Origin: Octopus vulgaris
Taxonomy: Eukaryota
Assembly (NCBI GenBank): GCA_951406725.2
Contig: OX597820.1
Location: forward strand, 100,068,001-100,132,000
Direction: 5' to 3'
DNA length: 64,000 bases
The position numbers and the translations under genes were made by a program. The notes under the pieces were generated by a model. The model was given only the letters and a program-made list of their open reading frames with translations. It made no database searches and was not told the DNA's origin. How positions within the stretch are numbered: the first letter of the stretch is position 1; each line of letters begins with the position of its first letter. Positions 1-64,000 of the stretch are shown piece by piece.

Positions 1-514
1 TCAGCTAACAAACATGAATAATTCTGCGACGGAGCGGTTTCCTGTCCAGGATACGATGTATATGCCACAGAGTTCGAGAAACCGGATTCATGAGTCAATG
101 GTTCGGGAAAGACACTTGATCCTCCTTTTGGAGAGTATATTTGTAAAATTTCGACAAATCAGAATATGCTATTTGGAAAAGAAAACTATAAAAACGATTG
201 ATCTTAAGCTTTCTTGTCTTTTCCTATTCCTAGTTTACATTGTATATCGTTGTCCCTATTTTATAAACAAGTATTCTTCGACTGAGCAAGCAAAATTTAA
301 TAAGAATTAAACGCATGCATCAGAAGAGAGGTGATATAAAATATTTTCAAAAACATTAAAAACTACATTTTTTGCTGTCCAGCCACCACTGCTACCTCCA
401 TTAAACTATATCCACCACTATCATCATTTAACGGCCGACCACCGGCACTATACTTATCACTAACAATGCTCAGTCTAAATTATTCGCCACTGAAGATCAT
501 ACACACATACATAC

Positions 515-517
<3 letters not shown>

Positions 518-584
<67 letters not shown>
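518..584. repeat. (TA)n microsatellite
   Basis: Near-perfect TA dinucleotide run; many similar TA/TG/CATA runs occur in 1-18 kb. Confidence 0.95.
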
Positions 585-587
<3 letters not shown>

Positions 588-708
588 TTAAATTTTTTTT
601 TATTAAGCCACTTGGTGGTAAATGGATGTACTATTAAATTAGTATCCAATTTTCTGACCCTTATCGTTTGATAATATATATATCCCACTTCTGACAGATA
701 ATTTTTTC

Positions 709-853
709 CCCGTTACTTAGCGGTTCGGCAAAACAGACCGATAGAATAAGTACTGGGCTTACATAAGAATAAGTCCCAGGGTCGAGTTGCACGATTAAAA
801 AGGCGGTGCTCCAGCATGGCCTCAGTCAAATGACTGAAACAAGCAAAAGAGAG

Positions 854-856
<3 letters not shown>
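709..856 (+). mobile_element. 3' fragment of a tRNA-derived SINE (same family as 9296-9710)
   Basis: cttagcggttcggcaaaa...gaccgatagaataagtactgggcttac...aaatgactgaaacaag matches the reverse complement of about 9300-9445. Confidence 0.8.
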
Positions 857-891
<35 letters not shown>

Positions 892-1390
892 GTCAGGAGA
901 GATTCATTCTGTTTAAATGCCTTGTTAATTAACACAGTCACCGGTTGGATTTCCACTCATTTACTTACTTATTTTTTCAATAGTCATTGACTGTGTCCGT
1001 TATTGGAGCTGAGTTCTTTTTGTATGTTTGTTTGTGTGCATGTATATGCGTCAGTTTTGCATGTGTATACACATATGTATGAATGTATGTATATATATAC
1101 GTAGATATGTATGTATGTATTATGTATGTATGTGTTTGTGTATCCATATATATATATATATATGTATATGTATATGCTTGTGTACGTTTGTGTGTATGTA
1201 TTCTGCATATTCATGTGTTTGTGTGTTCATGTTTGTATGTTTGTGTGTGTATGTGTGTGCGTGTGTGTGTGCGTATTCTTCTATTTTATTCCTTTATTCT
1301 TTTATTTTATTCCTTATAAACTGTGAATTTTATTCCTTGTGAACTATAAATTTTCCCTGTCTAAAATATTCATACCTTGACAGATTACCC

Positions 1391-1529
1391 AGTGCACGGA
1401 CATGATTACCAACCACTTGGGTTAACCCAGAAACGGCTGAAAGACTTCAAATTCATCTTACCTTAATTAAATTATTCTAAATGACTTGAGATTCTCGTTC
1501 TGCCTTGGTTTTTATTTTCCTTCTAATAT
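1391..1529 (+). repeat. Dispersed repeat, direct copy of 14832-14970
   Basis: agtgcacggacatg...gaaacggctg...aaatgacttgagat...ctaatat is present at both sites with scattered mismatches. Confidence 0.75.
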
Positions 1530-1540
1530 AATGAATGATA

Positions 1541-2467
1541 CTAGCTTAAGGTGACCCGCTCTACGCGCGGGAGATGTTTTGGTTGTTGGACCAATGTATT
1601 AATGTAGCATTAAGAACGAAGAGCTCATTTACATTTAATTTATAAAATATGAATACTTATTTTTTGAAATTGACAGTTAAAGCATGGAAAAATGTGCTTT
1701 AAGTATAGTTTAGAAAAATGGAGAAAAGATAGCGAATGAGGGATTATGTTAATGATTTTAATTTTTTCAGTAAAGTAAAATGTTAAACAATAAATTTTAA
1801 AGATGGAAACTTATCACCAGAAGGCAAACGAATAGCCCGTATTAGAAACATTTTTCTTTTGGGTCAAAAGGCTATTTAGTAATCAAAAAGTTACCCGAGC
1901 ATGTGCCTCCCTCTTTTGCAATTTCCTCACTCTAGCTCGGTGGTTTGATAAGTTGTAGCTCTTACGCATAGACATATCGAAAAGCAAATTTGAGAAATGA
2001 AATACTTGGAAACCTAAAGTTGATTTGGTTTAGAATGAGAAAACGAATAAAATAGTCAAGATGTAAATAATTCAAAACTGGAAAATTTTTCAAATTTACA
2101 TAAAAATTTTTTTAACGACGGTCGGCTTGAGCATACAAATAAATTCTTTTTATCCACGCAAAAATAAATAATATCTGTTACCTTTCTGAAAGACCTGTGG
2201 TAGGAATATTTAAACTTTTGCGGCTGTCATTGAGAGACGCGTTGGAGAGGAAAGAGAGACGGCGGCGGTGCCAAACGTCGTTATAGAGTGAGAGAAAATG
2301 GAGAGAAGCGGAAAAGAGAGAGATGGAGGAAGAAAAGGCGATATATGAAAGTGAGGACTGAAAAATGAAATATTTTGAAACCTAAAGATGATTTGTTTTA
2401 AGAGAAAGATTCTCATGATTGTGTGGTGGTGATGGCGATGATAATTCTCTTTATGAATGTAGAAAAC

Positions 2468-2508
<41 letters not shown>

Positions 2509-2953
2509 CAGCGCTGGCGAAGGAAAGATAGTAGACGCTATCAAATGACGTTATAGAGAGAAGTGAAATGAAGGGAGAGAGAGAGAGAGAGAGAAGTGGA
2601 GGATGACAGGCAGACAATAGAATGTGATGGTGGCGAGGGAAAGATAATAGACGCTGTGAAACGACGTTATAGATAGAATTTGAAAGAAAGGGAGGTAAGA
2701 GAGTGAGTGATGGAGGAAGACAGATACATAAAAGAATGGGAGTAGACTTGTCAAAGTGCGTTTTTGGCCCTAGCAACGAAATCTTTTAAGATGGGGATTT
2801 CTAACCTAGACCACTCGCATCCTCACCTCATTTTACATGTCCCTGTAAATTTTGGAGTCAATCTGACGGGATCTCGTTGCCTTTGACCCGTTCTCAATGC
2901 CAAAACCAGACAAACAAACAAACTTTTCGCATTTCAGAATTATAATATAGAGA
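1541..2953 (-). mobile_element. Non-autonomous Helitron-like element, copy 1
   Basis: Minus strand starts TCTCTATATTATAA...TTTGTTTGTTTG and ends with hairpin cccgc-gcgtaga-gcggg followed by ...CTAG, then T. These are canonical Helitron termini. Confidence 0.7.
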
Positions 2954-4132
2954 CTAGCTTAAGGTGACCCGCTCGACGCGCAGGTGAGAGTGTGGTTGTT
3001 ACTTTGTTGTTTTCTTTCGGCACGTAAAAAGCACCATCCGAACGTGGCCGATGGCAGCGCCGCCTTCACTGGCTTCTGTGCCGGTGGCACGTAAAGAGCA
3101 CCACCCGATCGTGGCCGCTGCTAGCACCCCCTGACACCTGTGCCGGTTGCACGAAATAAGCACCCACTACACTCACGGAGTGGTTGGCGTTATAAACCGC
3201 ATCCAGCTGTAGAAACACTGCCAGATCAGACTGGAGCCTGGTGCAGCCTCCTGGCTTCCCAGACCCCGGTCAAACCGTCCAACCCGTGCTAGCACAGAAA
3301 ACGGACATTAAACGATGATGATGATGTCGATTCTCCCTCTTTGTTTCTCTCTCTTTTCTCTTTCACTTTCACACTCTCTTGCTCTTCCTTTTCTCGGACT
3401 CTCCCTCGCTTTCTCTTACTCTCTATCTTTATCTATCTCTCTCCCATTTATAAACAACAAAAGATCTTGAGTAAGTTGCAAAAGAATAAAGTTTGAAATA
3501 TCAATCATTAATATCAGGCAGTGACAACGGAAAGGTCTACTGCAAGGCAGACAGCAAGACACTAACATTTAAAAGGGACAGACGAACTTGCTAGCTGTAA
3601 TAAAATATTGGAAACCAAAGTTTGAAGGGATAGAATCTGAGGATAGTAGAGTCACCATGGCTGGCATTTCTTAACGACGGACAGCAACGCAGTGGCAGTT
3701 TAACGGCTGGCGTAAAATTTTGAACTTGTTGTAAAAGAAAATTGCTAAACATCAAGTTTTGAAGTGATTCTTTCTCACGACAGTAGACTCACCATGGCAA
3801 GCATTCAAAACTTCTTCACCATGGACGGCAACACATTGACGATTAAACGGCTGGCGCAAATTTTTTAGCTTGATATAACAGAGAATTCCTAAACACCCGC
3901 TCCTGTAAATTTTAATCCCCTTCCAGCCCCATTTAGACCCCTTTTCACATTTTGGTTAATATAACCTGATTTCACTCGGGTCTACTCGGGCCACATTTTA
4001 TAAGATGAGGAATTTTGTCCTAGAGGCAACGCCTTTCATTTGAGGATAAAAATAGTTGCCATTGCAAACTCGCCAGTACTTTTAACATAGGTGTGCATGT
4101 TTTCCGCTCAACCGACCACATAATGCACACAT

Positions 4133-4197
<65 letters not shown>

Positions 4198-4925
4198 GTG
4201 CACGCATTATATATAAAAAAGTATGCAAATTATATATATATATATATATATAAATACAGATATATACACTTTGTATATATACATCATATATACATATTTA
4301 TATATAGAACACATCACACACACACACTCACACATAATTTAACTCAATAAATATCTGATTCATAATATTTGTTCTCATGAATGGGTGGTGGTGGTGGTAG
4401 CGATGATAATTTTCTCTATGAATGCAGACAGACGTAAATAGAGAGAGAGGGTTACAGCGCTAATGAAGGCGAAAGGGAAATATATTTAGACTTTCGCTCC
4501 TTTCTCTTCCTCTCTATCTTTCTCTATCTATCTCTCTCCCATTTATAAACAACAAAAGATGTTGAGTAAGTTGAGAAACAAAATATTTTTACGCTTTTCA
4601 AACCCTTCGTCGTTATTCTCATTCACTCATTATTACTTTCTCCCTTCCTTTCACGTTCTCTCTATAACGTTATAGAGAGAATGTGAAAGGAAGGAGTTAG
4701 ACGGTGTGAAACGACGTTATAGAGAGAATGTGAAAGGAAGGGAGTTAGACGCTGTGAAACGACGTTATAGAGAGAAATTGATGGGAAGGGAGAAAAGAGA
4801 GTGAGTGATGGAGGAAGACAGATATATAAAAGAATGTGAGTAGACTTGTCAAAGTACGTTTTTGGCACTAGCAACGACACCTTTTAAGATGGGGATTTTC
4901 GCATGTCAGAATTATAATATAGAGA
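2954..4925 (-). mobile_element. Non-autonomous Helitron-like element, copy 2, tandem with copy 1
   Basis: Same termini as copy 1 (+ strand ctagcttaaggtgacccgctc at 2954, cagaattataatatagaga at about 4907-4925). Shares internal blocks with copy 1 (about 2650-2800 vs 4740-4900). Preceded by A on the minus strand. Confidence 0.7.
3015..3326 (+). mobile_element. SINE 3' part with internal tandem repeats and (GAT)n tail, nested in Helitron copy 2
   Basis: Repeated ggcacgtaaa-agcacca units; ends acggacattaaacgatgatgatgatg, a simple-repeat retroposon tail. Confidence 0.65.
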
Positions 4926-5558
4926 TAATGTGTGTGTGTGTGTGTGTGAGTGTGTGTGTGTGTATGTGTGTGTGTGTGCGTGTGTTTATGTGTGTGTGCG
5001 TGTGAGCGTGTGTGTGTGTATAGTTATATCCAGTTAAGTACAGTATAAAGTTCGTTCACGGATACATGGAAAAGGTCCTATCTTCCAGGGACGTGACATG
5101 TTGAACCCCACGTTTAAGTGCTAAAAAGTTATTGATCGTCTTAGCTAACAAACGTAGAAACGATTCTGAAAATGTCAGTTCCATCAGATGTAAACCAAAT
5201 GAGATCGTTCTTGGGTTGCTTAGCTATTAATGTATGATCCTACCTTCCATGCATCATTTCAGTGAACCTTTAAACCATCTGCTTCAGAAAGATACAAAAA
5301 CACGAAGCCTTCGAAGAGGCGAAAGAATTATTGCAATCTGAGTTATCACTAAATTATTATGACCCGAAACTGGAAATAACAGCGGCTGCAGATACCATGG
5401 AAACGAGCGGATACCTAAAAACTTTCTGCTTACCTCCCTTGAATGATTGGACTTTTGCTTACTTCCCTTGAATCATTAAGCATACAAAACCCGTCTCTAT
5501 GAGCGAACTTGCAGCATATTTGAGACTTGTGTTGCTTGTCGGGGCAAAAATTTCCATA

Positions 5559-5560
<2 letters not shown>

Positions 5561-5647
<87 letters not shown>

Positions 5648-5649
5648 GC

Positions 5650-5726
<77 letters not shown>

Positions 5727-5743
5727 TGTGTGTGTGCGTGCGT
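5561..5743. repeat. (TG)n microsatellite
   Basis: About 180 bp TG run, absent from the right arm of the inversion. Confidence 0.95.
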
Positions 5744-6324
5744 GCAAAACTAGTACTGTTGAAGATGACCAGAATTTCTTTTTCTATCAATAGTTAATGA
5801 TTTAGGATTAGTTAAATCCTCCTCCTTCAGTATGATGCTCTTTATACCTTTCTGAAAATGGTTTTGATTCCAGAGACAACTAGGTACATAAACGTAGGTG
5901 TAAAAATGGTCGTTACTTGAACGTGAAATACTGATTTCTTTCATTTTTCAATGAATAGCAGATGAGCGACTATATTTTGATACAGACACAGTACAGGCTA
6001 CGCTTTCAGGCTTTTTGGAAAATTTTTCAGGAGTAACCCAATAGGTTTACTATTAATTCCGTGAAATATCCACAGGTGTCGCTAGTACATATACATGTAC
6101 ATGCATGCATGTATGCATACATACATACATACATACATACATACATACATACATACACACATACATACACACATACATACATACATACAGGCAGACAGAC
6201 AGACGTATAGACAGACAAACATACATGTGTGTGTGTGAGTACATACATACATATATACATGCAATGACGGAGGTGCGGCAAAAGCACCCCACCTCCTTAA
6301 TTTTATTGAGTTTTTTTTTGTCTT

Positions 6325-6443
6325 GGGGTATATGGCGCAGTGGTTAAGAGCACGGGATACTAACCCTAAGATTCCGAGCTTGATTCCAGGGAGTGTTCTG
6401 ATTAATAATAATAATGATAATAATAATAATAATAATAATAATA

Positions 6444-6515
<72 letters not shown>

Positions 6516-6600
6516 ATGATAATAATAAATGCCCTGATGCAGTACCAGGCAGTTATCTCATGGCTCCTGATGTTAGCTGATTGGAAGTGTTAGCATGTAC
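6325..6600 (+). mobile_element. tRNA-headed SINE relic containing (AAT)n/(TTA)n tract
   Basis: A box tggcgcagtgg and degenerate B box gagcttgattcc; inverted copy at about 10940-11140. Confidence 0.55.
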
Positions 6601-8690
6601 CTTTCATAAAGTCACTGCCGCAAAAATATTTTTATTTTTTGCAAGTAAAATTTTGAAATAAAGGTGAATATTTGATAATATTTAACAAATATTAGCTATA
6701 CTTGCGTTATAAAGAGGCCAATGTAACTCACCAGATTACTGTGCGACCTGTCTACGAGCCAACCGCAAATATCTACGTTAACAACCACAAACTAAGGATG
6801 CGACCTATCAACTGATGCTGCGACCTATCCACTGGTGCGACCTATCCTCTGGTGTGACCTATCCACTGATGCGAACGATCCACGAGCATATAGCGGGTTT
6901 CTATGTTGTTTCTCAACTTGATGGAAATCAAACTCTTACACACTTCCGTATTAGAAACGGAAATGTGTATTACATACAACTAACTTTTGTATTTAACACC
7001 TGAGAGAAAGAACAATGTGGTAATGAATTTTTAGATGATATTTCTATTCAGTGAAGTTTCACTTGTGACTGAATAACAACATATTAACCGTAACAGTAAT
7101 ACACTCGGCAATCACAAAACTACACCAACGATCAGAAGAACAACAAGTACAAAATGCGCATTGTGTAAAAATGTACTGGAATACTTACATGCAAAATATA
7201 TACTGACTATTGAAACTAAAACACTGAGTTTTGGTGTGATGATCATTTTTCAGTTTGTACGGAAAGACACAAATAATTGAAGATAAGAAAATGCCTCTCA
7301 ATGCGTATTGCTTTAACAGCTGATTGCCATTGTTGTTTATGATACTAGAATGTAGGTAATTGCCCAATGATTGATAAGAGACGAACTGTTGACAGGAACT
7401 ACCTAGTGAGCTGGTCTTCAGAGATGGGACTCCCGGTTTGGTAGCGGGGGGGACTTCGCATTCGCCCTCACAGTGTGTAACTGAACGAAACGAAATAGAT
7501 ACTACACCAACACACTCTCGTTCGCGATTGATTTTTTTGTGTGTGTGTGTATAGCTTAACGAATCTATAAAACTTTACTTTCTGCTTCTCTGCCTCACCT
7601 GTCATAAATACTTAGTGTATACAGAAATCGATTCAATTGATTGTATGTCACTAACCTACAATCACAGTCATGGAGCTCTAAGATGTGGGTGTTAAGGGCC
7701 CCTTGTGGGTGGGTGTCTTAATGTCAACCAGAGAAGTTGAATTGTTGAGAATCTTTTAAACTTGGGTCTTATATCTATTGTTTGAATTTCCTTAAAATAG
7801 GAAATATATGTATGTTCACTGAGTTTGTAAAAGAGAGCAAAACTACAGGAAACCAAAGGACGAATGATCATAATAAGCAGCCAGCTACCGCACCCTAGTC
7901 GTTACCACTCCCAATGTAGGATTCCTCACCATCCATGTGACAGGCACAGCCGTAAGTTGCATTACGGATCTATAGCAATTGGAATGGCGTGACCCAACTG
8001 AAATAAACATTGACAACTGCTTGACGTGAGGGCTAAGGAGAGATGAAAGTGTCACCTCTGGAGTTTGCAAATGACCACTATACTGATAAGTAACTGAACA
8101 GAATAAATTTACAATCTATAAATGTTTTTGAATAACCAGTCACTCATCTGGGAAGGCCTTGGAATCAATGTTACCAACTGGGGACTATGTGTGACCCAGT
8201 GATAATAAAAAGACTGAAAGGAGATCTGCAACCAAATAACTTTACTCAGCACTTTGCAACTGAATCAGTGGAGGCAAAAATGCCTCTCATATACTTGACA
8301 ATTTATGCACCACATTGCAGAAATCACAATCTAAGTGTATGTCAAAGTAAACTCTTACACAGTTGTACCATTGAATTACAAATAATGTTCATCTTTTTAT
8401 GCTCGGGTTGCCCTACAGCTTCCTGCTTAGATAAAATGACTAAATTGTAAGAAGAAATTTTATAAATATTACTTCATTTGTTTCTAAGGAAAAATATACG
8501 AATTGTCATGGGAGTTATGGCCCTTATGCATAGAGTATAATTTCCCAATTTCGTAAAGATCCATTGTTTTATATGTTTATTTCCTTTTACACAATATTAA
8601 AACAGCGGCTAAAGATTTTCTGAAGCAGTATCCCCACTAATTTTATCAACGAGTCACCACTGACTGTGATTGTAGGTTAGTGACATATAA

Positions 8691-8892
8691 GAAAGAAGTA
8701 ATTTCTACTCTTCTCCTCTGGAAGCCATCTACTCGCAATACCAGAGGGCGCACACTCTCCTACCCTGATGTAATCTCCAGGGCTACAGGCATCCAGCAAC
8801 AGGACCTCCGTAATGCCATGATGGACCGTGAAGTCTGGCGTAGCATGGTAAATTCCATTGTCTCGACCATGGTCGAACAATGATGATGATGA
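8691..8892 (+). mobile_element. 5'-truncated LINE 3' end (RTE-like) with TSD
   Basis: Encodes LLLWKP..RGR..YPD...AMMDREVWR, a typical ORF2 C-terminus. Has a (TGA)n tail and direct repeat tgacatataa at 8681-8690 and 8893-8902. The empty site is visible in the left arm at about 7635-7670. Confidence 0.75.
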
Positions 8893-9295
8893 TGACATAT
8901 AATCAATTGTATCGATTTCTGTATACACTAAGTATTTATGACAGGTGAAGCAGTAAAGCGGAAAGTAAAGTTTTATAGATTCGTTAAGCTATACAAAAAA
9001 AAAAATCAATCGCGAACGAGAGTGTGTTGGTGTAGTATCTATTTCGTTTCGTTCAGTTACACACTGTGAGGGCGAATGCGATCGGCCATCTCAGATTTCA
9101 GGCAAGAGTCCCCAACCCACCAAACTGGGAGTCCTTCTCTGCAGACCAGCTCACTAGCTAGTTCCTGTCAACAGTTCGTCTGTTATCAATCATTGAGTAA
9201 TTACCTACATTCTAGTATCATAAACAACAATGGCAATCAATCGTGTCCAGCTCTATGTATTTGTATTCACTTACACACTTGCATGATGAATGTAT

Positions 9296-9710
9296 AACTC
9301 TTTTACTCTTTTAATTGTTTCAGTCATTTGACTGCGGCCATGCAGGAGCACCGCCTTTAGTCGAGCAAATCGACCCCGGGACTTAATCATTGTAAGCCCA
9401 GTACTTATTCTATCGGTCTCTTTTTGCCGAACCGCTAAGTGACGGGGACGTGAACACACTAGCATCGGTTGTCAAGCAACGCTAGGGGGACAAACACAGA
9501 CACACAGACATACACACACATACATATATATATATATACATATATACGACAGGCTTCTTTCAGTTTCCGTCTACCAAATCCACTCACAAGGCATTGGTCG
9601 GCCCGAGGCTATAGCAGAAGACAATTGCCCAAGATGCCACGCAGTGGGACTGAACCCAGAACCATGTGGTTGGTAAGCAAGCTACTTACCACACAGCCAT
9701 TCCTGCGCCT
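9296..9710 (-). mobile_element. Full-length tRNA-derived SINE
   Basis: Minus strand ggcgcaggaatggctgtgtggtaag (A box), gggttcagtccc (B box), CORE-like cttgggcaattgtctt, internal (TA/TG)n, tail taaaagagtaaaagag. Confidence 0.8.
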
Positions 9711-10986
9711 ACGTATGTATGCATGTCTGTGTAATATGAAAGATAAATGAATGTGCATGTGTCTTTGTGTGCGTGAGTACAAATACATAAAGCTGAACAC
9801 GCTCGCACACAGACAGACACTCACACACACGCACACAAACACACACACACACACACACACACACAGACTACCATTATCTTTCATATGTACGTACATACAT
9901 AAATAAATACATACATTGTGCAAGTATGTTTTTGTGTGTGTATGATTTAATACAACACACACACATATACACTCATTGTCGGCGAAGGTAAAGAATACGC
10001 ACACTCGGTGTTTAGGGTTAGGGTTATGCTGAAAACGAGTAGCATTCTTCACCTCCGCTCCATTACCTTTCATATACAGGAATCAATATAACGACACGAA
10101 CACCCATTATTTTCACGTACGTCTACATAATTGTGCTCGTCCACCCGCCTCTTTCACTTTAGAAAATAAAATAAAATAACGATCAGCCAGTGACAAATGC
10201 GAGTGATCAACAACAGCAGTCAAAGCAATACGCATTGAGAGGCATTTTCTTATCTTCAATTATTTGTGTCTTTCCGTACAAACTGAAAAATGATTATCAC
10301 ACCAAAACTCAGTGTTTTAGTTTCAATAGTCAGTATATATTTTGCATGTAAGTATTCCAGTACATTTTTACACAATGCGCATTTTGTACTTGTTGTTCTT
10401 CTGATCGTTGGTGTAGTTTTGTGATTGCCGAGTGTATTACTGTTACGGTTAATATGTTGTTATTCAGTCACAAGTGAAACTTCACTGATTAGAAATATCA
10501 TCTAAAAATTCATTACCTCATTGTTCTTTCTCTCAGGTGTTAAATACAAAAGTTAGTTTTATTTAATACACATTTCCGTTTCTAATACGGAAGTGTGTAA
10601 GAGTTTGATTTCAATCAAGTTGAGAAACAACATAGAAACCCCCTATATGCTCGTGGATCGTTCGCATCAGTGGATAGGTCACACCAGAGGATAGGTCGCA
10701 CCAGTGGATAGGCCGCAGCATCAGTTGATAGGTCGCATCCTTAGTTTGTGGCTGTTAACGTAGATATTTGCGGTTGGCTCGTAGATAGGTCGCACAGTAA
10801 TCTAGTGAGATACATTGGCCTCTTTATAACGCAAGAATAGCTAATATTTGTTAAATATTATCAAATATTCACCTTTATTTCTAAATTTTACTTGCAAAAA
10901 TAAAAATATTTTTGCGTCAGCGACTTTATGAAAGGTACATGCTAACACTTCATTTATTATTATTATCATTATTATTATTATTATTA

Positions 10987-11070
<84 letters not shown>

Positions 11071-11265
11071 TCACTCCCTGGAATCAAACTCGGAGTCTTA
11101 GGGTTAGTTTAATGAGTTCTTAACCACTACGCCATATGCCCAAGGGCAAAAACAAAATTAAGGAGGTGGGGGTGCTTATACTTTACCTCTGTCATTACCT
11201 GTATATATGTTTGCATGTACACACACACGCATGTCTGTCTGTCTGTCCGTATGTATGTATGTATG

Positions 11266-11295
<30 letters not shown>

Positions 11296-11296
<1 letters not shown>

Positions 11297-11811
11297 CCCA
11301 GTACAACCTGTTGCACGGTCAGGTCGTTGGCGACTAAACCGGCAACCCCACCAAGCTTGCTTGGTGAGGAGGGTGTTTATTGGACACCCTGCGAGATGAA
11401 AAACAAAACCCGTCAAAGGGCGGAGGAACTCTTGAGAGTCAACGGCCATCCAATAAATGTCTTAAGGCTGGATCATGCGTGAGGACAGAAATAATCGGAC
11501 TGAATACCCGATCGCGCGGTTAAACCATTGGGAGTGAAGGACTCCTAGTCTTTGTTAGGGCATCCTTCTAGGTGAAGGTAACTCGTGTAACTGGGATAAC
11601 TCCGATATAAAACCTGTAACTCAGTGCTTACCGATGATGTTGACTTGTTCTTCTTTTCGGATTATGGCTGCTGTTGCTTAGTGAGTGGGATTGACTCAAT
11701 GCACAGCCTTTCCCCACTTTAAAAAAAAATTTCTTGCACAGGCATTGCACGATAACAACATTGATTAAGCTTCGTGCAATGGCCATACTCGATAACGAGG
11801 GGGCAGCCACA
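11296..11811 (+). mobile_element. ~515 bp insertion, probably an RTE-related non-autonomous retroelement, in an (ATGT)n tract
   Basis: Absent from the left arm, where the (CATA)n tract at 6110-6190 is uninterrupted. GC-richer than the flanks. Family and strand are tentative. Confidence 0.5.
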
Positions 11812-12699
11812 ATGTATGTATGTATGTATGCATGCATGTACATGTTTATGTACTAGCGACACCTGTGAATATTTCACGGAATTAATAGTAAACCTATTGG
11901 GTTACTCCTGAAAACTTTTTCAAAAAGCCTGAAAGCGTAGCCTTTACTGTGTCTGTATCAAAAGATAGTCGCTCACCTGCTATTCATTGAAAAATGAAGG
12001 AAATCAGTATTTCACATTCAAATAATGACCATTTTTACACTCAGATTTATGTACCTAGTTGTCTCTGGAATCAAAACCATTTTCAGAAAGGTATAAAGAG
12101 CATCATACTGAAGGAGGAGGATTTTGTCAGTTATGCAGTGCGAAAATTTTAAACTCGAAGAACGACATGAAGACGATTGAAACTAGTGAAGTGCTAACGA
12201 GTTTAGAGTTAATAAATCAAGTGGAAACTAATCCTAAATCATTAACTATTGATAGAAAAAGAAATTCTGGTCATCTTCAACTGTAGTAGTTTTGCTGTGC
12301 AAAAACGTTATGGAAAGTTTTGCCCCAAGAAACACTCAAGGGAGGTAAGCATAATGTTTTTAGGTATCCGCTCGTTTCCAAGGCATCTGCAGCCGCTGTT
12401 ATTTCCAGTTTCGAGTCATAATAAGTTAGTGATAACTCAGATTGCAATAATTCTTTCGCCTCTTCAAGTTAGGATCATACATTAATAACTAAGGAGCCCA
12501 AGAACGATCTCAGTTGGTTAAAATCTGATGGAACTGACATTTTCAGAATTGCTTCCACATTTGTTGGGTCTGGTTACGACTGTTTTCGTTTATAATAAAT
12601 CAAAGATATTTTATTGATGTCATATAAAATTGCATTAATTCTTTTTTACTTGAGAACCAAATGAATTCATTCTATGGGAAAGAGTATCGAATCGATGAA

Positions 12700-13230
12700 A
12701 CAATTCTTCGTTTATTGAACCAGCCACTATAATATCGTCCAAATAAGTTGAAACTTCAGATATGTCTGCAGTCGTTGAATCCATTACTTGTGGAAATATA
12801 GCTGGAGCCGTTTTTCATTTCGAATGGCAATCATTGATATCGGTAAAGACCTCTGTGAGAATTAAATTTTAACAGCTGTTTTCAATTTATCATCAACTTC
12901 AATTTGTAAGTAAGCATCAGCCAGATCTATTTTTGTGAAGGAACGGCAACCATTAAGCTTACTGAAAATATCTTCAGGAATAGGTAGCAGTGGTCTTAAT
13001 CGAGTCGAAAAATCTGCACAAAGTGAATAGAACCTTTTGCTTTGCTAACCACCAATGCTAGTGCTGCCTAAGTTGAATAGTTAACAGGTTTCATTATGTC
13101 TAATTGTACCAGATGGTCTAACTCTTGGTCAGCCTTGAACTTGGATGCATACAGAACTGGTCTGCGAGGCCTAAATATAGGCTGTAAATGAGGTTTTAGT
13201 GACAAATGTAGTTTGTATAACTTGCGAGGC
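12700..13230 (-). pseudogene. Ty3/Gypsy reverse transcriptase relic
   Basis: Minus-strand translation gives PIFRPRRPV..ELDHL, LCADF, LPIPEDIFSKLNG, FTKIDLADAYLQI and YLDDII, with stops and frameshifts. Confidence 0.8.
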
Positions 13231-13344
13231 CACAAGAAATTTTTGAAAACGTGTGAATATTCTTCCTCTAGCGCATATGTCTTTGTGGGTGTTTCTCCCG
13301 CATCCACACTGGACAATCAGTCAGAACTTTGGTTTTTAATCCAT

Positions 13345-13960
13345 TTTAAACCTGCTACCATGAGTAAAGCGGAAAGAAACTGCAGTCAAATTACAAAATG
13401 AAGTATTAGTTCTTAGGTGTGGAGTTAAAAGATTTTGCAAAATGTTGCACGGAAAATACATCCCTTGTACCTATTTTCGGTTCGGAAAAAATGCGCTCTA
13501 GTTTATTCAGCAAATTGCTTACAAAGATGAGCAAAAATGATACTGGGGTATAACTTTTAACTCAAATACAAGGCAACGAGTGAATCTGATGAAGCTGATG
13601 TATTATCGTATCTCCTGGTGAATCAAAAAGTTAGACAACAAACATGTTGTTATTGCTTCCATTTCTGTAGGTATGATGTGCAAAATGCTTTATTTACCGT
13701 GACAGATACTTAGAAGGTCTGATTGGCAACCACGGCCAGTACCTGAAAAACCAGGGTCCAGGGTTCGCATTGATTTTACTGATCCTACAATTGGTAAATA
13801 TTTTTTATTACATAATGGATGCTATTTCATAGTGGAGTGAAATTTTCATAACCACTGCTATTTCAACTTCATCCATAATTCACAAGCTAAAGCAAGTGTT
13901 CAGCCAATTCGGATTCCAAGAAACCCTAGTTTCAGATATTGGATCTCAGGTAATGAAGTC
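13345..13960 (+). pseudogene. Ty3/Gypsy RNase H and integrase relic
   Basis: Plus-strand MSKAERNCSQI, PIFGS, VYSANCLQR (RNase H) and PEKPGSRVRIDF (start of integrase core). Confidence 0.65.
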
Positions 13961-15142
13961 AAGTTTCCCTTGAAGAGAAGTCTCTTGCAGAACTTGTGAT
14001 TAGGAGACAAATTCAAACTATTATGTAGATATTTTGCTACATATTTGTAGAAAAAAAAGCAAAACGGATTTATTCGATTAACACAAGAGGTTCATGAGAT
14101 AGTTCTGCCTTGGACAGCCAATGTGGGTACGGCAATTTATAAAAGAAACTTTTATGTGGTCGCCAGGTATAGTAAAAAAGCGATGTGGGAAAGTTATATA
14201 GCTTAATTGGAAAATCAAATCTAGACAACATATAATTCCGAATATTTTGCAGGAAGAATTCAGTTTACCTTCATCACAAGAATATAGGCAAAAGAATGAT
14301 ATCCGAAGTCACCTCAGACAAAATTCAACACGAGTACGCCAGAAGCGAAACAAGATCATTTTAGACCAGCTCAAACACTCTGGCAGTTGAAGTTATATTT
14401 TTTGTTGATGGGGGATTGGTTAAGGATAAGACGAACAATAACTTTTTAGCACTTAAACGTGGGGTTCAACTTGTCGCGTCCCAGGAAGCCAGGTCCTTTT
14501 CCAGGTACGCGGGAAAGAACTTTATACTGTACTTACCAGGATATAACTATATACACACGCACACACATAGACACACACACTCGCACAGACACAGGCACAC
14601 ACACACACACGCACGCACACACACACACACACACACAAACACAGACAAGGAATAAAATAGAAGAATTAAGAGTAAAAGTAGTTAGAAGAATATAGGCAGG
14701 AGAATAGTGTTCACAACTCACTTTTTCCATAGGATATGGATGTTGGTCAGTACTTCTATGAAGGTACAGGTGTTCAGTGAAAAAAAAAAGGTAAATCACG
14801 GCAGTAAAAAGTCTCTGATGACGGAAAACTCAGTGCACGGACATGCTAACCAGCTACTTGGGTTATTCCGGAAACGGCTGTAAGACTTCCAATTCACCTA
14901 ACCCTAATGAGATTATTTTAAATGACTTGAGATACTCGTTCTGACTTGGTTTTGATTTTTCCTCTAATATGATATATACCATCTATAATGGAACCATAAA
15001 ACGAATCCCTAGATCCATCCTTAGTTGTGATCTTGGAACGTAACAGTCAGCCAACTGTAGCACTTACCCAGGACACCTATTCCTTTAGATCATAAGTGAA
15101 CTAAATCCATCATATTCTTTATGTGTGCGTATATATATACAT

Positions 15143-15449
15143 CACATGATCACGTGACGATCACGTGACCGACCAGACCATCAGATGTATTTACACATCG
15201 CTGGTCACAATGCGTTCGCATTGTTTTAGCCTTCGAATGACGCCACCCCGCTGGCTAAGCGAGCAGGCCAACAGAAGAAAGAGTGGGAGAAAGAGTGGTG
15301 AATGAGTACAGCAGAGATCACCACTCCCTGCCGGAGCCTCGTTAGGTGTTTTCGCTTAATAGACACTCACAACGCCCGGTCTGGGAATCGAAACCGCGAT
15401 CCTGCGACCGCGAGTCCGCTGCCCTAACCACTAGGCCATTGCGCCTCCA
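15143..15449 (-). mobile_element. tRNA-derived SINE
   Basis: Minus strand ggaggcgcaatggcctagtggttagggcagcggac...ggtttcgattccc (A and B boxes); tail of (cacgtgat)n repeats. Confidence 0.8.
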
Positions 15450-15454
15450 CATAT

Positions 15455-15551
<97 letters not shown>

Positions 15552-15552
<1 letters not shown>

Positions 15553-15752
15553 GGCGGCGAGCTGGCAGAAACGTTAGCACGCCGGGCGAAATGTGTTGCC
15601 GTATTTCGTCTGCTGTTACGCTCCGAGTTCAAATTCCGCCGAGGTCGACTTTGCCTTTCATTCTTCCGGGGTCGATAACTTAAGTACCAGTTACGCACTG
15701 GGGTCGATGTAATCGACTTAATCGCTTTGTCTGTCCTTATTTGTCTCCTCTG

Positions 15753-15781
<29 letters not shown>
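15552..15781 (+). mobile_element. tRNA-derived SINE with Nin/Deu-like central domain and Tx1-like 3' tail
   Basis: ggcggcgagctggcagaa...gagttcaaattcc head; gcctttcattcttccggggtcgataactTaagtaccag central domain; tail ttgtctcctctgtgtttaaccccttgtgtgtagtaaagaaa. Confidence 0.8.
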
Positions 15782-17575
<1,794 letters not shown>

Positions 17576-17579
17576 TATA

Positions 17580-19035
17580 TATACATATATGTATATAAAA
17601 CTAAGAATGTGTGTGTGTCTGTCTGTGTGTTTTCCTAAATCTTGATAACTACGCACCCAATTTCATTCAAATTTCACACATGCCTTATTTAGGGTCCGGG
17701 GAGTGTCATCGGCAAAAAAATGTTTAACTTCTTGCCTAGATCGAGCACACAGCAGTACTATATCATCTCCACTATTTCAGTATTACGTGTTAAAAGTGAA
17801 ACAAAAACATCTCTCTATTGTATGTATATGGATGTATATATATATATATTACAAAATATAAAGTTATATCTTGAGAACGTTAGTGACAACAACGCTCAAA
17901 ATATATAGCAGAGCTATATATACTTTTTAATCCGAGGGGAGGCAATGTGAGCAGCAACTACAAAAGCACTACAAAATCCACAGAAAGATCAAACACATAC
18001 ATATATTCATATATTCATTTATATCTACAGAACAGACATAAAGCCCGACGTTTAGAAATATATAGTAATATATAAATATAAAAACATCATATAAAAAATA
18101 TATTGTACGCATACGATCCACTCGACGTTCCATAAGAAATTTAGAAATAAAAATTGCAAAAAAAGTTAGAGGTAATAATAACAATTGAATTAAATATAGT
18201 AAATATAGTAAGTAGTAATTAAATATATTTTATTTTATTAAAATGGTAATTAAATCGTTATATAACAATTAAAAGGAAAAATAGCAATTAGTATAAAATG
18301 TATCAAGGACTTGAACTCGAATATGTGGCTTTGCATGAATGGGAGAAATTAAAAGATGAAAAATTTATTTGAGTGCAGAAGTGAATTAGTCCAGATCGAG
18401 ATGTGCTTATACCATTTACTATAGCTGCTAGATTGAATTATCTTTATATATAAAAAACTGAGAATGTGTGTCTGTCTGTCTGACTGTCTGTCTGTCTGTG
18501 TGTTTCCCTAAAACTTGAGAACTACACAACCAATTTCATTCAAATTTTACACATGCCTTACACATGACCGGAGAGAGTCATCGCCCAAAAAAATTTTGAA
18601 CTTTTTGACTAGGGCGAGCCCACAGCAATGTCATATCAACCAATTTCATTCAAATTTTACATATGCCTTACTTAGCGTCCATGTAGTTTCATGGGCAAAA
18701 AAAGTTCAAGTTCTTGCCTAGAGCGAGCCCATAGCAATATCATATCTTCTCCACTATTTCAGTATTGCGTGTTAAAAGTGAAACAAAAACATTTCTCTAT
18801 TTTATGTCAGATACTTTCACTTTAACAATAAAAATAAGAATAACAATTGAATTATATGTAGTAAGTAATAATTAAAATCAAACTAAAGTATAATATAATC
18901 GTAATATAAAATGAAAATAAAAATAGTAATTGGTATAACATTGCATCAATGACTTGAACTTGAATAAGTGGATTCCCATGAATGGGAATAAATTAAATAT
19001 AAAATTGGCAAGCAGAAATGGAATAGTCCAGATGG
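17580..19035 (+). mobile_element. Two tandem degenerate Helitron-like 5' fragments (about 17580 and 18441)
   Basis: TCTTTATATATAAAA + (GTCT)n start at 18441. Shared blocks ccaatttcattcaaattt, ctccactatttcagtatt and gacttgaact...agtccagat occur in both copies. Confidence 0.5.
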
Positions 19036-19050
19036 ATAATAAAAAATTAA

Positions 19051-19110
19051 ATTAAAGAAAAGACTATTGTCTATAAAGTATACAGTGTAGAGAAGAAAGA
19101 AGATTCGAAC
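19051..19110 (+). pseudogene. 5' part of a decayed LINE ORF1 split by the array/LINE insertion
   Basis: Translates IKEKTIVYKVYSVEKKEDSN, aligning to ISNRRIIYKTFSITNRAIQK of the LINE ORF1; continues in register at 63548. Confidence 0.6.
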
Positions 19111-19250
19111 ACAGCGAGCAAATTTACCCACGTGTGTTGTTATCTGTGATTAGAAGTTGAAATTTTGTTGTGTAAAGTGATTAATATCGCGCGAGGCGTT
19201 TGCCTCCACGTTTGGAAACCTTCAGAAGAAGGTGAATTGACCCTCTAGTC

Positions 19251-20649
19251 ATGGCGACTTACGCGGGGGTCACGGGAAAGAATAATAATGATTCAGCAAT
19301 AATCGTGAAGGATGTTTTCTTTGAGAAAAGCAAAATAAAGAATATGAAAAGCTATTCAAAAGGGAGGGTGATAGCGTGAAGCTAATCCCCCCGCGAAAGC
19401 AAAGGAGGACAAGGAAAACAAAACTGTAACGTATAGAACCCAGGACAAAAGTACAAAGAAACTGGCAAGAGTGGAGATAGCAGAGATCGAAAAATGTCTG
19501 GGAGACATAATGAATAAATCGACCTACGTGAGTAGAGGAAAAAAATTTGGTACGGTGGAGGTGAGATGTGCAACGGAAGAAATTGCAGCCTCACTGGCTA
19601 CCACTGTTCTAAGAGCGGAAACATTTATAATGTGGCCCTCATACAAGGGAAGAAGAGGGGTCCGGGTTAAAATCCCGAATATACCCCCAGAAGTTAAAAC
19701 AGATTGGCTGGCAACAGCTATTCTAGGAGCAGCAGAAGAGGAAGTGGAGGTGGAATCCTTTAAGGAGTCCAACGCAGTAAATTGGAGAGGATATGGGGTA
19801 GAACTGTGTTTGATGGCCACAAAAGAGGACATTGAAAGGTTCCCCTATAGAATAGAAATCGAAGACGAGAAAACCCTCAGTGTAATTGTAGAGGGAAGAA
19901 AGCCAAACTGCTATTTGTGTGGGACAAGGGGGCACATTAAAAAAGAGTGCCCGTTATATGAATTCATGGCGGAGTATGAGAAGGAAATTGAAGAAAAGAA
20001 GAATACGGTAAATGAAAAAGAAAACATAGAAAAGGAGACAAAACAACAAGAGAAAGGAAATAATAAGTCAACGAAGGAAAAAGAAATAAAAGAAAAGAAA
20101 GAAATAGAACCAAAACAGAGTCAGGAAAAGAAAAAGGAAAAAGAAACAACAGGAAAAAAACAAGAGAGAGAACAGAATCAAACGAAAAGAAAAGACGGCA
20201 CACAAAAAGAAAAAGAAAAGGAACATAAAACACGAGAAAAAGAGAGAACAGACAAAGAACCAAAAAGACAAGAGAAGGAAGAAGAAAGAAAAGAAGGCAA
20301 AAAGAGAGAAAGAGAGAAACAAAGAGAGGAGAACAAGGAAGAAATAAGCCCGAAAAGAAAAACGAGAGAAAACGTAGGACGGAAGCAAGATTACTACAAG
20401 TTAATAACCTTCCATTTCAGCCCCGAAATGAAGGAATTGACATGTAGTATGGAGGGACATGTGTGGGTCAACAGGATGACTGATCAGTGGCAGGAGACTG
20501 CTCTGATCCCCGAAGAAAGAGTCGCTGAGTTCCTCAGAGCAGCTGGAGAGAGTGTAATTTTTTACACGGGTGTTCGAGTGAAAGAGCGGCTGCCTGAGGG
20601 CTCAGTGATTGACTTTAGAGACTTGAAAAGTATTATGGAATACGTGTGA
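19251..20649 (+). CDS. ORF1-like CCHC zinc-knuckle protein, copy 1 (two 1-bp deletions near N-terminus)
   Basis: 392 aa open from 19471; CYLCGTRGHIKKEC knuckle; 2 nt shorter than the intact copy. Confidence 0.75.
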
Positions 20650-21033
20650 GATTGTGAGAGGAGAGAGAAGAAAGAAGAGAAAAAAAAAAAAAAAAATTGT
20701 GAACTTTATGTGACGAAAATGTAACCTCTCGATTCCGGGGATCGAGTGGGCATTTGCATCTCATTGTAAATATTCTTTCATTTGTCATTTTTATTTTTAT
20801 TTTTTCCCTTCTTGTCATTTCGCTTTCTTATTTTAAGTTCCCCGATTGTATTGTCCCCTCTATGTTCGCCCCTTGTGGGTAGTAATAAAATCACAGCGAG
20901 CAAATTTACCCACGTGTGTTGTTATCTTTGATTTGAAGTTGAAATTTTGTTGTGTAAAGTGATTAATATCGCGCGAGGCGTTTTGCCTCCACGTTTGGAA
21001 ACCTTCAGAAGAAGGTGAATTGACCCTCTAGTC

Positions 21034-22430
21034 ATGGCGACTTACGCGGGGGTCACGGGAAAGAATAATAATGATTCGGCAATAATCGTGAAGGATGTTT
21101 TCTTTGAGAAAAGTAAAATCAAAGAATATGAAAAGCTATTCAAAAGGGAGGGTGATAGCGTGAAGCTAATCCCCCCGCGAAAGCAAAGGAGGACAAGGAA
21201 AACAAAACTGTAACGTATAGAACCCAGGACAAAAGTACAAAGAAACTGACAAGAGTGGAGATAGCAGAGATCGAAAAATGTCTGGGAGACATAATGAATA
21301 AATCGACCTACGTGAGTAGAGGAAAAAATTTGGTACGGTGGAGGTGAGATGTGCAACGGAAGAAATTGCAGCCTCACTGGCTACCACTGTTCTAAGAGCG
21401 GAAACATTTATAATGTGGCCCTCATACAAGGGAAGAAGAGGGGTCCGGGTTAAAATCCCGAATATACCCCCAGAAGTTAAAACAGATTGGCTGGCAACAG
21501 CTATTCTAGGAGCAGCAGAAGAGGAAGTGGAGGTGGAATCCTTTAAGGAGTCCAACGCAGTAAATTGGAGAGGATATGGGGTAGAACTGTGTTTGATGGC
21601 CACAAAAGAGGACATTGAAAGGTTCCCCTATAGAATAGAAATCGAAGACGAGAAAACCCTCAGTGTAATTGTAGAGGGAAGAAAGCCAAACTGCTACTTG
21701 TGGGACAAGGGGGCACATTAAAAAAGAGTGCCCGTTATATGAATTCATGGCGGAGTATGAGAAGGAAATTGAAGAAAAGAAGAATACGGTAAATGAAAAA
21801 GAAAACATAGAAAAGGAGACAAAACAACAAGAGAAAGGAAATAATAAGTCAACGAAGGAAAAAGAAATAAAAGAAAAGAAAGAAATAGAACCAAAACAGA
21901 GTCAGGAAAAGAAAAAGGAAAAAGAAACAACAGGAAAAAAACAAGAGAGAGAACAGAATCAAACGAAAAGAAAAGACGGCACACAAAAAGAAAAAGAAAA
22001 GGAACATAAAACACGAGAGAAAGAGAGAACAGATAAAGAACCAAAAAGACAAGAGAAGGAAGAAGAAAGAAAAGAAGGCAAAAAGAGAGAAAGAGAGAAA
22101 CAAAGAGAGGAGAACAAGGAAGAAGTAAGCCCGAAAAGAAAAACGAGAGAAAACGTAGGACGGAAACAAGATTACTACAAGTTAATAACCTTCCATTTCA
22201 GCCCCGAAATGAAGGAATTGACATGTAGTATGGAGGGACATGTGTGGGTCAACAGGATGACTGATCAGTGGCAGGAGACTGCTCTGATCCCCGAAGAAAG
22301 AGTCGCTGAGTTCCTCAGAGCAGCTGGAGAGAGTGTAATTTTTTACACGGGTGTTCGAGTGAAAGAGCGGCTGCCTGAGGGCTCAGTGATTGACTTTAGA
22401 GACTTGAAAAGTATTATGGAATACGTGTGA
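21034..22430 (+). CDS. ORF1-like protein, copy 2 (frameshifted)
   Basis: Indels at the C run, an A run and a TG dinucleotide. Confidence 0.7.
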
Positions 22431-22815
22431 GATTGTGAGAGGAGAGAGAAGAAAGAAGAGAAAAAAAGAAAAAAAAAATTGTGAACTTTATGTGACGAAA
22501 ATGTAACCTCTCGATTCCGGGGATCGAGTGGGCATTTGCATCTCATTGTAAATATTCTTTCATTTGTCATTTTTATTTTTATTTTTTCCCTTCTTGTCAT
22601 TTCGCTTTCTTATTTTAAGTTCCCCGATTGTATTGTCCCCTCTATGTTCGCCCCTTGTGGGTAGTAATAAAATCACAGCGAGCAAATTTACCCACGTGTG
22701 TTGTTATCTTTGATTTGAAGTTGAAATTTTGTTGTGTAAAGTGATTAATATCGCGCGAGGCGTTTTGCCTCCACGTTTGGAAACCTTCAGAAGAAGGTGA
22801 ATTGACCCTCTAGTC

Positions 22816-24216
22816 ATGGCGACTTACGCGGGGGTCACGGGAAAGAATAATAATGATTCGGCAATAATCGTGAAGGATGTTTTCTTTGAGAAAAGTAAAA
22901 TCAAAGAATATGAAAAGCTATTCAAAAGGGAGGGTGATAGCGTGAAGCTAATCCCCCCGCGAAAGCAAAGGAGGACAAGGAAAACAAAACTGTAACGTAT
23001 AGAACCCAGGACAAAAGTACAAAGAAACTGACAAGAGTGGAGATAGCAGAGATCGAAAAATGTCTGGGAGACATAATGAATAAATCGACCTACGTGAGTA
23101 GAGGAAAAAAATTTGGTACGGTGGAGGTGAGATGTGCAACGGAAGAAATTGCAGCCTCACTGGCTACCACTGTTCTAAGAGCGGAAACATTTATAATGTG
23201 GCCCTCATACAAGGGAAGAAGAGGGGTCCGGGTTAAAATCCCGAATATACCCCCAGAAGTTAAAACAGATTGGCTGGCAACAGCTATTCTAGGAGCAGCA
23301 GAAGAGGAAGTGGAGGTGGAATCCTTTAAGGAGTCCAACGCAGTAAATTGGAGAGGATATGGGGTAGAACTGTGTTTGATGGCCACAAAAGAGGACATTG
23401 AAAGGTTCCCCTATAGAATAGAAATCGAAGACGAGAAAACCCTCAGTGTAATTGTAGAGGGAAGAAAGCCAAACTGCTACTTGTGTGGGACAAGGGGGCA
23501 CATTAAAAAAGAGTGCCCGTTATATGAATTCATGGCGGAGTATGAGAAGGAAATTGAAGAAAAGAAGAATACGGTAAATGAAAAAGAAAACATAGAAAAG
23601 GAGACAAAACAACAAGAGAAAGGAAATAATAAGTCAACGAAGGAAAAAGAAATAAAAGAAAAGAAAGAAATAGAACCAAAACAGAGTCAGGAAAAGAAAA
23701 AGGAAAAAAGAAACAACAGGAAAAAAACAAGAGAGAGAACAGAATCAAACGAAAAGAAAAGACGGCACACAAAAAGAAAAAGAAAAGGAACATAAAACAC
23801 GAGAGAAAGAGAGAACAGATAAAGAACCAAAAAGACAAGAGAAGGAAGAAGAAAGAAAAGAAGGCAAAAAGAGAGAAAGAGAGAAACAAAGAGAGGAGAA
23901 CAAGGAAGAAGTAAGCCCGAAAAGAAAAACGAGAGAAAACGTAGGACGGAAACAAGATTACTACAAGTTAATAACCTTCCATTTCAGCCCCGAAATGAAG
24001 GAATTGACATGTAGTATGGAGGGACATGTGTGGGTCAACAGGATGACTGATCAGTGGCAGGAGACTGCTCTGATCCCCGAAGAAAGAGTCGCTGAGTTCC
24101 TCAGAGCAGCTGGAGAGAGTGTAATTTTTTACACGGGTGTTCGAGTGAAAGAGCGGCTGCCTGAGGGCTCAGTGATTGACTTTAGAGACTTGAAAAGTAT
24201 TATGGAATACGTGTGA
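22816..24216 (+). CDS. ORF1-like protein, copy 3 (frameshifted)
   Basis: C6 instead of C7; +1 A near 23705. Confidence 0.7.
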
Positions 24217-24598
24217 GATTGTGAGAGGAGAGAGAAGAAAGAAGAGAAAAAAGAAAAAAAAATTGTGAACTTTATGTGACGAAAATGTAACCTCTCGATT
24301 CCGGGGATCGAGTGGGCATTTGCATCTCATTGTAAATATTCTTTCATTTGTCATTTTTATTTTTATTTTTTCCCTTCTTGTCATTTCGCTTTCTTATTTT
24401 AAGTTCCCCGATTGTATTGTCCCCTCTATGTTCGCCCCTTGTGGGTAGTAATAAAATCACAGCGAGCAAATTTACCCACGTGTGTTGTTATCTGTGATTA
24501 GAAGTTGAAATTTTGTTGTGTAAAGTGATTAATATCGCGCGAGGCGTTTGCCTCCACGTTTGGAAACCTTCTGAAGAAGGTGAATTGACCCTCTAGTC

Positions 24599-25998
24599 AT
24601 GGCGACTTACGCGGGGGTCACGGGAAAGAATAATAACGATTCGGCAATAATCGTGAAGGATGTTTTCTTTGAGAAAAGTAAAATCAAAGAATATGAAAAG
24701 CTATTCAAAAGGGAGGGTGATAGCGTGAAGCTAATCCCCCCGCGAAAGCAAAGGAGGACAAGGAAAACAAAACTGTAACGTATAGAACCCAGGACAAAAG
24801 TACAAAGAAACTGGCAAGAGTGGAGATAGCAGAGATCGAAAAATGTCTGGGAGACATAATGAATAAATCGACCTACGTGAGTAGAGGAAAAAAATTTGGT
24901 ACGGTAGAGGTGAGATGTGCAACGGAAGAAATTGCAGCCTCACTGGCTACCACTGTTCTAAGAGCGGAAACATTTATAATGTGGCCCTCATACAAGGGAA
25001 GAAGAGGGGTCCGGGTTAAAATCCCGAATATACCCCCAGAAGTTAAAACAGATTGGCTGGCAACAGCTATTCTAGGAGCAGCAGAAGAGGAAGTGGAGGT
25101 GGAATCCTTTAAGGAGTCCAACGCAGTAAATTGGAGAGGATATGGGGTAGAACTGTGTTTGATGGCCACAAAAGAGGACATTGAAAGGTTCCCCTATAGA
25201 ATAGAAATCGAAGACGAGAAAACCCTCAGTGTAATTGTAGAGGGAAGAAAGCCAAACTGCTACTTGTGCGGGACAAGGGGGCACATTAAAAAAGAGTGCC
25301 CGTTATATGAATTCATGGCGGAGTTTGAGAAGGAAACTGAAGAAAAGAAGAATACGGTAAATGAAAAAGAAAACATAGAAAAGGAGACAAAACAACAAGA
25401 GAAAGGAAATAATAAGTCAACGAAGGAAAAAGAAATAAAAGAAAAGAAAGAAATAGAACCAAAACAGAGTCAGGAAAAGAAAAAGGAAAAAGAAACAACA
25501 GGAAAAAAACAAGAGAGAGAACAGAATCAAACGAAAAGAAAAGACGGCACACAAAAAGAAAAAGAAAAGGAACATAAAACACGAGAGAAAGAGAGAACAG
25601 ACAAAGAACCAAAAAGACAAGAGAAGGAAGAAGAAAGAAAAGAAGGCAAAAAGAGAGAAAGAGAGAAACAAAGAGAGGAGAACAAGGAAGAAGTAAGCCC
25701 GAAAAGAAAAACGAGAGAAAACGTAGGACGGAAACAAGATTACTACAAGTTAATAACCTTCCATTTCAGCCCCGAAATGAAGGAATTGACATGTAGTATG
25801 GAGGGACATGTGTGGGTCAACAGGATGACTGATCAGTGGCAGGAGACTGCTCTGATCCCCGAAGAAAGAGTCGCTGAGTTCCTCAGAGCAGCTGGAGAGA
25901 GTGTAATTTTTTACACGGGTGTTCGAGTGAAAGAGCGGCTGCCTGAGGGCTCAGTGATTGACTTTAGAGACTTGAAAAGTATTATGGAATACGTGTGA
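24599..25998 (+). CDS. ORF1-like protein, copy 4 (single C-run frameshift)
   Basis: 392 aa open from 24820. Confidence 0.75.
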
Positions 25999-26380
25999 GA
26001 TTGTGAGAGGAGAGAGAAGAAAGAAGAGAAAAAAGAAAAAAAAATTGTGAACTATATGTGACGAAAGTGTAACCTCTCGATTCCGGGGATCGAGTGGGCA
26101 TTTGCATCTCATTGTAAATATTCTTTCATTTGTCATTTTTATTTTTATTTTTTCCCTTCTTGTCATTTCGCTTTCTTATTTTAAGTTCCCCGATTGTATT
26201 GTCCCCTCTATGTTCGCCCCTTGTGGGTAGTAATAAAATCACAGCGAGGAAATTTACCCACGTGTGTTGTTATCTGTGATTAGAAGTTGAAATTTTGTTG
26301 TGTAAAGTGATTAATATCGCGCGAGGCGTTTGCCTCCACGTTTGGAAACCTTCTGAAGAAGGTGAATTGACCCTCTAGTC

Positions 26381-27779
26381 ATGGCGACTTACGCGGGGGT
26401 CACGGGAAAGAATAATAACGATTCGGCAATAATCGTGAAGGATGTTTTCTTTGAGAAAAGTAAAATCAAAGAATATGAAAAGCTATTCAAAAGGGAGGGT
26501 GATAGCGTGAAGCTAATCCCCCCGCGAAAGCAAAGGAGGACAAGGAAAACAAAACTGTAACGTATAGAACCCAGGACAAAAGTACAAAGAAACTGGCAAG
26601 AGTGGAGATAGCAGAGATCGAAAAATGTCTGGGAGACATAATGAATAAATCGACCTACGTGAGTAGAGGAAAAAAATTTGGTACGGTAGAGGTGAGATGT
26701 GCAACGGAAGAAATTGCAGCCTCACTGGCTACCACTGTTCTAAGAGCGGAAACATTTATAATGTGGCCCTCATACAAGGGAAGAAGAGGGGTCCGGGTTA
26801 AAATCCCGAATATACCCCCAGAAGTAAAAACAGAATGGCTGGCAACAGCTATTCTAGGAGCAGCAGAAGAGGAAGTGGAGGTGGAATCCTTTAAGGAGTC
26901 CAACGCAGTAAATTGGAGAGGATATGGGGTAGAACTGTGTTTGATGGCCACAAAAGAGGACATTGAAAGGTTCCCCTATAGAATAGAAATCGAAGACGAG
27001 AAAACCCTCAGTGTAATTGTAGAGGGAAGAAAGCCAAACTGCTACTTGTGCGGGACAAGGGGGCACATTAAAAAAGAGTGCCCGTTATATGAATTCATGG
27101 CGGAGTATGAGAAGGAAATTGAAGAAAAGAAGAATACGGTAAATGAAAAAGAAAACATAGAAAAGGAGACAAAACAACAAGAGAAAGGAAATAATAAGTC
27201 AACGAAGGAAAAAGAAATAAAAGAAAAGAAAGAAATAGAACCAAAACAGAGTCAGGAAAAGAAAAAGGAAAAAGAAACAACAGGAAAAAACAAGAGAGAG
27301 AACAGAATCAAACGAAAAGAAAAGACGGCACACAAAAAGAAAAAGAAAAGGAACATAAAACACGAGAGAAAGAGAGAACAGACAAAGAACCAAAAAGACA
27401 AGAGAAGGAAGAAGAAAGAAAAGAAGGCAAAAAGAGAGAAAGAGAGAAACAAAGAGAGGAGAACAAGGAAGAAGTAAGCCCGAAAAGAAAAACGAGAGAA
27501 AACGTAGGACGGAAACAAGATTACTACAAGTTAATAACCTTCCATTTCAGCCCCGAAATGAAGGAATTGACATGTAGTATGGAGGGACATGTGTGGGTCA
27601 ACAGGATGACTGATCAGTGGCAGGAGACTGCTCTGATCCCCGAAGAAAGAGTCGCTGAGTTCCTCAGAGCAGCTGGAGAGAGTGTAATTTTTTACACGGG
27701 TGTTCGAGTGAAAGAGCGGCTGCCTGAGGGCTCAGTGATTGACTTTAGAGACTTGAAAAGTATTATGGAATACGTGTGA
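26381..27779 (+). CDS. ORF1-like protein, copy 5 (frameshifted)
   Basis: C6; -1 A near 27290. Confidence 0.7.
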
Positions 27780-28161
27780 GATTGTGAGAGGAGAGAGAAG
27801 AAAGAAGAGAAAAAAGAAAAAAAAATGTGAACTATATGTGACGAAAATGTAACCTCTCGATTCCGGGGATCGAGTGGGCATTTGCATCTCATTGTAAATA
27901 TTCTTTCATTTGTCATTTTTTATTTTTATTTTTTCCCTTCTTGTCATTTCGCTTTCTTATTTTAAGTTCCCCGATTGTATTGTCCCCTCTATGTTCGCCC
28001 CTTGTGGGTAGTAATAAAATCACAGCGAGGAAATTTACCCACGTGTGTTGTTATCTGTGATTAGAAGTTGAAATTTTGTTGTGTAAAGTGATTAATATCG
28101 CGCGAGGCGTTTGCCTCCACGTTTGGAAACCTTCTGAAGAAGGTGAATTGACCCTCTAGTC

Positions 28162-29561
28162 ATGGCGACTTACGCGGGGGTCACGGGAAAGAATAATAAC
28201 GATTCGGCAATAATCGTGAAGGATGTTTTCTTTGAGAAAAGTAAAATCAAAGAATATGAAAAGCTATTCAAAAGGGAGGGTGATAGCGTGAAGCTAATCC
28301 CCCCGCGAAAGCAAAGGAGGACAAGGAAAACAAAACTGTAACGTATAGAACCCAGGACAAAAGTACAAAGAAACTGGCAAGAGTGGAGATAGCAGAGATC
28401 GAAAAATGTCTGGGAGACATAATGAATAAATCGACCTACGTGAGTAGAGGAAAAAAATTTGGTACGGTAGAGGTGAGATGTGCAACGGAAGAAATTGCAG
28501 CCTCACTGGCTACCACTGTTCTAAGAGCGGAAACATTTATAATGTGGCCCTCATACAAGGGAAGAAGAGGGGTCCGGGTTAAAATCCCGAATATACCCCC
28601 AGAAGTAAAAACAGAATGGCTGGCAACAGCTATTCTAGGAGCAGCAGAAGAGGAAGTGGAGGTGGAATCCTTTAAGGAGTCCAACGCAGTAAATTGGAGA
28701 GGATATGGGGTAGAACTGTGTTTGATGGCCACAAAAGAGGACATTGAAAGGTTCCCCTATAGAATAGAAATCGAAGACGAGAAAACCCTCAGTGTAATTG
28801 TAGAGGGAAGAAAGCCAAACTGCTACTTGTGCGGGACAAGGGGGCACATTAAAAAAGAGTGCCCGTTATATGAATTCATGGCGGAGTATGAGAAGGAAAT
28901 TGAAGAAAAGAAGAATACGGTAAATGAAAAAGAAAACATAGAAAAGGAGACAAAACAACAAGAGAAAGGAAATAATAAGTCAACGAAGGAAAAAGAAATA
29001 AAAGAAAAGAAAGAAATAGAACCAAAACAGAGTCAGGAAAAGAAAAAGGAAAAAGAAACAACAGGAAAAAAACAAGAGAGAGAACAGAATCAAACGAAAA
29101 GAAAAGACGGCACACAAAAAGAAAAAGAAAAGGAACATAAAACACGAGAGAAAGAGAGAACAGACAAAGAACCAAAAAGACAAGAGAAGGAAGAAGAAAG
29201 AAAAGAAGGCAAAAAGAGAGAAAGAGAGAAACAAAGAGAGGAGAACAAGGAAGAAGTAAGCCCGAAAAGAAAAACGAGAGAAAACGTAGGACGGAAACAA
29301 GATTACTACAAGTTAATAACCTTCCATTTCAGCCCCGAAATGAAGGAATTGACATGTAGTATGGAGGGACATGTGTGGGTCAACAGGATGACTGATCAGT
29401 GGCAGGAGACTGCTCTGATCCCCGAAGAAAGAGTCGCTGAGTTCCTCAGAGCAGCTGGAGAGAGTGTAATTTTTTACACGGGTGTTCGAGTGAAAGAGCG
29501 GCTGCCTGAGGGCTCAGTGATTGACTTTAGAGACTTGAAAAGTATTATGGAATACGTGTGA
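28162..29561 (+). CDS. ORF1-like protein, copy 6 (single C-run frameshift)
   Basis: 392 aa open from 28383. Confidence 0.75.
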
Positions 29562-29942
29562 GATTGTGAGAGGAGAGAGAAGAAAGAAGAGAAAAAAAAA
29601 AAAAAATGTGAACTATATGTGACGAAAATGTAACCTCTCGATTCCGGGGATCGAGTGGGCATTTGCATCTCATTGTAAATATTCTTTCATTTGTCATTTT
29701 TTATTTTTATTTTTTCCCTTCTTGTCATTTCGCTTTCTTATTTTAAGTTCCCCGATTGTATTGTCCCCTCTATGTTCGCCCCTTGTGGGTAGTAATAAAA
29801 TCACAGCGAGGAAATTTACCCACGTGTGTTGTTATCTGTGATTAGAAGTTGAAATTTTGTTGTGTAAAGTGATTAATATCGCGCGAGGCGTTTGCCTCCA
29901 CGTTTGGAAACCTTCTGAAGAAGGTGAATTGACCCTCTAGTC

Positions 29943-31343
29943 ATGGCGACTTACGCGGGGGTCACGGGAAAGAATAATAACGATTCGGCAATAATCGTGA
30001 AGGATGTTTTCTTTGAGAAAAGTAAAATCAAAGAATATGAAAAGCTATTCAAAAGGGAGGGTGATAGCGTGAAGCTAATCCCCCCCGCGAAAGCAAAGGA
30101 GGACAAGGAAAACAAAACTGTAACGTATAGAACCCAGGACAAAAGTACAAAGAAACTGGCAAGAGTGGAGATAGCAGAGATCGAAAAATGTCTGGGAGAC
30201 ATAATGAATAAATCGACCTACGTGAGTAGAGGAAAAAAATTTGGTACGGTAGAGGTGAGATGTGCAACGGAAGAAATTGCAGCCTCACTGGCTACCACTG
30301 TTCTAAGAGCGGAAACATTTATAATGTGGCCCTCATACAAGGGAAGAAGAGGGGTCCGGGTTAAAATCCCGAATATACCCCCAGAAGTAAAAACAGAATG
30401 GCTGGCAACAGCTATTCTAGGAGCAGCAGAAGAGGAAGTGGAGGTGGAATCCTTTAAGGAGTCCAACGCAGTAAATTGGAGAGGATATGGGGTAGAACTG
30501 TGTTTGATGGCCACAAAAGAGGACATTGAAAGGTTCCCCTATAGAATAGAAATCGAAGACGAGAAAACCCTCAGTGTAATTGTAGAGGGAAGAAAGCCAA
30601 ACTGCTACTTGTGCGGGACAAGGGGGCACATTAAAAAAGAGTGCCCGTTATATGAATTCATGGCGGAGTATGAGAAGGAAATTGAAGAAAAGAAGAATAC
30701 GGTAAATGAAAAAGAAAACATAGAAAAGGAGACAAAACAACAAGAGAAAGGAAATAATAAGTCAACGAAGGAAAAAGAAATAAAAGAAAAGAAAGAAATA
30801 GAACCAAAACAGAGTCAGGAAAAGAAAAAGGAAAAAGAAACAACAGGAAAAAAACAAGAGAGAGAACAGAATCAAACGAAAAGAAAAGACGGCACACAAA
30901 AAGAAAAAGAAAAGGAACATAAAACACGAGAGAAAGAGAGAACAGACAAAGAACCAAAAAGACAAGAGAAGGAAGAAGAAAGAAAAGAAGGCAAAAAGAG
31001 AGAAAGAGAGAAACAAAGAGAGGAGAACAAGGAAGAAGTAAGCCCGAAAAGAAAAACGAGAGAAAACGTAGGACGGAAACAAGATTACTACAAGTTAATA
31101 ACCTTCCATTTCAGCCCCGAAATGAAGGAATTGACATGTAGTATGGAGGGACATGTGTGGGTCAACAGGATGACTGATCAGTGGCAGGAGACTGCTCTGA
31201 TCCCCGAAGAAAGAGTCGCTGAGTTCCTCAGAGCAGCTGGAGAGAGTGTAATTTTTTACACGGGTGTTCGAGTGAAAGAGCGGCTGCCTGAGGGCTCAGT
31301 GATTGACTTTAGAGACTTGAAAAGTATTATGGAATACGTGTGA
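29943..31343 (+). CDS. Intact 466 aa LINE ORF1-like protein, copy 7 (RRM-like region, CCHC knuckle, K/E-rich linker, ~90 aa C-terminal domain)
   Basis: Uninterrupted MATYAGVTG...SIMEYV; CX2CX4HX4C near 30603-30644. Motifs RGKKFGTVEVR, NIPPE and VEGRKP are shared with the ORF1 of the adjacent LINE. The RRM call is inference. Confidence 0.9.
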   Translation: MATYAGVTGKNNNDSAIIVKDVFFEKSKIKEYEKLFKREGDSVKLIPPAKAKEDKENKTVTYRTQDKSTKKLARVEIAEIEKCLGDIMNKSTYVSRGKKFGTVEVRCATEEIAASLATTVLRAETFIMWPSYKGRRGVRVKIPNIPPEVKTEWLATAILGAAEEEVEVESFKESNAVNWRGYGVELCLMATKEDIERFPYRIEIEDEKTLSVIVEGRKPNCYLCGTRGHIKKECPLYEFMAEYEKEIEEKKNTVNEKENIEKETKQQEKGNNKSTKEKEIKEKKEIEPKQSQEKKKEKETTGKKQEREQNQTKRKDGTQKEKEKEHKTREKERTDKEPKRQEKEEERKEGKKREREKQREENKEEVSPKRKTRENVGRKQDYYKLITFHFSPEMKELTCSMEGHVWVNRMTDQWQETALIPEERVAEFLRAAGESVIFYTGVRVKERLPEGSVIDFRDLKSIMEYV

Positions 31344-31725
31344 GATTGTGAGAGGAGAGAGAAGAAAGAAGAGAAAAAAGAAAAAAAAATGTGAACTATA
31401 TGTGACGAAAATGTAACCTCTCGATTCCGGGGATCGAGTGGGCATTTGCATCTCATTGTAAATATTCTTTCATTTGTCATTTTTTATTTTTATTTTTTCC
31501 CTTCTTGTCATTTCGCTTTCTTATTTTAAGTTCCCCGATTGTATTGTCCCCTCTATGTTCGCCCCTTGTGGGTAGTAATAAAATCACAGCGAGGAAATTT
31601 ACCCACGTGTGTTGTTATCTGTGATTAGAAGTTGAAATTTTGTTGTGTAAAGTGATTAATATCGCGCGAGGCGTTTGCCTCCACGTTTGGAAACCTTCTG
31701 AAGAAGGTGAATTGACCCTCTAGTC

Positions 31726-33124
31726 ATGGCGACTTACGCGGGGGTCACGGGAAAGAATAATAACGATTCGGCAATAATCGTGAAGGATGTTTTCTTTGAG
31801 AAAAGTAAAATCAAAGAATATGAAAAGCTATTCAAAAGGGAGGGTGATAGCGTGAAGCTAATCCCCCCGCGAAAGCAAAGGAGGACAAGGAAAACAAAAC
31901 TGTAACGTATAGAACCCAGGACAAAAGTACAAAGAAACTGGCAAGAGTGGAGATAGCAGAGATCGAAAAATGTCTGGGAGACATAATGAATAAATCGACC
32001 TACGTGAGTAGAGGAAAAAATTTGGTACGGTAGAGGTGAGATGTGCAACGGAAGAAATTGCAGCCTCACTGGCTACCACTGTTCTAAGAGCGGAAACATT
32101 TATAATGTGGCCCTCATACAAGGGAAGAAGAGGGGTCCGGGTTAAAATCCCGAATATACCCCCAGAAGTAAAAACAGAATGGCTGGCAACAGCTATTCTA
32201 GGAGCAGCAGAAGAGGAAGTGGAGGTGGAATCCTTTAAGGAGTCCAACGCAGTAAATTGGAGAGGATATGGGGTAGAACTGTGTTTGATGGCCACAAAAG
32301 AGGACATTGAAAGGTTCCCCTATAGAATAGAAATCGAAGACGAGAAAACCCTCAGTGTAATTGTAGAGGGAAGAAAGCCAAACTGCTACTTGTGCGGGAC
32401 AAGGGGGCACATTAAAAAAGAGTGCCCGTTATATGAATTCATGGCGGAGTATGAGAAGGAAATTGAAGAAAAGAAGAATACGGTAAATGAAAAAGAAAAC
32501 ATAGAAAAGGAGACAAAACAACAAGAGAAAGGAAATAATAAGTCAACGAAGGAAAAAGAAATAAAAGAAAAGAAAGAAATAGAACCAAAACAGAGTCAGG
32601 AAAAGAAAAAGGAAAAAGAAACAACAGGAAAAAAACAAGAGAGAGAACAGAATCAAACGAAAAGAAAAGACGGCACACAAAAAGAAAAAGAAAAGGAACA
32701 TAAAACACGAGAGAAAGAGAGAACAGACAAAGAACCAAAAAGACAAGAGAAGGAAGAAGAAAGAAAAGAAGGCAAAAAGAGAGAAAGAGAGAAACAAAGA
32801 GAGGAGAACAAGGAAGAAGTAAGCCCGAAAAGAAAAACGAGAGAAAACGTAGGACGGAAACAAGATTACTACAAGTTAATAACCTTCCATTTCAGCCCCG
32901 AAATGAAGGAATTGACATGTAGTATGGAGGGACATGTGTGGGTCAACAGGATGACTGATCAGTGGCAGGAGACTGCTCTGATCCCCGAAGAAAGAGTCGC
33001 TGAGTTCCTCAGAGCAGCTGGAGAGAGTGTAATTTTTTACACGGGTGTTCGAGTGAAAGAGCGGCTGCCTGAGGGCTCAGTGATTGACTTTAGAGACTTG
33101 AAAAGTATTATGGAATACGTGTGA
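31726..33124 (+). CDS. ORF1-like protein, copy 8 (frameshifted)
   Basis: C6 and -1 A; 362 aa open from 32036. Confidence 0.7.
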
Positions 33125-33505
33125 GATTGTGAGAGGAGAGAGAAGAAAGAAGAGAAAAAAGAAAAAAAATGTGAACTATATGTGACGAAAATGTAACCTC
33201 TCGATTCCGGGGATCGAGTGGGCATTTGCATCTCATTGTAAATATTCTTTCATTTGTCATTTTTTATTTTTATTTTTTCCCTTCTTGTCATTTCGCTTTC
33301 TTATTTTAAGTTCCCCGATTGTATTGTCCCCTCTATGTTCGCCCCTTGTGGGTAGTAATAAAATCACAGCGAGGAAATTTACCCACGTGTGTTGTTATCT
33401 GTGATTAGAAGTTGAAATTTTGTTGTGTAAAGTGATTAATATCGCGCGAGGCGTTTGCCTCCACGTTTGGAAACCTTCTGAAGAAGGTGAATTGACCCTC
33501 TAGTC

Positions 33506-34908
33506 ATGGCGACTTACGCGGGGGTCACGGGAAAGAATAATAACGATTCGGCAATAATCGTGAAGGATGTTTTCTTTGAGAAAAGTAAAATCAAAGAATA
33601 TGAAAAGCTATTCAAAAGGGAGGGTGATAGCGTGAAGCTAATCCCCCCCGCGAAAGCAAAGGAGGACAAGGAAAACAAAACTGTAACGTATAGAACCCAG
33701 GACAAAAGTACAAAGAAACTGGCAAGAGTGGAGATAGCAGAGATCGAAAAATGTCTGGGAGACATAATGAATAAATCGACCTACGTGAGTAGAGGAAAAA
33801 AATTTGGTACGGTAGAGGTGAGATGTGCAACGGAAGAAATTGCAGCCTCACTGGCTACCACTGTTCTAAGAGCGGAAACATTTATAATGTGGCCCTCATA
33901 CAAGGGAAGAAGAGGGGTCCGGGTTAAAATCCCGAATATACCCCCAGAAGTAAAAACAGAATGGCTGGCAACAGCTATTCTAGGAGCAGCAGAAGAGGAA
34001 GTGGAGGTGGAATCCTTTAAGGAGTCCAACGCAGTAAATTGGAGAGGATATGGGGTAGAACTGTGTTTGATGGCCACAAAAGAGGACATTGAAAGGTTCC
34101 CCTATAGAATAGAAATCGAAGACGAGAAAACCCTCAGTGTAATTGTAGAGGGAAGAAAGCCAAACTGCTACTTGTGCGGGACAAGGGGGCACATTAAAAA
34201 AGAGTGCCCGTTATATGAATTCATGGCGGAGTATGAGAAGGAAATTGAAGAAAAGAAGAATACGGTAAATGAAAAAGAAAACATAGAAAAGGAGACAAAA
34301 CAACAAGAGAAAGGAAATAATAAGTCAACGAAGGAAAAAGAAATAAAAGAAAAGAAAGAAATAGAACCAAAACAGAGTCAGGAAAAGAAAAAGGAAAAAG
34401 AAACAACAGGAAAAAAACAAGAGAGAGAACAGAATCAAACGAAAAGAAAAGACGGCACACAAAAAAAGAAAAAGAAAAGGAACATAAAACACGAGAGAAA
34501 GAGAGAACAGACAAAGAACCAAAAAGACAAGAGAAGGAAGAAGAAAGAAAAGAAGGCAAAAAGAGAGAAAGAGAGAAACAAAGAGAGGAGAACAAGGAAG
34601 AAGTAAGCCCGAAAAGAAAAACGAGAGAAAACGTAGGACGGAAACAAGATTACTACAAGTTAATAACCTTCCATTTCAGCCCCGAAATGAAGGAATTGAC
34701 ATGTAGTATGGAGGGACATGTGTGGGTCAACAGGATGACTGATCAGTGGCAGGAGACTGCTCTGATCCCCGAAGAAAGAGTCGCTGAGTTCCTCAGAGCA
34801 GCTGGAGAGAGTGTAATTTTTTACACGGGTGTTCGAGTGAAAGAGCGGCTGCCTGAGGGCTCAGTGATTGACTTTAGAGACTTGAAAAGTATTATGGAAT
34901 ACGTGTGA
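33506..34908 (+). CDS. ORF1-like protein, copy 9 (A-run frameshift)
   Basis: C7 intact; +2 A near 34465. Confidence 0.75.
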
Positions 34909-35288
34909 GATTGTGAGAGGAGAGAGAAGAAAGAAGAGAAAAAAAAAAAAAATGTGAACTATATGTGACGAAAATGTAACCTCTCGATTCCGGGGATCGA
35001 GTGGGCATTTGCATCTCATTGTAAATATTCTTTCATTTGTCATTTTTTATTTTTATTTTTTCCCTTCTTGTCATTTCGCTTTCTTATTTTAAGTTCCCCG
35101 ATTGTATTGTCCCCTCTATGTTCGCCCCTTGTGGGTAGTAATAAAATCACAGCGAGGAAATTTACCCACGTGTGTTGTTATCTGTGATTAGAAGTTGAAA
35201 TTTTGTTGTGTAAAGTGATTAATATCGCGCGAGGCGTTTGCCTCCACGTTTGGAAACCTTCTGAAGAAGGTGAATTGACCCTCTAGTC

Positions 35289-36686
35289 ATGGCGACTTAC
35301 GCGGGGGTCACGGGAAAGAATAATAACGATTCGGCAATAATCGTGAAGGATGTTTTCTTTGAGAAAAGTAAAATCAAAGAATATGAAAAGCTATTCAAAA
35401 GGGAGGGTGATAGCGTGAAGCTAATCCCCCCGCGAAAGCAAAGGAGGACAAGGAAAACAAAACTGTAACGTATAGAACCCAGGACAAAAGTACAAAGAAA
35501 CTGGCAAGAGTGGAGATAGCAGAGATCGAAAAATGTCTGGGAGACATAATGAATAAATCGACCTACGTGAGTAGAGGAAAAATTTGGTACGGTAGAGGTG
35601 AGATGTGCAACGGAAGAAATTGCAGCCTCACTGGCTACCACTGTTCTAAGAGCGGAAACATTTATAATGTGGCCCTCATACAAGGGAAGAAGAGGGGTCC
35701 GGGTTAAAATCCCGAATATACCCCCAGAAGTAAAAACAGAATGGCTGGCAACAGCTATTCTAGGAGCAGCAGAAGAGGAAGTGGAGGTGGAATCCTTTAA
35801 GGAGTCCAACGCAGTAAATTGGAGAGGATATGGGGTAGAACTGTGTTTGATGGCCACAAAAGAGGACATTGAAAGGTTCCCCTATAGAATAGAAATCGAA
35901 GACGAGAAAACCCTCAGTGTAATTGTAGAGGGAAGAAAGCCAAACTGCTACTTGTGCGGGACAAGGGGGCACATTAAAAAAGAGTGCCCGTTATATGAAT
36001 TCATGGCGGAGTATGAGAAGGAAATTGAAGAAAAGAAGAATACGGTAAATGAAAAAGAAAACATAGAAAAGGAGACAAAACAACAAGAGAAAGGAAATAA
36101 TAAGTCAACGAAGGAAAAAGAAATAAAAGAAAAGAAAGAAATAGAACCAAAACAGAGTCAGGAAAAGAAAAAGGAAAAAGAAACAACAGGAAAAAAACAA
36201 GAGAGAGAACAGAATCAAACGAAAAGAAAAGACGGCACACAAAAAGAAAAAGAAAAGGAACATAAAACACGAGAGAAAGAGAGAACAGACAAAGAACCAA
36301 AAAGACAAGAGAAGGAAGAAGAAAGAAAAGAAGGCAAAAAGAGAGAAAGAGAGAAACAAAGAGAGGAGAACAAGGAAGAAGTAAGCCCGAAAAGAAAAAC
36401 GAGAGAAAACGTAGGACGGAAACAAGATTACTACAAGTTAATAACCTTCCATTTCAGCCCCGAAATGAAGGAATTGACATGTAGTATGGAGGGACATGTG
36501 TGGGTCAACAGGATGACTGATCAGTGGCAGGAGACTGCTCTGATCCCCGAAGAAAGAGTCGCTGAGTTCCTCAGAGCAGCTGGAGAGAGTGTAATTTTTT
36601 ACACGGGTGTTCGAGTGAAAGAGCGGCTGCCTGAGGGCTCAGTGATTGACTTTAGAGACTTGAAAAGTATTATGGAATACGTGTGA
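35289..36686 (+). CDS. ORF1-like protein, copy 10 (frameshifted)
   Basis: C6 and -2 A. Confidence 0.7.
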
Positions 36687-37070
36687 GATTGTGAGAGGAG
36701 AGAGAAGAAAGAAGAGAAAAAAGGAAAAAAAAAATTGTGAACTATATGTGACGAAAATGTAACCTCTCGATTCCGGGGATCGAGTGGGCATTTGCATCTC
36801 ATTGTAAATATTCTTTCATTTGTCATTTTTATTTTTATTTTTTCCCTTCTTGTCATTTCGCTTTCTTATTTTAAGTTCCCCGATTGTATTGTCCCCTCTA
36901 TGTTCGCCCCTTGTGGGTAGTAATAAAATCACAGCGAGGAAATTTACCCACGTGTGTTGTTATCTGTGATTAGAAGTTGAAATTTTGTTGTGTAAAGTGA
37001 TTAATATCGCGCGAGGCGTTTGCCTCCACGTTTGGAAACCTTCAGAAGAAGGTGAATTGACCCTCTAGTC

Positions 37071-38471
37071 ATGGCGACTTACGCGGGGGTCACGGGAAAG
37101 AATAATAATGATTCGGCAATAATAGTGAAGGATGTTTTCTTTGAGAAAAGTAAAATCAAAGAATACGAAAAGCTATTCAAAAGGGAGGGTGATAGCGTGA
37201 AGCTAATCCCCCCCGCGAAAGCAAAGGAGGACAAGGAAAACAAAACTGTAACGTATAGAACCCAGGATAAAAGTACAAAGAAACTGGCAAGAGTGGAGAT
37301 AGCAGAGATCGAAAAATGTCTGGGAGACATAATGAATAAATCGACCTACGTGAGTAGAGGAAAAAAATTTGGTACGGCGGAGGTGAGATGTGCAACGGAA
37401 GAAATTGCAGCCTCACTGGCTACCACTGTTCTAAGAGCGGAAACATTTATAATGTGGCCCTCATACAAGGGAAGAAGAGGGGTCCGGGTTAAAATCCCGA
37501 ATATACCCCCAGAAGTTAAAACAGAATGGCTGGCAACAGCTATTCTAGGAGCAGCAGAAGAGGAAGTGGAGGTGGAATCCTTTAAGGAGTCCAACGCAGT
37601 AAATTGGAGAGGATATGGGGTAGAACTGTGTTTGATGGCCACAAAAGAGGACATTGAAAGGTTCCCCTATAGAATAGAAATCGAAGACGAGAAAACCCTC
37701 AGTGTAATTGTAGAGGGAAGAAAGCCAAACTGCTATTTGTGCGGGACAAGGGGGCACATTAAAAAAGAGTGCCCGTTATATGAATTCATGGCGGAGTATG
37801 AGAAGGAAATTGAAGAAAAGAAGAATACGGTAAATGAAAAAGAAAACATAGAAAAGGAGACAAAACAACAAGAGAAAGGAAATAATAAGTCAACGAAGGA
37901 AAAAGAAATAAAAGAAAAGAAAGAAATAGAACCAAAACAGAGTCAGGAAAAGAAAAAGGAAAAAGAAACAACAGGAAAAAAATAAGAGAGAGAACAGAAT
38001 CAAACGAAAAGAAGAGACGGCACACAAAAAGAAAAAGAAAAGGAACATAAAACACGAGAAAAAGAGAGAACAGACAAAGAACCAAAAAGACAAGAGAAGG
38101 AAGAAGAAAGAAAAGAAGGCAAAAAGAGAGAAAGAGAGAAACAAAGAGAGGAGAACAAGGAAGAAATAAGCCCGAAAAGAAAAACGAGAGAAAACGTAGG
38201 ACGGAAACAAGATTACTACAAGTTAATAACCTTCCATTTCAGCCCCGAAATGAAGGAATTGACATGTAGTATGGAGGGACATGTGTGGGTCAACAGGATG
38301 ACTGATCAGTGGCAGGAGACTGCTCTGATCCCCGAAGAAAGAGTCGCTGAGTTCCTCAGAGCAGCTGGAGAGAGTGTAATTTTTTACACGGGTGTTCGAG
38401 TGAAAGAGCGGCTGCCTGAGGGCTCAGTGATTGACTTTAGAGACTTGAAAAGTATTATGGAATACGTGTGA
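37071..38471 (+). pseudogene. ORF1-like copy 11 with nonsense change
   Basis: Full 1401 nt length, but CAA>TAA at 37983-37985 truncates it at 304 aa. Confidence 0.7.
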
Positions 38472-38852
38472 GATTGTGAGAGGAGAGAGAAGAAAGAAGA
38501 GAAAAAAGAAAAAAAAATTGTGAACTTTATGTGACGAAAATGTAACCTCTCGATTCCGGGGATCGAGTGGGCATTTGCATCTCATTGTAAATATTCTTTC
38601 ATTTGTCATTTTTATTTTTATTTTTTCCTTCTTGTCATTTCGCTTTCTTATTTTAAGTTCCCCGATTGTATTGTCCCCTCTATGTTCGCCCCTTGTGGGT
38701 AGTAATAAAATCACAGCGAGGAAATTTACCCACGTGTGTTGTTATCTGTGATTAGACATTGAAATTTTGTTGTGTAAAGTGATTAATATCGCGCGAGGCG
38801 TTTGCCTCCACGTTTGGAAACCTTCAGAAGAAGGTGAATTGACCCTCTAGTC

Positions 38853-40252
38853 ATGGCGACTTACGCGGGGGTCACGGGAAAGAATAATAATGATTCGGCA
38901 ATAATCGTGAAGGATGTTTTCTTTGAGAAAAGTAAAATCAAGGAATACGAAAAGCTATTCAAAAGGGAGGGTGATAGCGTGAAGCTAATCCCCCCGCGAA
39001 AGCAAAGGAGGACAAGGAAAACAAAACTGTAACGTATAGAACCCAGGACAAAAGTACAAAGAAACTGGCAAGAGTGGAGATAGCAGAGATCGAAAAATGT
39101 CTGGGAGACATAATGAATAAATCGACCTACGTGAGTAGAGGAAAAAAATTTGGTACGGTAGAGGTGAGATGTGCAACGGAAGAAATTGCAGCCTCACTGG
39201 CTACCACTGTTCTAAGAGCGGAAACATTTATAATGTGGCCCTCATACAAGGGAAGAAGAGGGGTCCGGGTTAAAATCCCGAATATACCCCCAGAAGTAAA
39301 AACAGAATGGCTGGCAACAGCTATTCTAGGAGCAGCAGAAGAGGAAGTGGAGGTGGAATCCTTTAAGGAGTCCAACGCAGTAAATTGGAGAGGATATGGG
39401 GTAGAACTGTGTTTGATGGCCACAAAAGAGGACATTGAAAGGTTCCCCTATAGAATAGAAATCGAAGACGAGAAAACCCTCAGTGTAATTGTAGAGGGAA
39501 GAAAGCCAAACTGCTACTTGTGCGGGACAAGGGGGCACATTAAAAAAGAGTGCCCGTTATATGAATTCATGGCGGAGTTTGAGAAGGAAACTGAAGAAAA
39601 GAAGAATACGGTAAATGAAAAAGAAAACATAGAAAAGGAGACAAAACAACAAGAGAAAGGAAATAATAAGTCAACGAAGGAAAAAGAAATAAAAGAAAAG
39701 AAAGAAATAGAACCAAAACAGAGTCAGGAAAAGAAAAAGGAAAAAGAAACAACAGGAAAAAAACAAGAGAGAGAACAGAATCAAACGAAAAGAAAAGACG
39801 GCACACAAAAAGAAAAAGAAAAGGAACATAAAACACGAGAGAAAGAGAGAACAGACAAAGAACCAAAAAGACAAGAGAAGGAAGAAGAAAGAAAAGAAGG
39901 CAAAAAGAGAGAAAGAGAGAAACAAAGAGAGGAGAACAAGGAAGAAGTAAGCCCGAAAAGAAAAACGAGAGAAAACGTAGGACGGAAACAAGATTACTAC
40001 AAGTTAATAACCTTCCATTTCAGCCCCGAAATGAAGGAATTGACATGTAGTATGGAGGGACATGTGTGGGTCAACAGGATGACTGATCAGTGGCAGGAGA
40101 CTGCTCTGATCCCCGAAGAAAGAGTCGCTGAGTTCCTCAGAGCAGCTGGAGAGAGTGTAATTTTTTACACGGGTGTTCGAGTGAAAGAGCGGCTGCCTGA
40201 GGGCTCAGTGATTGACTTTAGAGACTTGAAAAGTATTATGGAATACGTGTGA
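38853..40252 (+). CDS. ORF1-like protein, copy 12 (single C-run frameshift)
   Basis: 392 aa open from 39074. Confidence 0.75.
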
Positions 40253-40634
40253 GATTGTGAGAGGAGAGAGAAGAAAGAAGAGAAAAAAGAAAAAAAAAAT
40301 TGTGAACTATATGTGACGAAAATGTAACCTCTCGATTCCGGGGATCGAGTGGGCATTTGCATCTCATTGTAAATATTCTTTCATTTGTCATTTTTATTTT
40401 TATTTTTTCCTTCTTGTCATTTCGCTTTCTTATTTTAAGTTCCCCGATTGTATTGTCCCCTCTATGTTCGCCCCTTGTGGGTAGTAATAAAATCACAGCG
40501 AGGAAATTTACCCACGTGTGTTGTTATCTGTGATTAGAAGTTGAAATTTTGTTGTGTAAAGTGATTAATATCGCGCGAGGCGTTTGCCTCCACGTTTGGA
40601 AACCTTCTGAAGAAGGTGAATTGACCCTCTAGTC

Positions 40635-42033
40635 ATGGCGACTTACGCGGGGGTCACGGGAAAGAATAATAACGATTCGGCAATAATCGTGAAGGATGTT
40701 TTCTTTGAGAAAAGTAAAATCAAAGAATATGAAAAGCTATTCAAAAGGGAGGGTGATAGCGTGAAGCTAATCCCCCCGCGAAAGCAAAGGAGGACAAGGA
40801 AAACAAAACTGTAACGTATAGAACCCAGGACAAAAGTACAAAGAAACTGGCAAGAGTGGAGATAGCAGAGATCGAAAAATGTCTGGGAGACATAATGAAT
40901 AAATCGACCTACGTGAGTAGAGGAAAAAATTTGGTACGGTAGAGGTGAGATGTGCAACGGAAGAAATTGCAGCCTCACTGGCTACCACTGTTCTAAGAGC
41001 GGAAACATTTATAATGTGGCCCTCATACAAGGGAAGAAGAGGGGTCCGGGTTAAAATCCCGAATATACCCCCAGAAGTAAAAACAGAATGGCTGGCAACA
41101 GCTATTCTAGGAGCAGCAGAAGAGGAAGTGGAGGTGGAATCCTTTAAGGAGTCCAACGCAGTAAATTGGAGAGGATATGGGGTAGAACTGTGTTTGATGG
41201 CCACAAAAGAGGACATTGAAAGGTTCCCCTATAGAATAGAAATCGAAGACGAGAAAACCCTCAGTGTAATTGTAGAGGGAAGAAAGCCAAACTGCTACTT
41301 GTGCGGGACAAGGGGGCACATTAAAAAAGAGTGCCCGTTATATGAATTCATGGCGGAGTATGAGAAGGAAATTGAAGAAAAGAAGAATACGGTAAATGAA
41401 AAAGAAAACATAGAAAAGGAGACAAAACAACAAGAGAAAGGAAATAATAAGTCAACGAAGGAAAAAGAAATAAAAGAAAAGAAAGAAATAGAACCAAAAC
41501 AGAGTCAGGAAAAGAAAAAGGAAAAAGAAACAACAGGAAAAAAACAAGAGAGAGAACAGAATCAAACGAAAAGAAAAGACGGCACACAAAAAGAAAAAGA
41601 AAAGGAACATAAAACACGAGAGAAAGAGAGAACAGACAAAGAACCAAAAAGACAAGAGAAGGAAGAAGAAAGAAAAGAAGGCAAAAAGAGAGAAAGAGAG
41701 AAACAAAGAGAGGAGAACAAGGAAGAAGTAAGCCCGAAAAGAAAAACGAGAGAAAACGTAGGACGGAAACAAGATTACTACAAGTTAATAACCTTCCATT
41801 TCAGCCCCGAAATGAAGGAATTGACATGTAGTATGGAGGGACATGTGTGGGTCAACAGGATGACTGATCAGTGGCAGGAGACTGCTCTGATCCCCGAAGA
41901 AAGAGTCGCTGAGTTCCTCAGAGCAGCTGGAGAGAGTGTAATTTTTTACACGGGTGTTCGAGTGAAAGAGCGGCTGCCTGAGGGCTCAGTGATTGACTTT
42001 AGAGACTTGAAAAGTATTATGGAATACGTGTGA
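40635..42033 (+). CDS. ORF1-like protein, copy 13 (frameshifted)
   Basis: C6 and -1 A. Confidence 0.7.
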
Positions 42034-42413
42034 GATTGTGAGAGGAGAGAGAAGAAAGAAGAGAAAAAAGAAAAAAAATGTGAACTATATGTGACGAAAA
42101 TGTAACCTCTCGATTCCGGGGATCGAGTGGGCATTTGCATCTCATTGTAAATATTCTTTCATTTGTCATTTTTTATTTTTATTTTTCCCTTCTTGTCATT
42201 TCGCTTTCTTATTTTAAGTTCCCCGATTGTATTGTCCCCTCTATGTTCGCCCCTTGTGGGTAGTAATAAAATCACAGCGAGGAAATTTACCCACGTGTGT
42301 TGTTATCTGTGATTAGAAGTTGAAATTTTGTTGTGTAAAGTGATTAATATCGCGCGAGGCGTTTGCCTCCACGTTTGGAAACCTTCTGAAGAAGGTGAAT
42401 TGACCCTCTAGTC

Positions 42414-43815
42414 ATGGCGACTTACGCGGGGGTCACGGGAAAGAATAATAACGATTCGGCAATAATCGTGAAGGATGTTTTCTTTGAGAAAAGTAAAATC
42501 AAAGAATATGAAAAGCTATTCAAAAGGGAGGGTGATAGCGTGAAGCTAATCCCCCCCGCGAAAGCAAAGGAGGACAAGGAAAACAAAACTGTAACGTATA
42601 GAACCCAGGACAAAAGTACAAAGAAACTGGCAAGAGTGGAGATAGCAGAGATCGAAAAATGTCTGGGAGACATAATGAATAAATCGACCTACGTGAGTAG
42701 AGGAAAAAAATTTGGTACGGTGGAGGTGAGATGTGCAACGGAAGAAATTGCAGCCTCACTGGCTACCACTGTTCTAAGAGCGGAAACATTTATAATGTGG
42801 CCCTCATACAAGGGAAGAAGAGGGGTCCGGGTTAAAATCCCGAATATACCCCCAGAAGTAAAAACAGAATGGCTGGCAACAGCTATTCTAGGAGCAGCAG
42901 AAGAGGAAGTGGAGGTGGAATCCTTTAAGGAGTCCAACGCAGTAAATTGGAGAGGATATGGGGTAGAACTGTGTTTGATGGCCACAAAAGAGGACATTGA
43001 AAGGTTCCCCTATAGAATAGAAATCGAAGACGAGAAAACCCTCAGTGTAATTGTAGAGGGAAGAAAGCCAAACTGCTACTTGTGCGGGACAAGGGGGCAC
43101 ATTAAAAAAGAGTGCCCGTTATATGAATTCATGGCGGAGTATGAGAAGGAAATTGAAGAAAAGAAGAATACGGTAAATGAAAAAGAAAACATAGAAAAGG
43201 AGACAAAACAACAAGAGAAAGGAAATAATAAGTCAACGAAGGAAAAAGAAATAAAAGAAAAGAAAGAAATAGAACCAAAACAGAGTCAGGAAAAGAAAAA
43301 GGAAAAAGAAACAACAGGAAAAAAACAAGAGAGAGATCAGAATCAAACGAAAAGAAAAGACGGCACACAAAAAAGAAAAAGAAAAGGAACATAAAACACG
43401 AGAGAAAGAGAGAACAGACAAAGAACCAAAAAGACAAGAGAAGGAAGAAGAAAGAAAAGAAGGCAAAAAGAGAGAAAGAGAGAAACAAAGAGAGGAGAAC
43501 AAGGAAGAAGTAAGCCCGAAAAGAAAAACGAGAGAAAACGTAGGACGGAAACAAGATTACTACAAGTTAATAACCTTCCATTTCAGCCCCGAAATGAAGG
43601 AATTGACATGTAGTATGGAGGGACATGTGTGGGTCAACAGGATGACTGATCAGTGGCAGGAGACTGCTCTGATCCCCGAAGAAAGAGTCGCTGAGTTCCT
43701 CAGAGCAGCTGGAGAGAGTGTAATTTTTTACACGGGTGTTCGAGTGAAAGAGCGGCTGCCTGAGGGCTCAGTGATTGACTTTAGAGACTTGAAAAGTATT
43801 ATGGAATACGTGTGA
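42414..43815 (+). CDS. ORF1-like protein, copy 14 (A-run frameshift)
   Basis: C7 intact; +1 A near 43372. Confidence 0.75.
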
Positions 43816-44198
43816 GATTGTGAGAGGAGAGAGAAGAAAGAGAGAGAAAAAAAAAAAAAATTGTGAACTATATGTGACGAAAATGTAACCTCTCGATTCC
43901 GGGGATCGAGTGGGCATTTGCATCTCATTGTAAATATTCTTTCATTTGTCATTTTTATTTTTATTTTTTCCCTTCTTGTCATTTCGCTTTCTTATTTTAA
44001 GTTCCCCGATTGTATTGTCCCCTCTATGTTCGCCCCTTGTGGGTAGTAATAAAATCACAGCGAAAGGAAATTTACCCACGTGTGTTGTTATCTGTGATTA
44101 GAAGTTGAAATTTTGTTGTGTAAAGTGATTAATATCGCGCGAGGCGTTTGCCTCCACGTTTGGAAACCTTCAGAAGAAGGTGAATTGACCCTCTAGTC

Positions 44199-45598
44199 AT
44201 GGCGACTTACGCGGGGGTCACGGGAAAGAATAATAATGATTCGGCAATAATCGTGAAGGATGTTTTCTTTGAGAAAAGTAAAATCAAAGAATATGAAAAG
44301 CTATTCAAAAGGGAGGGTGATAGCGTGAAGCTAATCCCCCCGCGAAAGCAAAAGAGGACAAAGAAAACAAAACTGTAACGTATAGAACCCAGGATAAAAG
44401 TACAAAGAAACTGGCAAGAGTGGAGATAGCAGAGATCGAAAAATGTCTGGGAGACATAATGGATAAATCGACCTACGTGAGTAGAGGAAAAAAATTTGGT
44501 ACGGTGGAGGTGAGATGTGCAACGGAAGAAATTGCAGCCTCACTGGCTACCACTGTTCTAAGAGCGGAAACATTTATAATGTGGCCCTCATACAAGGGAA
44601 GAAGAGGGGTCCGGGTTAAAATCCCGAATATACCCCCAGAAGTAAAAACAGAATGGCTGGCAACAGCTATTCTAGGAGCAGCAGAAGAGGAAGTGGAGGT
44701 GGAATCCTTTAAGGAGTCCAACGCAGTAAATTGGAGAGGATATGGGGTAGAACTGTGTTTGATGGCCACAAAAGAGGACATTGAAAGGTTCCCCTATAGA
44801 ATAGAAATCGAAGACGAGAAAACCCTCAGTGTAATTGTAGAGGGAAGAAAGCCAAACTGCTACTTGTGCGGGACAAGGGGGCACATTAAAAAAGAGTGCC
44901 CGTTATATGAATTCATGGCGGAGTTTGAGAAGGAAACTGAAGAAAAGAAGAATACGGTAAATGAAAAAGAAAACATAGAAAAGGAGACAAAACAACAAGA
45001 GAAAGGAAATAATAAGTCAACGAAGGAAAAAGAAATAAAAGAAAAGAAAGAAATAGAACCAAAACAGAGTCAGGAAAAGAAAAAGGAAAAAGAAACAACA
45101 GGAAAAAAACAAGAGAGAGAACAGAATCAAACGAAAAGAAAAGACGGCACACAAAAAGAAAAAGAAAAGGAACATAAAACACGAGAGAAAGAGAGAACAG
45201 ACAAAGAACCAAAAAGACAAGAGAAGGAAGAAGAAAGAAAAGAAGGCAAAAAGAGAGAAAGAGAGAAACAAAGAGAGGAGAACAAGGAAGAAGTAAGCCC
45301 GAAAAGAAAAACGAGAGAAAACGTAGGACGGAAACAAGATTACTACAAGTTAATAACCTTCCATTTCAGCCCCGAAATGAAGGAATTGACATGTAGTATG
45401 GAGGGACATGTGTGGGTCAACAGGATGACTGATCAGTGGCAGGAGACTGCTCTGATCCCCGAAGAAAGAGTCGCTGAGTTCCTCAGAGCAGCTGGAGAGA
45501 GTGTAATTTTTTACACGGGTGTTCGAGTGAAAGAGCGGCTGCCTGAGGGCTCAGTGATTGACTTTAGAGACTTGAAAAGTATTATGGAATACGTGTGA
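44199..45598 (+). CDS. ORF1-like protein, copy 15 (single C-run frameshift)
   Basis: 392 aa open from 44420. Confidence 0.75.
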
Positions 45599-45979
45599 GA
45601 TTGTGAGAGGAGAGAGAGAAGAAGAAGAGAAAAAAGGAAAAAAAAATTGTGAACTATATGTGACGAAAATGTAACCTCTCGATTCCGGGGATCGAGTGGG
45701 CATTTGCATCTCATTGTAAATATTCTTTCATTTGTCATTTTTATTTTTATTTTTTCCTTCTTGTCATTTCGCTTTCTTATTTTAAGTTCCCCGATTGTAT
45801 TGTCCCCTCTATGTTCGCCCCTTGTGGGTAGTAATAAAATCACAGCGAGGAAATTTACCCACGTGTTGTTATCTGTGATTAGAAGTTGAAATTTTGTTGT
45901 GTAAAGTGATTAATATCGCGCGAGGCGTTTGCCTCCACGTTTGGAAACCTTCAGAAGAAGGTGAATTGACCCTCTAGTC

Positions 45980-47379
45980 ATGGCGACTTACGCGGGGGTC
46001 ACGGGAAAGAATAATAATGATTCGGCAATAATCGTGAAGGATGTTTTCTTTGAGAAAAGTAAAATCAAAGAATATGAAAAGCTATTCAAAAGGGAGGGTG
46101 ATAGCGTGAAGCTAATCCCCCCCGCGAAAGCAAAGGAGGACAAGGAAAACAAAACTGTAACGTATAGAACCCAGGACAAAAGTACAAAGAAACTGGCAAG
46201 AGTGGAGATAGCAGAGATCGAAAAATGTCTGGGAGACATAATGGATAAATCGACCTACGTGAGTAGAGGAAAAAATTTGGTACGGTGGAGGTGAGATGTG
46301 CAACGGAAGAAATTGCAGCCTCACTGGCTACCACTGTTCTAAGAGCGGAAACATTTATAATGTGGCCCTCATACAAGGGAAGAAGAGGGGTCCGGGTTAA
46401 AATCCCGAATATACCCCCAGAAGTTAAAACAGAATGGCTGGCAACAGCTATTCTAGGAGCAGCAGAAGAGGAAGTGGAGGTGGAATCCTTTAAGGAGTCC
46501 AACGCAGTAAATTGGAGAGGATATGGGGTAGAACTGTGTTTGATGGCCACAAAAGAGGACATTGAAAGGTTCCCCTATAGAATAGAAATCGAAGACGAGA
46601 AAACCCTCAGTGTAATTGTAGAGGGAAGAAAGCCAAACTGCTACTTGTGCGGGACAAGGGGGCACATTAAAAAAGAGTGCCCGTTATATGAATTCATGGC
46701 GGAGTATGAGAAGGAAACTGAAGAAAAGAAGAATACGGTAAATGAAAAAGAAAACATAGAAAAGGAGACAAAACAACAAGAGAAAGGAAATAATAAGTCA
46801 ACGAAGGAAAAAGAAATAAAAGAAAAGAAAGAAATAGAACCAAAACAGAGTCAGGAAAAGAAAAAGGAAAAAGAAACAACAGGAAAAAAACAAGAGAGAG
46901 AACAGAATCAAACGAAAAGAAAAGACGGCACACAAAAAGAAAAAGAAAAGGAACATAAAACACGAGAGAAAGAGAGAACAGACAAAGAACCAAAAAGACA
47001 AGAGAAGGAAGAAGAAAGAAAAGAAGGCAAAAAGAGAGAAAGAGAGAAACAAAGAGAGGAGAACAAGGAAGAAATAAGCCCGAAAAGAAAAACGAGAGAA
47101 AACGTAGGACGGAAACAAGATTACTACAAGTTAATAACCTTCCATTTCAGCCCCGAAATGAAGGAATTGACATGTAGTATGGAGGGACATGTGTGGGTCA
47201 ACAGGATGACTGATCAGTGGCAGGAGACTGCTCTGATCCCCGAAGAAAGAGTCGCTGAGTTCCTCAGAGCAGCTGGAGAGAGTGTAATTTTTTACACGGG
47301 TGTTCGAGTGAAAGAGCGGCTGCCTGAGGGCTCAGTGATTGACTTTAGAGACTTGAAAAGTATTATGGAATACGTGTGA
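45980..47379 (+). CDS. ORF1-like protein, copy 16 (A-run frameshift)
   Basis: C7 intact; -1 A near 46272. Confidence 0.75.
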
Positions 47380-47760
47380 GATTGTGAGAGGAGAGAGAAG
47401 AAAGAAGAGAAAAAGAAAAAAAAATTGTGAACTATATGTGACGAAAATGTAACCTCTCGATTCCGGGGATCGAGTGGGCATTTGCATCTCATTGTAAATA
47501 TTCTTTCATTTGTCATTTTTATTTTTATTTTTTTCCCTTCTTGTCATTTCGCTTTCTTATTTTAAGTTCCCCGATTGTATTGTCCCCTCTATGTTCGCCC
47601 CTTGTGGGTAGTAATAAAATCACAGCGAGCGAAATTACCACGCGTGTTGTTATCTGTGATTAGAAGTTGAAATTTTGTTGTGTAAAGTGATTAATATCGC
47701 GCGAGGCGTTTGCCTCCACGTTTGGAAACCTTCAGAAGAAGGTGAATTGACCCTCTAGTC

Positions 47761-49160
47761 ATGGCGACTTACGCGGGGGTCACGGGAAAGAATAATAATG
47801 ATTCGGCAATAATCGTGAAGGATGTTTTCTTTGAGAAAAGTAAAATCAAAGAATATGAAAAGCTATTCAAAAGGGAGGGTGATAGCGTGAAGCTAATCCC
47901 CCCCGCGAAAGCAAAAGAGGACAAAGAAAACAAAACTGTAACGTATAGAACCCAGGACAAAAGTACAAAGAAACTGGCAAGAGTGGAGATAGCAGAGATC
48001 GAAAAATGTCTGGGAGACATAATGGATAAATCGACCTACGTGAGTAGAGGAAAAAAATTTGGTACGGTGGAGGTGAGATGTGCAACGGAAGAAATTGCAG
48101 CCTCACTGGCTACCACTGTTCTAAGAGCGGAAACATTTATAATGTGGCCCTCATACAAGGGAAGAAGAGGGGTCCGGGTTAAAATCCCGAATATACCCCC
48201 AGAAGTAAAAACAGAATGGCTGGCAACAGCTATTCTAGGAGCAGCAGAAGAGGAAGTGGAGGTGGAATCCTTTAAGGAGTCCAACGCAGTAAATTGGAGA
48301 GGATATGGGGTAGAACTGTGTTTGATGGCCACAAAAGAGGACATTGAAAGGTTCCCCTATAGAATAGAAATCGAAGACGAGAAAACCCTCAGTGTAATTG
48401 TAGAGGGAAGAAAGCCAAACTGCTACTTGTGCGGGACAAGGGGGCACATTAAAAAAGAGTGCCCGTTATATGAATTCATGGCGGAGTATGAGAAGGAAAC
48501 TGAAGAAAGAAGAATACGGTAAATGAAAAAGAAAACATAGAAAAGGAGACAAAACAACAAGAGAAAGGAAATAATAAGTCAACGAAGGAAAAAGAAATAA
48601 AAGAAAAGAAAGAAATAGAACCAAAACAGAGTCAGGAAAAGAAAAAGGAAAAAGAAACAACAGGAAAAAAACAAGAGAGAGATCAGAATCAAACGAAAAG
48701 AAAAGACGGCACACAAAAAGAAAAAGAAAAGGAACATAAAACACGAGAGAAAGAGAGAACAGACAAAGAACCAAAAAGACAAGAGAAGGAAGAAGAAAGA
48801 AAAGAAGGCAAAAAGAGAGAAAGAGAGAAACAAAGAGAGGAGAACAAGGAAGAAGTAAGCCCGAAAAGAAAAACGAGAGAAAACGTAGGACGGAAACAAG
48901 ATTACTACAAGTTAATAACCTTCCATTTCAGCCCCGAAATGAAGGAATTGACATGTAGTATGGAGGGACATGTGTGGGTCAACAGGATGACTGATCAGTG
49001 GCAGGAGACTGCTCTGATCCCCGAAGAAAGAGTCGCTGAGTTCCTCAGAGCAGCTGGAGAGAGTGTAATTTTTTACACGGGTGTTCGAGTGAAAGAGCGG
49101 CTGCCTGAGGGCTCAGTGATTGACTTTAGAGACTTGAAAAGTATTATGGAATACGTGTGA
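47761..49160 (+). CDS. ORF1-like protein, copy 17 (A-run frameshift)
   Basis: C7 intact; -1 A near 48507. Confidence 0.75.
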
Positions 49161-49539
49161 GATTGTGAGAGGAGAGAGAAGAAAGAAGAGAAAAAAGAAA
49201 AAAAAAATTGTGAACTATATGTGACGAAAATGTAACCTCTCGATTCCGGGGATCGAGTGGGCATTTGCATCTCATTGTAAATATTCTTTCATTTGTCATT
49301 TTTATTTTTATTTTTTCCTTCTTGTCATTTCGCTTTCTTATTTTAAGTTCCCCGATTGTATTGTCCCCTCTATGTTCGCCCCTTGTGGGTAGTAATAAAA
49401 TCACATGCGGAAATCCATTTGCGTGTTGTTATCTGTGATTAGAAGTTGAAATTTTGTTGTGTAAAGTGATTAATATCGCGCGAGGCGTTTGCCTCCACGT
49501 TTGGAAACCTTCAGAAGAAGGTGAATTGACCCTCTAGTC

Positions 49540-50936
49540 ATGGCGACTTACGCGGGGGTCACGGGAAAGAAAATAATGATTCGTCGATAATCGTGAAGGA
49601 TGTTTTCTTTGAGAAAAGTAAAATCAAAGAATATGAAAAGCTATTCAAAAGGGAGGGTGATAGCGTGAAGCTAATCCCCCCGCGAAAGCAAAGGAGGACA
49701 AGGAAAACAAAACTGTAACGTATAGAACCCAGGACAAAAGTACAAAGAAACTGGCAAGAGTGGAGATAGCAGAGATCGAAAAATGTCTGGGAGACATAAT
49801 GGATAAATCGACCTACGTGAGTAGAGGAAAAAATTTGGTACGGTGGAGGTGAGATGTGCAACGGAAGAAATTGCAGCCTCACTGGCTACCACTGTTCTAA
49901 GAGCGGAATCATTTATAATGTGGCCCTCATACAAGGGAAGAAGAGGGGTCCGGGTTAAAATCCCGAATATACCCCCAGAAGTAAAAACAGAATGGCTGGC
50001 AACAGCTATTCTAGGAGCAGCAGAAGAGGAAGTGGAGGTGGAATCCTTTAAGGAGTCCAACGCAGTAAATTGGAGAGGATATGGGGTAGAACTGTGTTTG
50101 ATGGCCACAAAAGAGGACATTGAAAGGTTCCCCTATAGAATAGAAATCGAAGACGAGAAAACCCTCAGTGTAATTGTAGAGGGAAGAAAGCCAAACTGCT
50201 ACTTGTGCGGGACAAGGGGGCACATTAAAAAAGAGTGCCCGTTATAGAATTCATGGCGGAGTATGAGAAGGAAAATGAAGAAAAGAAGAATACGGTAAAT
50301 GAAAAAGAAAACATAGAAAAGGAGACAAAACAACAAGAGAAAGGAAATAATAAGTCAACGAAGGAAAAAGAAATAAAAGAAAAGAAAGAAATAGAACCAA
50401 AACAGAGTCAGGAAAAGAAAAAGGAAAAAGAAACAACAGGAAAAAAACAAGAGAGAGAACAGAACCAAACGAAAAGAAAAGACGGCACACAAAAAGAAAA
50501 AGAAAAGGAACATAAAACACGAGAGAAAGAGAGAACAGACAAAGAACCAAAAAGACAAGAGAAGGAAGAAGAAAGAAAAGAAGGCAAAAAGAGAGAAAGA
50601 GAGAAACAAAGAGAGGAGAACAAGGAAGAAATAAGCCCGAAAAGAAAAACGAGAGAAAACGTAGGACGGAAACAAGATTACTACAAGTTAATAACCTTCC
50701 ATTTCAGCCCCGAAATGAAGGAATTGACATGTAGTACGGAGGGACATGTGTGGGTCAACAGGATGACTGATCAGTGGCAGGAGACTGCTCTGATCCCCGA
50801 AGAAAGAGTCGCTGAGTTCCTCAGAGCAGCTGGAGAGAGTGTAATTTTTTACACGGGTGTTCGAGTGAAAGAGCGGCTGCCTGAGGGCTCAGTGATTGAC
50901 TTTAGAGACTTGAAAAGTATTATGGAATACGTGTGA
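49540..50936 (+). CDS. ORF1-like protein, copy 18 (multiple 1-bp deletions)
   Basis: 4 nt shorter than the intact copy. Confidence 0.65.
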
Positions 50937-51314
50937 GATTGTGAGAGGAGAGAGAAGAAAAAGAGAAAAAAGAAAAAAAAATTGTGAACTATATGTGACG
51001 AAAATGTAACCTCTCGATTCCGGGGATCGAGTGGGCATTTGCATCTCATTGTAAATATTCTTTCATTTGTCATTTTTATTTTTATTTTTTCCCTTCTTGT
51101 CATTTCGCTTTCTTATTTTAAGTTCCCCGATTGTATTGTCCCCTCTATGTTCGCCCCTTGTGGGTAGTAATAAAATCACATCGAGGAAATTTATTTGCGT
51201 GTTGTTATCTGTGATTAGAAGTTGAAATTTTGTTGTGTAAAGTGATTAATATCGCGCGAGGCGTTTGCCTCCACGTTTGGAAACCTTCGAAGAAGGTGAA
51301 TTGACCCTCTAGTC

Positions 51315-52714
51315 ATGGCGACTTACGCGGGGGTCACGGGAAAGAATAATAATGATTCGGCAATAATCGTGAAGGATGTTTTCTTTGAGAAAAGTAAAAT
51401 CAAAGAATATGAAAAGCTATTCAAAAGGGAGGGTGATAGCGTGAAGCTAATCCCCCCGCGAAAGCAAAAGAGGACAAAGAAAACAAAACTGTAACGTATA
51501 GAACCCAGGACAAAAGTACAAAGAAACTGGCAAGAGTGGAGATAGCAGAGATCGAAAAATGTCTGGGAGACATAATGGATAAATCGACCTACGTGAGTAG
51601 AGGAAAAAAATTTGGTACGGTGGAGGTGAGATGTGCAACGGAAGAAATTGCAGCCTCACTGGCTACCACTGTTCTAAGAGCGGAAACATTTATAATGTGG
51701 CCCTCATACAAGGGAAGAAGAGGGGTCCGGGTTAAAATCCCGAATATACCCCCAGAAGTAAAAACAGAATGGCTGGCAACAGCTATTCTAGGAGCAGCAG
51801 AAGAGGAAGTGGAGGTGGAATCCTTTAAGGAGTCCAACGCAGTAAATTGGAGAGGATATGGGGTAGAACTGTGTTTGATGGCCACAAAAGAGGACATTGA
51901 AAGGTTCCCCTATAGAATAGAAATCGAAGACGAGAAAACCCTCAGTGTAATTGTAGAGGGAAGAAAGCCAAACTGCTACTTGTGCGGGACAAGGGGGCAC
52001 ATTAAAAAAGAGTGCCCGTTATATGAATTCATGGCGGAGTATGAGAAGGAAACTGAAGAAAAGAAGAATACGGTAAATGAAAAAGAAAACATAGAAAAGG
52101 AGACAAAACAACAAGAGAAAGGAAATAATAAGTCAACGAAGGAAAAAGAAATAAAAGAAAAGAAAGAAATAGAACCAAAACAGAGTCAGGAAAAGAAAAA
52201 GGAAAAAGAAACAACAGGAAAAAAACAAGAGAGAGATCAGAATCAAACGAAAAGAAAAGACGGCACACAAAAAGAAAAAGAAAAGGAACATAAAACACGA
52301 GAGAAAGAGAGAACAGACAAAGAACCAAAAAGACAAGAGAAGGAAGAAGAAAGAAAAGAAGGCAAAAAGAGAGAAAGAGAGAAACAAAGAGAGGAGAACA
52401 AGGAAGAAGTAAGCCCGAAAAGAAAAACGAGAGAAAACGTAGGACGGAAACAAGATTACTACAAGTTAATAACCTTCCATTTCAGCCCCGAAATGAAGGA
52501 ATTGACATGTAGTATGGAGGGACATGTGTGGGTCAACAGGATGACTGATCAGTGGCAGGAGACTGCTCTGATCCCCGAAGAAAGAGTCGCTGAGTTCCTC
52601 AGAGCAGCTGGAGAGAGTGTAATTTTTTACACGGGTGTTCGAATGAAAGAGCGGCTGCCTGAGGGCTCAGTGATTGACTTTAGAGACTTGAAAAGTATTA
52701 TGGAATACGTGTGA
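51315..52714 (+). CDS. ORF1-like protein, copy 19 (single C-run frameshift)
   Basis: 392 aa open from 51536. Confidence 0.75.
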
Positions 52715-53089
52715 GATTGTGAGAGGAGAGAGAAGAAAGAAAGAAAAAAAAAAAAAAAATTGTGAACTATATGTGACGAAAATGTAACCTCTCGATTCCG
52801 GGGATCGAGTGGGCATTTGCATCTCATTGTAAATATTCTTTCATTTGTCATTTTTATTTTTATTTTTTCCTTTCTTGTCATTTCGCTTTCTTATTTTAAG
52901 TTCCCCGATTGTATTGTCCCCTCTATGTTCGCCCCTTGTGGGTAGTAATAAAATCACATCGGGAAATTTGCGTGTTGTTATCTGTGATTAGACAGTTGAA
53001 ATTTTGTTGTGTAAAGTGATTAATATCGCGCGAGGCGTTTGCCTCCACGTTTGGAAACCTTCCGAAGAAGGTGAATTGACCCTCTAGTC

Positions 53090-54490
53090 ATGGCGACTTA
53101 CGCGGGGGTCACGGGAAAGAAAAATAATGATTCGTCGATAATCGTGAAGGATGTTTTCTTTGAGAAAAGTAAACTCAAAGAATATGAAAAGCTATTCAAA
53201 AGGGAGGGTGATAGCGTGAAGCTAATCCCCCCGCGAAAGCAAAAGAGGACAAAGAAAACAAGACTGTAACGTATAGAACCCAGGACAAAAGTACAAAGAA
53301 ACTGGCAAGAGTGGAGATAGCAGAGATCGAAAAATGTCTGGGAGACATAATGGATAAATCGACCTACGTGAGTAGAGGAAAAAATTTGGTACGGTGGAGG
53401 TGAGATGTGCAACGGAAGAAATTGCAGCCTCACTGGCTACCACTGTTCTAAGAGCGGAAACATTTATAATGTGGCCCTCATACAAGGGAAGAAGAGGGGT
53501 CCGGGTTAAAATCCCGAATATACCCCCAGAAGTAAAAACAGAATGGCTGGCAACAGCTATTCTAGGAGCAGCAGAAGAGGAAGTGGAGGTGGAATCCTTT
53601 AAGGAGTCCAACGCAGTAAATTGGAGAGGATATGGGGTAGAACTGTGTTTGATGGCCACAAAAGAGGACATTGAAAGGTTCCCCTATAGAATAGAAATCG
53701 AAGACGAGAAAACCCTCAGTGTAATTGTAGAGGGAAGAAAGCCAAACTGCTACTTGTGCGGGACAAGGGGGCACATTAAAAAAGAGTGCCCGTTATACGA
53801 ATTCGTAGCGGAGTGCGAGCAGGAACTCGAAGAAAAGAAGAATACGGTAAATGAAAAAGAAAACATAGAAAAGGAAACAAAACAACAAGAGAAAGGAAAT
53901 AATAAGTCAACGAAGGAAAAAGAAATAAAAGAAAAGAAAGAAATAGAACCAAAACAGAGTCAGGAAAAGAAAAAGGAAAAAGAAACAACAGGAAAAAAAC
54001 AAGAGAGAGATCAGAATCAAACGAAAAGAAAAGACGGCACACAAAAAGAAAAAGAAAAGGAACATAAAACACGAGAGAAAGAGAGAACAGACAAAGAACC
54101 AAAAAGACAAGAGAAGGAAGGAGAAAGAAAAGAAGGCAAAAAGAGAGAAAGAGAGAAACAAAGAGAGGAGAACAAGGAAGAAATAAGCCCGAAAAGAAAA
54201 ACGAGAGAAAACGTAGGACGGAAACAAGATTATTCTACAAGTTAATAACCTTCCATTTCAGCCCCGAAATGAAGGAATTGACATGTAGTATGGAGGGACA
54301 TGTGTGGGTCAACAGGATGACTGATCAGTGGCAGGAGACTGCTCTGATCCCCGAAGAAAGAGTCGCTGAGTTCCTCAGAGCAGCTGGAGAGAGTGTAATT
54401 TTTTACACGGGTGTTCGAATGAAAGAGCGGCTGCCTGAGGGCTCAGTGATTGACTTTAGAGACTTGAAAAGTATTATGGAATACGTGTGA
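53090..54490 (+). CDS. ORF1-like protein, copy 20 (frameshifted)
   Basis: C6, -1 A, +2 near 54233; FVAECEQEL variant. Confidence 0.7.
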
Positions 54491-54873
54491 GATTGTGAGA
54501 GGAGAGAGAAGAAAGAAGAGAAAAAAAAAAAAAAAATTGTGAACTATATGTGACGAAAATGTAACCTCTCGATTCCGGGGATCGAGTGGGCATTTGCATC
54601 TCATTGTAAATATTCTTTCATTTGTCATTTTTACTTTTATTTTTTCCTTTTCTTGTCATTTCGCTTTCTTATTTTAAGTTCCCCGATTGTATTGTCCCCT
54701 CTATGTTCGCCCCTTGTGGGTAGTAATAAAATCACATCGAGGAAATTTACCCACGTGTGTTGTTATCTGTGATTAGACGTTGAAATTTTGTTGTGTAAAG
54801 TGATTAATATCGCGCGAGGCGTTTGCCTCCACGTTTGGAAACCTTCCGAAGAAGGTGAATTGACCCTCTAGTC

Positions 54874-56271
54874 ATGGCGACTTACGCGGGGGTCACGGGA
54901 AAGAAAAATAATGATTCGGCAATAATCGTGAAGGATGTTTTCTTTGAGAAGAGTAAACTCAAAGAATATGAAAAACTATTCAAAAGGGAGGGTGATAGCG
55001 TGAAGCTAATCCCCCCGCGAAAGCAAAAGAGGACAAAGAAAACAAGACTGTAACGTATAGAACCCAGGACAAAAGTACAAAGAAACTGGCAAGAGTGGAG
55101 ATAGCAGAGATCGAAAAATGTCTGGGAGACATAATGGATAAATCGACCTACGTGAGTAGAGGAAAAATTTGGTACGGTGGAGGTGAGATGTGCAACGGAA
55201 GAAATTGCAGCCTCACTGGCTACCACTGTTCTAAGAGCGGAAACATTTATAATGTGGCCCTCATACAAGGGAAGAAGAGGGGTCCGGGTTAAAATCCCGA
55301 ATATACCCCCAGAAGTAAAAACAGAATGGCTGGCAACAGCTATTCTAGGAGCAGCAGAAGAGGAAGTGGAGGTGGAATCCTTTAAGGAGTCCAACGCAGT
55401 AAATTGGAGAGGATATGGGGTAGAACTGTGTTTGATGGCCACAAAAGAGGACATTGAAAGGTTCCCCTATAGAATAGAAATCGAAGACGAGAAAACCCTC
55501 AGTGTAATTGTAGAGGGAAGAAAGCCAAACTGCTACTTGTGCGGGACAAGGGGGCACATTAAAAAAGAGTGCCCGTTATACGAATTCGTAGCGGAGTGCG
55601 AGCAGGAACTCGAAGAAAAGAAGAATACGGTAAATGAAAAAGAAAACATAGAAAAGGAAACAAAACAACAAGAGAAAGGAAATAATAAGTCAATGAAGGA
55701 AAAAGAAATAAAAGAAAAGAAAGAAATAGAACCAAAACAGAGTCAGGAAAAGAAAAAGGAAAAAGAAACAACAGGAAAAAAACAAGAGAGAGATCAGAAT
55801 CAAACGAAAAGAAAAGACGGCACACAAAAAGAAAAAGAAAAGGAACATAAAACACGAGAGAAAGAGAGAACAGACAAAGAACCAAAAAGACAAGAGAAGG
55901 AAGAAGAAAGAAAAGAAGGCAAAAAGAGAGAAAGAGAGAAACAAAGAGAGGAGAACAAGGAAGAAATAAGCCCGAAAAGAAAAACGAGAGAAAACGTAGG
56001 ACGGAAACAAGATTACTACAAGTTAATAACCTTCCATTTCAGCCCCGAAATGAAGGAATTGACATGTAGTACGGAGGGACATGTGTGGGTCAACAGGATG
56101 ACTGATCAGTGGCAGGAGACTGCTCTGATCCCCGAAGAAAGAGTCGCTGAGTTCCTCAGAGCAGCTGGAGAGAGTGTAATTTTTTACACGGGTGTTCGAA
56201 TGAAAGAGCGGCTGCCTGAGGGCTCAGTGATTGACTTTAGAGACTTGAAAAGTATTATGGAATACGTGTGA
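54874..56271 (+). CDS. ORF1-like protein, copy 21 (frameshifted)
   Basis: C6 and -2 A; 364 aa open from 55177. Confidence 0.7.
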
Positions 56272-56654
56272 GATTGTGAGAGGAGAGAGAAGAAAGAAGA
56301 GAAAAAAGAAAAAAAAAATTGTGAACTATATGTGACGAAAATGTAACCTCTCGATTCCGGGGATCGAGTGGGCATTTGCATCTCATTGTAAATATTCTTT
56401 CATTTGTCATTTTTACTTTTATTTTTTCCTTTTCTTGTCATTTCGCTTTCTTATTTTAAGTTCCCCGATTGTATTGTCCCCTCTATGTTCGCCCCTTGTG
56501 GGTAGTAATAAAATCACATCGAGGAAATTACCCACGTGTGTTGTTATCTGTGATTAGAAGTTGAAATTTTGTTGTGTAAAGTGATTAATATCGCGCGAGG
56601 CGTTTGCCTCCACCTGTGGAAACCTTCCGAAGAAGGTGAATTGACCCTCTAGTC

Positions 56655-58052
56655 ATGGCGACTTACGCGGGGGTCACGGGAAAGAAAAATAATGATTCGT
56701 CGATAATCGTGAAGGATGTTTTCTTTGAGAAAAGTAAACTCAAAGAATATGAAAAGCTATTCAAAAGGGAGGGTGATAGCGTGAAGCTAATCCCCCCGCG
56801 AAAGCAAAAGAGGACAAAGAAAACAAGACTGTAACGTATAGAACCCAGGACAAAAGTACAAAGAAACTGGCAAGAGTGGAGATAGCAGAGATCGAAAAAT
56901 GTCTGGGAGACATAATGGATAAATCGACCTACGTGAGTAGAGGAAAAAATTTGGTACGGTGGAGGTGAGATGTGCAACGGAAGAAATTGCAGCCTCACTG
57001 GCTACCACTGTTCTAAGAGCGGAAACATTTATAATGTGGCCCTCATACAAGGGAAGAAGAGGGGTCCGGGTTAAAATCCCGAATATACCCCCAGAAGTAA
57101 AACAGAATGGCTGGCAACAGCTATTCTAGGAGCAGCAGAAGAGGAAGTGGAGGTGGAATCCTTTAAGGAGTCCAACGCAGTAAATTGGAGAGGATATGGG
57201 GTAGAACTGTGTTTGATGGCCACAAAAGAGGACATTGAAAGGTTCCCCTATAGAATAGAAATCGAAGACGAGAAAACCCTCAGTGTAATTGTAGAGGGAA
57301 GAAAGCCAAACTGCTACTTGTGCGGGACAAGGGGGCACATTAAAAAAGAGTGCCCGTTATACGAATTCGTAGCGGAGTGCGAGCAGGAACTCGAAGAAAG
57401 AAGAATACGGTAAATGAAAAAGAAAACATAGAAAAGGAAACAAAACAACAAGAGAAAGGAAATAATAAGTCAATGAAGGAAAAAGAAATAAAAGAAAAGA
57501 AAGAAATAGAACCAAAACAGAGTCAGGAAAAGAAAAAGGAAAAAGAAACAACAGGAAAAAAACAAGAGAGAGATCAGAATCAAACGAAAAGAAAAGACGG
57601 CACACAAAAAGAAAAAGAAAAGGAACATAAAACACGAGAGAAAGAGAGAACAGACAAAGAACCAAAAAGACAAGAGAAGGAAGGAGAAAGAAAAGAAGGC
57701 AAAAAGAGAGAAAGAGAGAAACAAAGAGAGGAGAACAAGGAAGAAATAAGCCCGAAAAGAAAAACGAGAGAAAACGTAGGACGGAAACAAGATTACTACA
57801 AGTTAATAACCTTCCATTTCAGCCCCTGAAATGAAGGAATTGACATGTAGTACGGAGGGACATATGTGGGTCAACAGGATGACTGATCAGTGGCAGGAGA
57901 CTGCTCTGATCCCCGAAGAAAGAGTCGCTGAGTTCCTCAGAGCAGCTGGAGAGAGTGTAATATTTTACACGGGTGTTCGAATGAAAGAGCGGCTGCCTGA
58001 GGGCTCAGTGATTGACTTTAGAGACTTGAAAGGTATTATGGAATACGTGTGA
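56655..58052 (+). CDS. ORF1-like protein, copy 22 (several frameshifts)
   Basis: Several 1-bp indels, mostly in homopolymers. Confidence 0.65.
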
Positions 58053-58291
58053 GATTGTGAGAGAGAGAGAAGAAAGAAGAGAAAAAGAAAAAAATTGTGA
58101 ACTATATGTGACGAAAATGTAACCTCTCGATTCCGGGGATCGAGTGGGCATTTGCATCTCATTGTAAATATTCTTTCATTTGTCATTTTTACTTTTATTT
58201 TTTCCTTTTCTTGTCATTTCGCTTTCTTATTTTAAGTTCCCCGATTGTATTGTCCCCTCTATGTTCGCCCCTTGTGGGTAGTAATAAAATC

Positions 58292-58303
58292 ACATGGAGG
58301 AAA
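58292..58303 (+). repeat. Putative target-site duplication, left copy (ACATGGAGGAAA)
   Basis: Identical 12-mer at 63546-63557, right after the LINE 3' end. Confidence 0.75.
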
Positions 58304-58520
58304 TCAATTTTTTGCGTTATTAGTAAGTTGATATATATTTTTGCTCTCATACTACTTATCTCTGTTATTATATACTGTTGGTCTACCTTTTTTGTCCATT
58401 GTTGTCTAACGGACGAAGTCAACCTTCGCGCGAAGACTTCGCGTTGGTGTTCCCCCCTCAGTGGGGGAAAACTACAATCAATTTAGATTACCAAAGGCTT
58501 GTTAAAGCCATTTGTTCAAG

Positions 58521-59983
58521 ATGGAGTCCCCCATCACTTATTCGCCCGTGACGAGCGAGGATGAATACCCGGCGTTGTCGCCAAGTAAAAAAGAGGCGTT
58601 GTCGCCAAGAAAAAAAGAGGCGCTGTCGCCGAAGAAAAAAGAGGCGGAGTCGCCCAAGAAAATGGTAAAACCAGTACCAGCATCAACTCCAGCAAAAAAA
58701 TTCGCTGAAGTGGCTGGGAAGAAAATTAAAAAAATTAACGTGGACAACCTGGGAAAACATGCGGACTGTGTGTCAAAAGAGGGCACGGAAGTAACCGTGG
58801 CTTCAAACGCCAAAATACAGGAGGATATTTCGAATAGGAGAATAATCTATAAGACATTTAGTATAACAAACAGAGCAATCCAAAAAATAGAGGAGAAAAA
58901 GATTGAAAACTGCTTAAAGCCAATAATGGATAAAATTACGTATATCAATCGAGGGAAGAAATACGGCACAGTGGAGGTGAGATTCACGTCAGAGGAGGTA
59001 GCGAAGAAGCTATCCATGGAACCCATAAAAGCGGAGGATATTGTTCTCCTACCCCTGTATAAAGGCAAGAGAACTTCCAAGATCTCAATGAACAACATCC
59101 CGCCAGAAGCGGATGCCGAAGTCCTAGTGGCAGCAGTTATGGTAGGCCTGGAGGAAAAAATAAACATCCTCCAGGCCACCGTAGAAGAAGAAGAATTCTG
59201 GAAAGGGCAAAAGATAATAATAGCCATACAAGCAGAAGTACAAACCCTGGAAGAGATCCCAGAGACTCTAAGGATAAGCGAAGATGAAAGAGTCACAGTC
59301 TTCGTAGAGGGCAGAAAGCCGAGGTGCTTCGGCTGCGGTAAGAAGGGGCATGTAAGGGCGGAATGCCAGCCCCAACCCAAACCGCAGGAAGCACCTAAGC
59401 CAAAAGAAAAAGAAGACAATGTGTCACCAGAAGCAGCGTCAGACGGCCCAGAAGGGAAGACTGAAGGTGTGGAGGTGATGGTAACAGCAGAACCAGCGGC
59501 GGAGAAAAAAAGAGCGAGGAAAAGATAAATGAGGAGGGGTGGGCAAAAATTATCGGAAAAAAAAAAAAGAAAAACGGAAACCACCCCTCCCAGAGTAATT
59601 TTAAAAAAGAAAAAAGAGTCAATGAACTCATATATGGCCGTAAAAGCATCAAATAGCAGACTCGGAAACGTGTTGGCAGCCATGGCCAATGTGAAGAGAG
59701 TAGAGAAAAAAATGACTTTGTAATTTACAAAATAGACCGGAAGGATTACGGGCGGATAAAGTCAGATTTCTTCCATGACGTAGGCCCACTTAGGTTGGAT
59801 GTAACATCTCCACATATATTCGAGGGCCTACGTCAGACTCCCCCACGAGGCCCAGAAAAAGAGAAGGAAAGAAGAAAAAACCGAACCACTGATATAAAGG
59901 TAAGTAATGGATTACATTTATGTTGGTTGTTTAAATGTGCGCGGCCTGGGAGCAGGCTGGAAGCAAGGTCGCTTCCTGCATGA
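58521..59983 (+). CDS. LINE ORF1 (nucleic-acid-binding, CCHC knuckle), with frameshifts in purine/A runs near 59505-59560 and 59710
   Basis: ATG at 58521; CFGCGKKGHVRAEC; open to 59528. Shifted frames continue through 59529-59723 and then to TGA at 59981-59983; the C-terminal extent is inferred. Confidence 0.75.
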
Positions 59984-62900
59984 TATCAGGTCGCGTAATT
60001 TAGATGTTATTGTTGCTACAGAAACCCGGCTAGAGGGGCCAAGAGGTCTACTCCCGCTGTTTGACGGCTACGAGAGTTTTTTCTCTCCTGGCAGTCCTAC
60101 AGGCGGGAGTGGGGTGTTGGTCCTATTAAAAAGAAACCGGGTTTCTGAGAAAAAGTTAATTTTTGCAGATCCAGAAGGTAGGCTGGTCGTCATGGATTTG
60201 ACGTTCAGTAATGGTAAAGTTATCAGACTGGTTGCAATTTACGCACCCAACCATACAGGGCAAAGTGATTATTTTCGTGAACTAGAAAACTTTCTTGGTA
60301 CTTCGCATTCATTAGTGGTGCTAGGAGACTTTAACACAATTTGCAAAGCGGATGTAGATTATGTTGGCTCGTGTCCAGATAGAAAAGGCAACAGTGGCTT
60401 CATGGAACTGCTAAGCCGCTTTGAGCTAGCAGATCCTTATAGGCTGGAATTTCCGAACGCTCCATTGTGGACATGGTCAAACAGCGACGGATCTTCCAGG
60501 TCGTATCTAGATAGAATACTAATTAGAAAAGTAGACAGTAAAATAGCTAAGTGTCCACAGTTTTACCCGATCAGCTACAGTGATCATAAAATGGTCACTT
60601 GTAAGCTTGACATAGATAAGGTTAAAAATAGAGGATCCGGTTACTGGAAACTTAATACGTCCCTTTTGGCGATTAAGGAGTACAAAGACCGGATTAGGAA
60701 TATAATTCAGAGGGCACTATCTGGTACCATCATTAATAACAAATGGTGGTACGTCCTCAAACGAGCCATCAAGTTTGAGTCTATTAGATAGCATAGGAGT
60801 AGTGGCTAGAGAGGCTAGAAGGGAAACTACTCTAGTTAAGGAATTAGAGGAAGCCATGAAAACTGGCTCTGCGGCTCAGGTGGCGGCCAAGAGACTGGTG
60901 TTAAACCAGCACCTCGAGGCCAAACACATGGGCTGCATTGTCAGGGCTAGAATCCGTCATATGGGATGTGAAGGAATCAACGCCGTGAGATGGGCCCGAG
61001 TGGTGGAAGCTCAGCATGGTAACGATGCCACGATTCGATCTTTGACGAACCAACAAGGTGAGTTGATAAACGAACCCGAGGAGATGTGTGAGGCCTTTCA
61101 GGAGCACTTCGCTCAGCTTTTCGGTGAGTGCGGCGGACTGGATAGGAGGAGGGCCTTTACGGACCTACTCGACGGTCTGCCGCGCTTATCGGGGCAAGAT
61201 GCGGAGGGCTGTGAAGGGCCAATCACGCCTGAGGAGGTGGTTGAGGCAATGGCGGACTGCGGCGCGGGCAAGGCGCCGGGTTTGGATGGTCTACCCTATG
61301 AGTTATATAAGAGTATGCCAGACTTGTTCGGGCACCTACTGGCGGAGGTCTACGCGAACTGGCAGCAGAACGGGCTTATACCCAGATCTGTGCGTCGGGG
61401 AGTAGTGACTCTCGTCAGAAAGGATCCGAGCAAGGGGGAGTGCATTGATAATTTCAGGCCCATCACTCTGCTAAACACAGAGTTGAAGATTTTGGCCAAA
61501 GTGTTATCGAAAAGATTGGCGCGTGTCGCGGATGGTCTGATCGGAGGGGCACAGACATGTGCCGTTCCGGGCAGATCCATTCAGGATAATCTCCATCTAA
61601 TGCGGTACACTATAGAGGGGTTTAATAGTGATTCTGGCAAGGGTGGGGCACTGGTCCATTTAGACCAATCTAAAGCTTTTGATAGGGTCGACCATCGTTA
61701 CCTGGTATCTGCCCTGGCACAGTTCGGGCTGAGCCTTGGATTCCTCAGGTGGATTATCCAAATTTATGATAACATCGACTCGGTAGTTCGGGTGAACGGC
61801 TTCTTGTCGAAGCCGTTCAAAATCAAACGCTCGGTTCGTCAAGGGTGTCCGCTCTCCCCGCTTTTGTACGTGATGGCTCTTGAGCCATTACTGCGAAAAC
61901 TGAGCGGCATCCCGAGACAGCCAGGTAATGGAAAATCAGTGTCAGCGTACGCGGATGACATCACCATCATCGTAACCGAAATGGACCACCTATGTAAAGT
62001 AGGCAAGGCCATAGAGGTGTACGAGACGGTGACAGGAGCAAAAGTTAATCGCGAAAAGTCAGTCGGCTTGCAACTCGGCACCTGGAGAGGCAAGTCGATG
62101 CCTCCTGACAGCGTCGTGGGACGTTGGACGGAGGGTCCGATTAAACTGCTAGGGGTCTGGTTCGGTCCAGACCTCCAAATAGAGAAGAATTGGGGCGAGG
62201 TAACGAGCAAGGTGGCTGCAGTAGCCAAGACCTGGTCTTGGCGGTGGCTATCCCTGAAAGGGAGGGCGGAGGTGGCCAATGTGTTTATCGCATCGGTTAT
62301 CACCTACCGCCTTTCCGTCGTTCCTTGCCCTGATTCGTGGTTGATCAAGTTGGAAAGACAGCTCTTCTACTTCTTGTGGAAGGGCGGGAAACCACTTGTG
62401 AAACGCTCTACTTGCTGTCAACAACCGTTAAAGGGTGGGCTAGGGATGCCTTGGCTGATGATGCGCAGACATGCGCTGAGGTTAAGACATCTGTGGCTCT
62501 ACCTGGATGGTGAACGGGTGTGGTCTTCGCTAGCAAAACTGATGTTTCCCAAGTTCACTAGTTTCGGTGGATGGGAAACCTGGCTGAATCGTAGATCGAA
62601 ACTTGGTACTTGGTACACGGAGTGTCGCAAGGCTCTCCTGCTATTCCGTCGCTCGGGCAACGCCTGCGGTGGGGGTTCCACCACTTTCTTCTATAGAGGG
62701 TTGGTAGAGGCGGAATGTGAAGATACCTTGGGGAAACCCTAGGTCTCGACGATAACCAGCTGGCCAGTCTGTTCCGACGTACGTTCGAGCCAAGGACACT
62801 GGACAACTTCCAGAAGTCTCTGGCATGGCAATGCTACAGAGGAGCTCTACCTGTTCGGGATAAACTCGCAAGGCACGGTGGCCAAGACAGTCCGATATGT

Positions 62901-63299
62901 CCAAGATGCGGGCGGGATAGGGAAACCGTCCCGCACGCGATTGTTCATTGTCCGGACGTGTCTGAGGTGTGGGTTTATGCCGAACACCTGTTGTCAGGTA
63001 CACGAAGAGTACAGCTGTCGACTGAGTCGATTACAAAAATTGACCCACCGGATTTCCTCGTGAATGAAGGTAAGTTTCGTTTTCTCGTTGTAGTAGCAAT
63101 CGCGAAAGAGGTGATATGGAAGACGAGAATGAAAGGTTTACAGTCAGGCAAGTTCATCTCCGGCCCTGGTTTGATGAATTATTTCATCTTTCACCTGAAA
63201 AGGAAGATAGGGCTGGAGAGAATATGCCTGACTAGGAGAGCGTATGAAGAACGATGGAAGGATGTAGCACGGAAGTTGCGAATGAAAGTTACAACATAA
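59907..63299 (+). CDS. LINE ORF2: APE endonuclease + reverse transcriptase + C-terminal Cys/His motif (two frameshifts, near 60788 and 62732)
   Basis: EN motifs LNVRGL, ETRL, IYAPN, GDFN, LDRIL, SDH; linker GYWKLNTSLL; RT motifs KAPGLDG, FRPITLLN, KAFDRV, RQGCPLSP, YADD, KGGLG; C-terminal CPRCGRDRETVPHAIVHC. Typical of Tx1/L1. Confidence 0.93.
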
Positions 63300-63499
63300 A
63301 TGTAATACCAAGTGCAACCAAAAGTATCAGTGGGGAGGCGGGGCTCGTGGGGTCCGAGCTAAACCCGCACCCACTCCACCCGTAATGTCTTCCGGTCTGT
63401 CCTATCACTCGATTTCTGTCCATTTATTGTTATTCATGAAAATTTTTAAACCCGATTTATTGTAAAAACCCATTCGTTTGTCTGACCCCATCATCAGAA

Positions 63500-63545
63500 T
63501 GTATTGTCCCATCTGTGTTCGCCCCTTGTGGGTAATAATAAAACA
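63500..63545 (+). other. Conserved 3' terminal sequence shared by LINE, array units and a SINE; includes polyadenylation-like AATAAA
   Basis: tgtattgtcccatctgtgttcgccccttgtgggtaataataaaa vs unit tgtattgtcccctctatgttcgccccttgtgggtagtaataaaa, 41/44 identical. Confidence 0.85.
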
Positions 63546-63830
63546 ACATGGAGGAAAGCACCTTCGAAAAGTGTCTTGGTGCGACTATGAAAGACATCTA
63601 ATCAGAGGCGGTAAGTTCGCCACAATAGAAGCAAGGTTCGAGTCAACGGAGCGTGCAAGGGAGTACTCGACTAGAACTTGCAAAGTGGAATTTTTTCATT
63701 TTTACCTTTATATCTGGGACGTAGGACGTCCCGGTAAAAAAAATTTAAATGCCTCCCATCTAGAAGTAGAGGTAGGCTGGATTGTAGCCACACGTCTATA
63801 CCAGAAGGAAGGACAAAATACAATTGATCG
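63546..63830 (+). pseudogene. 3' part of the decayed ORF1 that was the insertion target; begins with the right TSD copy
   Basis: In shifting frames: MEESTFEKCLGATMK, RGGKFATIEARFESTERA, LPLYLGRRTSR, EVEVGWIVA. These are collinear with IEEKKIENCL, RGKKYGTVEVRFTSEEVA, LPLYKGKRTSK (LINE) and EVKTEWLATA (unit). Confidence 0.75.
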
Positions 63831-63864
63831 AAATTACAAGAGATGGATTAACAATTCCAGTCTG

Positions 63865-63925
63865 TAATATATTTTGAGTATTGTTATCACTAGCGATATC
63901 AAGATATAACATTGTATTTTGTATT
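63865..63925 (-). repeat. Inverted copy of the dispersed repeat at about 17850-17906
   Basis: Reverse complement acaaaatacaatgttatatcttgatatcgctagtgataacaatactcaaaatatat matches acaaaatataaagttatatcttgagaacgttagtgacaacaacgctcaaaatatat. Confidence 0.6.
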
Positions 63926-64000
63926 TTATGTGTAGATGTATATATATAGGTGTACATGTAATATGAACACATATATATACACATATATACATGCACTAGC

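Follow-up and report, generated by a model that had tools for sequence, protein, structure and literature searches.

The 64-kb window analysed here, a stretch of Octopus vulgaris contig OX597820.1, raises the question of why one retroelement should come to stand inside the ORF1 of another. A block of 44,435 bp (19111-63545), composed of 22 ORF1-only units and one LINE, splits the decayed ORF1 of a third family (Table 1), an arrangement that the preliminary description tentatively attributed to a retrotransposon targeting the ORF1 of a related retroelement. Here, we present evidence for a different reading, which we hold with moderate confidence: this train of 22 ORF1-only retroelements and a Tx1-type LINE stands at one base of a 1.16-kb Helitron-like repeat, and that base is found through the upstream Helitron context, possibly a promoter, together with a short local motif, rather than through ORF1 as such.

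Table 1. Coordinates of features in and around the block of retroelements
Feature	Position	Strand	Remarks
'Sister' Helitron-like repeat, 5' part	17570-18440	+	older, related, without ORF1 relic; host repeat inserted into it; start approximate; resumes after 64035
Host non-autonomous Helitron-like repeat, 5' part	18441-19110	+	starts with TC after A; (GTCT)n tract
ORF1 relic, left part	19038-19110	+	start of putative first RRM-like domain; TAT AAA codons at 19072; slipped A-tract; 80% nt identity over 71 nt to donor L231, E 3e-13
22 head-to-tail ORF1-only units	19111-58291	+	1775-1785 bp each; degenerate target 12-16-mer at start, LINE-like 3' tail at end
ORF1 of unit 1, open part	19375-20649	+	zinc knuckle (PF00098, E 7.5e-5), Lys/Glu-rich tail
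LINE 5' head = target duplication	58292-58307	+	14/16 identical to 63546-63561
LINE, Tx1-type by sequence	58292-63545	+	ORF1 from 58521; ORF2 59907-63299 with APE endonuclease, RT, zf-RVT
ORF1 relic, right part	63546-63847	+	opens with target site; several more frameshifts; 80% nt identity over 310 columns to donor L231
Host repeat, 3' part	63848-64000	+	hairpin and CTAG end just beyond window (position 64035)

The LINE at 58292-63545 is, on sequence grounds, of the Tx1 type. Its ORF2 contains the APE endonuclease, reverse transcriptase (RT) and C-terminal zinc-binding domains (PF03372, PF00078 and PF13966) and scores 263 bits by phmmer against Xenopus Tx1L ORF2 (P0085), 171 against human L1 ORF2p and 90 against R2; a CCHC knuckle is present in ORF1. 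The reading frames are fragmented by frameshifts in the present assembly.

The two flanks of the block are, as had been proposed, halves of one ORF1-derived stretch. The relic is short and is missed by plain tblastn with the unit and LINE ORF1s, so that frameshift-aware alignment was required; by this measure the empty paralog L002 scores 353 against the donor ORF1, 129 against that of the LINE and 100 against that of the unit, far above dinucleotide shuffles (about 30±4, maximum 45). The relic to the left of the site scores 71 against the donor ORF1 by itself (shuffles 23.6±3.5). A protein search with the window's longest relic frame, a weak test, gave no match among longer proteins. The donor is an old, rare family of Tx1-type LINEs (79-85% at the amino acid level, dN/dS 0.08-0.15), and the relic and six donors form one clade (100/98) separate from the unit, the LINE and two other partner families. 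A census of donors by pattern was too tight, returning three matches and missing known copies. The modelled donor ORF1 (pLDDT 81.5) has two beta-alpha domains, whose best match is the La RRM (Z 8.4, rmsd 2.9, 83 residues aligned), near the search background; the fold search picked no family beyond RRM/ferredoxin-like folds.

A third ORF1 family interrupted by the block thus exists, both as relic and as source, but the relic, instead of being a retroelement copy, forms an internal part of the 1.16-kb non-autonomous Helitron-like repeat. The host shows the Helitron features tested, namely a 5' TC, a 3' CTAG with subterminal hairpin, and insertion between A and T without duplication. CTAG/T was found in 41 of 52 loci and A/TC in 16 of 21, counts in which a few loci coincide or are paralogs, and the empty A/T site, without duplication, is uninterrupted in 15 of 15 non-paralogous sister copies (L112-L126). 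Homology of the sister copies to the host ends 75 nt before the LINE site. Non-autonomous Helitrons with gene fragments have such A/TC...hairpin-CTAG/T ends without duplication, and carry a foreign coding piece that decays during spread. The octopus host shares these traits, but its fragment starts at a LINE 5' terminus and is now the landing site of that LINE's relatives. A long subfamily contains the 5' 0.8 kb of the old LINE, from the 5' terminus to mid-ORF1; an ancient insertion followed by loss of the LINE 3' part seems a slightly better explanation of this piece than capture. Helitron multiplication spread the relic to more than 1000 copies, and a 570-bp deletion created the short subfamily, in which Helitron sequence came to lie 75 nt before the present site. 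In a third form, the relic-deleted variant (137 exact empty copies), the relic is absent from about -7 to +297.

Comparison with uninterrupted copies also corrects the junction. The preliminary description held that the block was inserted in codon register, but the true empty junction is GAAC/ACATGG, and joining 19110 to 63548 loses two real bases. The resulting reading, EKKEDSN/MEE, combines two cancelling errors: the A-tract before the site has gained 2 nt, and the join drops 2 nt. Of 19 empty sites at which the Tyr-to-Cys spacing can be measured, 12 have 65 nt, against an in-frame value of 63, and only 3 are in frame. In the copies that are naturally in frame (L159-L161), the residues spanning the site are KKRFEHL, and the spacing of 22 residues is therefore correct for the ancestor only; the cut splits the His codon behind its first base. 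The 12-mer ACATGGAGGAAA does flank the LINE as described, being found only at 58292 and 63546, and belongs to a duplication of about 16 bp that matches at 14 of 16 positions at 58292 and is a clean 16 bp at L283. Duplications of 14-19 bp occur at 11 of 26 off-target loci.

Genome-wide, exact host sites number 345 empty and 106 occupied at the same base, the latter spread over most large contigs and holding several element families. The uninterrupted copies that the preliminary description had called for are therefore abundant (20 of the 30 best-scoring loci fetched, besides the 345 exact matches), and their existence beside 106 sites filled at the same base indicates targeting rather than chance. 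The collection of 3' flanks that it had suggested likewise revealed non-random insertion: 21 of 30 LINE 3' ends lie on the host site and a further 6 on the head of the next element. By hand count, the first 100 of 179 LINE tails include 55 on the site, 6 on the variant site and 10 on a train head. At 20 occupied loci, the hosts have diverged by a median of 6.5% but their LINE tails by 0.4%, a 15-fold difference. Target-specific non-LTR elements have been recognised by more than 20% of flanks being of one type (PMC4494074); here, 55 of the first 100 of 179 tails fall on one base, with independent insertions and duplications. Independent insertions at this site come from a younger LINE and from no fewer than three ORF1-only families, with duplications of about 16 bp.

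These data refute a chance explanation of targeting, and we consider it exceedingly improbable that chance nesting, a single composite copied by the Helitron, or an assembly artefact accounts for the locus. The units differ by 0-41 substitutions (median 13), yet seven are only 0-2 apart and many frameshifts sit in homopolymers, so that tandem amplification or errors of assembly may account for part of the array. Such processes do not explain 106 exact occupied sites on most large contigs with several families, host divergence 15-fold above that of the LINE, or the different insertions carried by three of five local paralogs.

Targeting of this base might nevertheless have arisen as the preliminary description supposed, with a family that evolved to insert into a relative's ORF1 and a Helitron that amplified the target later. 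The site is indeed ORF1-derived on both sides, and the sequence around it is nearly unchanged in the donors. As a mechanism, however, this is not supported: the occupied sites are Helitron copies at all 25 loci with a resolved left flank. None of seven stand-alone donor copies is occupied at the homologous site (too few to exclude rare use), and neither the 60 sampled 3' ends nor the first 100 of 179 LINE tails include one at the corresponding position in an active or donor ORF1. The long subfamily, in which ORF1 is best preserved, is occupied about tenfold less; the ORF is out of frame in most targets; the relic-deleted variant is still used; and lineages with GATA flanks branch outside the host-targeting ones in a donor-rooted tree, the root of which is weakly placed. 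We therefore regard targeting of a relative's ORF1 as very unlikely.

Evidence on the upstream Helitron context comes from the relic-deleted variant. In five of six loci fetched (in the sixth the left junction was out of range), the insertion lies 39 nt past the upstream motif shared with the host, although the DNA downstream is entirely different, and the cut is fixed by unit tails without microhomology. An apparent second hot spot at +303 is reinterpreted here as the same site in this variant. The variant keeps the offset, and the long subfamily is hardly used; together these points make it likely that recognition depends on Helitron sequence upstream of the cut, perhaps a promoter. Where the site had been destroyed, later partners joined at -28, -41 and -82.

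Alternatively, each lineage could read only a short motif at the cut, through its endonuclease and the pairing of a few read-through RNA bases, with the Helitron serving as supplier of copies. The variant is used by a separate, sister LINE lineage (endonuclease about 91% identical) and shares with the host site the AAC just before the cut, so that local sequence may suffice. At off-target sites, the first four bases agree with those of the main target of the lineage concerned (ACAT, ACCT, ATT- or GATA), ACAT being kept by the young lineage without any Helitron context, and endonucleases (about 89-92% identity) differ more among lineages than RTs (91-99%). A single base, ACCTGG versus ACATGG, tracks a tenfold difference in occupancy: of 607 ACCTGG-type sites, the first 100 include 2 that are occupied (Fisher P 2e-8). 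This contrast also counts towards upstream anchoring, although it only partly disentangles the changed base from the upstream context. Because the patterns compared are not alike, the occupancy of 23% is an upper figure (about 20% allowing for mutated flanks). R1Bm, moreover, requires downstream target sequence on its own RNA (PMC7265360). Against local sequence alone, a motif of 5-6 bases has millions of occurrences, whereas about 1000 host sites hold 61 of the first 100 of 179 tails; the offset in the variant is retained despite different downstream DNA; and occupied ACCTGG hosts are of the short type wherever the left flank resolves (3 of 5). We accordingly give purely local recognition a minor, though appreciable, chance, and prefer upstream context combined with a local motif.

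Under this preferred reading, the LINE endonuclease would nick the bottom strand at GAAC/ACAT and prime reverse transcription, and the ORF1-only units would borrow the LINE ORF2 through the common 3' tail. The duplicated head would restore the site on the left of the insertion, and trains would therefore grow leftwards. Copies at the site may be transcribed from the Helitron, and their target-like RNA ends may aid both priming and 5' joining.

A promoter link within the clade is suggested by the donors: of five with readable flanks, three follow the TATA-like box of a solo LTR at a distance of 30-33 nt. A strict TATAAA ruler failed in occupied hosts, in which the spacing is 36-39 nt or TATAAA is absent (L270, L281, L103) while the cut is unchanged, and L280, a candidate 5' leader, is a nested Helitron end. 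We offer only as a tentative suggestion that the landing pad is self-renewing: a Helitron promoter attracted a Tx1 LINE long ago, deletions slid the dead ORF1 under the start site, and younger Tx1 lineages, held at the promoter and directed by the target bases that their RNA carries, switched to the sequence now there. If so, specificity would be inherited by position and not by sequence.

Elements that keep ORF1, lack ORF2, share a 3' tail with an autonomous LINE and form head-to-tail arrays are known from the HAL1 and HeT-A types. The octopus units share these traits, but their partner is Tx1-type and their arrays are dispersed inside a Helitron rather than telomeric. Among Tx1-type elements, Xenopus Tx1L targets Tx1D, crocodilian Tx1-Mar and Tx1-9_AMi target Mariner-N4_AMi and Harbinger, respectively, and Tx1-8_Crp and Tx1-4_AMi target LTR retrotransposons (PMC4494074). 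Like the octopus LINE, the Xenopus and crocodilian elements described there occupy a fixed point of an abundant non-autonomous transposon, with tandem insertions around a duplication and non-autonomous partners with the same target, and transcription from the flanking target has been proposed (PMC4494074), R2 being cited in the same paper for co-transcription with its target. The octopus system differs from those accounts in its Helitron-like host, in a site that is the fossil of a related LINE's ORF1, and in partners that are not SINEs (PMC4494074) but ORF1-only elements of 1.8 kb, up to 22 to a train. For R1Bm, SART1Bm and R2, which belong to other clades and have rDNA or telomere targets, target-derived RNA ends aid precise integration by experiment (PMC7265360); in octopus this role is suggested by the heads and off-target motifs. 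Tx1 elements targeting DNA transposons are already known; what is new is that the site derives from a fossil ORF1, together with the test offered by the variant. In the literature covered we found no description of a Tx1 target in a Helitron or a LINE-derived relic; these families may already be named in Repbase, in Kojima and Fujiwara 2004 or in the supplements of PMC4494074 or PMC13282606.

This genome provides a natural experiment on how target-specific LINEs switch targets: one host repeat in three forms (long, short and relic-deleted), each with hundreds of countable empty and filled sites, together with the family from which the target DNA derives and LINE lineages that, although only 5-10% apart, enter at one offset through different local sequences. 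A census and simple assays can thus tell apart recognition by the endonuclease, pairing by the RNA and tethering to a promoter. The locus also cautions that the feature recognised by an inserting element may be something other than the ORF relic found there.

Several smaller observations complete the description. A crude count among the units gave no A-to-G excess (18 A>G, 17 G>A). The contigs of four sequencing runs (none on record as RNA), which contain the host repeat and the unit, revealed neither a start nor a strand nor a locus-specific empty allele. An uninterrupted paralog, 99.6% identical, lies 6 kb upstream of the window, and the local duplication here spans 25 kb. Two off-target copies (L197, L198) have a host-type head inside their own duplication, and five loci carry a tail one base shorter.

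The right flank of the inserted block is a dispersed repeat with 1936 candidates in the 2.8-Gb genome searched, in which the window is G000:C7:100068001-100132000. Among the best 30 right-flank loci, 20 are empty, with left flank joined to right flank, and in 10, the window included, an element ends at the identical base. The preliminary description took the two flanks for halves of one ORF1-derived stretch; ORF1 homology is indeed real on either side of the site (GAAC|ACATGG), and the empty loci provide the uninterrupted copies. Its proposal of an insertion in codon register is contradicted: the true empty junction is two bases longer than the proposed join, and of 19 measurable empty sites 12 have Tyr and Cys 65 nt apart and only 3 keep the frame. 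The 22-residue Tyr-Cys spacing it reconstructed fits the ancestor only by accident, because natural copies (L159-L161) are open across the site and show this same spacing; the peptide read across the join was wrong.

Together the flanks form a short repeat, the host, inserted at A|T of an older related (sister) repeat, other copies of which are uninterrupted there, without duplication, at 15/15 loci. The host's ends and its duplication-free A|T insertion are the marks of a non-autonomous Helitron. The host occurs in three forms: the short form of the window; a long form with 570 bp extra, which accounts for 30 of the 42 examined copies with least decay; and a form from which the ORF1 relic is deleted between about -7 and +297, with 137 exact copies that are empty. 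The window locus lies within a local duplication of ~25 kb comprising at least five paralogous sister-plus-host pairs (G000:C7:100.00-100.20 Mb). Different insertions are present in 3/5 local paralogs, three host copies being filled by different elements.

Features in the window, and loci carrying alternative joins to the host
Feature	Position or loci	Remarks
Host repeat, 1.16 kb	18441-19110 + 63546-64035	flanks together; TC and hairpin-CTAG ends
22 units, ~1.78 kb each	19111-58291	head-to-tail; each with one ORF1 (zinc knuckle) and 3' tail
LINE	58292-63545	APE endonuclease, RT and zf-RVT domains
Open frame, 191 codons	2210-2785 (-)	no Pfam match found
Open frame, 187 codons	16453-17016 (+)	no Pfam match found
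Large inverted repeat pairs, several	5147-12565	e.g. 6162-7322 with 10214-11295, 86%
Short-period repeat region	near 15700-17300	
Joins at -12 to -14	L256, L259, L271, L275, L276, L278, L282, L285, L287, L292, L095	

The block itself is a train of ORF1-only units whose 3' tail is shared with the LINE directly after them. The RT of this LINE scores higher against Xenopus Tx1L ORF2 (263 bits) than against human L1 ORF2p (171 bits), and the element is therefore probably of Tx1 type. Since the window flanks are near-identical to those of an empty paralog (13 mismatches in 4034 columns and 1 in 878) while units within the train differ at up to 41 of 1740 positions, the train appears to have been fed by several source copies; tandem amplification of seven near-identical units within it is possible. 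In a neighbouring paralog (L091:9121-10000 and L092; G000:C7, about 100141100-100146800) the LINE is preceded by a fragment from inside a unit (positions 390-837 of the unit) and the host left flank is absent, reflecting either a chimera or a later deletion.

The system is real, strongly targeted and of a known kind. When 30 LINE 3' ends were picked irrespective of flank, 21 lay on the host site and 6 on the head of the following element, leaving 3 elsewhere. Among 30 unit 3' ends (7 from the window), 28 are within trains; of the other two, one is at the site and one is not. A hand count of the first 100 exact LINE tails (179 in total), made with a search pattern that excludes C at +23, gave 55 on the site, 6 on a variant site, 10 at train heads and 29 elsewhere. 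Exact genome counts of the site are 106 filled and 345 empty. Host sequences at filled loci are 6.5% divergent but their LINE tails only 0.4%, so the insertions are separate events. At a recurrent off-target site (L197, L198, G000:C11:26662510) a host-type head lies inside a duplication of 18 bp; three near-identical loci on C11 may be one event, duplicated. On C25 (L040, L041, L099, L100) two LINE 3' ends lead into the same tRNA-like sequence, which begins with ACATGG and by eye resembles a SINE.

A protein search of the genome with an open long-form relic gave 150 scored matches of 14661 candidates, and 10 were fetched, picked mostly for long open frames or early-ending matches. Six are stand-alone elements whose ORF1 extends beyond the relic's end, in most up to the knuckle, with endonuclease and RT behind it in 5; all are decayed. 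Their identity to the relic is 79-85% at the protein level and 78-84% at the DNA level (dN/dS 0.08-0.15), and they group with the relic in a single clade (100/98) that excludes the unit, the LINE and two other partner families. These comparisons identify an old Tx1-type LINE family as the donor of the relic. In the long Helitron the relic starts at the donor's 5' terminus, and the same point in the sister repeat bears a motif resembling the donor's own target start; we therefore favour an old insertion, later cut down, over capture by the Helitron. One long-form copy (L209) holds an insertion ~10 nt before the 5' start of the relic; the inserted element has a donor-like 3' tail, and the spot may be an additional, older landing site. 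Three of five donors with readable flanks (L232, L233, L234) lie 30-33 nt behind the TATA-like box of a solo LTR, with a 4-bp duplication at the LTR in L233 and L234. This LTR (e.g. G000:C12:46318500-46328499) has the form TGTAG...CTACA with two CCAAT-like boxes, and by its boxes these old donors would be positioned near an LTR start site. In L237 (~1.5 kb inside donor ORF1) an element with long terminal inverted repeats has inserted; the homologous site lies 25-35 nt downstream of it.

That the family targets the ORF1 of a relative, as had been proposed, is highly improbable: all 7 donor copies seen (the six and one more) are empty at the homologous site, only 2 filled copies occur among the first 100 (of 607) with the ORF1-like ACCTGG form, and insertions in the relic-deleted variant keep the 39-nt offset in front of different downstream DNA. 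Two findings favour an upstream anchor: those occupied ACCTGG hosts that resolve (3 of 5) are short-form, and at loci that had lost the site, partners that came later are joined at -28, -41 and -82. A simple TATAAA ruler fails: the TATAAA-to-cut distance varies between 36 and 39 nt, and TATAAA is absent from three filled hosts. Off-target sites of each lineage begin with bases of its main target, and the deletion variant is used by its own LINE lineage, with an endonuclease ~91% identical; both would fit a motif that alone sets the site, an account we consider rather unlikely. Taking these observations together, we somewhat prefer a model in which a short motif is recognised along with upstream context, the relic being likely a passenger turned landing site.

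Targeting of non-autonomous DNA transposons or LTR elements by Tx1 families has been described, with tandem insertions and site-sharing partners (PMC4494074), and target bases on the RNA help R1Bm and SART1Bm (PMC7265360). The sections covered of an octopus repeat annotation list 13 recently active L1-Tx1 and 8 Helitron families and contain no target analysis (PMC13282606). Among the papers that the literature searches listed, none describes an ORF1 origin for such a target site.

Target-primed reverse transcription is an established process. Combined with the junction patterns, it suggests that the LINE machinery would nick the site and mobilise units in trans, that trains would grow leftward, and that inserted copies may be transcribed from the host.

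A LINE lineage on a different recurrent repeat (L192, L195, G000:C10:43625784), with a flank starting GATAC, is 98% identical to the window LINE in RT and ~90% in endonuclease; the endonuclease diverges faster than RT. For two other ORF1-only families the junction with the host is systematically at -12 to -14, with no duplication left and a GC-T-run head.

Follow-up and report, generated by a model that had tools for sequence, protein, structure and literature searches.

A tandem array of putative ORF1-only retrotransposons joined to an L1/Tx1-group LINE within a Helitron-like repeat of Octopus vulgaris

Nonautonomous LINEs that have kept an ORF1 have been named in the Jockey, L1, and CR1 clades (HeT-A, HAL1, and Ag-Sponge, respectively), and none of those named in the available text of that source is a Tx1 element (PMC5786205). 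HeT-A and HAL1 were also the precedents cited for ORF1-only non-LTR elements in an earlier reading of the locus described here, made from the sequence alone (the sequence-only reading), and the available text of the same source bears them out. About 40% of Drosophila telomeric families are ORF1-only, and the loss is said, in the part of the report available, to be absent in non-telomeric Jockey elements (PMC13534243). As far as the accessible portions of the respective sources go, Tx1 elements target nonautonomous DNA transposons, with SINEU-3 tandems flanking a target duplication (PMC4494074), and R1 elements undergo double insertion followed by expansion through unequal exchange (10.1101/158386). 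A repeat annotation of O. vulgaris lists 13 recently active L1-Tx1 families; the word ORF1 is absent in the text searched, and the repeat library of that study may hold the sequences reported below unlabelled (PMC13282606).

The window analyzed here is a stretch of 64,000 nucleotides of the O. vulgaris genome (GCA_951406725.2, OX597820.1:100068001-100132000); all of the features described lie on its plus strand. We consider it probable that the repeated unit in this window, family A, is an ORF1-only non-LTR retrotransposon that inserts at a 12-bp site within a Helitron, likely borrows the endonuclease and reverse transcriptase (RT) of a LINE by way of a common 3′ tail, and likely forms stacks as one copy after another enters at the 5′ junction. 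Each ingredient is known (HeT-A, HAL1, Tx1-Mar/SINEU, R1 tandems), and the combination appears undescribed: it was not found in the literature searched, Repbase, Dfam, and subscription journals lying outside the search.

Family A units and the adjoining LINE

The 22 head-to-tail units of ~1.78 kb described in the sequence-only reading were recovered by BLAST and alignment. These copies of the ORF1-only family A, each 1775 to 1785 bp long and 97 to 100% identical to one another, span positions 19111 to 58291, and every unit carries AATAAA within its last 10 nucleotides and no poly(A). Unit 1 opens at its 5′ junction with the head ACAGCGAGCAAA (19111 to 19122), an altered copy of the 12-bp target, and unit 22 closes with a 3′ tail (58243 to 58291) common to the LINE and to other families. 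As had been stated, the units lack endonuclease and RT, ORF1 being their sole coding content. Of the self-contained cassette with a 466-amino-acid (aa) coding sequence, the CCHC knuckle and the AATAAA stand, but the frame is open in only 1 of the 22 units, unit 7 (29943 to 31343).

In unit 7, two predicted RRM-like domains (residues 47 to 135 and 135 to 218) are followed by the CCHC knuckle (220 to 235), which is detected by Pfam, a K/E-rich linker, and a C-terminal domain. A structural model of the unit ORF1 (mean pLDDT of 59, with 80 to 88 across much of the core) matched RRM folds with Z scores of up to 9.2; L1 ORF1p was absent among the fold matches of this model, as read at its mean pLDDT of 59. 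Protein relatives at 96 to 99% carry the source label Octopus vulgaris, an A-like protein is on record from Octopus bimaculoides (47% in the core), and an exact lookup of 9 natural proteins in one protein collection gave no match. Public gene models cover some copies of the unit; the practical point is that such copies stand in public databases as uncharacterized octopus genes.

Genome-wide, the 466-aa frame is open in 5 of the 88 full-length units that were aligned, out of ~130. Since 127 of the 165 frameshifting indels in these 88 units lie in homopolymer runs, and since run lengths vary among seven otherwise identical units, most of the frame breaks are likely sequencing errors; against this, one C run has a frame-breaking length in 65 of the 88. 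Between subfamilies, pN/pS was 0.10 to 0.14 in the ORF1 core (4 of 4 pairs, which are not independent) and 0.25 to 0.41 elsewhere. Among shared variants, synonymous changes outnumbered nonsynonymous ones 10:4 on one side of the most frequent break and 14:5 on the other (the latter over codons 47 to 87), which argues that the long frame is the selected one. Judged from these substitution patterns, unit ORF1 is kept under purifying selection without an ORF2.

Directly after unit 22 and in the same orientation, as originally noted, lies the LINE (58292 to 63545), which starts with an unchanged target head, ACATGGAGGAAA (58292 to 58303). It was first described as a full LINE, and it does contain an ORF1 (58521 to 59870, the end being approximate) and an ORF2 with endonuclease, RT, and zf-RVT domains (59907 to 63299; PF03372, PF00078, and PF13966 in Pfam), but its reading frames are broken, near 59504/59868 in ORF1 and at two places in ORF2, near 60787 and 62729. 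Among solved structures, L1 ORF2p was nearest to the LINE ORF2 (E value of 6.7e-65, versus 4.9e-26 for R2), and 1 of 32 matches bore a Tx1 name, at 26%. With its APE endonuclease, RT, and C-terminal zinc motif, and with its greater nearness to L1 than to R2, the LINE is assigned by sequence comparison to the L1/Tx1 group. A type I ORF1 (RRM plus CCHC) is consistent with Tx1 in nonmammalian animals, according to the available text of PMC5203782; here the CCHC was found by Pfam and two RRM-like folds were found in the model.

The 3′ tail of the LINE (63497 to 63545) matches that of the units over 47 bp at 91%, or over 61 bp at 85%, in agreement with the common 3′ terminus claimed at the outset. 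The unit and LINE ORF1s are 36% identical over 197 aa and fall on separate branches (the deeper forks being unresolved), and on these grounds the unit was rejected as a recent deletion derivative of the adjacent LINE. LINE copies at 99% identity occur elsewhere; an open 1131-aa ORF2 is present in 5 of the 10 best, and all 10 best full-length copies sit in host-site insertions. Two further related autonomous families were found: LINE2, which forms arrays of 5 to 7 at a second target, and LINE3, which has both frames open and a 72% identical ORF2 and is mostly located elsewhere. The shared tail is also present in these two families, so the ORF2 donor need not be this LINE alone.

The host repeat, its target site, and the families that use it

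The array and the LINE lie within a ~1-kb nonautonomous Helitron-like repeat. The host 5′ part (18441 to 19110) begins with TC after an A and has (TGTC)n near its 5′ end, and the host 3′ part (63546 to 64000) begins with the 3′ copy of the target site, ACATGGAGGAAA (63546 to 63557); the host hairpin and the CTAG end before T fall 35 bp past the window. Helitrons are recognized by a 5′ TC that follows A and by a 3′ hairpin followed by CTAG before T. The host 5′ end was found in 13 of 20 empty copies, with A before it in 11, and the 3′ end was found in 14 of 20 copies, 13 of them before T. By these end hallmarks, the host is classed as a nonautonomous Helitron.

Within this repeat, a single 12-bp site takes the insertions of both family A and the LINE, and this site falls in a frame-broken ORF1 relic carried by the Helitron, which starts in the last ~60 bp of the host 5′ part, continues through the first ~170 bp of the 3′ part, and has up to 45% identity to the ORF1s of this LINE/unit group (E value of ~1e-15). 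At the second target, nothing resembling an ORF1 was found (best E value, 0.02). An RNA gene (snRNA, tRNA, or rRNA) was rejected as the target, there being no Rfam match in 4 loci. The empty site, GAAGATTTGAAC-ACATGGAGGAAA-GCAC, gave 373 exact matches (control, 0), and filled 3′ junctions were found at 132 exact sites (control, 0); the tails of the first 100 filled sites, classified by eye, were LINE-type in 62, B/C-type in 31, and A-type in 7.

Divergence is about the same in the flanks of filled and empty sites (4.1 versus 3.8% on the left and 7.0 versus 6.6% on the right), with the inserts ~99% alike, indicating that the host spread before the insertions occurred and ruling out hitchhiking, in which the host would have moved with its cargo. 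A 23-kb duplicate located 25 kb upstream carries the window's site without an insertion (the left sides differ at 50 of 13,351 bp), so the whole 44-kb stack is younger than the duplication or haplotype split. Two more host sites nearby carry other insertions. An empty/filled host pair at C19:52-72 kb differed at 15/420 and 26/300 positions in an ungapped comparison, too many for use.

Family A has ~130 genomic copies (129 start-codon sites and 137 3′ untranslated region [UTR] sites). We mapped 57 A loci by hand, with four small fragments left out: 47 have host flank, 1 has target heads with no flank in view, 6 lie at the second repeat, and 3 lie elsewhere. The unit thus occurs outside the window as independent insertions, and the solo units, target duplications, and 5′ truncations expected of such insertions were found. 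Seven full-length solos have both flanks, other copies form short arrays, and 5′-truncated copies are bounded by target duplications of 14 to 18 bp (14 bp at L241 and 18 bp at L240). Target duplication, 5′ truncation, and a fixed 3′ end are marks of target-primed reverse transcription; the off-target insertion sites all begin with ACATG. No ORF2 was found behind an A-type ORF1 in the 57 mapped loci, among the matches listed (100 of the 129 start sites).

The same site also holds the ORF1-only families A2, B, C, C′, and D, which are 25 to 70% identical to A in the core and 27 to 36% identical to the LINE ORF1s. The shared tail is present in all of them, and family B alone accounts for 229 sites. 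A TATA-like motif lies ~28 nucleotides ahead of the B/C/D junction. Endonuclease or RT was found in 0 of 20 B/C-ended insertions, with 10 kb fetched for each. LINE3 (locus L210) shares the tail and the 5′ motif of B/C; as a specific partner of these families it was rejected, since a direct join to the host right flank was seen in 0 of the 12 3′ junctions read. Family A and the other ORF1-only families likely borrow LINE enzymes, as far as their sequences tell; for the unit and the LINE, the pointers to mobilization in trans are indirect, namely a common tail, site, and age. The two-component helper/satellite system proposed in the sequence-only reading is therefore retained in modified form: the site, the tail, the solos, and the selected ORF1 support it, but the participants include at least five ORF1-only families and three autonomous LINE families.

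Growth of the stacks

In the mechanism that we propose, the unit's own ORF1 would package its RNA, and a LINE ORF2 acting in trans would bind the tail and nick just before ACATG. Integration would leave the upstream flank and a target-like head at the 5′ junction, still usable, and since the 3′ junction would lack the upstream flank, the next element would enter in front. The head would often be changed, or the RNA's own head would take its place. Families A2, B, C, C′, and D occupy the same niche.

Cross-contig relatives, subfamily order, neighbor-matching heads, and flank duplications together make successive insertions at the 5′ junction the most likely way in which stacks grow, with local duplication in addition. 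The nearest relative of an array unit is often on another contig. Distance from a window unit serves here as the measure of "old." In 10 of 15 arrays the last unit exceeds the first in old-type content, in 1 it falls short, and in 4 the two are level, and this older-3′/younger-5′ order was matched in 0 of 5000 permutations; in the window, units 20 to 22 are intermediate and units 1 to 19 are young. Private changes numbered 3.9 in old units (2.1 without one outlier) versus 0.4 in young ones, and the outgroup A2 sides with old-type alleles 37 to 25; we place moderate confidence in these age labels.

The head (first 9 nucleotides) equals that of the downstream neighbor in 37 of 61 non-window units and that of the nearest relative in 6 of 61. 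When only changed heads were counted and duplicated neighbors were left out, the neighbor being either a LINE or a diverged unit whose head is changed, 14 of 22 heads equaled the neighbor's and 20 of 22 were within 2 nucleotides of it. Two units that are 2 substitutions apart bear the heads of their respective arrays, and a site-private variant is found at all three junctions of L187. In the window, the head at the LINE is the exact target, and the unit heads depart from it step by step up to unit 1, which has three changes. Stacked elements are separated by left-flank duplications at L171, L173, L179, L184, and C3:20.08 Mb, and left-flank pieces between elements carry site-private variants. 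Helitron-type heads were found at the second target, indicating that heads are RNA-borne too, a point against a pure version of growth at the 5′ junction.

A wider reading, possible if rather doubtful, is that at least five long-lived ORF1-only lineages, with mutual identities of 26 to 70%, depend on a few shared ORF2 donors, in a niche that a Helitron made from a captured and multiplied LINE ORF1 fragment. The lineages would vie for the position directly behind the host flank, a stack would be a dated record of insertions, and stacking alone would select for ORF2 loss. An autonomous parent was found for none of these lineages. If true, such stacks would be the interstitial, host-useless counterpart of fly telomere arrays.

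Growth by repeated 5′ insertion has to be weighed against the laying down of a stack in one event, in which ORF2 starts on its own LINE RNA and moves on, end to end, to ORF1-only RNAs, or else takes as its template a read-through transcript of an existing stack; with a target-like head, the cDNA would end in the same sequence as the nicked primer, favoring such chaining. The RT of R2 jumps between templates in vivo (PMC3414825, in the text available). Among 61 mapped joins, 30 are unit-to-LINE versus 1 LINE-to-unit, with two more LINE-to-unit joins at the second target, and the LINE is thus nearly always 3′-most; random sequential insertion of coactive families does not predict this bias, which argues against the pure version of growth by repeated 5′ insertion. 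B, C, and D are stacked without any target head at many junctions, the B-B joins among them having varied 5′ ends, and two loci have multielement blocks in common, one of 6.8 kb at 98.4% and one of 5.0 kb at 99.7%, so blocks can be copied whole. However, heads track the array and not the unit lineage, flank duplications lie between elements, the stacks are layered by subfamily, and the target follows immediately on solos and on arrays made of units alone. We therefore regard formation in one event as unlikely.

Less probable still is the proposal that one dead copy was amplified at the DNA level to a small satellite, or over-expanded by the assembler, with the LINE adjacent incidentally. Window units 5 to 10 and 13 are identical, as are units 2 and 3 to each other, and one allele is found in 14 window units and in 0 of 66 units elsewhere. 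Given the seven identical units and this allele, units 1 to 14 likely multiplied locally, whether by unequal exchange or by reinsertion from the array's own transcripts, and DNA-level amplification likely contributes there; R1 dimers expand by unequal exchange (10.1101/158386, available text). The region has undergone segmental duplication, no A array longer than the window's was seen, the assembler may have over-expanded the identical run, and the count of 22 rests on the assembly. A sequencing-run lookup found most of the unit's words in 20 runs from 9 studies, with no RNA run among the matches listed. Against amplification of a single copy, however, the 22 units contain 15 distinct substitution types, 52 of their 65 minor alleles were found again in units at other loci, units 15 and 17 to 20 have units on other contigs as near as or nearer than most window units, and unit-LINE joins occur at 30 places; as an account of the whole family, a satellite is refuted by the solos and target duplications. 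A host tandem gene family derived from a domesticated ORF1, to which the purifying selection, the public gene models, and the O. bimaculoides protein might point, is very improbable in view of the copies with 99% identity that are dispersed yet share one repeat site, the 5′ truncations, the target duplications, and the filled and empty paralogous sites.

Significance and comparison with known systems

Read as ORF1-only elements that insert repeatedly at the 5′ junction, these families would extend the short list of ORF1-only retrotransposons by a site-specific example from the L1/Tx1 group, and they would be an independent instance of mixed head-to-tail arrays away from telomeres. They would make it testable why array-forming elements repeatedly lose ORF2 and what is gained from a self-supplied ORF1. 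The stacks retain insertion order and junction scars and would document, in nature, how 5′ ends are joined, which is the step of target-primed reverse transcription about which least is understood. The elements have the look of recent activity, and with hundreds of defined empty sites they provide a compact system for targeting.

HeT-A with TART/TAHRE, like the octopus families, combines several ORF1-only families, the ORF2 of another family, and mixed head-to-tail arrays (PMC13534243 and PMC5786205, available text). HeT-A/TART elements belong to the Jockey clade, attach at chromosome ends, and serve the host, whereas the octopus system belongs to the L1/Tx1 group, is interstitial and sequence-targeted with target duplications, and seemingly adds new copies 5′. 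The window lies at 100.07 of the 128.55 Mb of its contig, the arrays are interstitial, and the ORF2 is L1-like. HAL1 is dispersed and is not known to be site-specific or stacked. HAL1 (L1 clade) and Ag-Sponge (CR1 clade) are, like the unit, nonautonomous LINEs that retain ORF1 (PMC5786205, available text).

Tx1L in Tx1D, and Tx1-Mar with SINEU-3 in Mariner-N4_AMi, resemble the octopus system in that a Tx1-type LINE and its nonautonomous passenger have a common target inside a nonautonomous DNA transposon, and SINEU-3 tandems enclose a target duplication and are interpreted as successive insertions, as proposed here; in the available text of that source, however, the passenger is a noncoding SINE and the hosts are piggyBac, Mariner, and Harbinger elements (PMC4494074). 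The octopus passengers are protein coding, their host is a Helitron, and their stacks reach 23 elements and are layered by subfamily. R1 tandems and the R2/R1 SIDEs likewise show a regenerated target, target copies between tandems, expansion, and nonautonomous co-users, but their target is rDNA, the elements are autonomous or noncoding, and each array holds one family, so far as the text available goes (10.1101/158386; PMC3414825). By analogy, then, the octopus system would resemble HeT-A/TART in its dependence and R1 or SINEU-3 in its stacking, and it is not telomeric.

A second target and a related autonomous family

Both A units, the short ORF1-only elements of the window, and LINEs are received by a second, multicopy target (L226, L227, L229, L230, L232, L234, and L043), which gave no match when compared with Rfam. 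The A units inserted there carry heads derived from the Helitron target and show a tail swap, having B/C-type tails, the tail type of two other ORF1-only families. The second target also holds tandem arrays of LINE2, a full-length family with open frames that is related to the window LINE (88% DNA identity). These arrays comprise 5 to 7 LINE2 copies each and lie at L111 to L113 and L212 to L214, at L114 to L116, and at L119 to L120. The ~45-bp tail motif that the units share with the window LINE also occurs inside an abundant SINE-like repeat (L033:310-360, L093, and L114), which is possibly a further user or donor of the motif.

A third autonomous family, LINE3 (L210:2530-7750), has ORF1 and ORF2 both open (ORF2, 72% identical), and its 5′ motif and tail are both B/C-type. 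The copy at L210 occupies the 5′-most place in its stack, and other LINE3 copies are mostly elsewhere. An internally deleted LINE derivative of ~1 kb, in which the 5′ 730 bp are fused to the final ~250 bp, is present in two stacks (L198 and L200) that have multi-element blocks in common.

Host sites in and around the window

Segmental duplicates (95 to 99%) are clustered around the window (G000:C7:100.01-100.15 Mb) and include four host sites. One is empty (L243:3993-4009, ~6 kb upstream of window base 1), one is occupied by the window's A/LINE stack, and the other two carry a 159-bp B end and a LINE (95%) with an A fragment, respectively. Within the host flank, window:19071-19100 carries the motif TATAAAG along with a short inverted repeat, positioned ~28 nt upstream of the junction point used by the 5′ ends of B, C, and D. 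These features are a candidate promoter or recognition site. Elsewhere in the window, a 743-bp inverted pair (6584-7326 and 10211-10951; 97% identity) possibly represents the two termini of a DNA transposon ~4.4 kb long.

Relatives of the unit ORF1

Several uncharacterized octopus genes in public databases (P0002 to P0009 and P0189 to P0193) are frameshifted pieces of the unit ORF1. A 453-amino-acid protein from Octopus bimaculoides (P0045) clusters with the ORF1 proteins of A and A2 (support, 87/77), with 47% core identity. This grouping hints that the A/A2 lineage may be older than the species split.
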